IMG/VR virus record: IMGVR_UViG_3300006316_000001
Location: 1 to 64,000 of that record
Length of the DNA stretch: 64,000 bases
Reading direction: 5' to 3' (one strand)
From: a virus
Shown: positions 1 through 64,000 of the stretch, piece by piece
Layout: every line of letters starts with the position of its first letter
How positions within the stretch are numbered: position 1 is the stretch's first letter
Made by a program: the position numbers and the translations under genes
The notes under the pieces: model-generated
Databases searched by the model: none
Told to the model about the DNA's origin: nothing
What the model saw: the letters and a program-made list of their open reading frames with translations, nothing else

Positions 1-250
1 CAGTGCCTAGATTGAGTTCTTGGATCATTCGGCGAATGACCTTAACTGCTTTGTGGGTGGGTGCTGCGATACACACTGTTTTGTAGCGTGGAATCTTGTC
101 AACGATGTAATTCACCACCGTAGTCTTACCTGAACCTGCCGGACCGATGAGCGTATGGAACCTATTCTCTTGATCGAACCCTTTACTATTGATCGTGGTG
201 AGAATCTCATCTATACACTTTTCTTGCCCGTTCGTTAGCTTGAAGGACAT
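1..250 (-). CDS. dda: Dda-like SF1 helicase (5' part; runs off window)
   Basis: Manual translation MSFKLTNGQEKC...LIGPAGSGKTT...CIAAPTHKA: Walker A plus motif Ia of Dda/RecD. Confidence 0.8.
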   Translation of the reverse strand, partial: MSFKLTNGQEKCIDEILTTINSKGFDQENRFHTLIGPAGSGKTTVVNYIVDKIPRYKTVCIAAPTHKAVKVIRRMIQELNLGT

Positions 251-406
251 ACATATTCTCCTGTTTCTTCATCGTATGTGTGACCATGAATGACTAAACC
301 ATGGTCGGTTAAATGGATATGTAAATCCACATTATGTTCATCTTCGTGCTGTATGATACAAACTAAAATTATGAGTACGATAGTGTTGAATGTCAGTATC
401 TTCATT

Positions 407-763
407 TTAGTGAACCTCATCATCACATGCAAGAAGGGGTTCATCTGGACCAATTACCAAAGATAGTTTCAATTCAGCACAAACAACCACTAGGATTGAA
501 GATATGATGCCAACCATTTGGAATGATGGTACGTCAAATTCTTCATTCTCATCTTCTGGTGGAGACGGTAAAAGAAAACACACTTCTAGTACTGAGTCAA
601 CTGGAGGCTTGACGGAAAAGCTGGTGTTTCTGTATGTGAATAGTGAAATTTGATATCCTGGAGCTACCGTGATGTCACGCTCGTCAACCCAATCAACCAT
701 ACACATAGTTATTTGCTTGGTCAGTTCCATAAAATCGTATTGTTTCATGATGTCATCCTTCAA
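407..763 (-). CDS. hypothetical protein
   Basis: ORF in co-directional run. Confidence 0.55.
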   Translation of the reverse strand: MKDDIMKQYDFMELTKQITMCMVDWVDERDITVAPGYQISLFTYRNTSFSVKPPVDSVLEVCFLLPSPPEDENEEFDVPSFQMVGIISSILVVVCAELKLSLVIGPDEPLLACDDEVH

Positions 764-774
764 TTTCTGTCTAG

Positions 775-794
775 GGGGTTAAAACTAACCCCCC
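775..794 (-). other. stem-loop of the GGGGUUAR..UUAACCCC family, no promoter attached
   Basis: Minus-strand GGGGGTTAG-TT-TTAACCCCC between two ORFs. Confidence 0.55.
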
Positions 795-802
795 ATATTT
801 AG

Positions 803-1102
803 TTAACAAAAAGTGCTTTTTATTACCATTTCTACACCACTTTCAAAGCCGAACTCGTAAACCGTTTTAGTGCAACCATGCATTGATATGATATTGGTAG
901 CCAAGTCAACCTCAAAGTAAGCGCCAGCTTCTTCATTGTTCCAGTTGTTTGTTTCCTTATCAGCCATTTTGAAGGTTTCGTATGAAGGATATAGTTCAAC
1001 GTCAGCTTTAGACATTTCATCTATGTTAAGTTGGCTAGCATTTGTGATTCGGTAGTTTAAGTTCGTTTGAGGATTTATAGCGAAAAGAGTAAAATTAGAC
1101 AT
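803..1102 (-). CDS. hypothetical early protein
   Basis: First ORF after promoter cassette, with RBS. Confidence 0.7.
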   Translation of the reverse strand: MSNFTLFAINPQTNLNYRITNASQLNIDEMSKADVELYPSYETFKMADKETNNWNNEEAGAYFEVDLATNIISMHGCTKTVYEFGFESGVEMVIKSTFC

Positions 1103-1181
1103 AATTTAGAACCTTTAATAAAGGGGGTTAACCGTTAACCCCATAACAACCATTATACTCTAATTGAACGAGAAGTAAAGC
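1103..1181 (-). promoter_or_regulatory. promoter-stem-loop cassette copy 1
   Basis: TTTACT-N16-TATAAT, then GGGGTTAA-CGG-TTAACCCC, then AAAGG RBS. Confidence 0.85.
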
Positions 1182-1188
1182 GTTTTTA

Positions 1189-2178
1189 TTAAATAATATC
1201 AAACAAAGATTGGGCTGTAGACTCAGGGTGACCGTCGTACTCATTGCGAGGTTTACCCCACCCCATTGTTGTCTTGATATACTTGTGTCCCTCGCATAAA
1301 CAGTTCTCTAGTGACATTATTGTTGGTTTCCAATCATATGGCCATTCAGGGAACCAATCATCGAAGGTATCGCGCATCCATATAACAAGCTCATCAGGGT
1401 CAATATTGCCCCAATTGGTAACGAAAGAAAGGTTTGGTGTGTTATTAGGGTTGCGGTAAGTATCCGTTAAATCTTCCGCAAATAAAAGCTGGAGTCCCAT
1501 TATCGCTCCTGGACCACACACAGTGAAAATGTCTTCGGATAGATCCAGTTCTGGGATATACGTTAGGTCAACAAAGTGTTGGTACGCCATGAAGTCGCCC
1601 ATGGTAGGCAATAATCGCAAGTAATCGTGAATGGTGCCCTCATGCTCAGTATTGATTATGAAGTCAGCAACGCCCATTTCCAAGAACTCGTCATACATTC
1701 GAGCTAGGTTTGAAGGTCGATATAGAGCTGGTTTACCTGATGGAGTTTTACCATTACTCTTACCAGTTTTATCAGCGAAGTACCCAGCTGCGTATTGATG
1801 TGATACTGGCATGTATGCGTTGCAGAGGTAGCCATCTTCCAGATCATTGTCCATTCGCCAGTACAACTTGTCACGATCCTTATTGTGCATAGGAAACCAA
1901 TCACCCATCGTGGTTATGTTGTTGTACATTCTAGCCGTGATTATGTTCAGAATCTTAGCTTCAAGAGTCATAAACCGATTTTTGGCAATATTATCAATCA
2001 ACCACTTTGAGTTGGTATCATCCTCGCGACGAACATTACAGAAGCGGTGATTGCGTAGTATTGGGTCATTCGTCCACGGCTTAAATTCTCCAGCTTCTTT
2101 CTTAATGCGAACACTTTCGCGCTCGACCATCCATTGTTTTAGTAATGTAAGTGCTTTGGTATTGAATTTGGGCATCAT
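1189..2178 (-). CDS. aGPT-Pplase clade 1 / amino acid:DNA transferase (thymidine hypermodification)
   Basis: Signature ERxxVRxxKEAGxxKPWTxDPILRNHRFCNVRREDD; GDFMAYQ..VDL; GPGA; ENCLCE..KY. Confidence 0.8.
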   Translation of the reverse strand: MMPKFNTKALTLLKQWMVERESVRIKKEAGEFKPWTNDPILRNHRFCNVRREDDTNSKWLIDNIAKNRFMTLEAKILNIITARMYNNITTMGDWFPMHNKDRDKLYWRMDNDLEDGYLCNAYMPVSHQYAAGYFADKTGKSNGKTPSGKPALYRPSNLARMYDEFLEMGVADFIINTEHEGTIHDYLRLLPTMGDFMAYQHFVDLTYIPELDLSEDIFTVCGPGAIMGLQLLFAEDLTDTYRNPNNTPNLSFVTNWGNIDPDELVIWMRDTFDDWFPEWPYDWKPTIMSLENCLCEGHKYIKTTMGWGKPRNEYDGHPESTAQSLFDII

Positions 2179-2208
2179 TGCGCCTCCTTAGGTATTTTAC
2201 CAACACCC

Positions 2209-2239
2209 ATTATACTCTTACCAATTCGTGAAGTAAAGC
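2209..2239 (-). promoter_or_regulatory. same sigma70-type promoter, without hairpin
   Basis: TTTACT-N17-TATAAT upstream of aGPT-Pplase. Confidence 0.75.
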
Positions 2240-2261
2240 CTTTTAGTTGAATTTTGAATGC

Positions 2262-2285
2262 AAAAAAGGCTCCCGAAGGAGCCTT
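2262..2285 (-). terminator. intrinsic terminator
   Basis: GGCTCC-TTCG-GGAGCC followed by T-run. Confidence 0.85.
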
Positions 2286-2286
2286 C

Positions 2287-3210
2287 TTATAATGCCGCAT
2301 ATTCAATAGCATCTTTGGCAGAGTCTAGCAATTTCTTTTGATCATACCACCCACCATCAAGATCATCCATTTGCTTGCCCATATCAGCCAATTCCTCAAC
2401 TGATAACGGGTAGCCAATCTTCTCAGCCTTACCACAAATCTTCAACATGAAGACATAGATAGCCTTATGGTGAGCGCCAGCCGGAGTCAAACGGTAATCG
2501 TCCATCATCCATTTATCAACAAACGGACAGTCACTTGAGGTGATGTCCATACTAGGAGTACCATGGTTGTTCTTGAACAGTTTCTGTTTCAGATCACGCA
2601 ATGGGTTTTTTATACGATATTTGTCAGATTCAGGGGGCATCGGGTATTTAGCGATTATTTGCTCCCAATTAAGGTCAATCCCAACGTTCTCCTTAAAAAT
2701 GTGACAGTAATCTGAACCCTTGTTAGTGTATCTAGCGGGAATATAGTGCATTCTTGATAGATCTTTGGTTTGATCATCAACCAAATCATCACACCAAGCA
2801 TTACATGCAAACCACAACTGCTTCAGTACCTCTTTGGGAGCTCGCTTATGTAAAGGGATACAAACACGAATCTTCAAGTGGTTCCTTGTGCAGTTTGCTG
2901 TACTATAGATTAGGTAGGAGAACGCCTTGAATTTCTCAACGATCTTCTGAGCATCATCAATACCCTTATCAATATCCAGTAGGACAAAGTCCCAAGCTGA
3001 CACATTTTCATTATTGCGCTTCATACCATCTTCAGCGTATATCGCACTAGAGATCAGCCCCTGAGTCTTATCATACTCATCGGCTGATGGTTTGTAGCCC
3101 TCAACCTCCGAGATTGAACGCATGTAACTGATGAAGGTTGGCCAATCGGCCAGTTGACATCGTTGCGGTTGGTTACTATAAAATCCGCTGAAAAATGAAA
3201 ATTCAATCAT
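2287..3210 (-). CDS. putative AEP (prim-pol)-type primase
   Basis: R..ENV...hhhDhD (VLLDID), YST..., RVCIPL, D..TKD.SR.HY motifs. Confidence 0.65.
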   Translation of the reverse strand: MIEFSFFSGFYSNQPQRCQLADWPTFISYMRSISEVEGYKPSADEYDKTQGLISSAIYAEDGMKRNNENVSAWDFVLLDIDKGIDDAQKIVEKFKAFSYLIYSTANCTRNHLKIRVCIPLHKRAPKEVLKQLWFACNAWCDDLVDDQTKDLSRMHYIPARYTNKGSDYCHIFKENVGIDLNWEQIIAKYPMPPESDKYRIKNPLRDLKQKLFKNNHGTPSMDITSSDCPFVDKWMMDDYRLTPAGAHHKAIYVFMLKICGKAEKIGYPLSVEELADMGKQMDDLDGGWYDQKKLLDSAKDAIEYAAL

Positions 3211-3755
3211 TATGATTCCTTGAATTTGCAGTTATCGAAGTGCCATCTATACATGACTTGTCCGCCCTGTTTACCGCAGTGTGGGCAAGTTATAACCAAT
3301 CCCTTCTTAGCCTCTGACATCTTAGATTTGGTGCTATCAGTATGTTTCTTACCATAGAATGGATTACCTGAACCTTTAGTTTGATTCTTTCTAAAATTTG
3401 AAATTTGGGCGTACGAAGCATCAGTGAAGGTTTTCGGCTTTCCTGTGGTTGATTCAGATATATGCTTTTTGTGTTCTTCACTTTTTGGTATGCCTCTTGT
3501 AGCATCACTGGCATTGGTCGAGGTTAATCCGAACGAACAGTTTCCTATTTCATAGTGACCGCTGTCGCCATTACGCATCAAACAATATTTACCCTCTCCA
3601 GTACCTATATCATCTGGGGTTATTCCCGCCTCCTTGAATAGATACTTCATCTGTCCAATGGTCAACTTAAACTCAATGGGACTTCCATCTTTGTTAAACC
3701 GTTTACCGACAGTATTATTCTTCTTTGTCTTCCAGTAATGTTCTACTGTTCTCAT
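3210..3755 (-). CDS. free-standing HNH-type homing endonuclease with NUMOD3 and Zn finger
   Basis: YCLMR.GD.GHY..GNC core; GNPFYGKKHT..TK.KMS NUMOD3; CPHC..H..NC. Confidence 0.7.
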   Translation of the reverse strand: MRTVEHYWKTKKNNTVGKRFNKDGSPIEFKLTIGQMKYLFKEAGITPDDIGTGEGKYCLMRNGDSGHYEIGNCSFGLTSTNASDATRGIPKSEEHKKHISESTTGKPKTFTDASYAQISNFRKNQTKGSGNPFYGKKHTDSTKSKMSEAKKGLVITCPHCGKQGGQVMYRWHFDNCKFKES

Positions 3756-3827
3756 TATGATATCTCCAGATATTTAAAACCGCTATACTACGAAGCCCTC
3801 TACAAGTAAAGGGCTCCAGTTTAATGG

Positions 3828-4259
3828 TTATGCTCCGGCTTCGAACTTTCTAATCTCTAAAATTGAATTGATGTGGTTGTTACGGTAGCGTAGACTGATA
3901 ATCATTTCCTCACAAATATCCATGAGCAATTTAGCATTATCAACCTTGGCGCGATACTCGCAAATTTTCACATCAGCGTCAAGAAGTTTGTTTAGATGGT
4001 CCATATTCTTGACGATACCATTCCAAGGCTCAGCTTTGTACGCAGCCGCATCAGCCTCACCATTATAGAAATCTCTTCGCTCAAGAGCTAATTGGGCGAG
4101 TTTTGTCTCACCCTTGATCATAGCTGACTTGTACTGATAGTTTAGGCGAAGATACTTTGACATCAGATTCATTGTTCGATTAATTTCGGTTTCGAGATTC
4201 ATACGATTGATATCTGAATCAACCTCAACCTGAGCCATCAACTCATCAAAGTTCAACAT
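3828..4259 (-). CDS. uvsY: UvsY recombination mediator
   Basis: Helical 143 aa with FYNGEA...YK.EP motif, near uvsW. Confidence 0.75.
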   Translation of the reverse strand: MLNFDELMAQVEVDSDINRMNLETEINRTMNLMSKYLRLNYQYKSAMIKGETKLAQLALERRDFYNGEADAAAYKAEPWNGIVKNMDHLNKLLDADVKICEYRAKVDNAKLLMDICEEMIISLRYRNNHINSILEIRKFEAGA

Positions 4260-4555
4260 TATCGTTCGCCTTGGTAGTGATCGTGGATGAATAGTGGTGC
4301 TTTGGTTTCAGTCATCTCACGAAGAAGGTGCTTTTCGCGAGTCTTTGAGATGAATGCCAATCTACCGCCTGAGTGAAACTCGCAGGTACGAGGTCCAACC
4401 ATTTTGTATGTGTGATGTTCAATCATCTGCATTGTGAATCGGAAAGCCCACTCGGCTTGATTAACATCATTACACACATAGTGTACGCGATACCCTTCCG
4501 AAGCTTTGATTACAGCCTCGAGTACCTTACGGAAAGTTTGTCCTGTTGCTCGCAT
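4259..4555 (-). CDS. hypothetical protein
   Basis: Translationally coupled between uvsW and uvsY. Confidence 0.6.
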   Translation of the reverse strand: MRATGQTFRKVLEAVIKASEGYRVHYVCNDVNQAEWAFRFTMQMIEHHTYKMVGPRTCEFHSGGRLAFISKTREKHLLREMTETKAPLFIHDHYQGER

Positions 4556-6117
4556 TATACTGCCTCCAAGTTGATTGTTGTGACGTTTGTTTCAAACTGT
4601 TGATCATAGTAGAACGAAAGACGTTTACGTCCGTGCTCTAGAGTGTAATTTTCATATGCTCCCACAGAATAATCGTCCACAAAGTCGTACATTGTAACAT
4701 AGTTGCCATGTTTTGATTTACGCAACAAACGGCCAACTGACTGTAGAACCTTGATTCTCGATTTGGAGGGATGGGCGAATAACATATTATGTAGGCGCTT
4801 AATAGAGATACCTGTGCTAAGTACGCCCAATGAACCGATAATGATACTTCCATCTTCTTTCTCCATCAACTGTCTAATATTCTCGCGCTCATCACTTCCG
4901 GTGGCGCCAGTGTATAGGTAAATCTTACGTTCAGGAAATGCTTTTCTCATCCAATGATATAGATTCTCACCGTGCTCAACCTTATTGATCATCAGAATCG
5001 TATTACCCTTCAAACTAGCAGCAAACTTCATCAGAAATTTATTACGAGCCACATCAGTGGTGATTTCATCAATTTCTTGCGCATATGTAACCTTTTGTCT
5101 AGTCGGCTTACCATTTTCGCCTATTGGACCTCTCGGAGCACTACGCATGTGTTTACATTGTTTTTCTGGATGTTTTATAAGACCCACATGAACCTTCAGT
5201 TGGGCAACCGTGCCAGCATCCATCAACTCCTTTGTTGTGATTACTGTCTTGATTGGTCCAAATAACCCCTGAAGGGTTAGACGGTTCGTTTTACATTCAC
5301 CATCATCCAAAGTACCAGTCAACCCTAGTCGGAATTTGGCGTTCTTACACTTCTCAATGATATTTATGATTGAGTTTGCTGTGGCTGTGTGAACCTCATC
5401 GCAACTGAAGAACTTGAATTTCTCAAACCATTCCTTTGGTGGCATACTCTTACGGTTAGATAGTGATTGGTATGTTGAAATCACAATACGCTTGTTAGTG
5501 TCTTTACTGACACCAGCCATGATACCATGACACTCAGATTCAGCGTTCCATGACATATCCTCTGACGAGTAGTCTTTGAAGTCACCTATCATTTGAGTAA
5601 CAAGCCCAACCGTCGGCACAACAACAAGGAACTGATCTTCTGGTCCAATTTTCTCCCACATTCTATACACAATGTATTGAATTAGTGACTTACCAGATGA
5701 TGTTGGTGAAAGAAGTATACAGCGTTGCAATTCAAGTGCGAAATGGGCAGCATCTCTTTGGTAATCGTACGGGTCAATCTTATTACCATCGCTATGTACA
5801 TTCAGACTTTCAACAAACTTCTCAAACTTCTCACGAGGGAGATTGAAACGCTTGATGGATGGATCAAGTGTGAATGGGATATTCATACGCTCACAGAATT
5901 GCTTTATTTCTGACCACAACCCTAAGTAGATTTCTCCCGACTCTTTTAACATTCGAACCTTACCATCCCAGCTTCGATTTCGAAACGCAGGGTGGAATTG
6001 GTAGTTGTCGGCCATGAAGCTCATGTGGTCACGAAGTCGAATGATTGTGTCGAAGTTTTCGCAGCTAATGTGACCATATGTCTCATCAATCTTGATGAAA
6101 TATACAGTATTGTCCAT
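4555..6117 (-). CDS. uvsW: UvsW SF2 helicase
   Basis: WDGK, PTSSGKS, DEVH, GLTGT, QSVGRLLR. Confidence 0.9.
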   Translation of the reverse strand: MDNTVYFIKIDETYGHISCENFDTIIRLRDHMSFMADNYQFHPAFRNRSWDGKVRMLKESGEIYLGLWSEIKQFCERMNIPFTLDPSIKRFNLPREKFEKFVESLNVHSDGNKIDPYDYQRDAAHFALELQRCILLSPTSSGKSLIQYIVYRMWEKIGPEDQFLVVVPTVGLVTQMIGDFKDYSSEDMSWNAESECHGIMAGVSKDTNKRIVISTYQSLSNRKSMPPKEWFEKFKFFSCDEVHTATANSIINIIEKCKNAKFRLGLTGTLDDGECKTNRLTLQGLFGPIKTVITTKELMDAGTVAQLKVHVGLIKHPEKQCKHMRSAPRGPIGENGKPTRQKVTYAQEIDEITTDVARNKFLMKFAASLKGNTILMINKVEHGENLYHWMRKAFPERKIYLYTGATGSDERENIRQLMEKEDGSIIIGSLGVLSTGISIKRLHNMLFAHPSKSRIKVLQSVGRLLRKSKHGNYVTMYDFVDDYSVGAYENYTLEHGRKRLSFYYDQQFETNVTTINLEAV

Positions 6118-6677
6118 TATTCAAGCCCCGTCTTATCACCAGTTTCCATGTATCCGGTTTTGATTCGTTGAGAGTTTTTGATGTGCTTTGCATAGAATGC
6201 GTCAATAATTTGTTGATCAGTCACACCAAGGTATTGTTTAGCCGCTTCGATGTAGCGTAGCAGTTGAATTGTGAATGCTCGTTTCTCAGTACAAGCCATC
6301 ATCTGGTTCCACGCCTCAACCATCTTAGTTAGGGGTTCAGAGTCAGAATTGTAGGTTTCTGAGAATGCCACATCATTCATGATCTTGTGATCAAAATCAG
6401 TGACAACAAAATCATCTGTTTTGTAACGGTGCAATACAACAGAAATACCGAACGCGATAGTATCTACGAATTCTTCAAGCTGCTTTTCCGGTACGGGTGA
6501 CCAAGAAGGTTTCCACCATACCCAATCTTCAGTGCACTCATCAAGAAATTCGCTGAATTCTTTTTGAGCAGCACAAATCCATTTGATGTGTGGCACCTCA
6601 CGCCAGTCTTGGCCATTGAATTCGCCATTGATACGTTCTTGACGCATGAATAGTGTGATTAGTTCTTCATTGGTCAT
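6117..6677 (-). CDS. all-alpha dimeric dUTPase/dNTP pyrophosphatase
   Basis: EFSEFLDE, WxWWK, LEEFVD motifs; next to dNMP kinase. Confidence 0.7.
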   Translation of the reverse strand: MTNEELITLFMRQERINGEFNGQDWREVPHIKWICAAQKEFSEFLDECTEDWVWWKPSWSPVPEKQLEEFVDTIAFGISVVLHRYKTDDFVVTDFDHKIMNDVAFSETYNSDSEPLTKMVEAWNQMMACTEKRAFTIQLLRYIEAAKQYLGVTDQQIIDAFYAKHIKNSQRIKTGYMETGDKTGLE

Positions 6678-7216
6678 CGTTTAAATCCCCAGTCAAGGTT
6701 GTTACAACAGAAATCGGCGAAATCGTACACACCAAGCTTATGGTGATCGAACTCATGTTCAACATTGAACGTTTCGATAATGTCTTCGGATGGATCACTA
6801 GTGGGATTAACCATATTGTTGATTCTGATTGTTTGGAATTTGAGGGACTCACACAGATCAAATTCGATTTGCTTACGAATATCAGTGATAAGAACCTTAC
6901 CCCCGTAACCATGAAGCTCAGAAACCAAGCGCTCAACATTATGGACGAATACTGCTGGATCCACTTCACGCAACTTATCAAGGCTCATCCACAATTCACG
7001 ATAAGTCAATCGATTCACGTTATGAGGGTGATCGATGATCTTCTCTTTATCTTCCGGCTTCACTTCAAGGTTTGGGGCTGACCAAGGATAGATGTTATCA
7101 GCAATCATCTTTAATTGATCAGAGAATGACACGCGAACAAAACCGTGTGCGCTGATAAGGTATGACGCCAAGTAATCTTTACCGCTTGATTTACGACCAG
7201 TTAATGCAACTAACAT
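6674..7216 (-). CDS. deoxynucleoside monophosphate kinase
   Basis: GRKSSGKD P-loop, SFSDQLK, ITDIR...E. Confidence 0.8.
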   Translation of the reverse strand: MLVALTGRKSSGKDYLASYLISAHGFVRVSFSDQLKMIADNIYPWSAPNLEVKPEDKEKIIDHPHNVNRLTYRELWMSLDKLREVDPAVFVHNVERLVSELHGYGGKVLITDIRKQIEFDLCESLKFQTIRINNMVNPTSDPSEDIIETFNVEHEFDHHKLGVYDFADFCCNNLDWGFKR

Positions 7217-7269
7217 ATTTATTTCCCTTTGCGAAAATGGGCGACCGTATGGTCACCCATGGTGGTTTA

Positions 7270-8394
7270 TTACTTCAATTCAACAGCGAACTTACAGAAA
7301 GGTGAGTTCTTAACGGCATTACCGAAGTTGTCATCTTTAAGTTTTACAGTGAAGTTCGTTTCACCACACTTAGTTACGATGTATGCAACACAAACCTTCA
7401 TGTATTCAAACAATAGGTTATTTTTCACATCAACACCATTGCCTTTGAAGATTTCCGCCAATACATCAATACCAGCGTTGAACATTTCACCATTACCATC
7501 ATTGTAGTGTTCGTCACACATATCGACGCCACTTGAAAGGAATGCCAATAGTTCATTGAAGAAATGGAGGTCACCTTCAACCGAACCAGTTGCATTCAAG
7601 CGCATTAGGTTTCTTTCGTGGAAAGTGGCGGTCTTAGTATAGTGATCAACAGCATCTTGTGCTTGGCTCTCAGTGAAGTCGTATAGGTGAAGGTTCGTCA
7701 CGAAATGTGTGTATTCGCCAACATCAACCTTCTCACCAGTAACTTCAGCAACGTTCTTCGCCATAAGTTCTTGAAGGAATGACCACTCAAATACATTTAT
7801 GTTGAGGCAACCCCAAATAGCATCACCAGAACGTTGGAACACATTACAGTTCAGTAGGTAGCCATCACCTTCTTCGTTCGGTGTTGTGAAGAATACTAGC
7901 TCGTTGTTACATGGACGATCTTTAGTCTTACCAAAGTCATCACCAGTATCGCGCTCAAGAATTGCAACTTTACTATCAAGCTCAGGTAGAAGAATTTGCA
8001 CAACTGATTGGCGAGTGTGGATGCCGTCAGTTTTGAATACTTCAACAGCCTCATGAAGTTGATTGTACATATATAAACGTGGTCCATATGCGCCACGCCA
8101 CGTCTCACCATCATCACTGAAATCTTTAGCACGAGGTAAGAAAAACGATAGAAGTGGATCAATACGATCATTACCAGCCATCACCCAAATCGTTTCAGCA
8201 ATTTGCGCAAAGATGTTTGACTTACGCCCTTCAAGGCTTAGGTGACGAGAGCGTGGATCTTTAAGATTCAGTACAGCATTGTTGATGCATTTTATTGGTC
8301 CATTACGGCTAGGTTGCTCACGAGCCGTAAGAAGATTAGCGTATGAATTTAGTGCTAGTTCGTTGAATGTGTCGCCGTGAATTGGAGTAAACAT
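7270..8394 (-). CDS. thymidylate-synthase-family dUMP hydroxymethylase
   Basis: GAYGPRL, DRPC catalytic Cys, QRSGDAIWG..NIN (Asn = dUMP specificity), NLHLY. Confidence 0.75.
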   Translation of the reverse strand: MFTPIHGDTFNELALNSYANLLTAREQPSRNGPIKCINNAVLNLKDPRSRHLSLEGRKSNIFAQIAETIWVMAGNDRIDPLLSFFLPRAKDFSDDGETWRGAYGPRLYMYNQLHEAVEVFKTDGIHTRQSVVQILLPELDSKVAILERDTGDDFGKTKDRPCNNELVFFTTPNEEGDGYLLNCNVFQRSGDAIWGCLNINVFEWSFLQELMAKNVAEVTGEKVDVGEYTHFVTNLHLYDFTESQAQDAVDHYTKTATFHERNLMRLNATGSVEGDLHFFNELLAFLSSGVDMCDEHYNDGNGEMFNAGIDVLAEIFKGNGVDVKNNLLFEYMKVCVAYIVTKCGETNFTVKLKDDNFGNAVKNSPFCKFAVELK

Positions 8395-8472
8395 CGTGTT
8401 TCCTTTTAGAATATAGAGGGGTAGGAAACGCCCTACCCACAGAACAATTATACTGATTGGGGATGTGGTGTA

Positions 8473-9153
8473 TTATGCGAACTCTGAGTCACGCTCCATC
8501 GCCATGAAGTATTTGAATTCAACATCTTCAACTTTAGCGGTGAATTGGATGATCTTCTTCTTGTTGATTTCAACATGGTAGTTCAGCGGAAGAAAGTCTA
8601 ACTTGTTACCTTTCTTGCTATGTTTCAGGAACACTTTGAACTCGCCAAGATCTTCTTCAGAAATCAACATAGAGTGGACGCGCTTAGGCTTCTCTTTATC
8701 AAGAGCCTTCAGATAAACCTTACCACCTTCACCAACGATAGCGATATCTTCAACACCAAGAGTAGTAGCGGCACTGATCACAGCCTTCAGTTTTTCTTCA
8801 GGTAGAGATAGCTCAATGTCAGCTTCAGGGAAGTTAACGTCACGCTCATCGTAGATCAGGTCTTCTTTGTCTGAGTAGTAGTACTCTTGAGAAGCGCCAG
8901 TAGCATCAGTGATAACAACTGACTTTTCGCCGAACTTGAAGTCGGGATCAGTGAACAACTTTAGAACCTTCAGGAAACCGGAAAGGTCATGAAGAGGAAC
9001 TTCTACAGGAAACTCGTCTTCAACTAGACAGCTGATCAGTGTTGTCTTCTTTTCGTTAACGGTCTTGATAACCTTGCCTGGAGCGATTACAATGTGTTGG
9101 TTGAATTTCGCGCAGTTTTGTAGAGCTGTGATTGTTAGTTCAGATAATTTCAT
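8473..9153 (-). CDS. 45: gp45-like sliding clamp
   Basis: MKLSE.T...L.N.A.FN, FP..V..HDL..FL, size and context. Confidence 0.85.
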   Translation of the reverse strand: MKLSELTITALQNCAKFNQHIVIAPGKVIKTVNEKKTTLISCLVEDEFPVEVPLHDLSGFLKVLKLFTDPDFKFGEKSVVITDATGASQEYYYSDKEDLIYDERDVNFPEADIELSLPEEKLKAVISAATTLGVEDIAIVGEGGKVYLKALDKEKPKRVHSMLISEEDLGEFKVFLKHSKKGNKLDFLPLNYHVEINKKKIIQFTAKVEDVEFKYFMAMERDSEFA

Positions 9154-9165
9154 GTTGCCGCCTTA

Positions 9166-10110
9166 TTATAGGTCAAAGATAGAAGTTTGTTGAACTGGGT
9201 TACAGTTCGGTTTAAATGCTGTCAACTCTTTCAAGAAAAGTGACATACGTTTTTGCATCATAAAGTTCATGGTTTTATTCATACCATGACGAGTTCGATT
9301 TTCCCAAGCACGTTCACAACCAAGTACAACACTTTCAGGGATGTGCTCAAGATTTAGAGAAATTAGTTTACGGTTACGGACGAAGCGAGCATACATCTCT
9401 TCACCAACATGGGTTCTGAATACTTCCTCACCCTTACCGAGTGCTTCATACGCCTCATCCTTCAGTTTCTGAGAAATTGGCGGAGCTCTGAACGCAGACA
9501 AACCTTCTTGCTTACGTTCGAATTTTACTTTGAAGAAGTCATCAGGACATCTTACTGACGGAACGCCATCTGACTCATCACCGTGCATTATAAGATCAAA
9601 TTCAAATCGCTTAGGATCATCAATCTTAACATACGGGATCTTGCGAATTTTATCACAAGGGCGTGTTTGTTTAACTAGAGGATTTTGGAGTAGTGCACCG
9701 AAATCCTTATCGTTTGAAATAATCAACAATGGTTCAGTTGTAGTTTGAGCCATCCAGCCGATGATATCATCCGCCTCAGCGCCTTGAACCTTCATTGTTG
9801 GGTAAGGGAAGTTATCTTTGATTTCTTCAGTGATTTGAGAAATCATAGTCATAATTTCTTCCCAATCGTTGTCTTCGTCTGGAGAATTCTTACGAGTCCA
9901 TTTATACAACGGGAATTCTTTGTTACGCCACGCTGATGAGTCAAAGATTAGATGCATCTCGCCCCATTCATCGCGGTACTTTAAGTTGTGAGCACGAATT
10001 GTATTCAGAACCAAGTGACGGATATACTCAAGGTGAGGTCGCTGACCGCCTTTGATATCAACGTGTAGGGCAGCGAATATAGTGCCCGAAAAATCAAGTG
10101 CAATTGCCAT
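9166..10110 (-). CDS. rnh: T4 RNase H-like 5'-3' flap exonuclease
   Basis: LDFS, WR...P.YK..R, EADDII, ISNDKDF, GD.SDGVP. Confidence 0.85.
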   Translation of the reverse strand: MAIALDFSGTIFAALHVDIKGGQRPHLEYIRHLVLNTIRAHNLKYRDEWGEMHLIFDSSAWRNKEFPLYKWTRKNSPDEDNDWEEIMTMISQITEEIKDNFPYPTMKVQGAEADDIIGWMAQTTTEPLLIISNDKDFGALLQNPLVKQTRPCDKIRKIPYVKIDDPKRFEFDLIMHGDESDGVPSVRCPDDFFKVKFERKQEGLSAFRAPPISQKLKDEAYEALGKGEEVFRTHVGEEMYARFVRNRKLISLNLEHIPESVVLGCERAWENRTRHGMNKTMNFMMQKRMSLFLKELTAFKPNCNPVQQTSIFDL

Positions 10111-10130
10111 AGTTTTACGCCTTAGAAAGA

Positions 10131-10200
10131 GGGGAAGGGTTAACAGCTAACCCTTTACCCCATAACAGCCATTATACGCTTATTAGTAGAGAAGTAAAGC
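10131..10200 (-). promoter_or_regulatory. promoter-stem-loop cassette copy 2 (long hairpin)
   Basis: TTTACT-N16-TATAAT plus GGGGTAAAGGGTTAGCTGTTAACCCTTCCCC. Confidence 0.8.
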
Positions 10201-10208
10201 TTTTTAGG

Positions 10209-10367
10209 CTATTCTCCGAAAAGAATATTTTGCTTTTCTTCGTCATCCTTCTTGAGTTTGATACGTTGCTCAAGAGTAAGATCTTTAGAGTCATCAACCT
10301 CACGTTCATGCTCTTCAATCAAAGAGCCATCACGTACATGGCTCTTAATCTTAACACGTTTAACCAT
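10209..10367 (-). CDS. small hypothetical protein (52 aa)
   Basis: MVKRVKIK...NILFGE starting just after the gp32 stop. Confidence 0.55.
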   Translation of the reverse strand: MVKRVKIKSHVRDGSLIEEHEREVDDSKDLTLEQRIKLKKDDEEKQNILFGE

Positions 10368-10371
10368 AGGC

Positions 10372-11472
10372 TTACAGTTCCATGTTAGCGAACGGGTCGT
10401 CCTCATCAGCACCAGCGGTTGTATTCGCGCCAGCAAAAGGATCAGGTTCATTACCAGCAGCATTAGCTTGACCAGCATTAGCATTAGCGAACGGATCAAC
10501 ATCATCAGGTTTAGCTTGACCAGCATTAGCATTAGCGAACGGATCAACATCATCAGGTTTAGCTTGACCAGCATTAGCATTAGCAAACGGATCAACATCA
10601 CCCGCTTGTTGCTGTTGAGCTTGTTGAGCTTGTTGAGCCTCAAACGGATTACCACCAGCGCCAGCCGCTTGAGCAGGACTGTACGCTTCACCAGTGATAC
10701 CAGCAACATACTGAGCGCCAAGAACTTTGATCATTTGATCTTTGAGCTCATCGTACTTTTTCCATTTGTCTTCAGTAACGAATTCTTTGAGATCAAACAT
10801 ACCGTTGTAGATTTTCTCAAGAACACCGTCATTTTCATGAAGGAGTGAAGGAGAATCAAACTCTGAATCATCATAGTTCAGGTAACCTGATTTATCTTTG
10901 GTGCGAACACGGAAGTTAGCGCCATCATCTAAATCAAATGGATTCATTGGCATTTGATCTTCATACTCAGGAGCCATCTTGGCCATGATCTTCTTCTGAA
11001 TCGCTGGACCAAATTCCCAAAGGAAGTTTTTACCATTGTTTTCAGGGTGAGCTGGATCATTGATAACCACGATGTTAGCAACATAACGTAGGCGGCGACC
11101 ACGCTTCTTAACTTCGTCTTGGTCATTACCATGGTTACGTTCCCACTGTAAGTGGTTAAGTTCAGCAACCGGATCATCTTGACCTAGAGAACGAAGAGAA
11201 CGGTTCCAGTAGTTACCGCCTTTGCCTTTGAATGAAAACTCAATCCACTCAACCCAAGACAGTTCGCCTTCAGCTTGACCCCAAGGCAGGAAACGGATAG
11301 TGGCAGAACCCACTTTAGTGTTCTTGTCATACGTCGGCTTCCAGAAACGCTCATCTTTAGGAGAACCGCTACCGCCTGCATTTTCAGCAGCTTTCTTTTG
11401 TAGGTTAGCTAGAACGTTTTTCTTATTTTTTCGTAATTCAGCAAATGACATATTATTTTTCCTTGTGCCCAA
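10372..11472 (-). CDS. 32: gp32-like ssDNA-binding protein
   Basis: DERFWKP, IRFLP, YVANIVVINDPAHPEN.GK, NPFD...GANF, NYD.SEF; acidic tail. Confidence 0.9.
   Translation of the reverse strand: MGTRKNNMSFAELRKNKKNVLANLQKKAAENAGGSGSPKDERFWKPTYDKNTKVGSATIRFLPWGQAEGELSWVEWIEFSFKGKGGNYWNRSLRSLGQDDPVAELNHLQWERNHGNDQDEVKKRGRRLRYVANIVVINDPAHPENNGKNFLWEFGPAIQKKIMAKMAPEYEDQMPMNPFDLDDGANFRVRTKDKSGYLNYDDSEFDSPSLLHENDGVLEKIYNGMFDLKEFVTEDKWKKYDELKDQMIKVLGAQYVAGITGEAYSPAQAAGAGGNPFEAQQAQQAQQQQAGDVDPFANANAGQAKPDDVDPFANANAGQAKPDDVDPFANANAGQANAAGNEPDPFAGANTTAGADEDDPFANMEL
10463..10600. repeat. 48-bp tandem repeat, about 2.9 copies, in the gp32 tail
   Basis: Unit ttagcttgaccagcattagcattagcgaacggatcaacatcatcaggt starts at 10463, 10511, 10559. 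Confidence 0.95.
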
Positions 11473-11478
11473 TTGGGC

Positions 11479-12093
11479 TCAGTTATTTAGATATCTCTGA
11501 AGTGTCGGCTTTAGAGACTCGGTATCAGTTTTAATCCAGGATTCATATTTCACTATCTTTCTTCGAATACTTGGCCAAACAAACTTGTCAGTAATCTTCC
11601 TGTCCCATTTATCCATCATTGCCCCATGGGTCAACATGTTGATGATACAAACAGTTTCCAAACTAACGTGTCCGCCATTCATTGCCTGAATGATAATGGG
11701 GATTCCTCCCGAAACGGAGTCGAACAGAAGCTTGAATTCTACACCGAGGGTCATGAGCCTTTTCAGGTCATCCTCAAAAATGTAGTCAATTCTATGCTGT
11801 CGCGATTTCCAATCCCTAAACACAAAATCCTCAAATTGGGATACGTGCGTTTTTCCTTGCAATATATTGGCCATGAAGAAGTTACCAAGGTCACCACGAA
11901 GATATTCGTAAGCTAGTGCATGATAAAAACTCTTATCAGGTCTTGCCTCGAATTGCTCCATTGTACCTCTGACGCGCCCCTTCATACGCCAAATATCATA
12001 ATTTTCACTTTCGAAGTGTTGTCTTATAGCAAGACACAGTTTATATGCCTGAAAGCCATTGAGTCGGTTGCTATATGACATGTTTATCTCCAA
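11479..12093 (-). CDS. 59: gp59-like helicase loader
   Basis: AYKL.LAI..HF....YD, F..R.DK.FY, ISLET; adjacent to gene 32. Confidence 0.8.
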   Translation of the reverse strand: MEINMSYSNRLNGFQAYKLCLAIRQHFESENYDIWRMKGRVRGTMEQFEARPDKSFYHALAYEYLRGDLGNFFMANILQGKTHVSQFEDFVFRDWKSRQHRIDYIFEDDLKRLMTLGVEFKLLFDSVSGGIPIIIQAMNGGHVSLETVCIINMLTHGAMMDKWDRKITDKFVWPSIRRKIVKYESWIKTDTESLKPTLQRYLNN

Positions 12094-12500
12094 CGCGGTA
12101 CTATACCAGTGATATATTCAATACAACGACCGATAAGGTAAGCGCGATGTTTACCGCCATGCGATGTAATCAGTTCACGGATTGCGCCAAGGTGAGCTTC
12201 AATTTGCATATCAATGCAATCCAACTCTTCCTTACGCTTCTTACTTTCATCAGCCAAAGCATCAAGACGCGCTTCATTCTCAAGATGACGCGCCAATTCA
12301 TCAGCCACTAAGACATCAGCTGACACGAATTCGAGAGCACCAACGCCACTATCACGTATATCCGCTGTGTACCAACCGCCACAAGAGTATTGGTTTTTCT
12401 TACAACGAATACAGAATGTTGTATCTCCATTACTGAATTCAACACCGCGATAACCACCCTTCAGGAACACAGTTCCTTTACATTGAACTTTGATCGTCAC
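12084..12500 (-). CDS. hypothetical protein
   Basis: ORF in run. Confidence 0.55.
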   Translation of the reverse strand: MTIKVQCKGTVFLKGGYRGVEFSNGDTTFCIRCKKNQYSCGGWYTADIRDSGVGALEFVSADVLVADELARHLENEARLDALADESKKRKEELDCIDMQIEAHLGAIRELITSHGGKHRAYLIGRCIEYITGIVPRWR

Positions 12501-12810
12501 GTTTCACCTCCAAGTGCTTGTATCGGTCGTGTAGAAACGAAGTTGATGACTCATATTTATCACCGGACATGGATTCGGAGTCTCCTTTGCATACTTTGAA
12601 TATGAATTTGAAGGCGCGTCCGTCCAGTGAGACGTCAGTTACCTCAATCACAACCCATTCAGCACCCCATTTGACGCACTCAAGCAGGTCACCAACTTCA
12701 ACATACACACGCTTGCATATGAAGTCCTCTAATTTACGTTTGAAAGTTCTTTTCATAACATTCTCCAGTTGTTTTAACGAGTAACCCTCGAAAGGGCTAC
12801 TGATTAACAC
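12478..12810 (-). CDS. hypothetical protein
   Basis: ORF in run. Confidence 0.55.
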   Translation of the reverse strand: MLISSPFEGYSLKQLENVMKRTFKRKLEDFICKRVYVEVGDLLECVKWGAEWVVIEVTDVSLDGRAFKFIFKVCKGDSESMSGDKYESSTSFLHDRYKHLEVKRDDQSSM

Positions 12811-12815
12811 AACTA

Positions 12816-13046
12816 TTATTGTTCAAAGGTTTCTAACACTAAGTCTGAATCAACAGTATATGCTTCAGCCAAGAATTTATTACACGCGAAGATATGACCC
12901 TTCGCCACGAATGTAACGCATTCAGAACCGTCTTCTAAGCTATACTCACCATTCAGTTCTGAATTAACAATCAAACCGTGCTTACCAGCAAGTTTAGTTA
13001 GGTCACCAGTTAGAGGAGCTATAGAAACGAATACCATTTTAGACAT
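12816..13046 (-). CDS. hypothetical early protein
   Basis: First ORF after cassette copy 3. Confidence 0.7.
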   Translation of the reverse strand: MSKMVFVSIAPLTGDLTKLAGKHGLIVNSELNGEYSLEDGSECVTFVAKGHIFACNKFLAEAYTVDSDLVLETFEQ

Positions 13047-13125
13047 AATTTAGAACCTTTAATAAAGGGGGTTAACCGTTAACCCCATAACAACCATTAT
13101 ACTCTAATTGAACGAGAAGTAAAGC
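13047..13125 (-). promoter_or_regulatory. promoter-stem-loop cassette copy 3 (identical to copy 1)
   Basis: 13039-13125 equals 1095-1181. Confidence 0.9.
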
Positions 13126-13150
13126 TTTTTAATAAAGTTTTTTAATGCAC

Positions 13151-13171
13151 AAAAGGCTCCCGAAGGAGCCT
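13151..13171 (-). terminator. intrinsic terminator after DNA polymerase
   Basis: GGCTCC-TTCG-GGAGCC-TTTT. Confidence 0.85.
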
Positions 13172-13187
13172 CTTTATTATGGGATGA

Positions 13188-15845
13188 TTAACAGAAGAAA
13201 TCTTCGAGTGTCGCCACAGGTTCGGTGGTCCAGCCAATCAGGTCTGTCATATCACGAACAGGTTTAAGGAACGTTTTCTCAAACATGATGTCGTAATCAA
13301 CTTTCTTGTGGAGGTCCAGCTCAGGCGGTAGTACATCAGTGAACCCAATGACATTCTGATTCAATTTGTTCGGTAACTCTAAGTGTATGAACTTCATCTT
13401 ATCAGCCACACCAATAAACTCGTAGCTGTCATCGAGACCATAGTCCCTCAGCGCCTTATTGTAGACAATACCCGCCCGAGAGTGAATTGGAACCGTCTTA
13501 CCTTGGATGAAGTTACCAGCAACATCACAATAGGATTCTTCCAGCTTATTCACGCCACGAGGGAACGCTATGGCTTCAGGCTTCTCTTCTCGGAATCGTT
13601 TCTTGAAGTCAGCAATGAAATCCTGAACGTCAGACTCTTCCTTATTGAGTACAAGCTTCACAACATTCTTGGAAGCATCACGGACGAACTGTGGTGTGGA
13701 AGATTTAACAACCATACCGATACCCATCACCTTGATATATGCTTCTTCGAATTGCACGCCTTCTGAGTTCCAAACTGACATAGCATACATCTTCTTAGAA
13801 CAGAATACTGAGTTGTCTGAGATAACCTCACGCGCCATAATCATCTTCTGTGAATAGCTGTTACAGTACTGTGCCAAATCTTCGTAACCGCGATCAATCA
13901 TCGGAGTCATGTGGTCGTCACAGAACTGGTCAAGAGCACGTACCGCTTTCTGAACATCTTCACCTTCTTTCGCATTATGATCGAAACCGTGTCGTTCACC
14001 TAGGATTGCGCAAACAGGCTCCATGTTAACGTAGATTGAGTCAGTATCAGTGTACACTACGTAGTCAACGCCATCAGTCTTCAGAACGCCATTCAGGTAC
14101 TCATTTGTCTTACGGCCAACCCAACGGATTGCCAACTGACCAGCCAATGTGATTGACTCAGCGATACGGATATCAAACATACAGAAGTAGATGTTTGCGA
14201 GTGCGCCATAAAATGAGTTTAGAAGGATCTTACGAACCTGCTGACCGCCACCTTTCAAGGACTCTTGCTTGGCAATTTCTGTGACTAGTGCATCAAAATT
14301 ACCAACATCCATACCATACTTACTGTACATTTCGTTGATGACATTAACGTCACCACTCTGAACCAATTCACCGTCCTGTTCATGAACGAGCATTTGCTTC
14401 TTGATCGCCTTACGTTCTTTATATAGGCGTTCCATTTGTTGACCAGCAATACCTTGGAAAGATCGCAGGAATGTGTTACCTGAAGGAGCTACAGACAAAT
14501 CACCATCAGGGCGATCATAAGGTTCACCATCAACCATCATATCAACGTTGACTTGCGGAACCACCTTACTGGTGATCGTTTCTGGGCTCATGTTCCAGCC
14601 CATGATGATATGAGGATATAGTGAGTTCAAGTCGAATGAGCAAACCCAGCGGTGCTTACCTACCTGTGGAGCCTTAACGAACGCACCTTCATAATTCACT
14701 TTGTCATGGTTCTTCTTGTTCGGTAAGATGATATTCTTATCAATCAAGTCACGGTAGAAGATATTTTCCCAAGTTGCCACCGGAGAAGATACATCATTAT
14801 AGTTGATGCCCGCAGCATACGCTACCGCGAATGTGATACCGAGGAAGCCTAACTTCTCTTCAAGTTGAACGATTAGGGCTACATCGACCACGTTGTACGT
14901 AGCATAAAGTTCCCAGTCCTTCTTATGAAGTGTGCGTAGATCTGAAGCGACACTAGAATAATCAACCTTCTTACGACCAAGTTCAACCGATGCGATAAAG
15001 TCAAGCTTGTAAGATTCACGGGTGATGAAGCGGTTCTTCTTATACAGCTCAATGTAATCAAGGTCAGCGATACCACAGATATTAGCTTTGTATTCAAGCT
15101 TACCTTGGAACTCTTTCTCACGCACCATAACTTGACCCCATGGTGACAAGTCAGACATATCAAGACCCATGCGTTGGATACGGTTACACATGTAAGGTAA
15201 ATCGAAACCGCTTGAGTTCCAACCAGTGATGTATGCTGGGTAGTTTTCACCCCACCAACCCATCATGTGTTGAAGTAGCTCCAACTCATCATCCATTACA
15301 AATGAGATGACATCATCAGGGTTCACTTTCTCATCTTCAAGTAGGCGACGAACTCGTTCATTTACTGCAAAATCGCCCAAGCCCCAAACTCGATACTTCT
15401 TAGTGAATGTGTCATAGATACACATACAGTTTATAGCCCACGCTGCCTTTCCAGGATCAGGGAAACCCTTTTCAGCCGGACACTCAATATCGAGGAAGAA
15501 CCCGCGAATTAGTGAAGTGTCGTAGCTGTTTTCCATATCTTTGAACTTTTCATGAAGCATTGCATATTGGAAGTTACGGTTTCCGTAGATAGTCAAGCCG
15601 GAAACGTCATGAGCTTCACGGATAGCATTATTGGCTTCGCGAACGTTCTTGAATTTCTTAGGTAAAAGTGGAACACCAGAAACCAACTCCTTGAAGTTTG
15701 TATTTTGGCCATGAGCCTCGTAATACATGGTGGGTTGGTAGTCAGTTATTTTCGCATACTTAACCTCACCATTGTGGCTGTATGTTAAGAAGATGTTGTT
15801 ACCACGCTGTTCTGCGTTGATGTAGAATAATTTAGACATATGCAC
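13188..15845 (-). CDS. 43: family B DNA polymerase (T4 gp43-like)
   Basis: DIE exo I, FDLPY, SFDLNSLYP, KILLNSFYG, YTDTDS; C-terminal TLEDFF clamp motif. Confidence 0.95.
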   Translation of the reverse strand: MHMSKLFYINAEQRGNNIFLTYSHNGEVKYAKITDYQPTMYYEAHGQNTNFKELVSGVPLLPKKFKNVREANNAIREAHDVSGLTIYGNRNFQYAMLHEKFKDMENSYDTSLIRGFFLDIECPAEKGFPDPGKAAWAINCMCIYDTFTKKYRVWGLGDFAVNERVRRLLEDEKVNPDDVISFVMDDELELLQHMMGWWGENYPAYITGWNSSGFDLPYMCNRIQRMGLDMSDLSPWGQVMVREKEFQGKLEYKANICGIADLDYIELYKKNRFITRESYKLDFIASVELGRKKVDYSSVASDLRTLHKKDWELYATYNVVDVALIVQLEEKLGFLGITFAVAYAAGINYNDVSSPVATWENIFYRDLIDKNIILPNKKNHDKVNYEGAFVKAPQVGKHRWVCSFDLNSLYPHIIMGWNMSPETITSKVVPQVNVDMMVDGEPYDRPDGDLSVAPSGNTFLRSFQGIAGQQMERLYKERKAIKKQMLVHEQDGELVQSGDVNVINEMYSKYGMDVGNFDALVTEIAKQESLKGGGQQVRKILLNSFYGALANIYFCMFDIRIAESITLAGQLAIRWVGRKTNEYLNGVLKTDGVDYVVYTDTDSIYVNMEPVCAILGERHGFDHNAKEGEDVQKAVRALDQFCDDHMTPMIDRGYEDLAQYCNSYSQKMIMAREVISDNSVFCSKKMYAMSVWNSEGVQFEEAYIKVMGIGMVVKSSTPQFVRDASKNVVKLVLNKEESDVQDFIADFKKRFREEKPEAIAFPRGVNKLEESYCDVAGNFIQGKTVPIHSRAGIVYNKALRDYGLDDSYEFIGVADKMKFIHLELPNKLNQNVIGFTDVLPPELDLHKKVDYDIMFEKTFLKPVRDMTDLIGWTTEPVATLEDFFC

Positions 15846-15916
15846 CCTTTGCTTTGCATTAATGTTATGTAAAAGAGCCCAGTCATAACGGCTGGGCTCA
15901 CGATCACTCAGTTCAA

Positions 15917-16414
15917 TTATCCGCGAATGAACTCATTCAGGTCGATCTTAGGATGATTAAGTAGCTTACATACTTTGTCATCACTATTGCGGTGAATTGA
16001 GTAGCGAGGAATTCCGCCAACGTGAGTGCAGACGATACAGTGTGATTCCGTATTACCATTATAAAGCTCATTGAATGAAGCTTCAGCGAAACCGTAGTCT
16101 ATTGTGTATTTAGTGTGGTTCTCGCCACAAACCGCATTAATCGCGCCTTGGTATTCGTGACCGTGAAGGAAGTTGAAACCGGACACAACTACATCAAGGT
16201 CACAACCGCCATCAAGAACTTCGCTCATATCACGATTAGCGATAGCTCGAACGGTCTCATCCAACTCTTCTTGAATGCGTTTAGCTTGATTATCTAACGC
16301 AGCCCAATATTCGTCAGAACCTATCACTGGTGGCGTTTTACCCCAAATCTCATTGAAAAGCTTAACGTTGTTGAATGTTGTCATTTGTTGAGTGTTTTCT
16401 GATACTTTTGACAT
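15917..16414 (-). CDS. MazG/PRA-PH-like NTP pyrophosphohydrolase
   Basis: IQEELDET...EVLDG.CDL.VV motif; start moved to MSKVSE. Confidence 0.7.
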   Translation of the reverse strand: MSKVSENTQQMTTFNNVKLFNEIWGKTPPVIGSDEYWAALDNQAKRIQEELDETVRAIANRDMSEVLDGGCDLDVVVSGFNFLHGHEYQGAINAVCGENHTKYTIDYGFAEASFNELYNGNTESHCIVCTHVGGIPRYSIHRNSDDKVCKLLNHPKIDLNEFIRG

Positions 16415-16424
16415 GGATGTTTCC

Positions 16425-16904
16425 TTAGCTATTAGCCTTCTTTTGAGACTTCTTACGTTTGTTTTTCTGGATCCCACCCGCAACTTCCAACAGTTGGTCA
16501 AGTTGCGAGTCTGTTAGAACGCGAATCGCGTCCATTGCCTTTTCTTTTGTGTAGCCAGTCTTGTCCATCACATCCTTTAGTCTGGCTCCCTTAGCGGCTT
16601 TAGCCCACTTAGCAAACCCACGATGAGCAGGAATGGCACCCTTCAGGAAAACATATTGATATTCCTTGGGGATATGAGGAAGACGATTCATCAGTTGTGC
16701 AAACGGCATCGTATTTTGCGCCTGCATCAATCCTTTATTGATGATGAATGGGTCAAACCCCCGTAACTCTGGGTCATTTTCACGCAGGTCGTTCTTATCT
16801 TTGTTAATGCTACCAAGCCAATCAAACAGAGCAGGAGCAGCAGGTCGCTTATACTCCTCAACTATTTCTTCGGCTTCAATTTCTTCACCGAATAAGTTAA
16901 TCAT
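16425..16904 (-). CDS. 62: clamp loader small subunit (gp62-like)
   Basis: FD.L.SIN..K, F.PFIINKGL, QY.FL...I....F.KWAK. Confidence 0.8.
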   Translation of the reverse strand: MINLFGEEIEAEEIVEEYKRPAAPALFDWLGSINKDKNDLRENDPELRGFDPFIINKGLMQAQNTMPFAQLMNRLPHIPKEYQYVFLKGAIPAHRGFAKWAKAAKGARLKDVMDKTGYTKEKAMDAIRVLTDSQLDQLLEVAGGIQKNKRKKSQKKANS

Positions 16905-17836
16905 CAGCCAGCCTCCGCCATGAACTCTGTTATCGCAGCTAGTGCGTTGAGTTCGCGGTTAGGTACGATACCATGGTACTTCTGATATTCACCCAATTTA
17001 AGGATCATCAAAGGCATCAGGCTTGGATCAAGACGCTTCTCTGACTCTTTATACATCATGTTAAAGAAACTGTCAACTGAGTTATCAGTAACCCATTGCT
17101 TGGCCACCACAAAGTCCTTATCGATGATTGCTTTGAATAGAACGTCAACATTTGTCTTCATTGCGTCCATTATACCATCATCAATACAACCGTTTTGATT
17201 TGAGTATGCCTGAAGCTCATTCAAAATTTTACGGTTATCTGGGAAGTATTTCAGAACAGTTTCTTTCAATGCTTCAATTTCGAAAGACACACCTTCTTCC
17301 TTCAAAATGGCAGCACAACGACGAGCGAACTGCTGAACAAGCACATTCAGTTCAGTCTTGTCGAATTTGTAATCAATGGTAGCACAACGAGAATGTAGTG
17401 GCTCTATGATTTTATCAGGGTAATTGCACGTCAGGATGAAGCGACAACCACGAGCATACTTTTCCATGGCGTTACGCAATGCAGGCTGCAAGCGCCAGTC
17501 CATGCCATCAGCCTCATCTATAATGATGACCTTTGGTTGCTCATTACCATTAAGGCTAGTGGTGTGTGCGAAGTCAGCCACGTTCTGACGTAGCTCTTCT
17601 AGGTTCAATGAACCGTCTGAGCCATTATACATGATGAAATCGGCATCAAGCTCATTACAAAGTGCCTTTGCAAGAGTTGTCTTACCTGTACCAGCTGGTC
17701 CAGATATGAGGAGGTGGTTGATGTTACCAGCTTTGACCATGTTGTTTGCTTGATCTTTAACTGATTGTGGTAGAATGCAATCATCGATAGTTGATGGACG
17801 GTGCTTTTCTACCCATAGTAGTTGTTCAACTTGCAT
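16904..17836 (-). CDS. 44: clamp loader large subunit (gp44-like AAA+)
   Basis: LWVEKHRP, GPAGTGKT, IIDEAD, SRC. Confidence 0.9.
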   Translation of the reverse strand: MQVEQLLWVEKHRPSTIDDCILPQSVKDQANNMVKAGNINHLLISGPAGTGKTTLAKALCNELDADFIMYNGSDGSLNLEELRQNVADFAHTTSLNGNEQPKVIIIDEADGMDWRLQPALRNAMEKYARGCRFILTCNYPDKIIEPLHSRCATIDYKFDKTELNVLVQQFARRCAAILKEEGVSFEIEALKETVLKYFPDNRKILNELQAYSNQNGCIDDGIMDAMKTNVDVLFKAIIDKDFVVAKQWVTDNSVDSFFNMMYKESEKRLDPSLMPLMILKLGEYQKYHGIVPNRELNALAAITEFMAEAG

Positions 17837-17891
17837 GTTATTTCCTCTTAAATGATATTTGATTCATGGAACGTTTTAATCGTTCCGCCTT

Positions 17892-17942
17892 TTACCAGCT
17901 TACCGAAACCTTGAGACGTACTGTTTCGTTAAGCTTTTTCAT
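17892..17942 (-). CDS. possible 16-aa peptide MKKLNETVRLKVSVSW
   Basis: ATG at the cassette's usual start position; manual translation. Confidence 0.35.
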   Translation of the reverse strand: MKKLNETVRLKVSVSW

Positions 17943-18021
17943 AATTTAGAGCCTTTAATAAAGGGGGTTAACCGTTAACCCCATAACAAACATTATACTC
18001 TTATTTTACGAGAAGTAAAGC
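17943..18021 (-). promoter_or_regulatory. promoter-stem-loop cassette copy 4
   Basis: Near-identical to copy 1. Confidence 0.85.
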
Positions 18022-18035
18022 TTTTTAATAAATAA

Positions 18036-18698
18036 TTACAGCTCAAGTGTACCGCGAGTCAGTAGCCACGCTTTCTGGTTTTCAGTTGGTTCTCCAACAG
18101 TCACCTTCATCGTACAACCTTTAGGGAAGTCGCCATTCTTTGAAGTTGACCATTTCACGTCAACACCATCAACCTCAATAACTAGACCTTGACGACGTCC
18201 GCTACCTGTCGAAGTAGTTTCTTCAGAAACCATATTATGTATAATCTTCTCGCTCTTAAGTAGATCGATTATCTCATTCTGGTAGATAGTCTTGGACATA
18301 CCCTCTTCACGTGTGCGGAACATCTCAGTACCGTTTACTCGGTAAACTGTCACACCGCGAGCAGTCGGGTTTTGGATGCGACTCACGACCATTGAGAACA
18401 TTCCAGTTAGTGGGATTGTTGGGATGATTGTGTATTCTTCACAAGTTGTAACATCAACGAAAACTGGAACTTTAGGAGCCTCAGATTCGTTAAGACCGTG
18501 GATTGCCACAATTTGGTGAGCGCGAGCAAGAATGCGCTTCTCGGCATTCGCACGACTTGAGAATCTCTTAACTGTTGGGAGATCATCACCGCCCATCGTA
18601 TTGAAATCAATAGCAAGCTTAGGAAGTGTGTTTAGATCAGAGATTGCATTATCTTTAACGTAAGAGCGAGCAAGTTCGATAGCGAAAGGAGAAGTCAT
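18036..18698 (-). CDS. hypothetical early protein; C-terminus resembles that of 27144..27674
   Basis: First ORF after cassette; shared motif seen by eye. Confidence 0.7.
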   Translation of the reverse strand: MTSPFAIELARSYVKDNAISDLNTLPKLAIDFNTMGGDDLPTVKRFSSRANAEKRILARAHQIVAIHGLNESEAPKVPVFVDVTTCEEYTIIPTIPLTGMFSMVVSRIQNPTARGVTVYRVNGTEMFRTREEGMSKTIYQNEIIDLLKSEKIIHNMVSEETTSTGSGRRQGLVIEVDGVDVKWSTSKNGDFPKGCTMKVTVGEPTENQKAWLLTRGTLEL

Positions 18699-18776
18699 AA
18701 TAGTTACCTTTAATAAAGGGGGTTAACCGTTAACCCCATAACAACCATTATACTCTTATTAGCGGAGAAGTAAAGC
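18699..18776 (-). promoter_or_regulatory. promoter-stem-loop cassette copy 5
   Basis: TTTACT-N16-TATAAT plus GGGGTTAACGGTTAACCCC. Confidence 0.85.
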
Positions 18777-18797
18777 TTTTTAGCTAAGTTTTTATGT

Positions 18798-18820
18798 AAA
18801 AAAGGCTCCTTTCGGAGCCT
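18798..18820 (-). terminator. intrinsic terminator
   Basis: GGCTCC-GAAA-GGAGCC followed by T-run. Confidence 0.85.
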
Positions 18821-18837
18821 CTTTATTAGGTTGAAGT

Positions 18838-20190
18838 TTAGAACTCTTCTTCAACGAACGCGGATAGACGAGAACGTTGGCCGCCATCCAACTGAATCAC
18901 TTGGGCATGTTCAAAGCCCTTCAGTTTGTTCATTGCGTATGTTAGACCTGATGACCGATCGCTAACCGCTGAGTTATCAATTTGGTCCAAGTTACCTAAC
19001 ACAATCACCTTACAATATTCACCAGCCCTTGTCAGTGCTGTCTTCATCTGACCACTCGTGAGGTTTTGAGCTTCATCAATTACCAGAACACGGTGATTGA
19101 TTGAGCGACCTCTGAAGAACAACATAGCTTTGAGTTTGATGAAGGGTTCTTCACCCATTATTGCATTTGCTGGGAAAAACTTCTCGTTCTTGGAAGCTCG
19201 CCCGATAACTTCCATGTTATCAAACACAGCACCAAGCCAAGGAGCCATCTTCTCAGACTCATCACCTGGAAGGAAACCGATCTGTTCAAAACTGCTGTCA
19301 TTTGAACGAGTGAAGATTATCTCTTCCATTCGATTTCCGGTCTTCTTACCTTTGACCAGCTCAGTGGCACCCGCCATGGCAATTAATGTCTTACCGGAGC
19401 CAGCTGGTCCATCAACAACCACAATATCAATATCTTTATCAAGAATTGAATCAAGCATGATTGATTGCTTGATGTTACGTGGCGTTATACTGGATGCTGA
19501 ACGCTTAGTGAATTGATTGATGTTCTGGAATTCAAATACAGAAATCTGATTCTCATTGTCAATGAAGCGCAATACCGCTAAGAATGTGCAACTTTCATCA
19601 ACAATCCATGTGTTGATATGGTCAATCATGGTCGGAATTTCACTATTGTGAATTTCAGTCAAGCCACAACTCTTCGCATGTATCTTATCCGTTGGAATAT
19701 TGTTTAACCAATCATCGCTGACGGTAACGACACCCGACGGTAAAAGATCGGCATCAACCACGATAATGTCATTGCGATACTCTTGAGCAATGCAACCAGA
19801 AGTTTTTGCCTTCAAACGCATGTTGATATCGTTTGAGATCAAGATGACTTCTGAATCATCATTGGCTTCAGTTAGTGCGATAGTTGTGTTTATGATCTTA
19901 TCATCATTACTTGTACCTTCAATCGGCACATTAGGAACATAGTCGGGTAGGAGGAACAGCTTACCTGTGTCATGTTCGACGCCTTTAATTGGATCTCCAT
20001 CACCAATTATACGATTCAGAACTCGAACTGCAGCTCGAGCATCACGAGAAAGGTCATTCTTTCTCATTTTCTGATCGTCAAGTTCTTGCAATACAGCCAT
20101 TGGTACCACAACCTCATGACCGTCGAAACCGTATGGTGCGTTGGGATCATTAAGAAGAACATTTGTATCAAGCACGAAAATTTTAGACAT
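18838..20190 (-). CDS. phoH: PIN-PhoH (PhoH2-type) protein
   Basis: VLDTNVLL PIN, GPAGSGKT, IGFLPG...EKM.PW, RGRS, IDEAQN. Confidence 0.9.
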   Translation of the reverse strand: MSKIFVLDTNVLLNDPNAPYGFDGHEVVVPMAVLQELDDQKMRKNDLSRDARAAVRVLNRIIGDGDPIKGVEHDTGKLFLLPDYVPNVPIEGTSNDDKIINTTIALTEANDDSEVILISNDINMRLKAKTSGCIAQEYRNDIIVVDADLLPSGVVTVSDDWLNNIPTDKIHAKSCGLTEIHNSEIPTMIDHINTWIVDESCTFLAVLRFIDNENQISVFEFQNINQFTKRSASSITPRNIKQSIMLDSILDKDIDIVVVDGPAGSGKTLIAMAGATELVKGKKTGNRMEEIIFTRSNDSSFEQIGFLPGDESEKMAPWLGAVFDNMEVIGRASKNEKFFPANAIMGEEPFIKLKAMLFFRGRSINHRVLVIDEAQNLTSGQMKTALTRAGEYCKVIVLGNLDQIDNSAVSDRSSGLTYAMNKLKGFEHAQVIQLDGGQRSRLSAFVEEEF

Positions 20191-20246
20191 AGTATTTTCC
20201 TTTGGGGATGTTTGTGTGGAGGTGGTTCTACACTTTAGGTTTCTGG

Positions 20247-21419
20247 CTAGAACTCATACTCAGATAAGTCCACACCAGACATGTCACCATCAATCTGGCC
20301 AACGCGATAGTTTCCATTATCACGCTCTTGTGGAGCCACTTGAACCATTGATGGATTTAGATAGAACTCAACCCACGGTAGAGGGTGTTCAGACATAGGT
20401 TTGTTGTATTTCATACCAACAGCGGCAAATGCGCCAGTCGCTAGATAGTCCACATATTCCTTCATGAGGACTGCGTTCAAACCAACCATCTTACGACCTT
20501 CACTGAATAGGTAGTCAGCCCACTTGTATTCAGCACCAACGATTTCATACATAACTTCTTCGAAGAATGGAACCAGTTCATCAAAGATAGGTGCAAATTC
20601 TTCATCACGTTTTAGCGTGTTAAGAATTTCCATTGTGAATCGAGTATGGAGTGCTTCATCTTTAGCGATCAGTTTGAGAAGGTCAGCCGTACCCGACATA
20701 ACTTTCTCATCAGCCAATTTGAAAGTACACGCAAATGATGCGAAAAACTGAATTGACTCTAATGCGTAAAGTGAGGCGAACGCCTTAACTAGCTGCTTCT
20801 TACAAGCATATTTGAAGATTTCTTCCGCATCATCATCCATATCAATATCAGAATTTGAGATGATACATGCTTCGTAGTGTGTGATGGAGTTCAACTCAAT
20901 CAGAGTGTGAAGAGCCGCCAACTGACTCAGCTTATCGAATTCGCGAGTTATTGCTTCAAGGCGATCCATTGATTGCTCTAAGTTGGCCACTTTATTACGG
21001 ATTCGTTCTGGATCAGGGAAGATTGAACGAATAATGTGTTGATATGTACGGCTATGAATCTGCTCAAAATACTGCCATTGGTTTATGAGTTCTTCTAGCT
21101 CGGGGTTTGTTACAAACGGCATGATTGCCATAATAGGAGCTCGGCCAGCAATTGAATCGCCGTGTGATTGCCAAGCAAGGTTCAGAACCGCGATATCCTG
21201 AATGTTTACAGGTAACGTTGGCCATTGCATTTGGTCGGATGACAGGTCAGTTTCTGTCTCAATCCAATATTGCGCTCGTTGAGTTAGAGCCAGATTCTCA
21301 ATCTCGGGAAACGTGGTGTCAACCATATCATGTAGGCTCATACCTTGACCCAAAAAGAGGGGGTATTTTGGAGTCTCACCATTAGTGTATTGACGGCTCT
21401 TATTAAATAGTACTGACAT
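20247..21419 (-). CDS. nrdB: class Ia ribonucleotide reductase beta subunit
   Basis: EQIHSRTY, LESIQFFASF, DEALH, VAPQE. Confidence 0.95.
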   Translation of the reverse strand: MSVLFNKSRQYTNGETPKYPLFLGQGMSLHDMVDTTFPEIENLALTQRAQYWIETETDLSSDQMQWPTLPVNIQDIAVLNLAWQSHGDSIAGRAPIMAIMPFVTNPELEELINQWQYFEQIHSRTYQHIIRSIFPDPERIRNKVANLEQSMDRLEAITREFDKLSQLAALHTLIELNSITHYEACIISNSDIDMDDDAEEIFKYACKKQLVKAFASLYALESIQFFASFACTFKLADEKVMSGTADLLKLIAKDEALHTRFTMEILNTLKRDEEFAPIFDELVPFFEEVMYEIVGAEYKWADYLFSEGRKMVGLNAVLMKEYVDYLATGAFAAVGMKYNKPMSEHPLPWVEFYLNPSMVQVAPQERDNGNYRVGQIDGDMSGVDLSEYEF

Positions 21420-21482
21420 CTTCTAGTCCTCGTATGGTTTGAATGTGGGTGGGTGGGGAATGACCCCACCGTTTAAGTTGGA

Positions 21483-22124
21483 TTATGAGTACCAAGCTGG
21501 AACAAAATCAAATTCTACTTTGAGTGGCTTGGCGCGAGATTTCCATTCTTGGAATTTATCACAAAGATATGCTTGGTATGCTTTACACACACCTACGACT
21601 GATGACATGGCAATGAATTCTTCACCAGCGGCTACAGGAGGTCTGACGAATCCATTTTCTGGGATAGACTTAGGAGCGGCTGCGATGATATCTAGAATAC
21701 CTTCAGTTTTGTGGCTTCGGCCAGTGCGCGTTGAGTATAGTTCGCACAATTTCTTAGCGCATTCCCACACCCAAATGTAGTGGTCGTATGATTGGCGAAC
21801 CCAGATTGCGCTAGGGTGGTTAACATGGGTGTGAGCGTAAACGACTTTGTCAACTAACCAGCGACGTCCAAAACGAAACTCGAATGTGTCACTAGGTAGT
21901 TCGTACCAGTCTACTTGCTTACACTTAACTTTTTTGATTTTCGTACCGTCTTCAAGTTTGATGTTGTAGACGCGCTTGACCCAAACCTTACAAAGTGAAC
22001 CTTCGTATAAGCGAATTGCTGTGGAAAGTAATTGGGTATATTCAACAATCATTTTGACTTGGTGGATACGAACATGCTCATTAGCAGCTTGACTAGGACA
22101 ATCGTTAGTGTAAAATACGTTCAT
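21483..22124 (-). CDS. pyrimidine-dimer glycosylase (DenV/Pyr_excise)-like protein
   Basis: MNVFY...A..H...H..KM.VEY.QLLSTA; H.NHPSAIWVR. Confidence 0.7.
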   Translation of the reverse strand: MNVFYTNDCPSQAANEHVRIHQVKMIVEYTQLLSTAIRLYEGSLCKVWVKRVYNIKLEDGTKIKKVKCKQVDWYELPSDTFEFRFGRRWLVDKVVYAHTHVNHPSAIWVRQSYDHYIWVWECAKKLCELYSTRTGRSHKTEGILDIIAAAPKSIPENGFVRPPVAAGEEFIAMSSVVGVCKAYQAYLCDKFQEWKSRAKPLKVEFDFVPAWYS

Positions 22125-22150
22125 TTTTAACCTCTAATAAAATAAAACTG

Positions 22151-22210
22151 TAAGGGCTAACCGTTAACCCTATAACAACCATTATACTCTTATTTTACGA
22201 GAAGTAAAGC
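22151..22210 (-). promoter_or_regulatory. promoter-stem-loop cassette copy 6
   Basis: TTTACT-N16-TATAAT plus AGGGTTAACGGTTAGCCCT. Confidence 0.85.
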
Positions 22211-22230
22211 TTTTTTATTTGGTAAAATGC

Positions 22231-22255
22231 AAAAAAGGCTCCCAAACGGGAGCCT
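22231..22255 (-). terminator. intrinsic terminator after nrdA
   Basis: GGCTCCC-GTTT-GGGAGCC followed by T-run. Confidence 0.85.
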
Positions 22256-22271
22256 AATTTAAATGGCTATG

Positions 22272-24557
22272 TTAAAGCGTACAGGTGTCGCAGTTTTGAC
22301 CTTTATTAGAGGCTGAACCACCATTATCACCTTCAGTGTTGAAGTAGTAGAATGTCTTCAGACCTGCTTTACAAGCGAACATGAAGTCTTGAAGTAACTC
22401 ACCCATTGGAAGTTTAGCTCCAGGATATTTGTTGTAATCATATTCAACGTTGTAACTGATACTTTGGCCAATGAACTTCTGAAGAACTGCCATTGATTTG
22501 ATTTTATCTTTCGGACTGATATCAAATGCGTACTGGTAGTCGAACTGAAGTTCAGCGTAATCAGGAACGATCTGAGGAATGTCACCTTGGCGACTAGCCT
22601 TGATCATTAACCAGTTACGAGGTGGCTCGATACCGTTGGTTGCACCGATAGTCACTGAGCTCGATTCACTAGGCATGTAAGCCTCAAGAACTGAGTTGCG
22701 CATACCGAATTCAGCCATATCAGAACGTAGAGCATCCCAATCATATTTCAGATCAGCATCATGGAAAGATTCAACGATAGGTAGAGCCGATTCATGAGGG
22801 AAGATACCTTCAGAATATGTCGTACGATCAAAGCCCTCACAAGCGCCCTGCTCAGCAGCAAGTTGGATTGATGCTTTGTGTAAGAAGTAGCTCATACGCT
22901 CAGCTTGCTCATGCATAAATGTGCGACCTTCATTTGAATCGTAACCTAAGCCTTGTTGAGCCAAAGCGTGAGCAAGGTTAATCATACCGACACCAACAGA
23001 ACGACGATAGTTAGCTGAAGCTTTCATTGAAGGGAACGAGTAAACCTGCATACTGATCACATTATCAATCAACTTCAGAAGAAGGTACGCCACACGAGCA
23101 TACTCAGCATCAGAAGAAATTCGGTTGATCACGATACCACCAAGGTTACAAAGAGCAACTTCACCATCAACTTCCGGATCAAACGTGTCACTGTAAACGT
23201 CCATTATGTGTTGGTGAGGGTGAGTCGGAAGAAGTATTTCTTGACATAGGTTTGAACTGCGGATAGAATCCTTAAACGTTGAGCGACGGTTAGCCTCATC
23301 AACACGAACACAATAAATGCGACCAGTATCAGCACGCTGTTGAATGAACAGACTAAATAGTTCTCTTGCGTCAACCCACTTCACTGGAGAAATGAAACCG
23401 TCACGAGTCTTGATGACTTTCTCATCTTTCCATTTATCAACAGCAGTTTCGTAAGCTTCGATGAAGCCATCTACATCTTTGGTGTAGAATAGTTGGTGAG
23501 CCTTCTTCGCATAGTACGGGCTGATTAGAGCGATCTGTTCACCGCGAGCCAGTTTACCTAGGAAGTAGTTGCTGATCGCAAGTGAGTAGTCCATTGTGTC
23601 AATACGCTTATCATCAGAAACGCGCTGAGAACGTAGACGAAGAAGAGTCATCACTTCAGGATCAAACACAGGGAACTGCATTGTAGCCGAACCACCACGA
23701 GCTTGTTGTGTATTAGCTTTGATTGAACGGTCAAGCCATTTGTAGTATGGAAGTTTACCTTGGTGCTCAATCATACCACCCTTAACAGGCTCAAGAATAC
23801 CACGAGTCTCAAAATCGAGACCGATACCAGCACGGTTCGCCACCATCTTATAAGCAACGTGTTCAGCAGCATCCATTGAGTCAACTGAGTCACCACCAGC
23901 AATAATACAACAAGAAGCAAAGCCCTTCAGTGGAGAGCGAAGACCTAGGAGTACGGGAGTTGGAATGTTAATCTGAAGCTTACTCAGCGAGTGGTACAGA
24001 TCAATCACATCATCAAGGGGAGAATTGTTGGTCATACCCGCCATAGCCAGACCCATGTAGAGCATTTGTGGGCTCTCATAAATCTCACCAGAAACTTGGT
24101 TATTCATCAGATACTTATCACCCATCTGACGAAGACCTGAGTATGGGAACAGCTTATCACGGTCATGATCAATTACACCATTGAGTACCTTTAGTTTGTA
24201 CTCATCAAAATGCATATCTTCCCATAAACCACGCTCAACCATATCGTGGTAAAAATCACTAAATTTTGGTGGTTGGAAGGTTCCGAATACAGATTTACGT
24301 AGATTGGCTAGGTAAAGTTTTGCTGCAGGCTTTTCGTACTCAGAATTAGTTTGAATTAGACTAACGCACGCATTGATTAGGGCTTGTTGCCAATCAGCAG
24401 AAGTCATTCCATCGTAGCCAGCTTTGATTGCTTTGGATAGAATTAGAGACCATGAAACGCCAATAGCACCCTCACAGCTCCACTCTGCCCAGCCATTTGC
24501 CTTATCTGCATCCCATGGAACTACTTTACCATTGCGTTTTGTAATTGTTTCAATCAT
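22272..24557 (-). CDS. nrdA: class Ia ribonucleotide reductase alpha subunit
   Basis: PTPV, ASCC, SSNLCQEI, C-terminal CDTC; start at MIETI. Confidence 0.95.
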   Translation of the reverse strand: MIETITKRNGKVVPWDADKANGWAEWSCEGAIGVSWSLILSKAIKAGYDGMTSADWQQALINACVSLIQTNSEYEKPAAKLYLANLRKSVFGTFQPPKFSDFYHDMVERGLWEDMHFDEYKLKVLNGVIDHDRDKLFPYSGLRQMGDKYLMNNQVSGEIYESPQMLYMGLAMAGMTNNSPLDDVIDLYHSLSKLQINIPTPVLLGLRSPLKGFASCCIIAGGDSVDSMDAAEHVAYKMVANRAGIGLDFETRGILEPVKGGMIEHQGKLPYYKWLDRSIKANTQQARGGSATMQFPVFDPEVMTLLRLRSQRVSDDKRIDTMDYSLAISNYFLGKLARGEQIALISPYYAKKAHQLFYTKDVDGFIEAYETAVDKWKDEKVIKTRDGFISPVKWVDARELFSLFIQQRADTGRIYCVRVDEANRRSTFKDSIRSSNLCQEILLPTHPHQHIMDVYSDTFDPEVDGEVALCNLGGIVINRISSDAEYARVAYLLLKLIDNVISMQVYSFPSMKASANYRRSVGVGMINLAHALAQQGLGYDSNEGRTFMHEQAERMSYFLHKASIQLAAEQGACEGFDRTTYSEGIFPHESALPIVESFHDADLKYDWDALRSDMAEFGMRNSVLEAYMPSESSSVTIGATNGIEPPRNWLMIKASRQGDIPQIVPDYAELQFDYQYAFDISPKDKIKSMAVLQKFIGQSISYNVEYDYNKYPGAKLPMGELLQDFMFACKAGLKTFYYFNTEGDNGGSASNKGQNCDTCTL

Positions 24558-24650
24558 GATTTCACCTTTGTGGAGGGCACATTCCGTGCCCATTTATTGT
24601 TAGTGATGGTTTGTTGTGTTGTTTCGTGGAACTAAACTGATGTCATACCA

Positions 24651-26069
24651 TCAAGTCTTAAGACCATTCAGTGAAGGAGTTGCCTTCTTACTACCCAATA
24701 CAGAAATGTCTAATGTTTCCATTGACATCGCTTGATTGGACTGTTTTATTTGAGATTTATTGACGCCATCCGAAGCTTCTTTCTTCAGATCATACAACCT
24801 CATTTTGGCTCGCTCAATCCCCACCATAAATTTACGGTAGTAATTGACATCGCCATAACGGTTCTTGATTTGAACCATCATAATCTTATTGACCGCCTCC
24901 CACTCTTCAGTCGATATGATACCGATAAGAAGGTCAAGAGTGGCAGCCAAGCCGTGTGATTCAGACACATCCTCAAAACTCAAATCAGTCGAAGATTGTC
25001 CACCACGGTTTGTCTGTGTTGCCGTGATAATAGGCAAATCAAACTCAACCGCAAGCGCACGAAGTTCTTCAGCAATATTCTTAATCTTTGTGTAAGAATT
25101 ATCGCTAGCATTACCGCGATTAGTTGCACAGATGTTGAGGTAATCTATGAACACGTAATCGAATTCAACACCCTTCTTATTCTTTGCTTCAATAAGCAAA
25201 TTTCGGAAGTGGCCAGCATGAGCTGACGACGTTGGGTATTGTTTGAATACACAAGTACCACCCTTTGCCTTCATCTTGTTGATGTAGTGCTGTTGCTTAA
25301 CCGTGAATTCCGACTTACTCAACTTCTTCATTTGGTTAAGTGGAACGTCCATCAAGTTAGCCTCAAGACGCTCAGCCAGACGAAGTTCTGCCATTTCAAG
25401 TGAAATGTATAGAACCTTGTTACCAGCAAGCGCAGCTTTGGCCGCAATATCACACATCATCAGAGATTTACCGACACCAGTACCAGCAAGGAAACAGTTA
25501 AGTGTACCGGAAGGGACACCACCGTTAGTCACTAAGTCAAGCATCTCCAAAAATAGACTTTTACGGTCTTCGTCTGACGTGTACATATCATAACGAAGAT
25601 GACAGTCTTCAACTAGATCGTGCCCCACTGAGTTATCAAAGTGGAACGAAATAGCTTCTTGGAAAATATTGGCGTATGAATCAACTTCACCACCTTCCTC
25701 AAAGTCACCATAAGTCTTTTCAAACGCAAGCGAAACGCGACGTCTACGGATAAATTTCTCAGTATATTTCTCAAGCCACTCTTGTGACTCGATCATATAT
25801 GCATCCTTTCCGAGGACGTCATTCACAATATGCTTATCTAACGAATTGACGTTAGGTAAGTCTTTCAGCATTACTACCGTCTCTTTGGCAGACGGAGCTT
25901 TACTATAAGTGGCATGATATTCAGATACCACACCACATATTGCACGCTCAGTATCATTAGCGAAAAACTCAACATCCAAATATGGAGCTACCTTAGCAGC
26001 ATAATGTTGGTTTCGAACTACATTTGCAAGAACTATGGACGACATTTCCGCATCAGCGACAAATGACAT
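24651..26069 (-). CDS. 41: gp41-like replicative helicase
   Basis: AGTGVGKS, YISLEM, KQYPT, IDYLNIC, ATQTNR, KNRYGD. Confidence 0.9.
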   Translation of the reverse strand: MSFVADAEMSSIVLANVVRNQHYAAKVAPYLDVEFFANDTERAICGVVSEYHATYSKAPSAKETVVMLKDLPNVNSLDKHIVNDVLGKDAYMIESQEWLEKYTEKFIRRRRVSLAFEKTYGDFEEGGEVDSYANIFQEAISFHFDNSVGHDLVEDCHLRYDMYTSDEDRKSLFLEMLDLVTNGGVPSGTLNCFLAGTGVGKSLMMCDIAAKAALAGNKVLYISLEMAELRLAERLEANLMDVPLNQMKKLSKSEFTVKQQHYINKMKAKGGTCVFKQYPTSSAHAGHFRNLLIEAKNKKGVEFDYVFIDYLNICATNRGNASDNSYTKIKNIAEELRALAVEFDLPIITATQTNRGGQSSTDLSFEDVSESHGLAATLDLLIGIISTEEWEAVNKIMMVQIKNRYGDVNYYRKFMVGIERAKMRLYDLKKEASDGVNKSQIKQSNQAMSMETLDISVLGSKKATPSLNGLKT

Positions 26070-26079
26070 ACAATTGCTC

Positions 26080-27141
26080 CTAGTCTAGTTCAGGTAATTC
26101 ATCAGCTTCCATATCAGCGCTTGACGCACCACCAAGACAATACTTGGATTCGATATGCTTAATGAAATCAGGGTGAGACATTAATCGTTTGAACCAATCA
26201 TGTTGATTATAAATGTCACGCTTACGAATTGAAGTCTCAGACATTGCGCCAGTATCAAAGTCCATTAGCTTACACCAAGCACCAATCTTAGCCATGCCGA
26301 TTTCAACCGCTTCTTCAAGAAGACCTGAATATGGGTTGATACCTTCTTCAAATGTTGAGTGGATGAAGATCTTGGTCTTTTCTTTACACTCACGAGACTT
26401 ATCGATATTGAGAACGAACCAATAACCTTTTAGGTCGGAAGCTGTACCATCTTGTTGACGACCAATGATCCACACATCATCAGCTGCAAGATACACTTTC
26501 TTACCACCTGACACGTTGTAAGTACCTTTACCATCCATTGACGTGTAACCGTGGTTAATGATAACCGCAGGAATGTCATTGAATGCAATGTATGGTGTCC
26601 AAATACGGAACAGTGAGTTCAGCTCACGAGCACGCGTCATATCAGCAGCTGAGTTTTCTTCTTCAGCGTTGCTAACTTCTTTGGTTGAAGGAAGCATACC
26701 GATTGAGTCAACCATGATCATCATCGGAACACCTTCTTCTTGAAGCATCTTCAGTTGAGAAACTGAGTCAAACTTCAACTCTTCAATATTGAAGATAGGC
26801 GTGTGAAGGATGCGCGACATGTCCATGTTACGTAGTTTGAAGTATTTGATTGGAGCACCTTTCTCTGAATCATAAAACAGGATAACGCCATCAGGATGCT
26901 TCTCTTGGAAACCCTTTGCCACTTCCAACATGAATCCCGTTTTAAAATGTTTTGATTCACCACAAATCATCAATAATCCAGGAGACATACCAACATCAGT
27001 CTTACCTGATAGTGCCACATTCATCATTGGGATTTGTAACGGAAATGAACCGTCATCACCGCTGTAGAATTTGGATTCTGACAACGCAGCCGCCATCGGT
27101 GATTTGCTGTTCTTTTTCAAACGCGCCATAATATCTGACAT
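26080..27141 (-). CDS. uvsX: UvsX RecA-like recombinase
   Basis: GESKHFKT, YDSE, VDSIG, ADMTRAR, INH.Y. Confidence 0.9.
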   Translation of the reverse strand: MSDIMARLKKNSKSPMAAALSESKFYSGDDGSFPLQIPMMNVALSGKTDVGMSPGLLMICGESKHFKTGFMLEVAKGFQEKHPDGVILFYDSEKGAPIKYFKLRNMDMSRILHTPIFNIEELKFDSVSQLKMLQEEGVPMMIMVDSIGMLPSTKEVSNAEEENSAADMTRARELNSLFRIWTPYIAFNDIPAVIINHGYTSMDGKGTYNVSGGKKVYLAADDVWIIGRQQDGTASDLKGYWFVLNIDKSRECKEKTKIFIHSTFEEGINPYSGLLEEAVEIGMAKIGAWCKLMDFDTGAMSETSIRKRDIYNQHDWFKRLMSHPDFIKHIESKYCLGGASSADMEADELPELD

Positions 27142-27143
27142 AG

Positions 27144-27674
27144 CTATTCCTCAGTTGTTTGTGTTTCCAAATCATCTAGAGATTTGAATTCGGTTTTATC
27201 TTTAAAATTATCAAGCATCCAATTCATGTTACCTTTGGATAATTCACCATAAATAGTGATATCGCCAGCATCACGGAACTGCTTGGTTTTGGTGCTATTA
27301 TATTCCACTGGGGCGGCACCATTGAATGATACCATCACAGCAGGTTTACGAGCACGTGTAACCTTCTTAGGTTCTTCCTTAGTCTCGACAGAACTAACAA
27401 CGTTGAATTGTATGCCAGTTCCTCGGATATCTGAAGGAGTTTCCATTTCCCTTTCGAAGACTTCCCATCCTTTATCAGTCAGGTTCAAAGATCCATTCTT
27501 ACCTGAAGAGCCTGTGATTAACCCTTCCTTCTTAAGATTGGTGTAAGACTGCATAACTTGACCCCAAGTCTTCTCAAACGCTTTATCAAATTCCCATAAA
27601 GAGATATCTGAATCATCACCCTTAGTTGAATTTTGTCCGATATAGCGGAGAATTAGAGATTCATGATTAGTCAT
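27144..27674 (-). CDS. winged-helix DNA-binding protein with MotA-like layout
   Basis: N-terminal L..EGLI......LNLTDKG wHTH signature; basic linker KKVTRARK. Confidence 0.55.
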   Translation of the reverse strand: MTNHESLILRYIGQNSTKGDDSDISLWEFDKAFEKTWGQVMQSYTNLKKEGLITGSSGKNGSLNLTDKGWEVFEREMETPSDIRGTGIQFNVVSSVETKEEPKKVTRARKPAVMVSFNGAAPVEYNSTKTKQFRDAGDITIYGELSKGNMNWMLDNFKDKTEFKSLDDLETQTTEE

Positions 27675-27694
27675 TGTTTTAAGCCTTTTTAAGA

Positions 27695-27764
27695 AGGGAA
27701 GTTGTTAACCTTAACACTTTACCCTATAACAGTCATTATACTCTTATTTTACGAGAAGTAAAGC
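27695..27764 (-). promoter_or_regulatory. promoter-stem-loop cassette copy 7 (long hairpin)
   Basis: TTTACT-N16-TATAAT plus AGGGTAAAGTGTTAAGGTTAACAACTTCCCT. Confidence 0.8.
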
Positions 27765-27806
27765 GTTTTATTAAAGTTTAAAGGTCACCCGAAAGTGACC
27801 AATAGT

Positions 27807-30164
27807 TTATGCGAAGAAGAAATCACTTTCTCTAACTTCTGACGCTTGAAGATCGCCCATCTCAAAGAAATCCGTGTAGTGAGGTAGGTTGGCTGCAGCT
27901 TCGTATTCACCATTTTCTCGTAAGAAGTCGACCCATTGATCGAACCACTTCTGCGGCCAGTTCTGTTCGTAGATGTCAACCCACGCTTCCTTAGCCTCAT
28001 GAAGAAGGGTTGCTGCATCATCAGGAGCTGAACCGAAAGAATCGTGAACCATAGCAAAATCTTCAATACCAACATCCTCACAACGATTGGTCGTAATGGA
28101 TAGATGGCTAGCATCACATGAGTGTGTTATGTTAGGTGAGCTTGAGCTCTCCATCTTAGCTTTGTTGATTTTGTTTGTATGGGTCAACATCTGGTAGTTC
28201 GTGTGCTTACCGTTGAATCTGATGTTAATATTCTTACGCTTCAGAATCTTCGGAGATTGTATGCATTGCATTCCGGCTGGGTTATCCCAAATCAACGGTA
28301 GGTTCACGGATGCTATGATACCAGCACAAGTTTGAACCCATTCCATGAATGCCATTGGACCCTTCAGCGATTCATCCATATTATCCCAAATACGTTCACC
28401 CATCCAGTTACCCGATTTAAATGGGTCACTGAAGTGATCTTCCTTACCACTATCAATGATGAACTCTTGGATACCCTCTTTTATGCCGTACAATTTCGCA
28501 CCATATGAACGAGTCATAACTGGTGTCTTAGTAATTTTACGGTCAAGAAGATTCGATGATAACCACTCAACGCCAAACGGACTACCGACGCCACGCAAAT
28601 CGCTAATCACACCATCACAAACATAACCATAAACATCACCACGCTTCTTAGTCTTAATTAGACCAACGTGGGGAGCAACAATACGGTCTCGTGTGATAGC
28701 AGCCAAGTTTTGAACGCCATTACACAAACCATCAAGTTGAACGTGGGTATTGATGAATGCTTGAGGGTTATCCAACCACTTCACATATTCAACAGCAGCC
28801 GCATAACCTTGGAATGGCTTATCCCAACCATGCCACAATTGACATTTGATAGGGTCTTTCACAACATCACGAAGAAGTTGCTCATTCGCTATAGTCCAAG
28901 CCACACGCTCATCAAGCTCAAGCTTATCATGACCGACAAGGTTGGCCATATTGATCATCATCCATCGAGCACCATCTAACGTTTTGACCTGTGTTGGTTT
29001 GAATTTGATCAAGCCTTTCTGATGGTCTGACCCCTGTGTATTTAGACCCGTCATACATTTATTGTAAATGCGCATACGAGAATCTAAGTCATGCGGAAAG
29101 AATATCTCAGGATAATCCTTGAACATTCTAGCCTGTTCAACTGAAGAACATCTCGATAGAATATTTGATACTCTACCTTGGCGCTTCTTCTTATTCAGTC
29201 GAACCTTTCGGCTCCACTTTCGGTGAATCTTTTTCTGGTCTTCGCTCATATCCGCATATTTGACATTAGGAAATGGCGCATTCTCATCATCAGGAACTGA
29301 CGCTGGGAATGCCTTCTTCAAAGATTCTGGACCATCTTCACCATATTGGTCAAAAAGGTTTAGTACATCAAGATTTACAGACCATGGTGTGCTTTGAATT
29401 GCGTTCATACCCTTTGCAATGTTCGCATTTATATTAGCATCTTCACCAACGTTCCTCTTCTTGATAGCATTAACCTTCAGTTGATCGCTATAGAAACCGC
29501 CATTATTACCCGTACTATCCCAATACTCAGGACGGTAGATCATCGGATAGATAACGTTGTTCATCATGGCAATGTTCTGGAGCTTACTTTCATATTTGAC
29601 GCGAAACTCTTCAGAGAGACCAACTAACCACTCCATGTGTTTAGAATCTGTATCAAAGAAATCTTTTCTGAATGTCAAAATATCAGTGAAGTTATCCTGA
29701 GCCAGTTGCAGAAGAACAAGAGAAACCTTACCACACTCAAACACACTCAACGCATCATCACCAACAATATTCGAATGAATTGTGTTACCAATTTGTGTGG
29801 ATATGTTAACGACCTTAAGATCACCATTCGCCATGTTAGTCATCAGTGAGCGCATAACAATGAATGACAATTGATCAGGAGTTGCCGGAAGATATTCAAA
29901 ACCAGTCTTGGTGTTCTTCTTGTTGATATAAAATCTCGCGTCACTGATCTTCATTAGCAGTGGTTTGTGCCCACTCTTATAGTTGACGCGCTCTTTTGCG
30001 GTGGCACTCTTGATTGCGCCTGTTAAACGCTCAATCATTTTCTCAAGAGTCTTTACCAGTGGACTATTGAAGTCATCGCTGGCTTCAACCGTCTCAAGGA
30101 ATTTCTCAGTACCTAGCCGCATCATATCATCTTCAAGTTGTATTTGATCATCATATGTCGACAT
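27807..30164 (-). CDS. T7-like single-subunit RNA polymerase
   Basis: FPHDLDSRMRIY, LDGLCNGVQ (motif A), RKITKTPVMTRSYG (motif B), PNITHSCDASHL, VHDSF (motif C), C-terminal SDFFFA. Confidence 0.95.
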   Translation of the reverse strand: MSTYDDQIQLEDDMMRLGTEKFLETVEASDDFNSPLVKTLEKMIERLTGAIKSATAKERVNYKSGHKPLLMKISDARFYINKKNTKTGFEYLPATPDQLSFIVMRSLMTNMANGDLKVVNISTQIGNTIHSNIVGDDALSVFECGKVSLVLLQLAQDNFTDILTFRKDFFDTDSKHMEWLVGLSEEFRVKYESKLQNIAMMNNVIYPMIYRPEYWDSTGNNGGFYSDQLKVNAIKKRNVGEDANINANIAKGMNAIQSTPWSVNLDVLNLFDQYGEDGPESLKKAFPASVPDDENAPFPNVKYADMSEDQKKIHRKWSRKVRLNKKKRQGRVSNILSRCSSVEQARMFKDYPEIFFPHDLDSRMRIYNKCMTGLNTQGSDHQKGLIKFKPTQVKTLDGARWMMINMANLVGHDKLELDERVAWTIANEQLLRDVVKDPIKCQLWHGWDKPFQGYAAAVEYVKWLDNPQAFINTHVQLDGLCNGVQNLAAITRDRIVAPHVGLIKTKKRGDVYGYVCDGVISDLRGVGSPFGVEWLSSNLLDRKITKTPVMTRSYGAKLYGIKEGIQEFIIDSGKEDHFSDPFKSGNWMGERIWDNMDESLKGPMAFMEWVQTCAGIIASVNLPLIWDNPAGMQCIQSPKILKRKNINIRFNGKHTNYQMLTHTNKINKAKMESSSSPNITHSCDASHLSITTNRCEDVGIEDFAMVHDSFGSAPDDAATLLHEAKEAWVDIYEQNWPQKWFDQWVDFLRENGEYEAAANLPHYTDFFEMGDLQASEVRESDFFFA

Positions 30165-30166
30165 GT

Positions 30167-30433
30167 CTATTTACCTTTAATTCTTGGTTGAATGTGGCAC
30201 CATGCGTCAGCCAGAGTTTTGAGATCAGGAAGAGGTCTCTCATCATGAAGACAATCCACAAATTCAATCTTACGTAAATCAGTGGGTACTGTGCTAGTGA
30301 AGTGTATCTCATTTGTCACATTTTCGGGGATCTCTTCACCATCGAAAAACTCGTCAGAAAGTGAATGAATAGCATCCATAGTTGAATGCCCCTCAACCAA
30401 AAAGTCGTTAATAAATTCTTCAGAAAAAGCCAT
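30167..30433 (-). CDS. acidic hypothetical protein co-transcribed with RNAP
   Basis: 88 aa, CAGGA RBS, 2-nt gap to the RNAP start. Confidence 0.65.
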   Translation of the reverse strand: MAFSEEFINDFLVEGHSTMDAIHSLSDEFFDGEEIPENVTNEIHFTSTVPTDLRKIEFVDCLHDERPLPDLKTLADAWCHIQPRIKGK

Positions 30434-30451
30434 ATAAATATCCTGTGGGGT

Positions 30452-30471
30452 TTCCTATTAGCCTTCTATTG
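30452..30471 (-). promoter_or_regulatory. putative phage-RNAP promoter (copy A)
   Basis: Exact CAATAGAAGGCTAATAGGAA, intergenic, pointing at the RNAP gene. Confidence 0.75.
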
Positions 30472-30504
30472 GGAAAGGGAAACCGCATGTTTTATGTCAA
30501 AAAA

Positions 30505-31236
30505 TTAACAAGAATGTTTTAGTGAACCTTGGGAAATTGCCTTACGGTCACCGAATGAAATAGGCTTAGGAAGACGTTCAACGCGAACGGTGAAACAATC
30601 CAAGCCTATGAATAAGAATAGATTTCCAGAGTAATGGTCGGAAAAATCGCCCATCCATAAAGCGCCTGTATTATCCATGCGCTTCACGCCCTTACCAGTG
30701 GCAGTTTTACTCAAACCATACCATATTTTGGTGGTACGTTTTATGTCTCCGGTGAGGCGACTGTTGCGACTCAATTCTCTAGCATTTATCGTGTTAGCTT
30801 GCTCAATAAAGAAATCCTGAATGTGATCGTGCATTTCTTCTGAGTGTACATCATCGTCAAGCTTTTGAGCCTTTCTATATTCTTTGAAATTGGTTACATC
30901 ATTATCTAGATCACACCATAGATTATGTTGTAGAATATCAACGAATTCGCCAGCCTCTATTTGCCCCACTTTCCGATTCAGAGAAAACTCTATCAGAAAT
31001 CTGTGTGGTTTTCGCTTGGCGCCATTATCGTACACCCTCACTCGGATGTCTTGAATTATATCACGGTATCCGGTGATTATGCCGTTGAAAGTCATATATT
31101 CCATACTTTTACCTTTGGTTATCTCACCAGTACTTTTGTCAATTTTATTTCTGGGTTGATCAAAAATTGAAAATAACCCAGTTTGAAGCAGAGCATGCTT
31201 AGTTTTGAAGCGCGACGGCTGGTCAAAAATGCTCAT
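30505..31236 (-). CDS. hypothetical protein
   Basis: 243 aa, AGGAGGAG RBS; SIFDQP occurs twice near the N-terminus. Confidence 0.7.
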   Translation of the reverse strand: MSIFDQPSRFKTKHALLQTGLFSIFDQPRNKIDKSTGEITKGKSMEYMTFNGIITGYRDIIQDIRVRVYDNGAKRKPHRFLIEFSLNRKVGQIEAGEFVDILQHNLWCDLDNDVTNFKEYRKAQKLDDDVHSEEMHDHIQDFFIEQANTINARELSRNSRLTGDIKRTTKIWYGLSKTATGKGVKRMDNTGALWMGDFSDHYSGNLFLFIGLDCFTVRVERLPKPISFGDRKAISQGSLKHSC

Positions 31237-31283
31237 AACGCGCTCCTCCTGTTAAACGTCGTTATCACATTACACTCTAGATC

Positions 31284-31646
31284 TTATAAGTTGAAGTATG
31301 GACCTCGAACCCAAGATGGATCAGCCTTACCGAATGTTGTAATACAGTACAAGTTCTCTTCAGCCCAAACCACCGCAATACATTCAATTGGAATGAATAC
31401 GCGATGCTCTTTACCACCACTAATCAATGTGAATGACATCCCAGATTCACCATTATGAAAGTGTTTTACTGTTGGACCACTCAAACATAGCCTAGCTCTG
31501 TGTGGATTCTGGAAAATGAAATCTGGTCCAATAAAGCCTTTACTGTGTACGAACATCACATTCACAGACCCGCCCAGTTCATCTATGATGTCTATTGTTG
31601 AATTGATCAATCTCATTTTGATGTGTTGTTTGGAAATATTATGCAT
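31284..31646 (-). CDS. SspB-like (ClpXP adaptor fold) protein
   Basis: L.LS...V..F......MSF....GG....VFIP...I..VWAEEN matches the SspB core. Confidence 0.6.
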   Translation of the reverse strand: MHNISKQHIKMRLINSTIDIIDELGGSVNVMFVHSKGFIGPDFIFQNPHRARLCLSGPTVKHFHNGESGMSFTLISGGKEHRVFIPIECIAVVWAEENLYCITTFGKADPSWVRGPYFNL

Positions 31647-31953
31647 CTCCCCTGCTCCTCTTACAAGTCTCAATGAAGTTCTCTAGGATTGCAGAAGAAC
31701 CACCTAAAGTTGTTTTTGAGATGTTTGTTGAGATGTTTATGATTTCGCCATTACATGAAGAGTTTAGTGTGATGTAAGGTGTATTGGTCCAATCCACTAA
31801 ACGAATATAGAAAAACGAACCATGGAGGAGATAGATCACACTGTCAGGCGTATCATCTTTCAGTTCAGCATTGTGGTGTTCTAGAATGGTTCTAAACGCA
31901 TCAGCGTACTCATTCAGTCTATCAACACCCTTCAAATTACCAGATATTCTCAT
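31639..31953 (-). CDS. hypothetical early protein
   Basis: First ORF after cassette copy 8. Confidence 0.65.
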   Translation of the reverse strand: MRISGNLKGVDRLNEYADAFRTILEHHNAELKDDTPDSVIYLLHGSFFYIRLVDWTNTPYITLNSSCNGEIINISTNISKTTLGGSSAILENFIETCKRSRGDA

Positions 31954-31974
31954 TACGTTGCAACCTCTACAGTA

Positions 31975-32044
31975 AGGGAAGACACTAACCCTAGCACTTT
32001 ACCCTATAACATCCATTATACTCTTATTTTACGAGAAGTAAAGC
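31975..32044 (-). promoter_or_regulatory. promoter-stem-loop cassette copy 8 (long hairpin)
   Basis: TTTACT-N16-TATAAT plus AGGGTAAAGTGCTAGGGTTAGTGTCTTCCCT. Confidence 0.8.
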
Positions 32045-32091
32045 GTTTTAGTTAAGTTTTAATGCAAAAAGAGTTCCCTCCTTGGAACTCT

Positions 32092-32379
32092 TTATTTCCT
32101 CTCTCGATAACCCATATTAATGAGGTTTGACAAGACGAGGTTATATTTACTCACTAGCACTATTTCCCACGCACCTTTGTGTTTAGCCCAAGGCTTTTCA
32201 CCACGTTTATGGAGTAGAACGAAACCGTGAAACTGTGAATTAGATAATCTGAATTCACCATTCAGATCATCGTCTTCTTGTTCTGTTATTTCGAATGTGT
32301 AGCTCCCGTCAGTATAACATCCGACATTAGTTACGGTAATGTCCAGCAACTCCTGTACAGAATCTAATAGTCTCTTCAT
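32092..32379 (-). CDS. hypothetical protein
   Basis: ORF in run. Confidence 0.6.
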   Translation of the reverse strand: MKRLLDSVQELLDITVTNVGCYTDGSYTFEITEQEDDDLNGEFRLSNSQFHGFVLLHKRGEKPWAKHKGAWEIVLVSKYNLVLSNLINMGYRERK

Positions 32380-32382
32380 AAA

Positions 32383-32475
32383 TCACCCTGATTCAAGTTC
32401 AAACATAAGTTCGTTGTATTCATCAAGTGTTATTTGTCCATTTTCGTATGCGTATTCTAACATTGACTGTGACAT
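32383..32475 (-). CDS. 30-aa SHOCT-like peptide
   Basis: MSQSMLEYAYENGQITLDEYNELMFELESG fills the gap; G.IT..EY motif. Confidence 0.45.
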   Translation of the reverse strand: MSQSMLEYAYENGQITLDEYNELMFELESG

Positions 32476-32484
32476 AAATAACCC

Positions 32485-33075
32485 CTAGAATGAGTATTGT
32501 ACACCCAGTGACGCAGAGAAGTCAGAGTTCTCAACAACACCGTAATCGAACACGTCATATCCGATAGAGCCGTAAATGTCAATCCCTTCCCAACCAGTTG
32601 TGCCACCAAGCTGAACTGAGTAGTATTTCACATCAACGTCACCCACGCTTTCTGATGTGTCATTGACTGTTGTACTCTCTTTACCTTGAGCGTCAATGGT
32701 TGTGATAGTTTGTGAACGTGATAATGTGACATCACCAGTTCCAAAACCGTATTCGCCTTTGATGAACGTTTGAACGCCAGAAAGGTCGAATAGATCGTAT
32801 GTGATGCCGAATGTGTAGATTTTGTTTTCTGCATCTTTACTATCATGGTAATATTCATCATACGTCTCGGTCTTTTTGACGCGAGTGAATTCCTTTTCTA
32901 GATTGGATTCACCAGTCATGTAACCAAATGAGAATGACACATCATCAATCTTTTGGCCAACCGAGAAGTGGGTGAAGCTATCGCCAGTCGCTTTGAATTC
33001 AGCGCGAACGAATGTCTCTGCGTTTACTGAAAGTGATGCTGATGCTATAAGTGTTGCTAAAATTAGTCGTTTCAT
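32485..33075 (-). CDS. outer-membrane beta-barrel protein (OmpA/Ail/Lom-like)
   Basis: Signal peptide MKRLILATLIASASLSVNA, amphipathic strands, C-terminal GVQYSF beta-signal. Confidence 0.8.
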   Translation of the reverse strand: MKRLILATLIASASLSVNAETFVRAEFKATGDSFTHFSVGQKIDDVSFSFGYMTGESNLEKEFTRVKKTETYDEYYHDSKDAENKIYTFGITYDLFDLSGVQTFIKGEYGFGTGDVTLSRSQTITTIDAQGKESTTVNDTSESVGDVDVKYYSVQLGGTTGWEGIDIYGSIGYDVFDYGVVENSDFSASLGVQYSF

Positions 33076-33096
33076 AATATTTTTCCTATTTTAAAG

Positions 33097-33167
33097 AGGG
33101 AAGTCTGTTACCATTAACGCTTTACCCTATAAGACACATTATACTCTTTTTATTGGAAAAGTAAAGC
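33097..33167 (-). promoter_or_regulatory. promoter-stem-loop cassette copy 9 (long hairpin)
   Basis: TTTACT-N16-TATAAT plus AGGGTAAAGCGTTAATGGTAACAGACTTCCCT. Confidence 0.8.
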
Positions 33168-33190
33168 GTTTTTAGTAACTTTTTAAAAAT

Positions 33191-33217
33191 AAAAAAAGGC
33201 TCCCCGAAGGAAGCCTT
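33191..33217 (-). terminator. intrinsic terminator
   Basis: GGCTTCC-TTCG-GGGAGCC followed by T-run. Confidence 0.8.
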
Positions 33218-33228
33218 TTAATGTGGTT

Positions 33229-33432
33229 TTAGAATTGCCTGAAGAACCAACCGATTAATGCAAGAACTGCACAAATTGATAGCGCAATACCTATCACAAC
33301 CACGGAAAATACTATGAAGCATATGTAAGAGATAAGCATCACGGCAAACTCAGCCCATCGGCAAATTGTTGATGCTATCCAAAGAATTGTTGCTGCTAAC
33401 CATTCAATACAATCAAGTGATTTACTTAGCAT
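33229..33432 (-). CDS. small membrane protein
   Basis: Hydrophobic 67 aa. Confidence 0.55.
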   Translation of the reverse strand: MLSKSLDCIEWLAATILWIASTICRWAEFAVMLISYICFIVFSVVVIGIALSICAVLALIGWFFRQF

Positions 33433-33950
33433 GGTATACCCTCACACAAGTCAGGTTTTCTATTACATACACGATAAAGCGGTTTCTTTATGCGCTGCCC
33501 TTTGATCTTAACGTCAGCGCCTTTATAGCCAACGCGAGTCAATTGGCGCTTGACACCAGTCAACTCATTAATGTATGGGCTATTGATTCCGCGATTGTAA
33601 AGAGAAATCAACTTTTCCAATTTGAAATATTCGCAACGGCTATTCATGACATGGAATCGCCCATTATCATTCGGCCATGTTGTCAAATAAAGACCTATGC
33701 TGTTAGCAAAAGCATTGAGTTTGTGCCAATGCTTTATGTCTATTCTCAATTTATGTTTTTGCTCAAATGTTTGTTTGCTCATTTCTGATACTCCTTCCAA
33801 ACTAGCCGTGTATGTCACGGTTCCCTTAATGGTATGTGACGTTATACGTGGCTCTTGGTTGGTGGGCGCTGGATGTATTTGTTTACCATCTATTGTCAAA
33901 GTACACACATCCGTGATTGTCACACCATTCACTTCTATTTCTATGCTCAT
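33426..33950 (-). CDS. hypothetical protein
   Basis: Coupled ORF in run. Confidence 0.55.
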   Translation of the reverse strand: MSIEIEVNGVTITDVCTLTIDGKQIHPAPTNQEPRITSHTIKGTVTYTASLEGVSEMSKQTFEQKHKLRIDIKHWHKLNAFANSIGLYLTTWPNDNGRFHVMNSRCEYFKLEKLISLYNRGINSPYINELTGVKRQLTRVGYKGADVKIKGQRIKKPLYRVCNRKPDLCEGIPC

Positions 33951-34252
33951 GATATTGGCCTATATGCTATTTCCGATTGTCTGATATCTTCCTTTTCCCA
34001 GTCATCCGGACAACGCACCAGTAACCCGTCCCGAATGCAATGATCGTTAATTCTCCACACATCATTGTGTAGTGAACCCCTAATCTCGATGTACCGCTTA
34101 CCTTCGATAGCAACTATTGGAGGGGTGTGCTCCCCAAAATGGATATAAGTATCGTCATGGTCATCACGACCATTCAGAATTTCATCTTCACCAATAACGC
34201 ACGCCTCTAGAGCCATTTCGCCACTCAAAGTATTTCTTGGATCAATCATCAC
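33947..34252 (-). CDS. hypothetical protein
   Basis: Coupled ORF in run. Confidence 0.55.
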   Translation of the reverse strand: MMIDPRNTLSGEMALEACVIGEDEILNGRDDHDDTYIHFGEHTPPIVAIEGKRYIEIRGSLHNDVWRINDHCIRDGLLVRCPDDWEKEDIRQSEIAYRPIS

Positions 34253-34255
34253 ATT

Positions 34256-34549
34256 CTACCCGAAAAGAGGACTAATGCTACTCTCAGCCAATTCCACATA
34301 CACATCACCGTGGCATGGTTTAGGCTTACAGAAACATCCTAGTCGTTTGCCTTGAAGAGAGTTGACCCGATCCCTGAATTCAGGGTCGGTATTATACCGA
34401 TGTATCGCGTACTCTCTATGTTTAGCGATAGACTGGGTTCTACCCAGCCCACCGAATGGATTACCGAAGTAGCCATCGCAACCATGCCCAGCCCTTCCGA
34501 TGTATACATCATATTCGTCAGTCTTGAGATTCACTACTGTTGTTTGCAT
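34256..34549 (-). CDS. DUF4326 family protein
   Basis: VVN.....YDVYIGR....FGNPF; L.GK.LGCFCKP..CHGDV. Confidence 0.8.
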   Translation of the reverse strand: MQTTVVNLKTDEYDVYIGRAGHGCDGYFGNPFGGLGRTQSIAKHREYAIHRYNTDPEFRDRVNSLQGKRLGCFCKPKPCHGDVYVELAESSISPLFG

Positions 34550-35153
34550 GATGTACCGTTCCTGATATAGTTCCGTCTTCTTCGACCAAATAATTAGTCA
34601 GTGACGTTGTGTATGGTGAGGTAGCAAAGGCTTCAACCCAAGCATCGAGGTTCTTTTGTTGATCGTCATAACAAATAACCTCTTCAGGCTTGAATTCATG
34701 GCGCATATAGTCGACTTTACTTAGACGCCATTGCTTATGACACTCATGGATAATTCGCTTGACATCATCAGGATTATCGATATTTGCCGTTAATGACTGC
34801 TCAGCTCGAATATATGCTTTGTTTCTGAAACAAAAATGATCAATTCGATGAACGTCAACTCCAAATTCAACTAACTGTTTCATAGTCATCATCTGATAAA
34901 TTGAATCATCAGGACGAGCAGAACATAACACAACTGTTGAGTTAGGATCAGCTATAGCTTCTTTCATTCGCTCGACCACAGTCTCAACCGCTGGTTGTTT
35001 GGACATGGTAGAAATGAATGTGTCCCAATTGAAGCCTTCACCAACCCAAGGGTGGTCATAATTATGCACCAGTGTACCATCAAAATCAAAAATGTGTAGC
35101 TTCTGCTTTACTTTATCATTCACATTCATCAAGTTTTTCCTTTTCTTCAACAA
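34518..35153 (-). CDS. HAD-superfamily phosphatase
   Basis: IFDFDGTL, LCSAR, K, YDD motifs. Confidence 0.75.
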   Translation of the reverse strand: MLKKRKNLMNVNDKVKQKLHIFDFDGTLVHNYDHPWVGEGFNWDTFISTMSKQPAVETVVERMKEAIADPNSTVVLCSARPDDSIYQMMTMKQLVEFGVDVHRIDHFCFRNKAYIRAEQSLTANIDNPDDVKRIIHECHKQWRLSKVDYMRHEFKPEEVICYDDQQKNLDAWVEAFATSPYTTSLTNYLVEEDGTISGTVHHANNSSESQD

Positions 35154-35242
35154 TTACAGTTTCGTGACACTTAGGGCAATCTACAAGATCACCATCTTTA
35201 GAATCTTCAGGCATATCCCAACAGATCCAACAACTATGGCAT

Positions 35243-35494
35243 TTAGCCTTCATCATCATTCTCCATGTAATCCACAAATGATCTATAAATGTACAGAAGA
35301 AATGCAGGTAACCACATAAGGGCAATCATACCACACATCTTGTGGGTGCCAATGTAGTTGATTGGGAATTTGTGATCAAGTTTACCCGTTCTCATGTATG
35401 TTATGAAATCAGGAATGACGATAATCAAGTAGGCGATTACAACTGTAACCAAGTAAATGCCCAAACCGATAAAAATGTTATTTAGGTAATTCAT
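35243..35494 (-). CDS. small membrane protein
   Basis: Two hydrophobic segments. Confidence 0.5.
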   Translation of the reverse strand: MNYLNNIFIGLGIYLVTVVIAYLIIVIPDFITYMRTGKLDHKFPINYIGTHKMCGMIALMWLPAFLLYIYRSFVDYMENDDEG

Positions 35495-35681
35495 GTTTTC
35501 TCTCCACTGCTACGAAACCGCCCTTTCCGTGAACAAGCTTAATGCCAGCCATTTCGAAGTAAGATGCACAAGTTTCAACTTCACCTTCAACCATACTGCC
35601 CGCATCACCACAATCATTCAACTGTGATAGTGATGAGTATAGTATCACCAATGTCTTTTCTGCTTCTGTTAGATATATCAT
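35478..35681 (-). CDS. hypothetical protein
   Basis: Coupled ORF. Confidence 0.5.
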   Translation of the reverse strand: MIYLTEAEKTLVILYSSLSQLNDCGDAGSMVEGEVETCASYFEMAGIKLVHGKGGFVAVERKHELPK

Positions 35682-35899
35682 TTCAACCCCTTAATCCATG
35701 CGATAGATTTGTTACGAGATCTTGAAATACTGAAGTGGGCAATGTTAGCATCGCGCCAGATGTAGATGCTATAGAATACTTCATTTTTGCGTGTGATTGT
35801 AACATCCATGGATAATTCAACATCATTACCCAACACTTTCTTAGCAACTTTTGAAAGATAAAGCTTTCGCTTCATCACCGAAATTAAAATATTGTCCAT
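35678..35899 (-). CDS. hypothetical protein
   Basis: Coupled ORF. Confidence 0.5.
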   Translation of the reverse strand: MDNILISVMKRKLYLSKVAKKVLGNDVELSMDVTITRKNEVFYSIYIWRDANIAHFSISRSRNKSIAWIKGLK

Positions 35900-35908
35900 A
35901 AGATTATC

Positions 35909-36229
35909 CTAGTTTATTTCTTCGACAAATGCCCATGCGGCATGATAAACTGAAGCACCTTTATCATCTCGCATACACACTGTATCCACAGGAGCGACAA
36001 CACGGTAAAGAACAGGTTCGCCACCAACGGAACGGGCAGCACGTCCTGCGTATATCTCAGCCAAACCTTTGTCCGCAGTGAAGAAGACTCTATCAAGGTT
36101 CTTCTTACGACCTTGCTCAGACAACACACCACTACACTCAGGCGGAAGAAGCATAGATTCTATACCAGCAGCCGAGCAACTACCGTGGTAGTATGTGGTT
36201 GTTTGGCGTTTACAATCTACTGTTATCAT
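35909..36229 (-). CDS. Arr-like ADP-ribosyltransferase-fold protein
   Basis: YYHGS...VFFT....LA..YA..A.......P.LY.V pattern. Confidence 0.55.
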   Translation of the reverse strand: MITVDCKRQTTTYYHGSCSAAGIESMLLPPECSGVLSEQGRKKNLDRVFFTADKGLAEIYAGRAARSVGGEPVLYRVVAPVDTVCMRDDKGASVYHAAWAFVEEIN

Positions 36230-36260
36230 TACTGTTACCCTCGTTTTAGAACCTTTGTTA

Positions 36261-36320
36261 AGGGGTTAACCGCTAACCCCTATAACAATCATTATACTCT
36301 TATTTTACGAGAAGTAAAGC
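36261..36320 (-). promoter_or_regulatory. promoter-stem-loop cassette copy 10
   Basis: TTTACT-N16-TATAAT plus GGGGTTAGCGGTTAACCCC; overlaps the stop of the upstream ORF. Confidence 0.85.
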
Positions 36321-36800
36321 TTTTTGTTTAAGTTTTTTATGCTTAGTAATCAAGCCCTTAATACGTTTTAATAAGTTCTTCTGGTCTTTGATACATTCCA
36401 AATTGAACTCAGTTTCTTCTGGATCATCGGCTTCATCTTCCAACCATTGCTTGTACCGTTCCAACGAAAGTTCACCATCATACAGTGCATATTTCAACGC
36501 ATTCAGTTTGGTGGTGTAGAACCCTTCAGGTAGGCGTTCAGCCTCGAGTCGAAACTGCATTTTGTACATCTGTCTGATGCCACCATACCACTTTCCTGCT
36601 TTGCTATCGAACGTTTCATCATTCTTGACAGCTATGTTGACACGCTTACTGAAATCAACACGAGTACGCCAATTGGGTATTCTAGGAAGTTGTATAGTCC
36701 GAACATGCCACTCATCAACGTGTATCTTTCTGTCACCACACACCATGACTTTGTACAGAACTTTACCCACAAAGAGTTTGGGAGTCTTTTGACGCTTCAT
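36300..36800 (-). CDS. hypothetical protein
   Basis: Coupled ORF. Confidence 0.6.
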   Translation of the reverse strand: MKRQKTPKLFVGKVLYKVMVCGDRKIHVDEWHVRTIQLPRIPNWRTRVDFSKRVNIAVKNDETFDSKAGKWYGGIRQMYKMQFRLEAERLPEGFYTTKLNALKYALYDGELSLERYKQWLEDEADDPEETEFNLECIKDQKNLLKRIKGLITKHKKLKQKALLLVK

Positions 36801-37213
36801 TAAACTATACCTCCGAACATATTCAATGTTCTTTCAAAATGGAATTCTTCAACCAATTCACCTAGAGCGCGAGCCTGATTGATGCTATCGCGACTGGGTT
36901 TGGCAAACATGTCTGTTAGGACTGTGTCTTTAGGTAGAGACAATAGAACATCAACCAAATTGGGGTTCTGAAGGAGGTATTGACGCCAAAGTTCCTTATA
37001 GAGTTGCCATTGCCGTTCTACGGTCATCTCATTGATAGGTGGTTTACCTTTGCCCTCTTTTATGGAACCATACCCTTTGATTGTGCATTGATACCAAGCT
37101 TCGATACATTGACCTCGACCATCAATACACACCCAAGCGTAAAATGCAGAGAATCTTCTATCACCGTAAGAAGAGCATTCATAACCATTAATGTGTTCAA
37201 CCGCCCATCTCAT
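36800..37213 (-). CDS. NADAR-like protein
   Basis: FSAF....IDG....IEAWYQ...K; QNPNL...LL......LTD......NQARAL.EL. Confidence 0.5.
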   Translation of the reverse strand: MRWAVEHINGYECSSYGDRRFSAFYAWVCIDGRGQCIEAWYQCTIKGYGSIKEGKGKPPINEMTVERQWQLYKELWRQYLLQNPNLVDVLLSLPKDTVLTDMFAKPSRDSINQARALGELVEEFHFERTLNMFGGIV

Positions 37214-37553
37214 TTTCCATCCCTCTTAATATGTCGAATGTGATATTGGTGAGTTCAATATTACTATTTATCCATTCATAAATACTCTCATCGGTCATAC
37301 CATTCATGGCAGTTTGCATATCAATCGGAAATAAATCGAAAGGTATTGTCCAAGTGCGTTGTAGTGTGCCAATGTTTATGGAACGTTGTGTATACAAATC
37401 AAGCACTTTAGTGTTTGAGTCAACCAATGCGACCCTGATGGCGGCAACATGAAGGAATAGATCTGTTGCATAATTAATTTCTATTGTTTTGGTGTGTAAC
37501 ACCGTTTTATTGAAGCGTATCATTATTGTTCTCCCACGATTGATATACCACAA
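37197..37553 (-). CDS. hypothetical protein
   Basis: ORF in run. Confidence 0.5.
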   Translation of the reverse strand: MWYINRGRTIMIRFNKTVLHTKTIEINYATDLFLHVAAIRVALVDSNTKVLDLYTQRSINIGTLQRTWTIPFDLFPIDMQTAMNGMTDESIYEWINSNIELTNITFDILRGMENEMGG

Positions 37554-37682
37554 TCACAAAAAGTATCACCACACTCGAAACATAACTCTTCAGACATTTC
37601 CAACGCGGCAAAGGCCACGACAGCATCAGAAACGTCATCACCTAACATATCCGATGCAATATTTAAATGGTTCAAGTCCATA

Positions 37683-38039
37683 TCAATCACCTGTATCAAC
37701 TGAAACAATGAAGCACCAATGGGTTTCCAATATCGAAGTCTTATGAGTGATGCGATCCTCTAAAGCCTTCATGGTCAGGATGGTGTAGCTATCGAATAGA
37801 TAACCATCACAAAACCCTTCCATGTATTCGACGGAACGAAATTCACGCTTCAGAAGTTTATCAACATCTTCACGCTTCCCTGATGTCTTTCTCGAGTCCA
37901 CCATTATCGCAAAATTAGCCATTTCTAATACCTCTTCTAATTTCTGATGCGCAAGTACCACACTTTGCTCGTTTAGGTTCTGGTGCAGTTTCATTCTTAG
38001 CCAATTCACTCGGGACATAACGGTACTCTTCATGTCCAC
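37683..38039 (-). CDS. hypothetical protein
   Basis: ORF in run; overlaps alternative 37915..38133. Confidence 0.4.
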   Translation of the reverse strand: MDMKSTVMSRVNWLRMKLHQNLNEQSVVLAHQKLEEVLEMANFAIMVDSRKTSGKREDVDKLLKREFRSVEYMEGFCDGYLFDSYTILTMKALEDRITHKTSILETHWCFIVSVDTGD

Positions 38040-38133
38040 ATTCTAGAGTTAGTTCCCACCACCAAGAGCGTGTACTACGAACAAAACCAGTGCACCCACA
38101 ACATAGGGATGCCTCAACCACTTTACGCATCAT
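37915..38133 (-). CDS. small Cys-rich hypothetical protein
   Basis: CCGC, LECGH, CGTC. Confidence 0.5.
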   Translation of the reverse strand: MMRKVVEASLCCGCTGFVRSTRSWWWELTLECGHEEYRYVPSELAKNETAPEPKRAKCGTCASEIRRGIRNG

Positions 38134-38353
38134 CTTGAATATCCTCCAATCGAGTTATCTTATGGAAGTCTGTCTCCACCGACTGGCCAACTTCTAGTGT
38201 TAGTACGTGCCCATTCCAGAACCATCGATCATCCATGGTAGATCCCTTTACGGTTTTCTCTGATGTCAACCATGTCGGTGCATCATTCTCAGTGAATGTT
38301 TTCGCCTCAGAATCTTCCGGCCAGAATAGTGACACCATTTTGAAGCGCATCAT
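38123..38353 (-). CDS. hypothetical protein
   Basis: Coupled ORF. Confidence 0.55.
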   Translation of the reverse strand: MMRFKMVSLFWPEDSEAKTFTENDAPTWLTSEKTVKGSTMDDRWFWNGHVLTLEVGQSVETDFHKITRLEDIQDDA

Positions 38354-38610
38354 AGTAGAGTCCTCACAAGAACCTCAATGAATGCTGTTTTGCCCCAATA
38401 ACCATGATAGTCACCGTTATGGAACACTGCAGGACGATTCCAACGATTCAGAGTTTTCCAGATACCATTACCTATTGGGCTGTTGGTCTCCACAATCTCC
38501 TTCACATTCCAGATTTCACCCACTCTTTCTTCCATGACGATGCGAAGCTTTCCTGAGCCATTACCGCTTAGGGTGATTCTGCGCTTCCATTTGTATTCAT
38601 TAACTACCAT
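38350..38610 (-). CDS. hypothetical protein
   Basis: AGGAG RBS, coupled. Confidence 0.55.
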   Translation of the reverse strand: MVVNEYKWKRRITLSGNGSGKLRIVMEERVGEIWNVKEIVETNSPIGNGIWKTLNRWNRPAVFHNGDYHGYWGKTAFIEVLVRTLL

Positions 38611-38700
38611 GATATGCTCCTAAGATAAATGATATTGTGACCACAACGACAACAATTGCGGGAACGAATAAATGCCAAATTGGTTGTTTGCTATTGAACA

Positions 38701-38919
38701 TTAGTCCTCCTCATGTCCTAAAGCGTGATATATGCCCACCATTATCCAAAATATGAGCCAAATACAAGTGGAAACGAGAAATGATGAGATTATCATATCA
38801 GTCTGAGAGATCACCACCTCAGAATCGATTATCTTTGCATCCCATAACCACCAGAAAACTGCGGTATATTCTAACCAAAGAAATATAGCAGCCAAAAATG
38901 TCTTTTGCTTTTTATTCAT
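38701..38919 (-). CDS. small membrane protein
   Basis: Two TM segments, AGGAG RBS. Confidence 0.55.
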   Translation of the reverse strand: MNKKQKTFLAAIFLWLEYTAVFWWLWDAKIIDSEVVISQTDMIISSFLVSTCIWLIFWIMVGIYHALGHEED

Positions 38920-39140
38920 GATAGCTCCTAATAACCACGCTTCTTCTTTTTGGCGAGTATTTTGGACTTGACGCGACGTTCGTATTCAGAATTGCCTGAT
39001 GTGCGCAATAAAAAGTCTTCATAACTCTCACCACGCTTACTCAGGTCAGCGCCAGCAGGTTTGTTGAATCTTCCTGTATAACCCATTCTATGATTTCCCC
39101 TTCTTCATAATTAAACACCTAGTTCTTTATCACAACAACC

Positions 39141-39170
39141 ATTATACTCTCTTTATTCAAAAAGTAAAGC
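39141..39170 (-). promoter_or_regulatory. same sigma70-type promoter, without hairpin
   Basis: TTTACT-N16-TATAAT. Confidence 0.75.
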
Positions 39171-39236
39171 ACTTTTTATGTGTATCTTTTCTATGTGTGT
39201 AAAAAAGGGCGATTGCCTAAACAATCACCCTTTGCA

Positions 39237-39431
39237 TTACATTGTGGACAGTAGATCTTTTGTATATTGGAAAGTGTTGGAGAATTCAGAATACCAATCA
39301 CATACATTCATTGTTAGGTATGCCACCATCAATCCTATAAATATACCAATAAACCATGCCGTTAATGCCAAACCGAGGATCACAATCCCCGTACCAACAA
39401 CACATGCAACCGTCTTCAGACCTTTGTGCAT
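39237..39431 (-). CDS. small membrane protein
   Basis: Hydrophobic 64 aa. Confidence 0.5.
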   Translation of the reverse strand: MHKGLKTVACVVGTGIVILGLALTAWFIGIFIGLMVAYLTMNVCDWYSEFSNTFQYTKDLLSTM

Positions 39432-39669
39432 ACTGATTCCTTACCAATAATCATTGGGGTCAATCATAATTATCATCATATTAATACCATTCTATTACTG
39501 TTAATGAAAGTTAATTTTACACCATTTACACCTCCTACCGCTACAACATGACATGTCTAATCATAACGGTAGGCATATGTATTATAAAGTATAAATACCC
39601 ATATGGATATAAAATAGATTTAATATAAATTGCACATCGCTCCAAGCCTACCGTCCATCATTATTCATG

Positions 39670-39990
39670 TCAATCACTCACTATTTCATTGCATGATTCA
39701 GCACAAAATGGTGAACCGCAATATTGACAACCTTCCTCTGGCCAATCTTCTTCCATAGTATTCCCCGATATTTCATTTAGTCCAATAACAAACAATATCC
39801 AACCGATCACCACCATCAATGCTAATGACGGTGCCAATAAATCCCAAGGATCATGCCCTTCTATTTCCAACCAAAGTGCAGTAGCAGCGCACATAGAAAT
39901 GAAAATAATTGAGATTCGCATAACCAGCTTATTATTGACCATAGTTTCCTCTTTATTTGTATTTATTAAACAAAAACAACATCCATTCAA
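39670..39990 (-). CDS. membrane protein with C-terminal Cys cluster
   Basis: Two TM segments; EGHDP loop shared with neighbour. Confidence 0.5.
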   Translation of the reverse strand: MNGCCFCLINTNKEETMVNNKLVMRISIIFISMCAATALWLEIEGHDPWDLLAPSLALMVVIGWILFVIGLNEISGNTMEEDWPEEGCQYCGSPFCAESCNEIVSD

Positions 39991-40165
39991 CCAAAACCAA
40001 TGCTGTGATTGTTGCAGCGCCCATCATGATTGTAATTTCCTTAGGATCGTGCCCCTCTGCGTAGTAACCTAAGAAAGTGAATACATACACAGGAATGGCG
40101 ACTAGTAAGAACAACATCGCATTCTTCATATCAACCACCACCAATTTTGACAATTTTCGACTCAC
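39953..40165 (-). CDS. small membrane protein
   Basis: TM-EGHDP-TM. Confidence 0.5.
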   Translation of the reverse strand: MSRKLSKLVVVDMKNAMLFLLVAIPVYVFTFLGYYAEGHDPKEITIMMGAATITALVLVEWMLFLFNKYK

Positions 40166-40529
40166 TTAGGGTTTCAGTGAGATCGCCATCAGAGATGCAT
40201 TGGAATACTTCATCCTTCGACACAGCCGAATGTATCTTCGATGGGTTGCCATTGTAGAACGAATCGTAGAAGAACAAATTCTCACTATCCTCCACTAGAA
40301 TGCCATACTCAGGACAGTCCACTTCAGGAAAATAATCTGGTTTGTTGCTTATGAAGAATGAGACCTTTCCTGTGCTGAAGTATGTCTTATAACCTTGCCA
40401 TTCGCAACATTCAGAACATGCAGCATCATTGGCAAATTCATCCCATTTGAGAGTACCAATACTCTGACATTTGCGGCATTTCTTATGAGAAACGTCTACT
40501 GATAGATTACCCGCTGATGTAAGCTTCAT
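40131..40529 (-). CDS. hypothetical Zn-binding protein
   Basis: CxxC...CxxC. Confidence 0.55.
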   Translation of the reverse strand: MKLTSAGNLSVDVSHKKCRKCQSIGTLKWDEFANDAACSECCEWQGYKTYFSTGKVSFFISNKPDYFPEVDCPEYGILVEDSENLFFYDSFYNGNPSKIHSAVSKDEVFQCISDGDLTETLSESKIVKIGGG

Positions 40530-40659
40530 ATTCCCTCCTTACATAGAGAATAGTGATGGTGCTTCGCTAAGAACTGTGAATATAGCTATGACGATCAATA
40601 TGTCAACTATATCTATCTTTCTCATGCTATGCATCCCATGTGTTAATTAGTACCATGGT

Positions 40660-41109
40660 TCACCTCTTTAATTCGAAGTCACCAGATTCATACATAGCAG
40701 AAGCAATGCACGCAAACGACCATTCACCTTCGCTACTGATATCTTCGGCAATCGCTTCTACCCTCTTAATGAATTTCTCACGTTCCGGAGATACACCATT
40801 GATTTCTTTCTGGTGGAATTTACCAGTCTGCTTATCTAGATAGAAATTGATGGTAATTCCTTGAATAGACAGAGTGTTCGTTTTATAACAATAATGGTTC
40901 TGTCTAGAGATTCCATTGACTAAAGTCCAAATCTCGGCACAGTTAGGTGTGTGTGGCCAGAACATTATTTGATGGTCTACTGAACCAACAGCACCACATG
41001 CTGTGCAAGAGAACGCTGACAATAGACCTTTCTGGCCAGTTCCATTACACGTCTCACATTTAACAAGCAGTCTTGTATCGACTACCTTTCCAACTCTTGG
41101 CCTATTCAT
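40660..41109 (-). CDS. hypothetical protein with DnaJ-like Zn finger
   Basis: CETCNGTG...CTACGAVG. Confidence 0.55.
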   Translation of the reverse strand: MNRPRVGKVVDTRLLVKCETCNGTGQKGLLSAFSCTACGAVGSVDHQIMFWPHTPNCAEIWTLVNGISRQNHYCYKTNTLSIQGITINFYLDKQTGKFHQKEINGVSPEREKFIKRVEAIAEDISSEGEWSFACIASAMYESGDFELKR

Positions 41110-41426
41110 TGTTTATCTCCTATCATTAGGTTGTACCATAATTGTGCCCTTTGTGTAAGCTCTACACATATGACACATTCAGCAATGTCGGCAATCTTAC
41201 CATCATCATCTAGCTTAATCGCCTCTAGACCATCAATAAGATCTTGAGCGATAGACATCTGGGAAAGCTTCCAATTCGGATCTACCTCTGCCTCAGATAT
41301 CACCATTCGCAATTCTTTTATTGCCTGAACCAATGAGGCTATAACCTCGAATCCTTGCTTATTGTTGTCTGTTTCCATTACATTCTCTCCACGATCACTG
41401 ATACAATGAATGCTATCACGATACAA
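41106..41426 (-). CDS. hypothetical protein
   Basis: Coupled ORF. Confidence 0.5.
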   Translation of the reverse strand: MYRDSIHCISDRGENVMETDNNKQGFEVIASLVQAIKELRMVISEAEVDPNWKLSQMSIAQDLIDGLEAIKLDDDGKIADIAECVICVELTQRAQLWYNLMIGDKQ

Positions 41427-41619
41427 CCAACAACACCCTTTACACCAAGCAGTTCAACACCACCAGCCAAGACAAGTAGACCACCAGCAACAATGACAAC
41501 ACAGCACCATATGATCATTTGAATTATTGTCATAACTGATTCTCCTTACGATCAGGAACCATTCCCAATCCTTAGAACCATTATACTCTATTGCGACTTA
41601 AAAAGAAACCTCTAATTTT

Positions 41620-42400
41620 CCCTATTTTATTCGCCTCCCTAGCCTGAACTTGTTTCACCTATTTAATACATATAGCGATAGAGACTAGGCATAGATAGAA
41701 CATACACTATTACTCTAATCATACATACTCTCCTATACATATACATACATACCATATAAGGAATAGACATAGACATAGTACGATAGACTATAGCATCATA
41801 CCATACTCCTAGCATAGATCATAGTACTGAGCATAGATAAGATTATATAGATAGAACATAAGAGAGAACAAGAACATGATAAGGTATCACTGCAATGAAT
41901 AATGCTCTGGGTCTGGATAAAAAATGTTACTGGTAAGTATAGGGGGAGTCTCTCAAAAATATGATATCTATGATAATAACCGCGCGATACCTAATTTCAC
42001 GTAAAAATAAAATCGTAATGTTTAAAATGATTTACCATCAATTAAGCTGAAACATACTAAAAACCCTGTCTGGCACAAGCGATTACGTTCATTACGTACC
42101 ATTTTAGCTGTAATAACGTTAGGTTTGTCCTAGGATGAAAATTAAAGGATTTAAGCTACCATATTCTGAACTCAAATTTCTCGAACTTGTTCAGACCCAG
42201 AGCAGCCAACAATCCCACCACAAAAGCCAACTACAGCCCACTGCAGCCAACCATTACCAACACATATTCCCCATAACCAAGAATGGCCAACCACAGTTAC
42301 CTGCAGCTAGCCATCTGTCCCGCGTCCCCCCGCATTAGTCCCCTAAGTTTTATCTAGGCACTATGCAAAATAGAATAATCTATCTAGGCACTATGCAAAA
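41620..42400. other. non-coding region, candidate cos/genome end
   Basis: No credible ORF; CATA/ATAG-rich tract, GGGGG..CAAAAA..ACCGCGCG..AAAAATAAAAT, A/C-rich tract. Confidence 0.45.
42351..42400. repeat. 20-bp direct repeat, 30-bp period
   Basis: TATCTAGGCACTATGCAAAA at 42351 and 42381. Confidence 0.9.
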
Positions 42401-42407
42401 CCGTATA

Positions 42408-43211
42408 CTACACATCATCCCAAGGCTTCGGAACGTTCAGAGCAGCTCTAGCGTGAACACCAAACCGCCCGTAGTGTCTCACACTTTGATTGGTTGTCTC
42501 TTCAGTTACGATTTGCGGAGACCGCACTGAACTATCAGAAGACACGTCAGCGTTGGGAAGGACACGAGAGCGCGCATCAACAAAATACGGTTTATCAGGA
42601 TCAATTCTATACCCGATAGAAACGTCTGGATCAGAAGCGCGTTCTACACCCGTTACTAACCCTGTTCCTGACCGAACGGTGATTGACACATTACCGATAG
42701 GATCTTCCAATAATTGTACCGTGTCAGGAGTGTCCGGTTCAGAATCCATTTCAATATCTTCGTCGTCGACAAAGAACAATTCAGATAATGACGGCTCTTT
42801 TTCTGAATGAGTTTCTAGTTGATTCTCGGCACTATCCTCATCGGCAGTGACATGGAGAGTTCTAACCAACCTAGCATGTTCTGGTAAGAATACCAATTGA
42901 GTGTACCCTTCATGAACGTGCTCTTCTGGAACATTATACACACCGATGCGAAGTTCTTCATCTTTAAGTTCTTGAGGTTTGAAGAACCAACGACGAAGAG
43001 ATTGTATTGAATCAAACCCGAATACATAATCAGATCTGTTATCCCAAATGTCATCCCATATATCACAAAGCTTACCATCTTCTTGAGGTACTGGGTGACG
43101 GGAGATATCTTGACTGATAATGTGTCGTGACGACGTTCGGTAGAATCCAGTATTGACATTTGGATGTGCGTTACTTTCTTCTGTTTTGTGTTCAACGCGG
43201 TATACAAGCAT
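42408..43211 (-). CDS. hypothetical protein with acidic C-terminal half
   Basis: GGAG RBS; VYRVE..HP.P..FGF.S...L.RWF domain. Confidence 0.65.
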   Translation of the reverse strand: MLVYRVEHKTEESNAHPNVNTGFYRTSSRHIISQDISRHPVPQEDGKLCDIWDDIWDNRSDYVFGFDSIQSLRRWFFKPQELKDEELRIGVYNVPEEHVHEGYTQLVFLPEHARLVRTLHVTADEDSAENQLETHSEKEPSLSELFFVDDEDIEMDSEPDTPDTVQLLEDPIGNVSITVRSGTGLVTGVERASDPDVSIGYRIDPDKPYFVDARSRVLPNADVSSDSSVRSPQIVTEETTNQSVRHYGRFGVHARAALNVPKPWDDV

Positions 43212-43220
43212 GATAGGCTC

Positions 43221-43523
43221 CTAGTATTTAGAAATGTGTTGTACAGTAACGCGATTCGTACCAGTCTCTCGAACCGCAATCTGAAGCCAATCGTAGTCTT
43301 TATTCTTCAGGCTGAATACACGGTAGCCTTCGTCAAGAAGTGCTCTAGCTGGTTCATCAGGTTGGGCGAAGATTAACTCATTGGTCACTGAGTTGTTCAC
43401 TTCGTACTCAGAGATGTAGTCACCTGAATCAGATTTGATTTCAGCGTTCTTACCGCCACCAATAACATTCACAAGGCGCATTGTAGTGCCGCGTGGTATA
43501 GTGATATTTAGTTCGTGTTTCAT
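43221..43523 (-). CDS. hypothetical early protein
   Basis: Start reassigned to MKHEL, downstream of the cassette hairpin. Confidence 0.65.
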   Translation of the reverse strand: MKHELNITIPRGTTMRLVNVIGGGKNAEIKSDSGDYISEYEVNNSVTNELIFAQPDEPARALLDEGYRVFSLKNKDYDWLQIAVRETGTNRVTVQHISKY

Positions 43524-43545
43524 AATTGGAGCCTTAATGATTAGG

Positions 43546-43603
43546 AGGGCTAACAACTAACCCTATAGCAACCATTATACTCTTATTAGCGGAGAAGTAA
43601 AGC
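43546..43603 (-). promoter_or_regulatory. promoter-stem-loop cassette copy 11
   Basis: TTTACT-N16-TATAAT plus AGGGTTAGTTGTTAGCCCT. Confidence 0.85.
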
Positions 43604-43661
43604 TTTTTAGGAAGGTTTTTATGCGAAGAGACCCCACTCTAGGTGAGGTCTGATATTGGTA

Positions 43662-44018
43662 TTATTTTGAGCTGAGTTTGGGACTAAATTCCTCTTGTTC
43701 ATAACTCCCATCACGTTGTAGTATTATGGAGATACCATTATCCTTTAGTCTTCTCTCCAATAATTGAAGTTTGTGGCGGAAATCCTTGCGGTCACTCTTA
43801 AATGCCCCAAATTTACTCCAGTTCAGAATGTTATCCAAGATATCTGCAATACTTGCGGGTGCGGCAGTTACTTTACTGTGTTTGAACATTAATATCTTGC
43901 CCGTTTCTCTATCTCGAAGACACGCTTCAATTTGGTCATGACCAACATACGAGAACATCTCAACACGACCTTCAACAATGAATGTACCTTCCTTATCATA
44001 TTTACAAGACATAATCAA
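43662..44018 (-). CDS. hypothetical protein
   Basis: Coupled to the sigma gene. Confidence 0.6.
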   Translation of the reverse strand: MIMSCKYDKEGTFIVEGRVEMFSYVGHDQIEACLRDRETGKILMFKHSKVTAAPASIADILDNILNWSKFGAFKSDRKDFRHKLQLLERRLKDNGISIILQRDGSYEQEEFSPKLSSK

Positions 44019-44941
44019 CCCTTATTATCTTCAGTGATGAAATCATCAAAGTGAACATCAGCCAAGTCAACGTAGAATCGAAGTTTCGATAAGCCATCAT
44101 TTTGAAGTTGACGGATTCGTTCTCGTGTTAGACCGAAGTGTTGACCACACTCTTCTAGTGTTTGATCTTCAAAGTAGCGCATTCTGATGATCTCGGAAAT
44201 GCGAGGTTTGATCACACCAAGATAAGTGTTCACATATTTATTGAATGCTTCAGGATCAACATTCAGCGCGTTACCATCTTCATCGGCTATGTGATCGTGA
44301 TGATCTAAGAAGTCCATAGGTTTACCATCGTCACCTTCAACGATTAGTTCATCGAAGCCTCTGATCGAACCACACATGAGTTTGATTGCGCTTCGGATAG
44401 ACGTTCTAGTCAGACATGATTCATTGAGGTTCTTTTCTTTGACGTACGCAGAAATGATGTCAATGGCATCAACAGAATCAACAACCGTATTGGCTTGGCG
44501 AAGAGCTGCACGGGAAACCTGCATAGCACGACCAATGTGAACAGGATATCTCATGAATTGGTCAACGTGACCTTCCATCATGTATCGTACTATACTCTGA
44601 CGAATCCATTGCATTGAGTACGTTGATAGTTTGAAGCCGCTTTGAATGTCGAATTTATCGATAGCGATCATCAGACCCATCATACCTTGGTTAAATAGGT
44701 CAAGGTAAAACTCCTCACGGCCAGCACCTGAATATTTTCTGGCCATCTTACTAACCAGTTTGATATTGTGCTTGATCAGCTCATCGCGAGCCCAAGCAAC
44801 CTGACCCTGTTGCCATAAATCGATTAGGATTAGCTCACGCCCTTTCTCAAGAACGGAATGATCCATGTAAGGTTTGAACATCTCAGGAAGTTCAATTCTA
44901 ACTACTTTTTGTTTAGCTCTCATACTACGGACTCCCTGCAT
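44015..44941 (-). CDS. sigma70-family (RpoD/RpoS-like) sigma factor
   Basis: Region 2 NIKLV..ARKY...DL.NQG..GL..AIDKFD...GFKLSTY..WIRQ; region 4 TLEE.G..FGLTRERIRQ. Confidence 0.9.
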   Translation of the reverse strand: MQGVRSMRAKQKVVRIELPEMFKPYMDHSVLEKGRELILIDLWQQGQVAWARDELIKHNIKLVSKMARKYSGAGREEFYLDLFNQGMMGLMIAIDKFDIQSGFKLSTYSMQWIRQSIVRYMMEGHVDQFMRYPVHIGRAMQVSRAALRQANTVVDSVDAIDIISAYVKEKNLNESCLTRTSIRSAIKLMCGSIRGFDELIVEGDDGKPMDFLDHHDHIADEDGNALNVDPEAFNKYVNTYLGVIKPRISEIIRMRYFEDQTLEECGQHFGLTRERIRQLQNDGLSKLRFYVDLADVHFDDFITEDNKG

Positions 44942-45201
44942 CCAATTAGAGAAATGTCTTCTTCGTCCTTATCTTCGAAAAATACGATATCAAGACCTTT
45001 TATCTTAAAATAATTTTTATTGGCGGTAACTTCGGCACCACCATTTTCAAACTGATCAGAAACGGCTTCAGCGTACGCAACCTGCCAATCATCATGGCTG
45101 AGTGAAACTGTCATATCACATCTACCCATTTCTTCATATCGCTTTATGATGTATTTGAGTAGTGACATAGAGAATAAGATTTCCATTACGCTTTCCCCCA
45201 T
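44920..45201 (-). CDS. hypothetical protein
   Basis: ORF in run. Confidence 0.55.
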   Translation of the reverse strand: MGESVMEILFSMSLLKYIIKRYEEMGRCDMTVSLSHDDWQVAYAEAVSDQFENGGAEVTANKNYFKIKGLDIVFFEDKDEEDISLIGCRESVV

Positions 45202-45392
45202 TTAAACATTCCAGTAACCATATCTTGCCCCATCCCAACACCATCAATGAATCCGGATAACTCCGCTTCGGACCAAAACTGCTTTGACCAATCAGTTCCA
45301 TTCAGCGTCAAGAGTGCGCAGTACTCTCCTTGTGGGGTGGTTTCAGTTTTGATGGTAAACCCACACAAACCAGCCTTAGCATTTAATTCCAT
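45186..45392 (-). CDS. hypothetical protein
   Basis: Start at MELNAK. Confidence 0.55.
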   Translation of the reverse strand: MELNAKAGLCGFTIKTETTPQGEYCALLTLNGTDWSKQFWSEAELSGFIDGVGMGQDMVTGMFKWGKA

Positions 45393-45393
45393 G

Positions 45394-45582
45394 TTATGAA
45401 TCCTTCTTGGTATTATCCGTGAAGCACCACACAATGGCCACTAACCAGAAGATTCCGGTGAACAGTCCAATAATGTTGCAAATAAGAATTGCAGCCGCGC
45501 TGTTGTGTTTTCGGTAGCAAGCTATGATCATTGGAGCGAACGCCAATACCGCAACCACTATAAGTAAAATTGTTGAAGCCAT
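45394..45582 (-). CDS. T4 Imm-like superinfection immunity membrane protein
   Basis: F.P.IIA..RKH....AI...N..G..TGI.W..A.VW pattern. Confidence 0.7.
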   Translation of the reverse strand: MASTILLIVVAVLAFAPMIIACYRKHNSAAAILICNIIGLFTGIFWLVAIVWCFTDNTKKDS

Positions 45583-45586
45583 GATT

Positions 45587-45838
45587 CTATCCTCTCATCT
45601 CATCGATGACAAATTGTAATCTATTCAGTTCGGCTTCCGAGGCACCTTTGAGGAAAGCTCTGATGCGCACTCGGGAACCCAGTGTTCGTTTGTTCTCAGA
45701 AGGTGCCGCTGTAGCACTTTCCTTTACCTTTTTAGCCTTAGTTGGTTTTGCTTCATGCATTTCATTAAGTAAGGCGGTCAGTTGCTTCTCCGCATTCTTA
45801 TGTGAGGCAGGCTTTGGACCAATATTAAACATATTCAT
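45587..45838 (-). CDS. hypothetical basic early protein
   Basis: First ORF after cassette copy 12. Confidence 0.65.
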   Translation of the reverse strand: MNMFNIGPKPASHKNAEKQLTALLNEMHEAKPTKAKKVKESATAAPSENKRTLGSRVRIRAFLKGASEAELNRLQFVIDEMRG

Positions 45839-45858
45839 TTAGTTACCCTTATATAAGA

Positions 45859-45928
45859 AGGGAAGCTGTTAACCTTAACGCTTTACCCTATAGCAACCAT
45901 TATACTCTTATAGTTTTAGAAGTAAAGC
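45859..45928 (-). promoter_or_regulatory. promoter-stem-loop cassette copy 12 (long hairpin)
   Basis: TTTACT-N16-TATAAT plus AGGGTAAAGCGTTAAGGTTAACAGCTTCCCT. Confidence 0.8.
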
Positions 45929-46163
45929 CTTTTATTAAAGTTTTTTAATGTTCTGATCGCTGCTTTGGGTCTCTATTGAAATGTTCCGTTTACATTTTTT
46001 TCTTTTTTAGTTTCCGATATTCTTGTCTCTAATTCTCTCTATTATATTATAACCCCCGTTATTTTCCTCCGGAACGATCAAACGATCATACGATCATTCA
46101 ATCATTCCTTCGAAAAGGTCACGGACACGCTCACGCGCATCCTTAGACGTTCAACTGATAAAA

Positions 46164-46278
46164 GCATGCTCGCGTAGCGACTGTGCACAGCACAGCACAG
46201 CACTACACTCCCACAACATTCAACAACATCTCACCAGAACATTCCTTATATTTCCCACACACACGCGCGCGAGCATGC
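46164..46278. repeat. 11-bp inverted repeat around a G-poor microrepeat tract
   Basis: GCATGCTCGCG 46164-46174 and CGCGAGCATGC 46268-46278. Confidence 0.75.
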
Positions 46279-46328
46279 ACACGAGAGAGACACTCGATAT
46301 GACCCAGAATGCCAGTTTAAGTGAATTT

Positions 46329-46348
46329 CAATAGAAGGCTAATAGGAA
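46329..46348 (+). promoter_or_regulatory. putative phage-RNAP promoter (copy B)
   Basis: Exact CAATAGAAGGCTAATAGGAA before the capsid paralog. Confidence 0.75.
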
Positions 46349-46440
46349 GGAAAGTGTGCTTTTTAAAACACGCGACCTTTCATTTTATTGATGGGATAAT
46401 TCGATTACCCCATATCAAAACTAATGAGTGGGGAAATGAC

Positions 46441-47565
46441 ATGCATTTCAATAAGAAACTGAGAGCTATTGTTCTCGAAGCCGCACCACAACTGAAGGAA
46501 TCCATTCTTGAAGTTTTGAAAGCGGATAATGGTGAGATGAAGCTTGACCTTTCACGTAAGGTTAAACTTGACGACTCACTAAAGCTTAATGTTAAAACAT
46601 TGGCGATCGGTGGTACTGGTGGTGAAGCCCTAGCTATCGATGAATTGTTAATGGCTGATATCACAGATCGTGCTATTAACCAATTCTCAGGTATTTTTAC
46701 TGACCTTGATATTTCAGTGATCAATTCAGTGAATCATCGCGGTCTTGTGGAGTTAAATTCTCTTGGTGTAACTAAAGGCGTTGAAAACGTTCCTGGTCTA
46801 CCACAGTCTATGACTCCAACTGGTGAACTTGGTCAGCTTGTATCTCAGGTAGGTAAGGCTGCTATCATTACTTTTGTTTCGCAAGAAGCAGTGCGTGATA
46901 CGATGAATGGAGATTCGGTTTCTCTATGGGATTATATAGTTGAATCGGCTGCGCGCCAAATCGTACATTACTTCTCTATTCAGATCATCGCTGGAGATGG
47001 TAAACCTGACCGTCTTCGTGGCTTGGTATCTTCTAAGCGTATTGATGATGAAGAATCACTGAAGCCTGATCATGAACGTGACCCAGATTTTCTGCAAGTC
47101 AAACTATCAGGTGTCGATGGTGATTTTGGTACTGACGATAAGACAGCAGTTGAGAACATTGTATTTTTCTTGAACTCGGTTCCTTCGAAGAATCGTGCCA
47201 ATAGTAAAGTGTATATGAACTCAACAACTCACGCTGCGATTGAACTTCTTTCTTCTACGTCACCTCGTTTACGATTTGATGAAAAGGTTGTCGATGGTCA
47301 ACTGGTTACTACCGTTAATGGTTTTGTAATCTCTCTTGACGATATGATGCCTAATATGGATATGGGCTCAATCCCTATGTTGGTTGGCGATATTAATGCC
47401 GCTATTGAGTTTGCTTGGCACGACAAACAAACTGTCGTTGACCCATTCTCGATTGACGGTGCTATTAAATATAGTCAGTTCCCGCGTGCTTCAGAGCGTA
47501 TGAAAGATAATACCGCTTTACGAGCCTTCAAAATGTCAGCTGAAGCGATTCCTGCTCCTAATTAA
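46441..47565 (+). CDS. second HK97-fold capsid protein paralog
   Basis: KTLAIGGTGGEALAIDE, GDGKPDRLRGL.SSKR, MP, VDPF shared with MCP 55773..57026. Confidence 0.85.
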   Translation: MHFNKKLRAIVLEAAPQLKESILEVLKADNGEMKLDLSRKVKLDDSLKLNVKTLAIGGTGGEALAIDELLMADITDRAINQFSGIFTDLDISVINSVNHRGLVELNSLGVTKGVENVPGLPQSMTPTGELGQLVSQVGKAAIITFVSQEAVRDTMNGDSVSLWDYIVESAARQIVHYFSIQIIAGDGKPDRLRGLVSSKRIDDEESLKPDHERDPDFLQVKLSGVDGDFGTDDKTAVENIVFFLNSVPSKNRANSKVYMNSTTHAAIELLSSTSPRLRFDEKVVDGQLVTTVNGFVISLDDMMPNMDMGSIPMLVGDINAAIEFAWHDKQTVVDPFSIDGAIKYSQFPRASERMKDNTALRAFKMSAEAIPAPN

Positions 47566-47597
47566 AACTTGGGTTCAGAAACACAGTTATAGGTTTT

Positions 47598-47617
47598 CAA
47601 TAGAAGGCTAATAGGAA
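47598..47617 (+). promoter_or_regulatory. putative phage-RNAP promoter (copy C)
   Basis: Exact 20-mer; copies B and C share 30 of 31 bp. Confidence 0.75.
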
Positions 47618-47619
47618 GG

Positions 47620-47855
47620 GAAGTGCCGCAACCTTTTAGGTGTTAGCGCAGTTACATTATCACTACTGACTTTGACCCTTCAAACTATGGTGAACAATTC
47701 TGGGATGTCTAATTGAGCGTGATAAGCTCGACCCGAACATGAAAAATTCCCAGAGCCGTAGACCCCCATTTACGACGAGTGTGTTGGGGAATGCCTCGTC
47801 GTATCTTACCTTTGAACACTTTTCCCCTTCGGGTTGAGTATCCAAAGGTAAGGTT
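47620..47855 (+). ncRNA. structured 5' leader with RBS-sequestering hairpin
   Basis: TACGACGAG/CTCGTCGTA and CTTACCTTTG/CAAAGGTAAG stems. Confidence 0.5.
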
Positions 47856-48335
47856 ATGAAAAGAATAACAAACAACCAAAAAGAAATGTGGAGACTTTTC
47901 CTCCACGATAAGCAGAAAGGGATATGCCCACTTTGTGGAACTTATATTTCTCTCTGTAATGAAGACGGTAAGGATGAGTCCGTATTGGACCATGACCATG
48001 ATACAGGTCGTATCCGTGCCGTTCTCCATCGCAGCTGTAACTCTGCTGAGGGTAGAATTCTGAACTTCGCTGATAAGCGGTGTCGGAGTGAAGACCCTAA
48101 ATCGTTCTTGGTCAACATGGTGAAATATTGGGAAGCTGATTACAGTCATCACCCATTCCACCCTGACCATACTATTGAGGAAGAAGATGAACGTCTGAAA
48201 TTGAAGCGCAAACTGAAGAACTTGAAGGCAGCACATGCCATCGATAAAACCAAAAAGCGCATCGCTGAATTGTCAGAAATCATCAAAGCGAGTATCGAAC
48301 TTGTTCCTCCACCTTCTGAATGGTTTAAAAAGTGA
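47856..48335 (+). CDS. endonuclease VII-family resolvase
   Basis: CPLC...LDHDH.TG.IRAVL.R.CN..EG. Confidence 0.8.
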   Translation: MKRITNNQKEMWRLFLHDKQKGICPLCGTYISLCNEDGKDESVLDHDHDTGRIRAVLHRSCNSAEGRILNFADKRCRSEDPKSFLVNMVKYWEADYSHHPFHPDHTIEEEDERLKLKRKLKNLKAAHAIDKTKKRIAELSEIIKASIELVPPPSEWFKK

Positions 48336-48342
48336 GTGCACT

Positions 48343-48576
48343 ATGAATGGTAAAATTCCTGAGCGTGGCTATTTCGGTAGTAGCTCGAAGATGCTTGCAC
48401 TCACTGATGATTTCATTTCTGGTATCCGTCAGAAATGTAAAGAGCGCAAGTTGAAATTCAGCTTCCAGAAGAAAGACGATTACACAACCGATTTCCAAAT
48501 TGGTTATGATCTATATCGTTTGTCTAATAATGGTACGAGCGCATCGACCCAATTTTTGGGCACAATGAAATTCTAG
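48343..48576 (+). CDS. hypothetical protein
   Basis: Start at MNGKIPE after the EndoVII stop. Confidence 0.55.
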   Translation: MNGKIPERGYFGSSSKMLALTDDFISGIRQKCKERKLKFSFQKKDDYTTDFQIGYDLYRLSNNGTSASTQFLGTMKF

Positions 48577-48651
48577 GACGGTTAGCTCAGTAGGTAGAGC
48601 AGTGGACTGTTAATCCATTGGCCACAGGTTCAAGTCCTGTACTGTCCGCCA
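48576..48651 (+). tRNA. tRNA-Asn(GTT)
   Basis: Acceptor GGACGGT/ACTGTCC, anticodon loop CTGTTAA, T-loop TTCAAGT, CCA end. Confidence 0.9.
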
Positions 48652-49195
48652 GTTTCGGTAAAGTATCTCACCTGATCAGTTAGTGAAAATCCGAAGTCAC
48701 CTTTTAAGAATCTAGAGTCTATGAAGGTGATGGAGCGGGGCATCTCCTAAACTGCCCAACAATGTTGCATTAAATGAAGTTCCTGACAGTCAGGAAGTGA
48801 ATGTTCACTACTGGACAGCTTCATTTAATCATCGCTTTCTTAGCTGAGTTGGTTTAGTGGGACTCAGACCCAAGAGCCATTTCAAAATATGATTTGCAAA
48901 AAGAAAACACCTCCACAAACTAGGATATCCGAGTGGTATAAATGGTGCGGTAAAAGTCCGAAGTATCCGCGAATTAATTTCATGCATCCTGAGATTTACA
49001 GGCTTCACGAAATCATGTGTGTAAGAGCAGGTCGTTTCGCCCCCAAACGTTGTGTGGGGCATAATTTAAGCATTCTTCAACCACTTATAGTTGGCCACCG
49101 TATTGTGGTGTCTCACTGGAGAGTGTTTAAATTATCTACATTCAGTTCGCCAGAAGTAACTTTTCAAAAGTGCGGTGGTGCTGAATGTTTCATTT
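48652..49195 (+). ncRNA. structured non-coding RNA modules between tRNAs
   Basis: Consecutive stems, two multibranch domains, one H-type pseudoknot. Confidence 0.5.
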
Positions 49196-49273
49196 GTGCC
49201 TAAAGCTCATTAGGTATGAGCCGTCGCCTCATAAGCGAAGGGTAGATGGGTTCGAATCCCTCTAGGCGCACCA
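49196..49273 (+). tRNA. tRNA(CAT), Met or Ile2
   Basis: Acceptor GTGCCTA/TAGGCGC, loop CTCATAA, TTCGAAT, CCA end. Confidence 0.85.
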
Positions 49274-49302
49274 CTCCAATGTTTGACTATTCAGAGGTAT
49301 CT

Positions 49303-49533
49303 ATGAAGACTATCGAACAATTGGTCAAGCATATGAAAGAAACATATGATGTGACCATCACTCCTGAAATGCAAAGCCGCATCGAAGGAATTAGAAAACC
49401 GACTAGCAAAACCGATTTTCCAGGAATCACGTTGATCGCTCCATATCGTGGCCAGTTTGGTGTACATCGTATCATCGAAAAGGATGAATGCATCTTTTCT
49501 ATATCTGATACATTTCTGACCGCAATTAAATGA
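49303..49533 (+). CDS. hypothetical protein
   Basis: GAGG RBS, start MKTIEQ. Confidence 0.55.
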   Translation: MKTIEQLVKHMKETYDVTITPEMQSRIEGIRKPTSKTDFPGITLIAPYRGQFGVHRIIEKDECIFSISDTFLTAIK

Positions 49534-49543
49534 GGATTTAACG

Positions 49544-49957
49544 ATGTCTCTTGATCAAAAACACCCAGATTACGCAAAACATGTTCTGATCACTAAAGGT
49601 GATGGGAAAGTTACAGCTTCAAACCTTTACATTTTCACTACTCGAAAGGAACGTCGCGGGTACTTTATCTGTGATAGTGAAGGTAATCCGCTGGAACCGC
49701 AAGTGATTAACGATAAGATCTCTGAGCCTTCAGTTCCTGAGATCACTACACAACCGATGCCTGACCTTCAGACATCTGATGTTGAAATCACTACACAGGC
49801 AACTCCTGAACTTGAAGTGAAAGAACCTGAGATCGAAGTCAAAGTCGATGAATCGGCTGTACCTGAAGACCTTGTTTGCCCTCATTGTGAAGCCAAAGCT
49901 CGCACTGAATCTTCATATTTGAAGAATCATGGCGACAACTGCTCAATGAAGGTGTAA
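49544..49957 (+). CDS. hypothetical protein with acidic linker and C-terminal Zn finger
   Basis: GAGG RBS; CPHC...H.DNC. Confidence 0.65.
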   Translation: MSLDQKHPDYAKHVLITKGDGKVTASNLYIFTTRKERRGYFICDSEGNPLEPQVINDKISEPSVPEITTQPMPDLQTSDVEITTQATPELEVKEPEIEVKVDESAVPEDLVCPHCEAKARTESSYLKNHGDNCSMKV

Positions 49958-50014
49958 GTTTGGTGTTGGGGGTAGTTTCCTCGCCCTCAGCGCCCTTTTG
50001 CCTAGGAGTGTGTT

Positions 50015-50410
50015 ATGATACCTGTTAAGTGTGTCGCTCCAGGATGTCGAACCATCGTTCGTGATCCAGGGCATAGTCGGTGCGAGCTCCACCGCAAAAA
50101 GCAAAAAGGGCATGCCAATAAGGTTCGCGCTGAACAGAGAAAAGTGCAGAACAAAGCGAAGTCCTTTATATACAATACAGCATCATGGAAACGTTTGTCT
50201 ATTAAGAAGAGAACCGTTGATCCATTTTGTGAAGAATGTCTACTCCAGAATCCGGTAATCTATAAACAGGCTGACGTGGTCGACCATATTGTCGAACTTA
50301 CTGATGGTGGTGAGCCATATCTTTGGACCAACCTCAGATCCCTCTGTCACGCTTGTCACAACCGGAAAACTGCTCAAGAAAAGAAAAAGCGAAAGCGCAA
50401 TATTGTGTAG
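50015..50410 (+). CDS. HK97 gp74-like packaging HNH endonuclease
   Basis: C..PGC...C..H, Y....W, P.CE.C, VVDHI...GG.....NL.SLC..CHN.KT. Confidence 0.85.
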   Translation: MIPVKCVAPGCRTIVRDPGHSRCELHRKKQKGHANKVRAEQRKVQNKAKSFIYNTASWKRLSIKKRTVDPFCEECLLQNPVIYKQADVVDHIVELTDGGEPYLWTNLRSLCHACHNRKTAQEKKKRKRNIV

Positions 50411-50461
50411 TGTCGTTCATCCCTTTGCGAACGGCACTACACAAACAATCGAGGATTTATT

Positions 50462-51346
50462 ATGTACATTAAAATAGGTATGCGTGAAATCGAACTTGAT
50501 CTTGACGCAAAATACCATGTGTATGGTGAAAACATCGATGCGCAAGCTGTTGTCGAAATGGACTTTGAGCATCTCAACTGGTTAGACCAACGTATTGTGT
50601 CGCAGAGCATCAACCTCAATCAGGAAATTTCAATACTATTCCATCCGGAAGTTGTCTCTAGCTTGGAGACTGAAATTGAGAACAGTCCTTTTTGGGAGAA
50701 AAACCGTTTCGAAGCTTTAGCCGTATTCAGACGTCTTCAACAGAAGACACCGGATGCAAAAGAAGACAAGCAGAAACGGAAGATGCTGAAGGAAGTTGAT
50801 TTGAAAGAATCCAAGTACGTTCAGAAACGCTTCAGAGTCGTGAATATGCTGGTGTCCCGAGGGTATGAACGCCCTGACGCTATGGAATATTTGACCGCAG
50901 TTATTGAACAGAAAGGTTCAGGCGTCATGAACTTGAAGCCAGCTGAGATATGTGATTTCGTTGACATATTCACTGGTGCAGTTCAAGATCCAAATGAAAC
51001 CCAGTATCATACACGTGATGATACTCGTCCTTGCACGTTGTACTATTTACAGTTCACTCACCAACAAACGGGTGAGACGTTCAAGAAAATAGGTATAACT
51101 GTGAGACCATTGGCTGAGAGATTTGTATTGGACGTTAAGACATTCGATCTTGACATTATCCATACAGTGGAACTTCCGGCTAATGAAGCAAAAGACATCG
51201 AAGCGGCTATCAAGAAAGAGTTTAAGCCATACAAGTACACCCCTGAAACCAAATTGCGTAAAGGTGGTGATACTGAATGCTTCACTGATGAACTTATTGA
51301 TGCGTCCGTCATGAAGATGATGGGCAGAAACAAAGTTTCATTGTAG
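50462..51346 (+). CDS. protein with C-terminal GIY-YIG-like (T5orf172/MUG113-type) nuclease domain
   Basis: LYY......F.KIGIT......RF....E..IK......GG.TECF. Confidence 0.6.
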   Translation: MYIKIGMREIELDLDAKYHVYGENIDAQAVVEMDFEHLNWLDQRIVSQSINLNQEISILFHPEVVSSLETEIENSPFWEKNRFEALAVFRRLQQKTPDAKEDKQKRKMLKEVDLKESKYVQKRFRVVNMLVSRGYERPDAMEYLTAVIEQKGSGVMNLKPAEICDFVDIFTGAVQDPNETQYHTRDDTRPCTLYYLQFTHQQTGETFKKIGITVRPLAERFVLDVKTFDLDIIHTVELPANEAKDIEAAIKKEFKPYKYTPETKLRKGGDTECFTDELIDASVMKMMGRNKVSL

Positions 51347-51401
51347 AATTAACAGAAGGTCATTTAGATGGCCTTTGATTAATTTTGCTAAGGATATTGT
51401 T

Positions 51402-53159
51402 ATGAATTATCTTAAGAAGGTAAAGAATTTCGATATGGAGCAATTCAACCATGGGGTTCCCGAATATAATATGACTTGGGAGTCCATGGACCAATATGCA
51501 TACAATGTCATGATGGGAATTGTTCCCGTCGGAAAACAAGTAAAGTATTGTGTGGCTCGTTATATTTATGATCGAGTTACAAGAAAAGATTTAGAATTGA
51601 GAACTCACGAAGTAGATGAGTTGTGTCAATTCGCTGGTCTGTTGAAACACGTTAAAGGTCCATTGAATGGTAAGCCTGTCGAGTTGATGAACTGGATGGT
51701 ATTCGTTCTTGGTAACATCTTCGGATGGTATCACAAAACTGGGCATAAGAAAGGTACGCGAAGATTCACCAAAGCATTCACATTAGTTGCTCGTGGTAAT
51801 GCAAAATCTTTCTTATGTTCCATTGTTGCTCTTTGGACTCAGTTGACCTCACCCAACGGTTCTCCGTCATGTTATTCAGTTGCTCGTCAACGGGATCAGG
51901 CGAGAATCGTTTTTGACGATGCGTCTAAGATGCTTAGAAATGCTGATCCTATTTTGAGGCGTTGGTTCAAACCCCACGCCCATGATATGGAGTGTATATT
52001 CCAAGATGGTATCTTTAAACCGATGTCGTCAGATTCTCAATCGTTGGATGGGCACCGTGTTGCTTTGGGTATCGCTGATGAGCTACACGCTCACCACAGT
52101 GGTGAACTCCTTAACACATTATTGTCTGGTACGACAGCTGTTAATGATCCTCTAGTATTCTCAATATCTACCGCTGGTAAACAGTTGGAAGGTGTTTGTG
52201 TTTCAGAGAGGAATGTTGTGCGCTCAATCAATGAAGGCTTCGAAAAAGAGGATTCATACTTCGGTATCGAATATGCCCTTGATGAAGATGATGATTGGGA
52301 TGACGAGAGTTGTTGGTATAAATCCAACCCATCTCTTGGACATGCTGTGAGTATTGACGATTTGCGTGGTAAGGTTGTTCGTGCTAAGAATAACGTAGTT
52401 AACCGCGTTGATTTCCAGACCAAGCACTGTAACATATTTGTGAACACCAATGATAATCCATATTTGGACATCTTGGAACTTCAAATAAAATGTGCCAGAG
52501 AAGACCAGAAACTGTCAGACTATGTCGGACGGGAATGTTTCGGTGGTCTCGATTTGGCGCAGAAAACGGATTTGACCGCTCTAGCATTATTGTTCCCTGA
52601 GAAAGATGGTTCATTGACTGCTTTCTTCCGGCACTACCTACCTGAAGGTGCGTTGGAAAAACAGACCGCAGGTCGTTATGAAGCATATCTTCAGTGGGAA
52701 GAAGAAGGACACATGATATTCACGGAAGGTTTTTCCACGGATTATGCGTTCATAGAAAAGGACATTCGTTGGGCTGCTAAGAATTTCGATCTTCAGCAAG
52801 TTGGGTTTGACCCATACGCTGGTACGCAGCTAGCACTTGGCCTTATCAAAGATAATATTGATATGGTCGAGGTTCGCCAAGGCTATGCGAGTTTGAGTGA
52901 ACCTGCCAAGTTATTCCAATCTCTAATCGTCGACGGCAAATTCAACTATCAGGATTCTGACAAAGTCTTTGAGTGGTGTGCATCAAACTCTGTTTGTAGC
53001 GCCGACCTCAACGAGAACATCAAAGTCCATAAGGCGAAAGATAAGCCTCATGACAAGGTTGACTCTATTGTTGCCTTGATTACTGGCTTGGCTCTTGCCA
53101 AGTTGAAAGAACCTAAGAAGAAATCACCATACCGTAAACGGGGTATGTTGGTTGTTTAG
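51402..53159 (+). CDS. terL: terminase large subunit (HK97-like)
   Basis: VARGNAKS Walker A variant, ADELH, ISTAG, GLDLA...DLTA, FDPY, KVDS.VA. Confidence 0.95.
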   Translation: MNYLKKVKNFDMEQFNHGVPEYNMTWESMDQYAYNVMMGIVPVGKQVKYCVARYIYDRVTRKDLELRTHEVDELCQFAGLLKHVKGPLNGKPVELMNWMVFVLGNIFGWYHKTGHKKGTRRFTKAFTLVARGNAKSFLCSIVALWTQLTSPNGSPSCYSVARQRDQARIVFDDASKMLRNADPILRRWFKPHAHDMECIFQDGIFKPMSSDSQSLDGHRVALGIADELHAHHSGELLNTLLSGTTAVNDPLVFSISTAGKQLEGVCVSERNVVRSINEGFEKEDSYFGIEYALDEDDDWDDESCWYKSNPSLGHAVSIDDLRGKVVRAKNNVVNRVDFQTKHCNIFVNTNDNPYLDILELQIKCAREDQKLSDYVGRECFGGLDLAQKTDLTALALLFPEKDGSLTAFFRHYLPEGALEKQTAGRYEAYLQWEEEGHMIFTEGFSTDYAFIEKDIRWAAKNFDLQQVGFDPYAGTQLALGLIKDNIDMVEVRQGYASLSEPAKLFQSLIVDGKFNYQDSDKVFEWCASNSVCSADLNENIKVHKAKDKPHDKVDSIVALITGLALAKLKEPKKKSPYRKRGMLVV

Positions 53160-53183
53160 GTATAAAAATGTCGGGAGACCACA

Positions 53184-54524
53184 ATGAATTTTATTTCTAA
53201 AATAAAGGGTGCATTAAGTGGTACATCAACTCCAGTCAAGCCTTATGTTCCAGAAATGAAACAGAAGGCGAATCCGTACAGTGATAATTCATTTTTCGGC
53301 AGCTTAGGTGTTAAATCATCATACGCTGGCGTTGACGTCAATTATACGAGCGCAATGAGACACAATGATGTTTACACATGTGTTCGTATAAAGGCTGAAT
53401 CATTAGGACAACTTCCTATTCAGCTATACCGTCACAACGCAGATCGAAAAACGAGAATTACATCAGGACGTGAATACAAGATATTCACGCAGAAACCTAA
53501 CGCATATCAGACATGGCAAGATTTCATTGAGCAATACGTTGCATCATTAGAAATCCAAGGCAACTTTTATGCTGAGATTAAGCGAAATACATACGGAAAC
53601 GTGTATGAGATTGTACCATTCAGATACCAGAACAACGTGAGCGTTGAGATGGATTCTTATGGTCGTGTGTACTACACATACTCAACTAACGATGGCAAAG
53701 GGCGAGTCGAAAAGAAGACATACGCTCCTTCATCAATACTACACGTTAAATTGTTCACCACAGATGGCTATCGAGGATTATCCCCGATAACTCAATGTGC
53801 GAGAGCAGTGGGTGTCGCAATCGCAAGTGAAACCACCGCAGCTACAATGTTCGAAAAAGGAGCAAAGCCTGCAGGTGTGTTACAAACAGACGAAGTGTTC
53901 GATGATGACGATGATTCTATAAACCGTCTTCGCGACCAATGGCAAGAATTATATGGTGGACCTGATAACTCGGGTAAGATCGCCATCCTTGAATCAGGTT
54001 TGAAATTCCAATCTGTTTCATTGTCTGCTGTTGATTCACAACTTCTGGAACAACGTAAATTCACTCGTGAACAAATCTCATCAATCTTCAGAGTTCCATT
54101 ACACATGCTTCAAGCAGCTTCCGGTATGAAATATGCCTCGGTTGAGGGTAACAATAAATCTTTCTATAAAGATGCGTTGATGCCTTTGGCTATTAAGTTG
54201 CAGAATGCGATTAATGAAATTCTACCAGAGAACCATACCATTAAAATGGACGAGAAAGAATTCGTCCGTGGCGACCGTGAGTCGCATGTTAAGACAGTCA
54301 AGGAAGAATTGACTGCTGGGTTTATCTCTATCAATGAAGGTCGAATCGAATTAGGTTATCAGCCAGTCGAAGGTGGCGATGTATTTGCTGTACAGACGAA
54401 TAACTTGACGTTCGGGCGTTATGATGAACTACCATCAGTTGAGGAACAGATGAAATCTAAGAATCCATCCAGTCCTGAGCCTAAACCTGATGCCCCTCCG
54501 AAGGAGAGTAACAATGGCACGTAA
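53184..54524 (+). CDS. HK97-family portal protein
   Basis: VY.CV...AE.L..LP, KPN..QT, GLSPI, IFRVP, SINEGR. Confidence 0.95.
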   Translation: MNFISKIKGALSGTSTPVKPYVPEMKQKANPYSDNSFFGSLGVKSSYAGVDVNYTSAMRHNDVYTCVRIKAESLGQLPIQLYRHNADRKTRITSGREYKIFTQKPNAYQTWQDFIEQYVASLEIQGNFYAEIKRNTYGNVYEIVPFRYQNNVSVEMDSYGRVYYTYSTNDGKGRVEKKTYAPSSILHVKLFTTDGYRGLSPITQCARAVGVAIASETTAATMFEKGAKPAGVLQTDEVFDDDDDSINRLRDQWQELYGGPDNSGKIAILESGLKFQSVSLSAVDSQLLEQRKFTREQISSIFRVPLHMLQAASGMKYASVEGNNKSFYKDALMPLAIKLQNAINEILPENHTIKMDEKEFVRGDRESHVKTVKEELTAGFISINEGRIELGYQPVEGGDVFAVQTNNLTFGRYDELPSVEEQMKSKNPSSPEPKPDAPPKESNNGT

Positions 54525-55671
54525 AATGCAAACAAAAGGTTTTGACCAAAAGATTATCATCAAGTCCAAGGATGACGCACCGGAAGGTACATTCGTGGCA
54601 TATGGTAATGTGTTTGGCGTGAAAGATAACGCTGGTGACATCACAGTCAAAGGCTGTTTCTCAAACACAATTAAAAAGCATAAGTCTGAAGGCACAATGC
54701 CTCGCTTATTGGCGCAACACGGACATCGTATGATGCCTATTGGTATCATAACTGATATGATTGAAGACGAAAAAGGTCTTCGCTTTGAAGGTCAATTCTG
54801 CCTTGAGACGCAAGCTGGCTCTGAAGCCCACGCTCTTTGTAAGATGGGCGCAATCGATCAGTTTAGTATCGGTTACGTGACACTTGATCAAGAGATGACA
54901 ACTAAAGGTAATCTGTTAAAAGAACTTGACGTTGCTGAAATTTCTCTTGTGACTTTCGCTTGTAATGAACATTCAACATTAGTGGACGTTAAGTCAGCAG
55001 TGGAGAATGAAGAATTGACCCCGCGCCTTCTTCAGAAAGCGATCCGCGATGCATTCGGTCTTTCTAAACGTCAGTCTGAAGCAGCTATTAATGCGATAAA
55101 AGCGACTGAGCGTGAAGAAGTTGAAGAAGAATCCACCGAAGTTAAAGAACTTGGGTTGGACGAAGCGTTCCGCGTCAAAATGTCAGAAGCTCCGGAACTT
55201 ACTAAGTTCTCCGACGGACTTGAAGTCAAGTCCCTTGGCGATAAGTCTTTCCAACAGGTTCTTTCTGGAATCAAATCAGCTCTGGTTGAACCAATCGGTC
55301 ACTGGGATTTCTATCTTGATGATGTATTTGAATCTAAAGGATATGTCGAATTCTGTGACTACCGCGCTCGCAAGTACAAGCATGCTGAGTTCGAATGGAT
55401 GATGGACGACATGGGCGAAGTTCAAGTGACTTCCTTCAAGACTGGCACCAAAGAATACGGCACAACATTTGTTGTTGATGCTGAAGATGGCGTTAAAAAT
55501 AACGTTGACGACATCGAATCTAAACACGAAGATGAAGAAACTGTTGAATCATTAGCAGCGAAACTTCTTGGTGTTGATTTCGAGACCAAAGAAGAATCGG
55601 ATGTTGAAAATAACACAAAAGCCGATGATATTGATCTCGAAACTATTGATCTAACTGAATTGCTCAAGTAA
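54514..55671 (+). CDS. HK97-type prohead protease with long acidic C-terminal extension
   Basis: F.AYGNVF..D..GD....G.F, LL.QH....PIG, FSIGY, EISLVTF..N. Confidence 0.9.
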   Translation: MARKMQTKGFDQKIIIKSKDDAPEGTFVAYGNVFGVKDNAGDITVKGCFSNTIKKHKSEGTMPRLLAQHGHRMMPIGIITDMIEDEKGLRFEGQFCLETQAGSEAHALCKMGAIDQFSIGYVTLDQEMTTKGNLLKELDVAEISLVTFACNEHSTLVDVKSAVENEELTPRLLQKAIRDAFGLSKRQSEAAINAIKATEREEVEEESTEVKELGLDEAFRVKMSEAPELTKFSDGLEVKSLGDKSFQQVLSGIKSALVEPIGHWDFYLDDVFESKGYVEFCDYRARKYKHAEFEWMMDDMGEVQVTSFKTGTKEYGTTFVVDAEDGVKNNVDDIESKHEDEETVESLAAKLLGVDFETKEESDVENNTKADDIDLETIDLTELLK

Positions 55672-55772
55672 GTGGGGGAACCACTTAATTGACGGATGAC
55701 TCTTTGTGGTGGTCCACATAGATAAATCCAAACACATCTTTTATTATAATCCCTCATTTAAGGATACATACA

Positions 55773-57026
55773 ATGTCTGCTATTGAACAAATCAAAGAAG
55801 CTCAAACACTAGCTGTTAAAGAAGCAACGGCTCCACTGAACGAAAAACTAGACCAACAAGAACTTGTCATCAAAGAACAAGGTGAACTGATCACATCACA
55901 AACTGAGCTTCTTGAAGAAGTTAAGCAAACTGTTGCTGATCTTGAATCTAAGCACTCTGATCTGGTTCCTGCTTCTGTGGAAGTGTCTGAAGTTAAATTC
56001 GACCGCAAAGTGCTGAACCAAAAGCTACGTGATCTATTCACTGGCGATAAAGGTGTTGACCTTGCGAATGTTGACACTAAAGCTCTTGCTGTTGGTGGTA
56101 CTGGCGGTGAAGCCCTAGCTATCGATGAAGAACTAGGTCGTCGCGTTATCGAGCGTTCTCGTGAAAACGTTGCAATCCTTGGTCTAATCGGTTCTAAGTC
56201 TGTAAGTTCTGTTAACTATCGTGAGATGGTTCTTCGTAACTATCCTGGTACTGCTAAAGGTATCGAGAACGTTGCTGGTACTGACTGGAATGCGACAGCG
56301 ACACAGACTTACGAACAGGTTGTGATGCAAGTTGCTAAGCAATACGCGAAGCCACAAATCACACACGAAGCTGCACGTGACCCACACATCGACCTAATGG
56401 CGCATCTTGAAACACTACTAGCTGAAGAAATGTCTCGTTACTGGGCTCTTCAAGTTCTATTCGGTGATGGTCGCCCTGATAACCTTCGCGGTATCCTATC
56501 AAGCAAACGCGCATCACTTGGTGCTGGCTCAGAATCTCGTAAAGATGCTGCTGAGCGTGACTTCGACTTCTACAAAGTTGTACCATCAACTGAAGCCGCT
56601 AAACTTGGTTCTGATCATGAAGAGATCATCGACAACATGATTGATCTGACTATCGAAGTTCCAACTCAGTACCTATCTAATTCATCTTACACGATGAACC
56701 GTCGTACTCTGGGTGTTCTTCGTAAGATCAAACAATCTACGGATGGTACTGATCTTCGTCCTCTGATCCAATTCGAAGCTGGTAACTTTACTCTTGTTGG
56801 CTATGGTGTTAACATCGAAGACTACATGCCTGATGTTGCGACTGACTCAATGCCGATCATCTTTGGTGATCTTTCTCGCGCATTCGTTCTTATCGACATC
56901 GATGACGAGTACCTAGTTGACCCATACACCACAGATGGTGTTGTTACGCTGAAGTCTACTTCTCGTAAAGGTGAAATTGTTCAGAACAACGATGCTATCG
57001 TTATTCTGTCGTGTGAAGCAGCATAA
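55773..57026 (+). CDS. major capsid protein (HK97 fold with delta domain)
   Basis: Follows the protease; coiled-coil N-terminus; GDG..N.RGIL, IIFGD, VDPYT; followed by a terminator. Confidence 0.9.
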   Translation: MSAIEQIKEAQTLAVKEATAPLNEKLDQQELVIKEQGELITSQTELLEEVKQTVADLESKHSDLVPASVEVSEVKFDRKVLNQKLRDLFTGDKGVDLANVDTKALAVGGTGGEALAIDEELGRRVIERSRENVAILGLIGSKSVSSVNYREMVLRNYPGTAKGIENVAGTDWNATATQTYEQVVMQVAKQYAKPQITHEAARDPHIDLMAHLETLLAEEMSRYWALQVLFGDGRPDNLRGILSSKRASLGAGSESRKDAAERDFDFYKVVPSTEAAKLGSDHEEIIDNMIDLTIEVPTQYLSNSSYTMNRRTLGVLRKIKQSTDGTDLRPLIQFEAGNFTLVGYGVNIEDYMPDVATDSMPIIFGDLSRAFVLIDIDDEYLVDPYTTDGVVTLKSTSRKGEIVQNNDAIVILSCEAA

Positions 57027-57047
57027 TCTCACTTCATAGTGAAACAC

Positions 57048-57071
57048 GGGAGACCTCGGTCTCCCATTTTT
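57048..57071 (+). terminator. intrinsic terminator after MCP
   Basis: GGGAGAC-CTCG-GTCTCCC-ATTTTT. Confidence 0.8.
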
Positions 57072-57090
57072 AATCTAACATTCTCGGAGA

Positions 57091-57426
57091 ATGAAAATGT
57101 CTAAAACATATGAAGGTACAAATCCGGCTGTCGATCACACGAACGCGGCAACGGTTCCGGCTGGTGTTACTATAGCAGAAAACATTGACTTTGACGGTCA
57201 AGCTCGCGGCATTGATGAAATTGCTGTGCAACTTGACGCCATTTTCGATCATGCTGTAGCTGGCACTATGACAGTCGAACACAAAGCTCAATACGCTAAT
57301 CTGATGCGTCAACTTGGTACAGTTCTACAGAACACTTCAATTGAAGGTTTACGTGGCAAAGCGACTGGCGCGACTCCAGCAGCAGGTTCACTATCCGAAT
57401 CTCTTGCTGTGATCTTTGCTCTGTAA
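57091..57426 (+). CDS. hypothetical virion protein
   Basis: GGAG RBS; lies between two terminators after MCP. Confidence 0.6.
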   Translation: MKMSKTYEGTNPAVDHTNAATVPAGVTIAENIDFDGQARGIDEIAVQLDAIFDHAVAGTMTVEHKAQYANLMRQLGTVLQNTSIEGLRGKATGATPAAGSLSESLAVIFAL

Positions 57427-57451
57427 TTGAGTTTCCTGATTACAAAAAATG

Positions 57452-57489
57452 AAGCCCACTGGTCGCTTAGAGCACTAGTGGGCTTTTTT
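57452..57489 (+). terminator. intrinsic terminator
   Basis: AAGCCCACTGGT...ACTAGTGGGCTT followed by T-run. Confidence 0.8.
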
Positions 57490-57504
57490 GTTTAGGGGGT
57501 TCTG

Positions 57505-58066
57505 ATGAGAACAAAAATAATTTCTGTGGATATGTCGGAAGACATAGTAGGCACAGATGAAGCTATGCAGTCATTCTCGAATTGAGGATGACTACGACAT
57601 TGAGCTTGTTCAAATCCAAGTTGCTGCTGCGACTGATCTGGTTTCAAAATGGTTGAATCGGAAGTTGTTCCCTACTGATATGGTGGGTTCTATACCAACA
57701 TACCGCAAGAAGATTAATCTTCCTTATCCTCCAATACATTCCGTTTCGAAGGTCACTATTGAGGATGACGATGGGAATGAGATGACACTCACAGAAGGCG
57801 TTGATTATGTATTCGACGACATCAGTGAACAAGTTATTTTCCGAGTGATTCCCCCACAGAATACCCGCAATAACGTCAAGGTGCATTTCTCATGCGGCTA
57901 CCAAACCGCTGAAGAAGTTCCTCAAGCTATTAGGCATGCTATCAAACAGACATTCGCCACATTGTACGAGAATCGTGAAGATACCGTTATTGGTGCGTCT
58001 GTGAATGAAGTGCCACTCAAGACTCAACGTCTGATTGGTGCGTATCGTATTAAGGCGATCTCATAA
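57505..58066 (+). CDS. head-tail connector (gp6-like), apparently frameshifted near 57560
   Basis: HSRIE.D.D, AA......L.R.L, VP..I..AI.......YENRE; the RBS-led start at 57505 is out of frame by 1. Confidence 0.8.
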
Positions 58067-58398
58067 TGGCTGTTCGTGCAGGGAGACTGCGCCATAGATT
58101 AGAATTGTGGAAGTTGGCTGGGACAAAAGATAAGTTCGGCTCAATCACCAATGAGAAGGTGCGGGTTGGTACATATTGGTGTAACATTGAAAACACCAAG
58201 AATGAGACTGTTGGGACTGACGTAAGGCAGAACCAGAATAGTATCTCATTCATAACCAGATACAATCGAACATTGGAAACTCCGGACAATAACATGTACG
58301 TGGTATTCAAGGGCGTTGAGTATGACATTAATAGTGTCCTCAATCCAAGATTCTTGAATGAGCGTTTGGTTATAGAATGTGTAGCTAGAGGTAACTGA
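58066..58398 (+). CDS. head closure/head-tail joining protein
   Basis: AGRLRHR..L, D.FG, W..I, F..RY, Y.I.SV. Confidence 0.85.
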   Translation: MAVRAGRLRHRLELWKLAGTKDKFGSITNEKVRVGTYWCNIENTKNETVGTDVRQNQNSISFITRYNRTLETPDNNMYVVFKGVEYDINSVLNPRFLNERLVIECVARGN

Positions 58399-58399
58399 T

Positions 58400-59023
58400 A
58401 TGCCTTTTGAAGTCACGACGTCAGCGATTGGAATCAAAGATACGAACAAAGCCCTAGAGAACATGGCTGATGAACGCGGAAAGAAATGGAAGCGTGATGC
58501 ATTCATGAAATCAGGTTTCGAATCATTCCAACACGCAGTTCGAAAATCGCGCGCTAATGCCCCTGTTGGTGAAACTGGCCTCACTAAGAGAAGCATCACA
58601 TCAACGCGTGGGTATTATAACAAAAGAATTCGAACAACATCTTCTGGAAAGATAACCAAGCGCACAAGGAATGAATATTCAATTTCCACAACCCTTAAGA
58701 ATTCTTTTAATGCGAAAGCGCCTAAGAATCGAAAGGGGCAAGCGGTCAGATATCCATTCATGAATGAAGTTGGCGTTCCGGCTCAAACGTATACCCGTAT
58801 ATCCAAAAACGGAATGCTTCATTCAGTTACCCGAAAAGCTTCCCGAAACCCTTTGTTATTTCAACATAGGGCGTTGGGCACAACAGCAAATAAAGTAGTT
58901 AGTACTTGGAATCGAAAGTTCTCATTCTACCTAGATTTATATGCAAAATCGACCTATGCTACTTTGAGGGGTGCACACAGTGCATTCATTCGAACTGGTG
59001 GTGTTGGTTCTAAATGGAAATAG
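58400..59023 (+). CDS. HK97 gp10-like neck/tail protein
   Basis: NAPV..TG..KRSI motif and position. Confidence 0.65.
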   Translation: MPFEVTTSAIGIKDTNKALENMADERGKKWKRDAFMKSGFESFQHAVRKSRANAPVGETGLTKRSITSTRGYYNKRIRTTSSGKITKRTRNEYSISTTLKNSFNAKAPKNRKGQAVRYPFMNEVGVPAQTYTRISKNGMLHSVTRKASRNPLLFQHRALGTTANKVVSTWNRKFSFYLDLYAKSTYATLRGAHSAFIRTGGVGSKWK

Positions 59024-59027
59024 ACAT

Positions 59028-59411
59028 ATGGCATTGACATTGATACATGATAAGTTTAAAGTGCTTATTGATGGAATTACGGGAGGTGATGCATATCCTG
59101 TATTCATCCCTGAAGAAGCTTCATTTCCGGCATATATGTACTCGTTGGAAACGCTATCCCGCGATATCGAGAGTAACCTTCGTGATACCACAGTATCAGC
59201 TCACGTTTTTGGTGTACATGTTGTCGATAAGACATTCGCTGGTTGTCATGACCGAACGCAAAAACTTTTAGACGGCTTGGATCAGTACACTGAAGGATCT
59301 TCTGGATCTCTTTTGCTGGTTCTTGTTGAGGATGCTCAAGACGGGTTTGACCCTGATCTTGATGCATACACAAAGACACTCGTAGTTTCAGTACGAGTCA
59401 AGGAGATTTAA
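59028..59411 (+). CDS. tail terminator protein
   Basis: YP..IPE...FPA..Y motif; precedes tail tube. Confidence 0.7.
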   Translation: MALTLIHDKFKVLIDGITGGDAYPVFIPEEASFPAYMYSLETLSRDIESNLRDTTVSAHVFGVHVVDKTFAGCHDRTQKLLDGLDQYTEGSSGSLLLVLVEDAQDGFDPDLDAYTKTLVVSVRVKEI

Positions 59412-59412
59412 A

Positions 59413-59907
59413 ATGGCTTTAAAAGACATTTCTCTCGCAAACTTTACCACAGTATCATTCTTCGATCATGACGTTGGTAGTGGTGAGTTTGTTGAGATAG
59501 CAGAAGTGCAATCATTGACGCATCCCACGGATGAGCGAACAATTATTGAAGTTCCCGAGTTTGGAACTGATTATCCAACCAAGCGTGTTGGTTCGAGTTC
59601 AACGGGTAATGCTGAGGTTGTTGTTAACTTCAACCCTGCTGAACCGTCACATATTCGCATGCTCGAAATTTATGAGAAGCGTGCTCTTATGTTGTTCCGA
59701 ATCACAATCAACAGTGATAACGCTGGAACTGACAGTTCATTTTTCGAATTCAATGGACAAGTGGCATCGAAAACATCTTCAGGTGAATTTGACGCGATGA
59801 CTACATTGACATTCTCAATCACAGTTGATGGAAAATTGGGTGAGTGGGATACTCCACTTTCAACCCCTGCTCCAGATCCTGAACTTCCTGACGAAAATGC
59901 TCCATAA
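59413..59907 (+). CDS. tail tube protein, paralog 1
   Basis: EI..V.SL..P..E..IIEV.......K...G....G......NFNP....H; FEF.G.V. Confidence 0.8.
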   Translation: MALKDISLANFTTVSFFDHDVGSGEFVEIAEVQSLTHPTDERTIIEVPEFGTDYPTKRVGSSSTGNAEVVVNFNPAEPSHIRMLEIYEKRALMLFRITINSDNAGTDSSFFEFNGQVASKTSSGEFDAMTTLTFSITVDGKLGEWDTPLSTPAPDPELPDENAP

Positions 59908-59915
59908 GGGGGAAA

Positions 59916-60371
59916 ATGATGGCAGGTTTAACTGACATTTCTATTGGTAACTTTACCAAGGTGTATTACAACACCGGAACAACAGCATCTCCTACATGGG
60001 TTGAGATTGAGCGCATTCAAAGCCTAACGCATCCAACAGATGAAAAGAATATCGTGGAAGTTCCTCGATACGGTAGTATCTACCCTACCAAATTGGCTGG
60101 TTCTGCCTCAACTGGTAATGCTGAGATTGTTGTTAACTTTAATCCTGATAATTCAACACATCAATACTTGCTTGCTTCATACAAAAATGGTAGTTCTGAA
60201 GAATTCAAGATTGAAGTGAATGAAGACATTGACGGTACAAACGGTTCATATTTCCGTTTCGCAGGTCAGGTTGCTTCTAAATCATCATCAGGTGAATTTG
60301 ATTCCATTACCACAATGACATTCTCATTATCTGTGAATGGCGCTATTGGTGATTGGACACCTAACGCTTAA
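59916..60371 (+). CDS. tail tube protein, paralog 2
   Basis: Collinear with paralog 1 (QSLTHPTDE, STGNAE.VVNFNP, GQVASK.SSGEFD). Confidence 0.8.
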   Translation: MMAGLTDISIGNFTKVYYNTGTTASPTWVEIERIQSLTHPTDEKNIVEVPRYGSIYPTKLAGSASTGNAEIVVNFNPDNSTHQYLLASYKNGSSEEFKIEVNEDIDGTNGSYFRFAGQVASKSSSGEFDSITTMTFSLSVNGAIGDWTPNA

Positions 60372-60426
60372 ACTTTGTACATTAACCCAACTTAACCGTT
60401 GGGTTATTTTCGATGAGGAAACCATC

Positions 60427-60723
60427 ATGAGTGATATTCGTGACCGCCTTTTGGCAATCAAAGACAAAATTCATAAAGTGGAAGTTGGCGGTGTTGTCGT
60501 CTACTTTAAGCACCTAAAATCATCAAACGCATCAACCATCATGAAGATGAAGGGCACTGACAGTGACTCGTTAATCTTCACTATGTGCGCTTGTGAAGAA
60601 TCTGGTGAACCATTATTCACATTGGAAGAGATTGACGTTGTCAAAGAACTTCCACAAAATATAGTCAAAGCTGTAGTTACAGGCGCAGTGATGGGCAATG
60701 AAAAAAAGCCGCTCGGAGCCTAA
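60427..60723 (+). CDS. tail assembly chaperone G
   Basis: Position; C.E.GEPLF motif; slippery A AAA AAG at 60702-60708. Confidence 0.75.
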   Translation: MSDIRDRLLAIKDKIHKVEVGGVVVYFKHLKSSNASTIMKMKGTDSDSLIFTMCACEESGEPLFTLEEIDVVKELPQNIVKAVVTGAVMGNEKKPLGA

Positions 60724-61160
60724 TCGAAAACCCCGATAGGAAGTTTATGCTCCAGTTGGCAATAGCTTGGGGTCAACCCCTTGAGTATATTGAGAACTTA
60801 CCCTTTGAGGTTCTATCGGAATTTAAAGCTCTCAATGCATGGAGTCCATTCACTCCTGAACGGCAAGCTCATCAGCTCGGTGCTATAGCATCAATGCTCT
60901 CACATAAGGTCTACAAGAAGGGAAAATCCGCTAGTGAACTTTTCACATATCTTCAAGATGGCGTTCCAAGCTTCATGGAAGATGAGAGGGTCTATAAGGC
61001 TCGTTCTCTAATTCGAAGTGCGGGTGACGCGCCAGCTCATATACGCGAACAACAATTAAAAACAATAAAGACCGCTATTGCAGAAGAATTGGAAATTGAG
61101 AATAACAGCGATGACCCAGACCTGTATGTAATTAGGCAATTGACTAAATTGATTAACTAG
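60708..61160 (+). CDS. tail assembly chaperone T (-1 frameshift extension)
   Basis: The -1 frame is open from the slip site into ORF 60747..61160. Confidence 0.75.
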   Translation, partial: AARSLIENPDRKFMLQLAIAWGQPLEYIENLPFEVLSEFKALNAWSPFTPERQAHQLGAIASMLSHKVYKKGKSASELFTYLQDGVPSFMEDERVYKARSLIRSAGDAPAHIREQQLKTIKTAIAEELEIENNSDDPDLYVIRQLTKLIN

Positions 61161-61170
61161 GAGATCAGAG

Positions 61171-63510
61171 ATGTCCCAAAATCTATCACAGGTCAATATT
61201 GTCCTGAATGCCAATAGTGCTGAGTATGTGAGAAAACTGGCGCAGACTCAGAAGAAAACAAACACTGAACTGAAGAAGATGGAGAAGTCGTACAACAAAC
61301 TTTCTTCAGCTATTAGTCCAGTGACATCCACAGCATTAGCTGCAGGTGCCGCATTACTCAGCGTGGCTGAAAATGCCAGACAAAATGCAGTTGAGTTGGA
61401 ACGGAGCGCCTACGCTGCTGGTTTGACGGTTCCTGAATTTCAGGCAATGTCGCTCGCAGTTAAAACTGTTGGCATCAATACTGAGCAGTTGGGTTCGATT
61501 CTTGGTGACACCGAAGAGAAAGTTGCTGACTTCCTAACATCAGGTGGTGGTGGGTTTTTGGACTTTGTTGAGGTCATGGGTTTCACAAAAGAAGAAGCTC
61601 GTGAAGTTGCCAAAGAACTCCAAGGTCTTTCCGGACGAGACGTTTTAGTTGAGATGACTCGGCGAATGGAAGAGGCTGGCGTATCTGGTGAGAAAATGAA
61701 TTTAGCCCTAGAGGGTATGGCTTCAGATTCCCGCCACCTAATTCCGCTATTACGAGATAATGGTAGAGAATTGGAAACCATGGAAAAGCGCATGGGGTCT
61801 TTGGCTACAACTCTTGAAGAAGAGACTGTTGATGAACTGAACAAACTGGCGACTGTTACGACCATTGTTGCTAATAACATGTCCAACACACTAGCTACCG
61901 CGCTTGTTTCTGTTTCAGATTACTTGCTTGAAGCTGGTGAGAATGCTGCATTCTTTTGGGCTAGTCTACAGACAGGAACTTCGCAACAAGTTCTTTCTGA
62001 TATGGCAACTGTTTCTGACCAAATGAATGCAATCAAACGCGAGATTGGTGAACTTGAGGATGGTAATACATTTGCCAACTTCATAGGTCAGGGTGACGAA
62101 CAGATAGAAAAGCGTTTGGACCGTCTTGCTGAACTTGAGGTTGAGTATAAGAAATTGTCCGACCAGTACAAGTCACTCCAAGGTCTGGAAGTTCCTGAGC
62201 TACCTAGTGGTACAATTGAGGTCGACACTGTCATCAATCCACCGGAGCCTAAAACTCAATTCGATAAAGACCTTGAGAAAAAGGCTGGTGATATATCTAT
62301 GTCCAGCGGTTCATTACTTGGAGCGATCTCTCAAGAAGAAATCGAAGCCAGTAATAAACTCATGGAAGAAGAGATGAAGAAGTTGCAACAATACTCTTCT
62401 GACCTCAAAGATCTTTCTAATGAAAATGCGTTGAATCGAGCACTGATGGGTGGAAACCCTGATGAGATTCTTTCAGCGAAGAATGACCTTCTCAATAGCT
62501 CAATGCAACAAGAGATTGATTCTCTTGATAAGAGCCTGATGACCACTGAGCAGTATGAGGCTAATAAATCTGCCATTGAAGAGAAGTATCGCATACAACG
62601 TTCAGAACTGGCTCAAAGGGATAGTGATGAGCGTATGACGATCATGGAAGAAGAGATCCTGAAAATGGAACAATACTCTTCTGACCTTCAAGCGTTGACT
62701 CAGCAAAATGACCTTTCGCGTGCCATTATAGGTGGTAATCCTGAAGAGATTATTGCTGCCAAGGATGCTCTTCTTGAAACCTCAATGCAACAAGAGATTG
62801 ATTCTCTTGACCAGAGACTGATGACTACTGAACAGTTTGAAGCCAATAAAGCTGCCATTGAAGATAAGTACCGTCTGGCGAAACAGCAAGCTGATAAAGA
62901 TGCTGCTCAAAAGAAACATGATTTGGACAAAGCTTATCAGGACATGGAACTCACGGTTGCTAAGACTACCGTTGATAGTCTGGGGCAGATCAATAGCATC
63001 ATGGGTGAAGATAACCAAGTTCTCAATGCTGCTTTATTCGCGGCACAACAAGTTCTGGCAATCGCTCAGGTTACTATAGATACACAACGCGCTAGTATGG
63101 CGGCATTGGCCATTGACCCGACGGGTTTACTTTCAGCCAAAGCAGAGATGCAAGGTTCTATTGCGTTGGGTATAATTGGTGCGACATCTGTTGCTAAAGC
63201 AGCATCAGGTCAATTCCACGGTGGTATTGATGAACTTCCACAATCAATGGACAACAAATCATTTATGTTGAAAGCTGGTGAGCGTGTTGTTCAACCAAAA
63301 GCCAATGAAGAGTTGACTGAGTTCTTAGGTGCGCAGAAAGAGAATGGCTACCAGTCTGGTGGTCAACAAGTCATAAACGCACCACTGACCATTAATGGTT
63401 CAGTTACAGACGAAGCTTGGTTCAACAAAAAGCTTGTACAGCACCGCAACACAATAGCGGCTTCTGTTAAGAAAGTTGAGAAAGAGCGACCAAATAAATC
63501 TAGACGATAA
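61171..63510 (+). CDS. tape measure protein
   Basis: Long helical protein after the chaperones; I.L.AN...Y N-terminus; GQFHGG..GERVV. Confidence 0.9.
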   Translation: MSQNLSQVNIVLNANSAEYVRKLAQTQKKTNTELKKMEKSYNKLSSAISPVTSTALAAGAALLSVAENARQNAVELERSAYAAGLTVPEFQAMSLAVKTVGINTEQLGSILGDTEEKVADFLTSGGGGFLDFVEVMGFTKEEAREVAKELQGLSGRDVLVEMTRRMEEAGVSGEKMNLALEGMASDSRHLIPLLRDNGRELETMEKRMGSLATTLEEETVDELNKLATVTTIVANNMSNTLATALVSVSDYLLEAGENAAFFWASLQTGTSQQVLSDMATVSDQMNAIKREIGELEDGNTFANFIGQGDEQIEKRLDRLAELEVEYKKLSDQYKSLQGLEVPELPSGTIEVDTVINPPEPKTQFDKDLEKKAGDISMSSGSLLGAISQEEIEASNKLMEEEMKKLQQYSSDLKDLSNENALNRALMGGNPDEILSAKNDLLNSSMQQEIDSLDKSLMTTEQYEANKSAIEEKYRIQRSELAQRDSDERMTIMEEEILKMEQYSSDLQALTQQNDLSRAIIGGNPEEIIAAKDALLETSMQQEIDSLDQRLMTTEQFEANKAAIEDKYRLAKQQADKDAAQKKHDLDKAYQDMELTVAKTTVDSLGQINSIMGEDNQVLNAALFAAQQVLAIAQVTIDTQRASMAALAIDPTGLLSAKAEMQGSIALGIIGATSVAKAASGQFHGGIDELPQSMDNKSFMLKAGERVVQPKANEELTEFLGAQKENGYQSGGQQVINAPLTINGSVTDEAWFNKKLVQHRNTIAASVKKVEKERPNKSRR

Positions 63511-63530
63511 TATCTCCAAAGGAGGAGACT

Positions 63531-64000
63531 ATGGCTGATAATACACTTCCAGACAATCTGGTTTTCTCCGATGTTGTTTTGGACATTTTTATTCCGACTT
63601 TCACATCAGAAAGTTTGAGTCTGAAGAAAAGCAGTAAGCACCGTGGATTGCACAAATTGTCGGGATCAATCGATGTTACGATAGGCGGCTTAGACGAACA
63701 GCGAGCGTACATTGCATTCATCAATAAATGTCGTGGACAAAGCGCAACGTTCGAACTTGATTTGCCGTTACACTTTAGTAACGATGGTATTGTCGGTGTC
63801 GTCCAAACAACAGCATCATCGGGAGTTGGTGCTGTTGAACTTCAATTGGGTGCAACATTTTCCGGCTTTATACGAGCGGGTTCCATGTTCACTATTCTGA
63901 ACGACGATAAGACGTATGTTGTGGAAGAAGATGTTTTGGCTGGTGGAATAATGAAGTTCTTCCCTGCCATGCGCCTAGCTCATCCAACTGGCACTGTTAT
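63531..64000 (+). CDS. probable distal tail protein (runs off window)
   Basis: GGAGG RBS, MADNTLPDNL... open to the window end, follows TMP. Confidence 0.55.
   Translation, partial: MADNTLPDNLVFSDVVLDIFIPTFTSESLSLKKSSKHRGLHKLSGSIDVTIGGLDEQRAYIAFINKCRGQSATFELDLPLHFSNDGIVGVVQTTASSGVGAVELQLGATFSGFIRAGSMFTILNDDKTYVVEEDVLAGGIMKFFPAMRLAHPTGTV

Follow-up and report, generated by a model that had tools for sequence, protein, structure and literature searches.

In bacteriophage T4 the sliding clamp ties late transcription to replication, and this is the textbook example of such coupling. How, then, might the late genes be read in a phage that joins a T4-type replisome to a siphovirus virion and encodes, in addition, its own RNA polymerase (RNAP) of the T7 type? 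The question is raised by a window of 64,000 nt, positions 1 to 64,000 of the IMG/VR record IMGVR_UViG_3300006316_000001. The phage is a virulent marine siphovirus, a distant relative (approximately genus-to-family distance) of henriette 12B8, 2.058.O and V6Aob, and its host is probably Vibrio. Its genome has three parts: T4-type replication genes, an HK97-type head with a non-contractile tail, and the T7-type polymerase.

A circular genome of two arms and three modules

The record closes into a circle of 106,511 bp (~106.5 kb), of which the window is 60%: positions 1–193 recur, with one mismatch, at 106512–106704. The genome is arranged as two divergent arms. On one, of ~66 kb, lie the T4-type replisome, the RNA polymerase and a sigma factor, along with small early genes and others for nucleotides and DNA modification; virion and lysis genes occupy the other, of ~40 kb. 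Between them lies a non-coding stretch of ~400 nt (45929–46328) with short iterated motifs, ACGATCA and CACAG, where the cumulative GC skew is lowest.

The replisome genes all lie on the minus strand, and profile searches (Pfam, PHROGs) matched each one that a prior sequence-only reading had named. The family B DNA polymerase of gp43 type (PolB; 13188–15845) is uninterrupted. With it are the gp45 sliding clamp (8473–9153; phrog_223, 2.4e-49), the gp44 and gp62 clamp loader (16904–17836, phrog_168, 1e-99; and 16425–16904), the gp41-type replicative helicase (24651–26069; DnaB_C, annotated in relatives as primase-helicase subunit), the gp61-type primase (2287–3210; phrog_9765, 1.5e-60), the gp59 helicase loader (11479–12093; phrog_269, 4e-43), the gp32 single-stranded DNA binding protein (10372–11472; PF08804, 1.2e-29) and a T4-type RNase H (9166–10110; 5_3_exonuc_N and RNaseH_C). 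UvsX (26080–27141; phrog_97, 1.8e-65), UvsY (3828–4259; phrog_231, 2.9e-29) and UvsW (4555–6117; UvsW_N, ResIII and Helicase_C) complete the core T4-like replication and recombination set. A Dda-like helicase, also named in that reading, is present too, but only its first 83 codons fall in the window (1–250, with the Walker A motif GPAGSGKTT); the remainder lies across the circular junction, at 105436–106511. Interspersed are a MazG-like nucleotide pyrophosphatase (15917–16414) and the small and large subunits of ribonucleotide reductase (20247–21419 and 22272–24593; Pfam).

The virion arm is encoded on the plus strand. It opens with a diverged paralog of the major capsid protein (46441–47565), followed by a gp49-type endonuclease VII (47856–48335; phrog_423, 2.1e-30), tRNA-Asn (48576–48651), tRNA-Met (49196–49273) and an HNH endonuclease (50015–50410) beside the terminase genes. 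Next come the HK97-type siphovirus genes proper: a Terminase_1-type large subunit (TerL; 51375–53159), a PF04860 portal (53184–54524), an S78 prohead protease (54490–55671) and the HK97-family major capsid protein (MCP; 55773–57026; PF05065, 5.9e-34). From 57557 to 63510 there are a head-tail adaptor, Hc1, the tail terminator, two tandem major tail proteins (59413–60371), a chaperone and the tape measure (61171–63510); a lambda J-like tip and fibres are encoded outside the window. No match to a tail sheath (PF04984) occurs anywhere in the genome, in agreement with the non-contractile tail first proposed. Immediately 3' of the capsid gene stands a strong hairpin with a T-run (57048–57065), and a second hairpin follows at about 57451–57495 (z-scores of these terminators, -3.2 and -5.7).

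The polymerase gene (27807–30164, minus strand; PF00940, 1e-69) is intact, as supposed. Its product aligns with residues 247–883 of T7 RNAP, and keeps the equivalents of D537, K631, Y639, H784 and D812 together with the C-terminal FFFA. The nearest relatives outside the group differ among the three modules: T4-like cyanomyoviruses for PolB (gp43; 38% identity over the full length), lambdoid or HK97-like siphoviruses for TerL (35–37%) and Autographiviridae for RNAP (24–29%).

Could so mixed a genome be an assembly error, a chimera of two or three different phages? The record is metagenomic, and its last 111 nt are GC-rich and unrelated to the rest. Against this, the terminal repeat closes the circle, promoter-like cassettes described below lie on both sides of the closure, and both arms share one 20-mer; GC content is uniform along the window (0.39–0.45). 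All three modules are carried, in the same order except for the polymerase gene, by henriette and V6Aob, which we compared in full, and by the IMG/VR contig G002; PolB, TerL and RNAP also have matches in 2.058.O and 3.058.O. Misassembly, a doubt raised at the outset, is thus excluded by circular closure and by the matching two-arm layout of cultured and uncultured relatives, and we regard a chimera as extremely improbable.

Relatives, near and distant

The combination is not a one-off: the same three modules occur in four cultured Vibrio phages, henriette 12B8 (NC_021073), 2.058.O and 3.058.O (MG592662/72) and V6Aob (PV454620), and in IMG/VR contigs such as G002. The group is unclassified and apparently undescribed; in GenBank the four are unclassified Caudoviricetes, henriette under a 2010-series accession number, and we found no paper describing any of them. 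Their genomes are likewise ~100 kb, in two divergent arms, with a single-subunit RNAP adjoining uvsX at the arm junction. Henriette and V6Aob are 62–64% identical to our phage in PolB (the two Nahant phages, 2.058.O and 3.058.O, 63%), 73–74% in UvsX, 55–58% in gp41, 60–64% in UvsW, 53–54% in TerL, 60–63% in portal and 58–59% in MCP. Of 148 ORFs, 43–45 are common to our phage and each of these two, and 48 are common with at least one, at 35–74% identity and in conserved order; replisome and virion core genes are collinear, which places the phage in an informal henriette 12B8-like group.

The group differs from our phage in several respects. Its PolB is split by an insertion, and it has an anaerobic ribonucleotide reductase, SbcCD and a Dam methylase; it has no counterpart of our phage's sigma factor, capsid paralog, 5-hmdU kinase set or 20-copy cassette. 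Above all, its RNAP is only 25–26% identical to ours, ~70 aa longer, and oppositely oriented, being the first large gene on the late-arm strand. A branch with 95% SH-aLRT in the RNAP tree has both clades on the same side, though not as sisters; the branch leading to the henriette group is long. Closer polymerases (46–49%, same clade) come from uncultured IMG/VR contigs—IMGVR_UViG_3300049783_001426 (G001), 3300025712_000004 (G002; 97.8 kb) and 3300023313_000142 (G003)—in which position and orientation agree with our phage, the gene lying upstream of uvsX and gp41. The T4-type replisome (PolB 55%) and HK97 siphovirus module (TerL 55%, MCP 48%) are both present in G002 as well.

Further afield, Colwellia phage 9A (Franklinbayvirus; ~105 kb) and Shewanella phage KASIA are marine siphoviruses too, and encode a T7-family RNAP beside the point where replication and virion arms diverge; the 9A enzyme is the nearest named branch to our RNAP clade (SH-aLRT 99). 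They differ in using a family A DNA polymerase I, without clamp, clamp loader, gp32, gp59 or UvsXY; they share no virion protein with our phage at E<1e-5, and their RNAP is only 24% identical. Of a polymerase gene situated ahead of the structural module of a siphovirus, the KASIA authors likewise inferred that it drives late transcription (PMC8541194). Xanthomonas phage Xp10 and its relatives (CP1, Xop411, OP1) have smaller genomes, of ~44 kb. The replication genes of Xp10 are not known to be T4-type, and the CP1 RNAP groups with Autographiviridae, outside our clade. In these siphoviruses, transcription by the host polymerase goes together with a T7-like RNAP whose gene lies among those for replication (PMC8541194).

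T4 and T4-like myoviruses (Straboviridae, cyanomyoviruses) share with our phage the full core replisome and recombination set, endonuclease VII, and early promoter cassettes of the PeSL kind, which join a terminator to a promoter. Unlike them, it has no contractile tail, T4-type capsid or terminase, gp55, gp33 or TATAAATA late promoters. We rejected placement of the whole phage among T4-like phages (Straboviridae-type) for its siphovirus-type tail without sheath and the absence of gp55/gp33, and among Autographiviridae—podoviruses of ~40 kb with a family A replisome—for its 106.5-kb genome, tape measure and major tail proteins, and PolB replisome; its RNAP clade is separate from Autographiviridae representatives in the tree.

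Candidate promoters and late transcription

Two classes of promoter-like sequence are present, and for both we infer promoter function from sequence alone. The first comprises 20 near-identical cassettes, all on the minus strand and confined to the early/replication arm. Each consists of a terminator, an A-tract, CTTTACTT, a variable 16-nt spacer, TATAAT and a 5' hairpin. Conservation is 20/20 in the -35 and -10 blocks but only 9–15/20 in the mid-spacer; this pattern, with its 16–18 nt spacer, upstream A-tract and preceding intrinsic terminator, is that of T4 early, PeSL-like promoters. Thirteen cassettes lie in the window: the first at 45897–45928, and twelve more (32 nt each) starting at 1150, 10169, 13094, 17990, 18745, 22179, 27733, 32013, 33136, 36289, 39139 and 43572. 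This coverage of the early arm by sigma-70-type promoters was missing from the sequence-only reading. The cassettes would serve nearly the whole early/replication arm, so that the phage polymerase would take only part of the transcription programme. TATAGGG sits 3' of the -10 element in the cassette, and may represent a second class of start for the phage polymerase.

The second class is the 20-mer CAATAGAAGGCTAATAGGAA. It occurs in exactly three perfect copies, two at the head of the virion arm (46329–46348 and 47598–47617, plus strand) and one before the RNAP operon (30452–30471, minus), where it is separated from the polymerase gene by an 88-aa gene (30167–30433, minus) that gave no match in a family search. 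A degenerate copy (17/20; 16426–16445, minus) lies 5' of MazG, the first gene past it, and PolB. These four matches (+46329, +47598, -30471 and -16445) compare with 0.00 expected, and 9-nt cores of the 20-mer do not recur elsewhere across 106.8 kb. Every copy is co-oriented with the genes downstream—endonuclease VII, HNH, terminase and virion genes in the case of the second late-arm copy. The element is contiguous, TA-rich at -4 to -1 and then purine, in the form of a T7-type promoter, and we take it to resemble the consensus of T7, T3 and SP6. The 20-mers are likely to be promoters of the phage polymerase. No equivalent motif was recovered from the relatives, which therefore lend this reading no support, and the 20-mer is not common to G001, G002 and G003.

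T4's own late machinery was searched for throughout. A full-genome profile search for gp55 and gp33, the check suggested beforehand, detected neither: phrog_234 and phrog_254 gave no match at E<=1 in our phage, V6Aob or henriette. On the virion arm, the plus strand contains no T4 late-promoter motif, and sigma-70-like sites at the head of that arm are not above chance (20 found versus 24 expected).

The reading we favour, and consider reasonably probable, is that host polymerase serves the early/replication arm, and that the phage polymerase then serves the virion arm in place of gp55, gp33 and the clamp. The host enzyme would read the cassettes, presumably with host sigma-70 first and perhaps with the phage's RpoS-like sigma as well, expressing the early and replication genes, the phage polymerase among them. 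That polymerase would next initiate at the 20-mers, at the GG following TAATA, by analogy with the promoters of T7, T3 and SP6. The copy before its own operon would provide self-activation, MazG and the DNA polymerase would be boosted, and the entire virion arm would be transcribed from the two promoters at its head. In T7, the partial terminator T-phi raises the relative dosage of capsid protein; by analogy, partial terminators past the capsid gene would do the same here. If the 20-mers do drive the virion arm, it would follow that in this lineage the single-subunit polymerase does the work of gp55, gp33 and the clamp, and gp45 would be left with replication only. The proposal that a single-subunit RNAP replaces clamp-coupled late transcription thus draws support from the absence of gp55/gp33 and of the late motif, and the 20-mers heading the virion arm, but is unproven. 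Counting against it are the mere two promoter copies for a 40-kb arm with strong intrinsic terminators, the failure to recover a matching motif from relatives, and the availability of an alternative late regulator in the phage's sigma factor.

This sigma factor (44015–44941, minus strand), RpoS/RpoD-like with regions 2 and 4, was overlooked before and is a second candidate for late control. Perhaps the reach of the phage polymerase is limited to a few special cases: its own operon, that of MazG and PolB, the capsid paralog, and endonuclease VII together with the tRNAs. Host core polymerase, with the phage sigma or an unrecognised late factor, would then read the bulk of the virion genes. The sigma is a full one, conserved in regions 2 and 4.2 and encoded in the first early operon; the 20-mer has only three or four copies, and the terminators past the capsid gene are strong. 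Yet a sigma of group 1/2 type is expected to read -35/-10 cassettes, which are found only on the other arm, and late-arm sites of sigma-70 type do not exceed chance. No sigma factor was found in the henriette group, nor in G001 and G002, and since four relatives of like architecture do without one, it is not needed for the basic programme. We think this division of labour unlikely. More doubtful still is that the polymerase acts chiefly in replication rather than as the late transcriptase, priming or activating it, or opening origin DNA at the 45.9–46.3 kb junction, as T7 RNAP does at the T7 primary origin. One promoter copy does adjoin the iterated motifs at the skew minimum, and the polymerase gene, adjacent to uvsX, heads the replisome genes. 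This would leave unexplained, however, the 20-mers ahead of the polymerase operon and of endonuclease VII and terminase, and T4-type replisomes, which initiate by recombination and R-loops, need no dedicated polymerase to start. Such a role is, in any case, compatible with late transcription by the phage polymerase, rather than exclusive of it.

Implications for clamp coupling

With clamp and replisome kept, gp55 and gp33 undetected, and a T7-type polymerase on hand, this group is a natural setting in which to ask whether clamp coupling can be dispensed with. In our phage, candidate promoters also head the virion arm, and cultured relatives (henriette, V6Aob and the Nahant isolates) are available for experiment. 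A broader and more tentative proposition is that a lineage with the T4 replisome lost, or never had, clamp-coupled late transcription, that a T7-type polymerase runs its virion genes, and that our phage adds an RpoS/RpoD-like sigma besides. Transcription of one genome would then pass through host sigma-70, the phage sigma and the single-subunit phage polymerase, three devices acting one after another. That the sister clade has a polymerase of only 25% identity, inverted at this locus, would mean either replacement in place or unusually fast divergence. The deeply branching enzyme and its putative promoter form a new pair of possible use as an orthogonal expression tool. A whole group of ~100-kb marine siphoviruses of this three-part build has been sitting in the databases with its polymerase mostly labelled hypothetical, as it is in three of the four henriette-group records.

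A closed circular genome with three modules

The record, of which the window is the opening 64 kb, is 106,815 bases long in IMG/VR and is rated complete by CheckV. Its first 193 bases recur near its end (positions 1–193 versus 106512–106704 of the record) with one mismatch, and the genome is therefore a circle, 106,511 bp when closed, in contrast to the linear label that IMG/VR gives the record. The last 111 bases, within 106512–106815, are unrelated, GC-rich sequence, and are probably an assembly tail. Genes are arranged in two divergent arms: a minus-strand arm that extends leftward from 45.9 kb, past position 1, as far as 86.7 kb, and a plus-strand arm, that of the virion genes, from 46.3 to 86.7 kb. 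At the junction of the arms, window 45929–46328, lie 400 nt of non-coding DNA with iterated ACGATCA and CACAG motifs and CA/CG-rich runs; this stretch coincides with the minimum of cumulative GC skew, and is a candidate replication origin or packaging site.

The T4-type replication and recombination genes named in the sequence-only reading all match Pfam or PHROG profiles, with E-values of 1e-29 to 1e-99: gp43, gp44/62, gp45, gp32, gp59, gp41, RNase H, UvsX, UvsY and UvsW; a primase does so as well. The Dda-like helicase that it listed is real too (phrog_325, 2e-90), but its gene crosses the circular junction, so that only the first 83 codons fall within the window. The T7-family RNA polymerase is intact, as described: 785 aa, matching PF00940 at 1e-69 and aligning with T7 RNAP residues 247–883, with both catalytic aspartates, the active-site Lys/Tyr/His and the terminal FFFA all kept. 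Likewise, the virion arm encodes the proposed HK97-type head and sheath-less tail—TerL, portal, S78 protease and HK97-family capsid protein, together with adaptors, tail terminator, two tandem major tail proteins, chaperone, tape measure and a lambda J-like tip—and no tail-sheath profile finds a match anywhere in the genome.

This combination is not an artifact of chimeric assembly, a matter that we judged from circular closure and synteny. The circle closes; one repeated element of the genome (the cassette, below) occurs on both sides of the closure, and another (the 20-mer) on both arms; GC content is even across the window; and sequenced isolates, as well as an independent IMG/VR contig, combine the three modules, in the same order save for the polymerase gene.

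Relatives and the polymerase lineage

When 50,697 phage records were searched by tblastn, only four phages had a PolB more than 60% identical to this one: Vibrio phages henriette 12B8, 2.058.O, 3.058.O and V6Aob, which also supply the best TerL matches. Henriette and V6Aob were compared in full; 2.058.O and 3.058.O were matched through PolB, TerL and polymerase only. Henriette infects V. splendidus 12B8, and V6Aob infects Vibrio harveyi. Among the 148 ORFs of the phage, 43–45 are shared with each of henriette and V6Aob, and 48 with at least one. In both, the complete replisome is accompanied by the siphovirus virion and by a single-subunit polymerase, annotated as such in V6Aob only—the records of henriette and the two Nahant phages call this 855-aa enzyme a hypothetical protein—and neither has a gp55 or gp33. 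In NCBI, henriette and 2.058.O are entered as unclassified Caudoviricetes, and V6Aob has no lineage below 'Viruses'; the Nahant data paper gives 2.058.O just as 'Sipho' (PMC6029569). Our literature search found no paper describing these phages or the combination of T4 replisome, T7 RNAP and HK97 siphovirus genes.

Outside the henriette group, the nearest PolB proteins are those of T4-like cyanomyoviruses (38%), the nearest TerL proteins those of lambdoid/HK97-like siphoviruses (35–37%), and the nearest polymerases those of Autographiviridae (24–29%). Because the modules point in three different directions, calling the phage a three-way chimera, as the sequence-only reading did, is fair, but what this describes is an existing lineage rather than an isolated curiosity. 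The mosaic is genuine, and its lineage has cultured, but undescribed, members. Colwellia phage 9A and Shewanella phage KASIA have been published as 'rare siphoviruses with an RNA polymerase' (PMC8541194); these have a DNA polymerase I, and not one virion protein in common with this phage. What sets this phage apart from its known relatives is the clade and orientation of its polymerase, a sigma factor, a capsid paralog and a gene set for thymidine hypermodification.

The polymerase clade is small. About 30 clusters at 90% identity match it at 42–68%, and about a dozen 50% clusters score well above the drop to ~270 bits that is typical of Autographiviridae; the contigs that carry its members are 85–114 kb long. 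Two metagenome-contig scans, with the polymerase and its 68% relative, and a viral-contig scan with that relative, added nothing new. In three IMG/VR contigs (3300049783_001426, IMGVR_UViG_3300025712_000004 and 3300023313_000142; G001, G002 and G003, respectively), the polymerase gene is on the strand of the replisome genes, with uvsX and gp41 immediately downstream, as here. The henriette-group polymerases, on the other hand, are longer and only 25–26% identical, and their genes occupy the same junction adjoining uvsX but on the opposite strand, where no large gene of the virion arm comes before them. Core genes other than the polymerase are 55–74% identical to those of the henriette group, and the polymerase (and, likewise, the ribonucleotide reductase) is thus discordant. 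In a quick maximum-likelihood tree, the clade is monophyletic (SH-aLRT 99), and the closest named branch to it is that of Colwellia phage 9A (99). A 95% branch places this clade, 9A and the henriette clade on one side, and T7, LUZ100, RsoP1EGY, CRP-125, RHEph27 and the Xp10-like CP1 on the other, but at 24–30% identity, and with a long henriette branch, these deep nodes are suggestive only.

Promoter-like repeats and a proposed transcription programme

Two quite distinct repeated elements are present in the genome. The cassette has 20 copies, each of them on the minus strand and between genes, although two fall inside automatically called ORFs. At least 12 of the 20 begin with an intrinsic terminator; an A-tract and CTTTACTT come next, and a spacer of 16 nt separates the latter from TATAAT, beyond which lie a brief conserved segment, a 5' hairpin and a ribosome site. 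All copies have identical -35 and -10 blocks, whereas agreement in mid-spacer is only 9–15 of 20; this pattern is the signature of a sigma-70-type promoter, resembling T4 early promoters and PeSL cassettes. That it might be a promoter for the phage polymerase, given the TATAGGG it contains, is less likely for the same reason. Cassettes stand in front of the early genes, the operons that include the sigma factor and the polymerase, and most replisome and nucleotide-metabolism operons; the virion arm has none.

The 20-mer, CAATAGAAGGCTAATAGGAA, is found exactly at +46329, +47598 and -30471, and as a 17/20 match at -16445: four matches where 0.00 are expected. The genome contains no further copy of its 9-nt cores. 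Conservation is contiguous, without -35/-10 structure, and the 3' end, TAATA then GGAA, is much like positions -4 to +4 of T7, T3 and SP6 promoters. Every copy points toward the genes that follow it. That at 46329 leads into the capsid paralog with which the virion arm opens; that at 47598 into endonuclease VII, two tRNAs, HNH, terminase and the rest of the virion genes; that at 30471 into an 88-aa gene and the polymerase itself; and the imperfect copy at 16445 into MazG and DNA polymerase. We suspected the 88-aa gene of encoding a host-polymerase inhibitor, no more; it belongs to no PHROG family and its Atlas model is of low confidence. Exact-repeat and fuzzy searches of G001–G003, henriette and V6Aob for matching promoter motifs produced nothing usable, and an IMG/VR scan with a 17-mer of the promoter gave one match, inside a coding region and probably due to chance.

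The sequence-only reading suggested that a single-subunit RNAP may stand in for the clamp-coupled gp55/gp33 system of T4. Promoter placement, and the absence of gp55 and gp33, support this as far as sequence can. Host polymerase would read the cassettes, and so transcribe the early and replication genes, that of the phage polymerase included; the phage polymerase would then boost its own synthesis and transcribe the virion arm. Sigma-70-like sites are not in excess on that arm, and of the five genomic copies of the T4 late promoter, TATAAATA, not one lies there. Another motif, TTATAA[TC]CCC, was dropped as a late signal, having only two intergenic copies on the late arm. Two strong hairpin terminators follow the capsid gene.

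The picture is complicated by a gene that the earlier reading overlooked, for a sigma factor of 308 aa in the first early operon (window 44015–44941, minus strand), with Sigma70 regions 2 and 4 (Sigma70_r2, r4; phrog_351, 4e-38). This protein is a rival candidate for control of the late genes, and we know of no other phage with both a sigma-70-family factor and a T7-type polymerase. It is closest to RpoS/RpoD models, and there is a close match to RpoS in region 4.2, with which known sigma-70-type factors recognise the -35 element. A factor of this housekeeping/stationary type is expected to act on cassette-like promoters rather than on a novel late class. The sigma gene is absent from four relatives, G001, G002, V6Aob and henriette.

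Further features of the two arms

The late arm opens, immediately after the first T7-like promoter copy, with a second, diverged HK97-family capsid gene (window 46441–47565, plus strand), ~30% identical to the capsid proteins of relatives, in which it has no separate counterpart. The major tail protein genes, at 59413–59907 and 59916–60371 (plus strand), are tandem paralogs, both phrog_158; relatives have one. Some 540 nt (48652–49195, plus strand) separate tRNA-Asn from tRNA-Met; this spacer matches nothing in Rfam at E<=0.1, nor does its sole sizeable open frame (104 aa, extending into the tRNA-Met gene) match any PHROG.

On the replisome arm, PolB is uninterrupted; in the cultured relatives (V6Aob, loci L002/L003; henriette, L004) it is split by an inserted ORF, and numerous HNH genes are dispersed over this arm in both. 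Within the gp32-like gene, a 48-nt unit is repeated three times head-to-tail (10469–10610), giving a 16-residue triple repeat in the protein. A fusion of a PIN domain to a PhoH-like ATPase (18838–20190, minus strand) is conserved at 53–57% in henriette and V6Aob. Minus-strand genes at 1189–2178, 6117–7216 and 7270–8394 belong to a set encoding a 5-hmdU DNA kinase (PF18723, 6.8e-48), a dUTPase_2 protein, a dNMP-kinase-like protein and a divergent thymidylate-synthase-like protein, possibly a dUMP hydroxymethylase. The kinase and the synthase-like gene have no counterpart in henriette or V6Aob; together, the four genes point to hypermodified thymidine.

Follow-up and report, generated by a model that had tools for sequence, protein, structure and literature searches.

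In a marine phage with a genome of 106,815 bp, a 20-base motif present four times is, with a probability of roughly 80% as judged from sequence, the promoter of the T7-type single-subunit RNA polymerase (RNAP) that the phage itself encodes. The initial annotation of the window (the whole stretch of DNA analysed, 64,000 nucleotides) had proposed the motif as the cognate promoter of this polymerase, and both the sequence and the comparison with related phages support that reading. It is favoured by a contiguous conserved block that lacks a conserved -35 element and has a T7/SP6-like 3' end, by the placement of all copies in sense upstream of genes together with the lack of any host-type cassette on the late arm, by the presence of a complete T7-type RNAP in the same genome, and by relatives that, where searched, have no homologue of the phage's sigma factor and nevertheless carry lineage-specific motifs before their RNAP genes and late arms. 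What is new is the promoter specificity, within a well-known kind of system.

The exact 20-mer had been reported at three places, and it is found at each of them: 30452-30471 on the minus strand, and 46329-46348 and 47598-47617 on the plus strand. A fourth copy, at 16426-16445 on the minus strand, had been missed; it matches at 17/20 bases, with 13 consecutive bases identical. The late promoter candidate P_A (46328..46350, plus strand) contains the exact motif, and 92 nt separate it from the ATG (46441) that opens a capsid-family gene (46441..47565, plus strand; Pfam Phage_capsid, 4.7e-14; PHROG major head protein). The second late candidate, P_B (47597..47619, plus strand), is also exact and lies 32 nt past the stop codon of the same gene, at the head of the late arm, where the plus-strand arm begins; P_A and P_B have 12 additional downstream bases in common. 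Downstream of P_B are the gene for endonuclease VII, which is the first open reading frame (ORF) to follow it (47856..48335, plus strand; PHROG 423, 2.1e-30), two tRNAs, HNH, terminase, and structural genes; tRNA-Met(CAT), within the late-arm leader, is at 49196..49273 on the plus strand (ARAGORN). On the minus strand, candidate P_C (30450..30472) carries the exact 20-mer; a 243-aa ORF and an 88-aa ORF are 71 bp apart here, and the candidate lies in this gap, 18 nt before the ATG (30433) of the 88-aa ORF. The 88-aa ORF (30167..30433, minus strand) separates P_C from the RNAP gene and had no family match in family searches. The variant candidate P_D (16424..16446, minus strand) overlaps the final codons of the preceding ORF, with its end 14 nt from the ATG (16411) of a MazG-like pyrophosphatase gene (15917..16411, minus strand; PHROG 2144, 2.6e-24), which is followed by a family-B DNA polymerase. 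The initial annotation had placed its three copies in sense upstream of likely gene starts; this holds for those three and for the fourth as well, at distances of 14-240 nt, and the other three copies are all intergenic.

These matches are not expected by chance, as 0/100 dinucleotide-preserving shuffles contained any match to the 20-mer at up to three mismatches. No further copies were found in the whole 106,815 bp genome at up to six mismatches over 23 nt. Two look-alikes were rejected: one at 93.16 kb is partial and belongs to the ribosome-binding region of a sigma-70 cassette, and one at 87.50 kb is antisense and matches only the 5' half of the motif. Searches of IMG/VR with an exact 19-mer and a degenerate 16-base pattern returned either nothing or nine single matches; the nine are on unrelated contigs without homologous genes and so were taken as chance. 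Four copies are few for a 107-kb genome, an observation that counts against a promoter.

The conserved block is contiguous, being 22-23 bp long and unbroken in P_A, P_B, and P_C, with unrelated flanks. Promoters of the T7 family are contiguous sequences of about 20-23 bp with an A/T-rich upstream element, a TATA-like element, a G start, and a purine-rich initial sequence. The 3' end is TATA|GGGAGA in the T7 promoter and TATA|GAAGAG in that of SP6, and the end of the block here, TAATA|GGAAGG, resembles both; the variant P_D has GC in place of the GG. The block is like the promoters of T7, T3, SP6, and K11 (Autographiviridae) in its contiguous length and its A/T-rich upstream element, and, if transcription starts at the GG, would also be like them in its TATA-like element before a G start and its purine-rich initial sequence; it is unlike them in that its sequence is unrelated at the specificity positions. 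The T4-type late promoter element TATAAATA is absent from the motif at -10.

The RNAP gene (27807..30164, minus strand) encodes 785 aa and matches Pfam RNA_pol at 1e-69. An alignment to T7 RNAP shows that the protein retains the motifs around D537, K631, Y639, and D812, as well as the C-terminal foot. A structural model (pLDDT 83.9) matches T7 RNAP over its full length, with a Foldseek TM of 0.73 against the initiation and early-transcription complexes; the N-terminal domain is present, and a long beta-hairpin at 641-662 occupies the position of the T7 specificity loop. The polymerase therefore shares with T7 RNAP its fold, catalytic motifs, specificity beta-hairpin, and C-terminal foot; it differs in being about 100 aa shorter, mostly at the N-terminus, and only 22-26% identical, and any residue-level match to the T7 specificity residues comes from an alignment at just that identity. 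Among related RNAPs, the C-terminal half is conserved apart from the specificity-loop segment, which varies. A DNA search of a phage collection with the RNAP region gave no match.

If the motif is the promoter of this polymerase, its position suggests how transcription could be ordered, and we infer polymerase binding, start site, timing, and feedback from the arrangement of the genome. Host RNAP would read about 23 sigma-70-type cassettes (TTTACT-16-TATAAT), all of them on the minus-strand arms, and one of these would yield the first RNAP transcripts. The initial annotation had named a cassette at about 32.0 kb for this role; it exists, at 32042-32015 on the minus strand, and because no convincing terminator was found between it and the RNAP gene, priming of that gene by host RNAP is plausible. 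The new phage polymerase would then bind the 22-23-bp block and start, most likely, at the GG after TAATA. From P_A and P_B it would transcribe the capsid-like gene and the 40-kb late arm, which carries endonuclease VII, tRNAs, terminase, and virion genes. Its own gene would be read from P_C, giving positive feedback, and MazG and DNA polymerase from the weaker variant P_D. This reading explains how an arm of 40 kb with the virion genes could be expressed without host-type promoters: no host-type cassette was found on the late arm, and sigma-70-like matches there are not above chance (29 observed against 37 +/- 6). A point against it is that strong hairpin-plus-U terminators lie at two places on the late arm, 57.05 and 57.46 kb; as no copy of the motif lies downstream of them, 29 kb of tail genes would need read-through.

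Five related phage lineages with homologous RNAPs (26-49% identity) were compared; the comparison leaves out the closest relative, P0002, whose RNAP is 68% identical. Each lineage has its own repeat of 17-27 bp, with copies directed towards both the polymerase gene and the late genes, and a 3' end of the form TAG/TATG-GAAG is common to four of these lineages. The motif changes with the polymerase yet keeps its genomic places in G001, G002, L003, and the Vibrio phages henriette 12B8 and 2.058.O. In G002, where the RNAP is 49% identical, a 27-nt repeat ends in CTATTAGGAAGAG; two copies point towards the late arm and its tRNA-Met(CAT), one points towards the RNAP gene, an additional one, just before the terminase side, is truncated where the contig ends, and one diverged copy is antisense to late genes. 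In L003, the RNAP gene is preceded by three copies that end in CTACTAG..GGAAGG. G001 has a different 17-mer, in three copies with the same divergent arrangement, without the shared GGAAG end, and the capsid-like gene was sought in this genome and not found. In henriette 12B8 and 2.058.O (RNAP 30% identical), a repeat ending in CGTATGGAAGAAA has one copy some 80 nt ahead of the RNAP ORF, one in the interval from the RNAP gene to the late genes, and one directed at the replication arm. De novo k-mer searches of G001 and G002 at first gave only host-type cassettes and paralogous gene repeats, and the polymerase-linked repeats of these two were recognised when the sequence ahead of the RNAP genes was read. 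L004 and L013 showed no repeat before the RNAP gene, in the case of L013 within only 344 bp of upstream sequence.

The claim of a self-activating copy ahead of the RNAP gene agrees with this comparison: P_C is in that position, and an RNAP-directed copy is kept in 5/5 lineages examined. Its recurrence points to a possible feedback switch built into these phages. The RNAP-directed copy of every lineage diverges from the late copies just past the presumed start, and for that reason it may be weaker than they are.

The compact layout in the relatives also bears on the improbable alternative that a different DNA-binding protein of the phage uses the motif as an operator or activator site and so controls transcription by host or phage RNAP. 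The copies in G001, G002, and L003 form compact clusters, with inverted members, in a divergent control region, one G002 copy is antisense, and operators or origin elements can look like such tight inverted clusters, which span about 120 bp; within the motif itself, AATAG-N6-AATAG forms a direct repeat whose period is 11 bp. In the phage studied here, however, the copies are single, dispersed over 31 kb, all in sense, and non-palindromic; P_A and P_B have no accompanying host-type promoter, and the shared 3' end resembles the initiation region of the T7 family.

It is still less probable that the motif is a promoter for host RNAP carrying a phage sigma factor. The genome does encode a sigma-70-family protein early in the minus arm (44015-44941, minus strand), RpoS/RpoD-like and with regions 2 and 4, and TAATAG agrees with TATAAT at 3/6 positions. 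A sigma of this type would be expected to recognise a bipartite -35/-10 promoter, but the conserved block fills the would-be spacer, there is no conserved -35 hexamer, nor any conservation among the copies 17 bp ahead of TAATAG. The roughly 23 TTTACT/TATAAT cassettes are the obvious targets for a sigma-70-type protein. Moreover, no homologue of the sigma was found in G001, G002, or henriette, the relatives searched, although all three have a repeated motif at equivalent places; the motifs of G002 and henriette share the 3' end, while that of G001 is the different 17-mer. The idea that the motif acts in RNA, as a processing site, leader element, or translational operator on longer transcripts, is very unlikely and was dropped, for although sense orientation suits an RNA element as well as a promoter and AAGG/GGAAGG resembles ribosome-binding sequences, the motif stands anywhere from 14 to about 240 nt ahead of the start codon, the four downstream leaders fold no better than shuffles (z -2.0 to +1.5), and P_A heads the plus arm with no plus-strand promoter upstream to make such a transcript.

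As a polymerase promoter, the motif belongs to an arrangement with several partial precedents. The genome is not T7-like: it is 107 kb long, encodes a family-B DNA polymerase as well as an HK97-type capsid protein, and carries only four promoter copies, one of them preceding the RNAP gene itself; to our knowledge, the polymerase gene of T7 is read by host RNAP only. Xanthomonas phage Xp10 is a siphovirus with a T7-like RNAP and a genome of about 44 kb, in which host RNAP reads the early genes and the phage's own single-subunit RNAP reads the late genes; no promoter copy is known to us to precede its RNAP gene. In engineered T7 "autogene" circuits the RNAP gene is placed under its own promoter, which results in positive feedback; unlike those circuits, the arrangement described here is natural and conserved in five phage lineages. 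The cultured phages henriette 12B8 (HQ316582) and 2.058.O (MG592662) are similar in having syntenic replication and virion genes (35-74% identity), a single-subunit RNAP (874 aa, 30% identity), and a repeat of their own, with the end ...TATGGAAG, that precedes both the RNAP gene and the late genes. They differ in the upstream half of the motif and in the location of the RNAP gene, which immediately precedes the late genes and shares their strand; in addition, a search of henriette found no sigma homologue. No paper was found on transcription of henriette 12B8 or 2.058.O, and a paper on Alteromonas phage AltAD45 (PMC3821669) has no bearing here, as it concerns N4-like phages.

The motif and the RNAP together form a candidate polymerase-promoter pair whose specificity is new; the group of marine phages it comes from, with genomes of about 100 kb, has been little studied. 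A further proposal, which we regard as tentative and on balance doubtful, is that the RNAP would read, and may even need, its promoter in DNA where hydroxymethyluracil-derived bases take the place of thymine, with the copy before its own gene acting as a lineage-wide positive-feedback switch into late commitment. If the part concerning modified DNA were true, this would be an orthogonal polymerase-promoter pair suited to modified templates; the two cultured Vibrio phages from the same lineage make the idea accessible to bench work. Besides the four copies, an 11-nt half-copy of the 5' part of the motif (45972..45982, minus strand), for which we claim no function, forms inverted repeat I2 with 46325-46335; it points in the opposite direction within the divergent region and is probably a remnant.

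The 20-mer is, with a probability of roughly 0.8 as judged from sequence, the cognate promoter of the phage's T7-type RNA polymerase, a reading that the initial annotation had proposed and that sequence and comparison support through the form and placement of the motif, the completeness of the polymerase and the repeats of related phages. Exact copies occur in the window at the three positions reported there, 30452-30471 on the minus strand and 46329-46348 and 47598-47617 on the plus strand, and a fourth copy at 16426-16445 on the minus strand matches at 17 of 20 bases, 13 consecutive bases being identical. In 100 dinucleotide-preserving shuffles of the window, no match turned up, even with three mismatches allowed. 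No further copy is present in the whole 106,815-bp record, whose first 64 kb make up the window, at six or fewer mismatches over 23 nt; two partial look-alikes in the record were examined individually and discarded. When aligned, the copies share a block of 22-23 bp without a break and have unrelated outer flanks, and the two plus-strand copies (P_A and P_B) are identical for 12 bases further downstream.

Sense orientation and a position upstream of gene starts, claimed earlier for three copies, hold for these and for the added fourth. P_A (46328-46350, plus strand) precedes the ATG of a capsid-family gene by 92 nt, and P_B (47597-47619, plus strand) is found 32 nt past the stop of that gene and about 240 nt before endonuclease VII. 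P_C (30450-30472, minus strand) sits in a 71-bp gap, 18 nt upstream of an 88-aa ORF that abuts the RNAP gene. P_D (16424-16446, minus strand) overlaps the final codons of the upstream ORF; 14 nt separate its end from the ATG of a MazG-like gene, and a family-B DNA polymerase gene comes next. The leader between P_B and endonuclease VII (window 47620-47855, about 240 nt) has no ORF, and its first 100 nt have no special fold.

A T7-family promoter is one block, about 23 bp long, whose upstream element is rich in A/T and whose start at G directly follows a TATA-like stretch (TATA/GGGAGA in T7, TATA/GAAGAG in SP6), while a sigma-70-family promoter has two hexamers separated by a free spacer. Like the T7 and SP6 promoters, the motif is one contiguous block; its 3' part reads TAATA/GGAAGG, where TAATA would be the TATA-like stretch and GG the presumed start, and an AATAG element lies 11 bp upstream. 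Unlike a sigma-70-family promoter, it has no conserved -35 position among its copies, and the conserved block occupies the would-be spacer.

The 785-aa polymerase matches Pfam RNA_pol at 1e-69. Its alignment with T7 RNAP spans the palm and fingers, and the motifs around T7 D537, K631, Y639 and D812 are kept, as is the C-terminal foot. The T7 specificity residues R746, N748, R756 and Q758 align with N, N, T (or N) and Q, an assignment that is indicative only at 22-26% identity. Residues 641-662 form a long beta-hairpin in an AlphaFold model built with 17 homologues (mean pLDDT 83.9), whose N-terminal domain has two hairpins. By Foldseek, this model fits T7 RNAP over the full length, with a TM-score of 0.73 to initiation and early-transcription complexes versus 0.63 to elongation complexes. 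By Pfam score, kept motifs, model and Foldseek fit, the gene encodes a complete promoter-specific T7-type polymerase. The polymerase and motif would represent a new specificity in a type of system already known from T7, of practical interest for a possible link to modified DNA and for the cultured relatives that exist as a test ground.

On the gene map, two arms diverge at 45.8-46.4 kb. One, on the minus strand, extends from 45.8 kb to position 1 and, given a circularly permuted record, further from 106.8 to 86.7 kb; replication and nucleotide genes, the sigma factor and the RNAP gene belong to it. The plus-strand arm (46.3-86.7 kb) contains the capsid-family gene, endonuclease VII, two tRNAs, HNH, terminase, portal, major capsid and tail genes. 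By k-mer count, a cassette of TTTACT, 16 bp and TATAAT, then a GC-rich stem-loop and ribosome-binding site, is repeated about 23 times on the minus strand only (window 1151-45940 and genome 88224-104040); together these cassettes are the phage's early/middle promoter set. The host-type cassette expected at about 32.0 kb is present upstream of the RNAP gene as a TTTACT-16-TATAAT unit (32042-32015, minus strand), and since only two weak, chance-level hairpins separate it from that gene, host RNAP plausibly makes the first RNAP messages from it. The plus-strand arm has no cassettes, and its generic sigma-70-like matches are not above chance (29 versus 37 +/- 6 in shuffles); therefore this arm is started by something other than sigma-70 holoenzyme, and the motif is the sole repeated signal at its head. 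Two strong hairpin-plus-U terminators at 57.05 and 57.46 kb (57048-57065 and 57450-57500) follow the major capsid gene and the next small ORF. No motif copy or promoter-like repeat was found downstream of them, so 29 kb of tail genes would depend on read-through.

Protein and locus searches of IMG/VR and metagenome contigs recovered relatives of the RNAP at 46-49% identity in contigs G001 (85.6 kb), G002 (97.8 kb, the same phage as L002), L003, L004 and L013. Among cultured phages, the Vibrio phages henriette 12B8 and 2.058.O come closest by DNA polymerase (60-63%); each encodes an 874-aa ssRNAP with 30% identity across the C-terminal 477 residues. Over the replication and virion genes, this genome is syntenic with both G002 and henriette. 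G002 has a 27-nt repeat ending CTATTAGGAAGAG, with two copies toward the late arm, followed by tRNA-Met(CAT) as in this genome, and one toward the RNAP gene 400 nt off; the right end of its contig is cut within a further sense copy immediately ahead of terminase-side genes. L003 has three copies ending CTACTAG..GGAAGG upstream of the RNAP gene, in both orientations, and G001 has three copies of a different 17-mer ending GCGTATAAT, two toward the late arm and one toward the RNAP gene. The repeat of henriette and 2.058.O ends CGTATGGAAGAAA; one copy precedes the RNAP ORF by about 80 nt, another falls between that gene and the late genes, and a third is directed toward the replication arm. The motif therefore keeps its places, upstream of both the polymerase gene and the late genes; its 3' end is common to four of the five lineages, and its upstream half varies between them. 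The enzyme's C-terminal half is conserved except in the segment aligning with the T7 specificity loop, which is the part that varies. Kept places, variable upstream half and variable loop segment are together the pattern expected of co-diverging polymerase-promoter pairs, which is an argument from five lineages and not a statistical test. No paper on transcription of henriette-type phages was found.

A copy directed at the RNAP gene is present in every lineage compared. It differs from the late copies just past the presumed start: GGAAAC versus GGAAGG here, GGACAA versus GGAAGA in G002, and GAATAA versus GGAAGA in henriette. The strength of T7 promoters depends in part on the first bases transcribed, so this feedback copy may be weaker than the late copies.

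Tight inverted clusters of copies in the relatives, and a diverged antisense copy in G002 (104-131), would suit binding sites of another regulator, but the copies here are single, dispersed and all four in sense, which fits promoters better than operators. Reading of the motif by the phage sigma factor (308 aa; 44015-44941, minus strand), named in the initial annotation as a case against its proposal, is unlikely. This sigma is RpoS/RpoD-like and so should read -35/-10 promoters such as the cassettes, its obvious candidate targets. No homologue of it was found in G001, G002 or henriette, yet the repeats of G002 and henriette share the motif's 3' end and its genomic positions, and the different 17-mer of G001 is arranged in the same way. 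An element acting at the RNA level is also unlikely, as the spacing between motif and start codon is variable (14 to about 240 nt) and leader folding is no better than in shuffles.

An 11-nt half-copy of the motif's 5' part points leftward in the divergent region (window 45972-45982, minus strand) and may be a relic of the relatives' layout, in which the RNAP gene adjoins the divergent region and motif copies are found in both directions. The non-coding stretch between the arms (window 46070-46300) may be an origin or other control region. An 8-bp unit is repeated in tandem there (46074-46105), purines and pyrimidines alternate in tracts rich in CA/CG, and 11 bp recur in inverted form (46164-46174 and 46268-46278); similar CA/CG tracts adjoin the motif clusters of G002 (about 5200-5290 of its piece L014) and L003 (247-493). 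G002 begins with a 47-bp sequence present twice and then a diverged plus-strand motif copy (L014 1-140), and ends inside a minus-strand copy (17780-17805 of its piece L018); if these ends are contiguous, the two copies would be divergent, with about 100 bp between them. Ahead of small plus-strand genes, henriette 12B8 (95836-98270) has four cassettes that combine a short hairpin (AACGGGGCACGTTGTCCC) with a ribosome-binding site; this repeat family is distinct from the polymerase-linked motif.

Follow-up and report, generated by a model that had tools for sequence, protein, structure and literature searches.

To our knowledge, the heads of tailed phages have almost always been described as structures made of one shell protein. 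T4, a myovirus with a prolate head and a separate scaffold, has two, gp23 and gp24, whose genes are neighbours and are considered to be duplicates; the propeptide of the vertex protein gp24 is much shorter than that of gp23. In HK97, the delta domain of the capsid protein is needed for self-assembly. Two distinct major capsid proteins (MCPs) have been described in the isometric head of mycobacteriophage Jabs, a siphophage, where MCPh (ORF72) forms the hexons and MCPp (ORF73) the pentons (10.64898/2026.07.24.740622). The two Jabs genes are adjacent, MCPp has a reduced axial domain and is 257 aa long, versus 594 aa for MCPh, and the capsid is disulfide-linked (10.64898/2026.07.24.740622). The initial annotation of the DNA studied here stated that HK97-type heads use one capsid gene, T4 being the exception; this statement is too narrow, as Jabs is a further exception (10.64898/2026.07.24.740622).

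The stretch of DNA that we analysed (64,000 nucleotides, hereafter the window) comprises positions 1 to 64,000 of the IMG/VR record IMGVR_UViG_3300006316_000001, the 106,815-bp genome of a marine Vibrio-type phage, which is 100% complete according to CheckV. DNA of this phage is found in metagenomes of marine plankton. Genes are oriented leftward from 407 to 44,941, rightward from 46,441 to 86,733, and leftward beyond. A search of the whole 106,815-bp record revealed exactly two MCP-like genes, the resident MCP gene in the head module and a second gene at the head of the rightward, late strand. The relevant features of this strand are as follows.

46441..47565, plus strand: second capsid-fold gene, HK97 family, 374 aa plus stop
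46441..46596, plus strand: short propeptide of its product (residues 1-52), with a predicted helix at 3-27, then a low-confidence linker up to the invariant Lys52
46597..47562, plus strand: predicted mature shell domain (residues 53-374), with N-arm, E-loop, spine helix, P and A domains
47856-51346, plus strand: nuclease genes between the second capsid gene and the large terminase gene, namely EndoVII (47856-48335), an HNH endonuclease (50015-50410) and an endonuclease-like protein of 294 aa (50462-51346)
48576-48651 and 49196-49273, plus strand: tRNA-Asn and tRNA-Met, about 540 nt apart, within the late operon in the EndoVII to terminase region
51375-53159, plus strand: terminase, in the head module
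53184-54524, plus strand: portal
54490-55671, plus strand: prohead maturation protease (phrog_80, E 9e-52)
55773..57026, plus strand: resident MCP, 417 aa, with a delta domain of 103 aa

The resident MCP is 58-59% identical to the MCPs of the Vibrio phages henriette 12B8, 2.058.O and V6Aob, all three being siphophages with genomes of 99-107 kb. No clear candidate for a small terminase was found. Very high cross-matching depth was observed in metagenomes at the tRNA.

This phage resembles T4 in that its genome encodes two HK97-fold shell proteins, of which the putative minor one has the shorter propeptide. One prohead protease processes both proteins in T4, as has been demonstrated; here the product of 54490-55671 is the presumed processing enzyme for both, and we infer its action on the second one. 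The phage differs from T4 in being of siphovirus type and in having an MCP with a delta domain, and its second gene lies 8 kb off, at the head of the late strand, and belongs to another MCP lineage. Jabs, with two distinct MCPs in one siphophage, is the best precedent for the penton role proposed below, and the second capsid gene of our phage is likewise co-resident with a distinct major MCP gene. In contrast with the Jabs pair, the two mature domains are of nearly equal size (322 aa in the second capsid protein and 314 aa in the MCP) and the genes stand apart; the pair is known here from its genes. With HK97 gp5 and the capsid proteins of the Rhodobacter gene transfer agent (GTA) and of EcCI2 (1ohg, 6tb9 and 9gyi respectively), the second capsid protein has fold and family in common, and K103/S104 of HK97 is aligned with its Lys/x junction (the slash marks the known or presumed cut). 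These three are sole shell proteins, whereas in this phage the protein is present in addition to the resident MCP and has half a delta domain.

The protein had been described as a full-length, collinear but diverged homologue of the MCP, and our comparisons agree with this description. The two proteins are 31% identical over 332 positions (E 3e-47), residues 45-367 of the second capsid protein being aligned with residues 96-416 of the MCP, and they are collinear, with short gaps only. Both score above the curated cut-offs of PF05065 (53.2 bits for the second capsid protein and 118 bits for the MCP; cut-off 24.2) and of TIGR01554 (57.6 and 138 bits; cut-off 27.5), and the second capsid protein also matches phrog_10 (E 6e-10). 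The distance to the MCP gene, given as 9 kb, is 9.3 kb from start to start and 8.2 kb from stop to start. The delta domain is shortened, as had been noted, with a propeptide of 52 residues versus 103 in the MCP. No significant similarity was found between this propeptide and the MCP delta domain, the BLAST alignment beginning at residue 45.

An AlphaFold2 model of the second capsid protein was built from a 49-row alignment (mean pLDDT 85, pTM 0.75). It is disordered at residues 47-58 and then shows a complete HK97 fold, with N-arm, E-loop, P domain with its spine helix and A domain, all confidently modelled. The best solved structures matched by Foldseek were the GTA capsid 6tb9 (E 4e-19), the capsid 9gyi of the capsid-forming satellite (cf-PICI) EcCI2 and HK97 1ohg (E 2e-11). 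According to this model, ORF 46441-47565 encodes a complete HK97-fold capsid protein. Co-folding of the mature MCP with the mature second capsid protein gave a score of 0.00 and no verdict. The ORF is open from a GTG at 46321, upstream of the ATG at 46441. The latter is supported as the true start: one natural variant has lost 2 nt at 46359, which would put the 403- and 414-aa forms proposed by some gene callers out of frame, and one database record likewise gives the 374-aa form. Because of this deletion, the two longer forms were discarded. Two minus-strand ORFs (46380-46724 and 47709-48236) were also discarded, as they overlap coding regions of the opposite strand.

The same apparent maturation junction had been reported in both proteins, and it is indeed present in each: NVK52/T53LAIGG in the second capsid protein and DTK103/A104LAVGG in the MCP, that is, a common pattern K/xLA[IV]GG. 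In the alignment, the P1 Lys and several residues of the N-arm are invariant across the second-gene clade and the MCP. From the profile alignment, we take this Lys/x junction to be the equivalent of K103/S104, the cleavage site of HK97. After the predicted cut at Lys52, the N-terminus of the second capsid protein would begin with TLAIGGTGGEALAIDELL. Just after the junction, the two genes have a nearly identical tract.

46609..46644, plus strand: 12-codon tract GGTGGEALAIDE, identical at 35 of 36 nt to 56094-56129 in the MCP gene
56094..56129, plus strand: matching tract in the MCP gene, with 12 identical residues and 35/36 identical nt

Over 12 aligned codons, the mean identity of the two capsid genes is 17.5/36 nt, versus 35/36 in the tract. 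The same codon is used at 11 of the 12 tract positions (P about 3e-3 given the codon usage of both genes), and same-codon use outside the tract is at the expected level. The MCP genes of the relatives match the tract at 30-31 of 36 nt. Possible causes are a short gene-conversion patch between the co-resident genes or a codon-level constraint. Judging from the two translations, both capsid proteins present an identical sequence right after the presumed cleavage site. The conserved junction and the 12 identical residues fit with the action of one protease and with one role of the N-arm, cleavage being predicted.

The second capsid protein has few close relatives. When 1.84 billion representatives were searched exhaustively with HMMER, just two others at the 50%-identity level were more than 33% identical to it. 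Clustering at 90% identity gives a clade of five. Besides the window protein, it contains P0004, on a JGI contig, which is 63% identical to the window protein and has the same truncated N-terminus (MHFNKKLR); P0005 (CAH7477151.1, locus VCHA38O209_50275), 56% identical and encoded on a 355-kb contig of a chromosome of Vibrio chagasii 38_O_209; P0006, also on a JGI contig, 50% identical; and P0007, 49% identical. In all five, a Met is aligned with the start of the window protein. The short N-terminal form appears to be old, because it is found in P0004 despite 63% identity, which suggests that the truncated form has been kept across a divergence comparable with that between this phage and henriette. 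P0005 and P0006, the most distant of the long homologues, both carry an N-terminal extension (residues 1-75). A segment of it, GLGLT...PDQ, is weakly conserved, with 11/26 identical residues and E 7e-4 when the two sequences were searched against each other; these two proteins have either a full-length delta domain or over-called starts.

In a maximum-likelihood tree, the second-gene clade is monophyletic (SH-aLRT 100), and a well-supported branch separates it from the clade that includes the MCPs of this phage and of henriette together with five metagenomic relatives. A grouping of the second-gene clade with the resident MCP clade was rejected by the AU test (p 0.0012), but this result is weaker than the p value suggests, because the group was named after the tree had been seen and long branches are present. 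No second MCP-like gene was found in the three GenBank relatives (henriette 12B8, 2.058.O and V6Aob) or in five IMG/VR relatives, one of which is a 97.8-kb record that is 95% complete. Searches of viral, genome and metagenome contigs for related loci, with the second capsid protein or the clade alignment as query, returned none. The initial annotation called the gene a paralog of the MCP gene; it is a real homologue of the MCP in the same genome, but a simple duplication within the phage is contradicted by its separate lineage and by its absence from the eight relatives. Because of this separate MCP lineage in the tree and AU test, and because the relatives have one MCP, the second capsid gene is better described as an acquired gene or a very old xenologue than as a recent duplicate. 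It therefore is not the adjacent duplicate of the MCP gene that a T4- or Jabs-like arrangement would call for, lying 8.2 kb upstream with tree and AU test against duplication, although this property is arguably not a defining one.

When the second capsid protein was used as a tblastn query against GenBank phages, 111 places were matched in 110 records; a single record, from a Vibrio or Aeromonas phage, thus contains two MCP-like places. The MCP query matched 174 places in 171 records. The extra places could be further two-MCP phages or split matches.

The second capsid gene is flanked on both sides by a promoter-like repeat. The copies and variants of this motif in the window, and the two phage genes that could provide a reader for it, are listed here.

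46326..46356, plus strand: promoter-like repeat, copy 1, 85 nt upstream of the ATG at 46441
47595..47625, plus strand: promoter-like repeat, copy 2, 30 nt after the stop of the second capsid gene and ahead of the late operon (EndoVII, two tRNAs, HNH endonucleases, head genes)
30450..30473, minus strand: variant of the motif (20/24 positions), preceding an 88-aa ORF (30167-30433) and the RNA polymerase gene
16424..16447, minus strand: weaker variant (19/24 positions), preceding a MazG-like gene (15917-16414)
27807..30164, minus strand: T7-like single-subunit RNA polymerase, 785 aa (PF00940, 236 bits)
44015-44941, minus strand: phage sigma factor (phrog_351, E 4e-38)

Copies 1 and 2 are identical over 25 nt, and over 31 nt with one mismatch. 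The motif has a T7-like shape: an AT-rich 5' part is followed by TAATA and then by GGAAGG, in a contiguous arrangement devoid of the split sigma-70 form, and its G run stands in TAATAGGAAGG. As for T7-type promoters, a contiguous motif of about 20 nt is found in sense orientation upstream of genes, at four sites, in a genome that encodes a polymerase. No terminator-like site was found on the plus strand between the second capsid gene and copy 2; this gene is therefore called a promoter-flanked cassette ahead of the late operon. No match to the cassette was obtained when GenBank phages were searched at the DNA level.

The initial annotation had assigned to the second capsid gene its own promoter for a phage RNA polymerase. 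The repeated upstream motif is real and a T7-like RNA polymerase is encoded, and a dedicated promoter of this kind is plausible; the link to that polymerase is drawn from the shape of the motif, and the sigma factor encoded at 44015-44941 is an alternative reader. As both a sigma factor and a T7-like RNA polymerase are encoded, this phage may have up to three transcription tiers. The motif was not found in the late-operon leaders of henriette, V6Aob and 2.058.O. In our phage it also heads non-late genes, the MazG gene and the RNA polymerase operon, and for this reason a late timing of the second capsid gene is a presumption. With the gene as query, one 149-nt contig lying inside it was found in the metatranscriptome run X9; this contig may be DNA carry-over and is not counted as expression of the gene.

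Several properties of the second capsid gene are those of a functional gene. Its codon typicality ranks 8th among the 72 ORFs of at least 150 aa, below the MCP, a tail-region gene, SSB and a recombinase among others, and its GC3 is 0.32, versus 0.33 for the MCP gene. This codon use, like that of highly expressed genes, fits with high expression and with a long residence in the genome. In a variant that is about 97% identical, from a 2025 metagenome of a different study, the ORF is intact, and all the indels listed are in the flanking non-coding DNA. In the population, variants of the second capsid protein differ at 1-8 of its 374 residues, which is similar to the variation of the MCP (1-4 of 417) and of the portal (4-5 of 446). 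No contig joining across the cassette was found in the metagenome variants.

We propose, tentatively and at not quite an even chance, that the second capsid protein is a protease-processed minor subunit of the shell, probably located at the pentons, as are T4 gp24 and Jabs MCPp. Among the options offered by the initial annotation (a penton-specific or size-determining subunit, an alternative shell, or a decoy), a penton or minor subunit appears the best supported. We propose it because the protein has a full shell fold, a processing junction and a halved propeptide unrelated to that of the MCP, and because its gene combines codon adaptation with the motif also present ahead of the late operon. 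Fold, intact gene, conserved junction, common upstream motif, codon bias and retention in variants are direct observations; from these we infer expression timing, cleavage, incorporation and shell position as follows. The gene would be under the control of its own copy of the motif, which is found in front of the late operon as well. Its product would fold as an HK97-type protein and join procapsids built by the MCP, which has a full delta (scaffolding) domain; the halved and MCP-unlike delta domain fits with a subunit that depends on the MCP scaffold. The prohead protease would then cut it after Lys52, as it would cut the MCP after Lys103. The most likely site would be the eleven pentons, with hexons made of the MCP and pentons of the second protein. 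Several properties count against a minor shell subunit. The gene appears to be of foreign lineage; it also lies 8 kb from the head module, in contrast with the side-by-side genes of T4 and of Jabs. The predicted mature domain is full-sized, unlike that of Jabs MCPp, and the relatives do without the gene. Since the three GenBank and five IMG/VR relatives manage with one MCP, the second gene is dispensable for this type of head.

The main alternative is a capsid gene captured from a prophage or satellite lineage of the Vibrio hosts, its delta-truncated product serving outside the virion as a decoy for capsid-sensing immunity, or co-assembling with the capsid protein of a competing prophage or satellite of the same clade and thereby poisoning its assembly. 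We consider this unlikely, though not strongly so. It would account for the separation of the second-gene clade from the resident MCP clade in the tree and AU test, for the presence of P0005 in a V. chagasii chromosome, for the occurrence of the satellite capsid 9gyi among the best solved folds and for the truncation of the assembly (delta) domain. The placement is also that of an accessory gene: outside the head module, at the boundary of the early region, in a promoter-flanked cassette that the relatives lack. Yet the complete shell fold and the protease junction have been kept, which a decoy would not obviously need, and the chromosomal homologue, at 56% identity, is rather distant for a co-assembly partner. 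A PADLOC search of the second capsid protein gave no match, neither a capsid-sensing system nor a satellite of this phage is known, we found no published case of an MCP homologue used as a decoy, and nothing relevant was found in the literature on V. chagasii satellites with capsid genes. A cf-PICI-type island would bring its own portal, protease, connectors and integrase; in the window, the gene has no such companions around it and is placed between the divergent intergenic region and EndoVII. Beyond the chromosomal homologue and the accessory-like placement, nothing else points to a mimic. That a virulent marine phage uses a captured, scaffold-truncated capsid protein as a dominant-negative weapon or an immunity decoy is, as a proposition of its own, unlikely.

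Two other explanations have less in their favour. Flanking direct repeats could mediate gain or loss of the cassette, so that a foreign capsid gene might have entered by recombination at the promoter repeat and be a useless passenger that has not yet decayed; the absence of the gene from the relatives and the very small size of its clade agree with such an event. However, codon use is fully adapted to the genome, diverged natural variants keep an intact ORF and show an amino-acid divergence like that of MCP and portal, no contigs joining across the cassette were found, and a homologue of 63% identity (P0004) has the same N-terminal truncation; we regard a passenger as very unlikely. Even less probable is the assembly of a separate particle or of a second type of shell, for example a smaller or alternative head, from the second capsid protein alone. 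The full length of the capsid protein, its conserved propeptide and the promoter copy of its gene could suggest it, but the genome, which has only two MCP-like matches, lacks a second portal, protease or scaffold, and the propeptide is half the usual length of the delta domain that HK97 needs for self-assembly.

A second intact capsid gene in a phage genome is real and rare, and heads with two MCPs are already known. What is new here is the detached position of the gene behind a duplicated putative promoter, the combination of a foreign lineage with a truncated delta domain, and the nearly identical nucleotide tract in the second and resident genes. T4 and Jabs indicate that the corners and faces of a head can be specialised. 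If the proposed role is true, this phage would represent another route to two-protein heads, in which a foreign capsid gene is recruited into a delta-domain system while remaining detached and driven by a duplicated promoter. A structural role would make the protein a natural experiment in fitting a heterologous subunit to a lattice and a protease pathway that already exist; with a non-structural role, it would be the first known capsid homologue to act as a mimic in phage-host or phage-satellite conflict.

The DNA surrounding the cassette showed additional features. Upstream of the second capsid gene, positions 46117-46242 of the window are hypervariable non-coding DNA with ACGATCA repeats and CACAG/AACAT runs. 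The approximately 97% identical variant (run X5) has 85 different letters in place of 93 nt, together with a 30-nt insertion at 46117. A cassette of about 60 nt with a strong sigma-70-like promoter (TTTACT-N16-TATAAT) is present in about 25 copies, at 1100-45930 in the window and beyond it up to 104 kb. All are oriented leftward, ahead of early and middle genes, and differ from the repeat at 46326; an example is found at 45899-45926 on the minus strand, and one copy drives the gene that adjoins the intergenic region of the second capsid gene. Finally, a small gene at the start of the leftward early block (45394-45582, minus strand) matches 'immunity to superinfection' (phrog_1039, E 6e-16), and V6Aob has a similarly annotated superinfection-immunity gene at the equivalent relative position.
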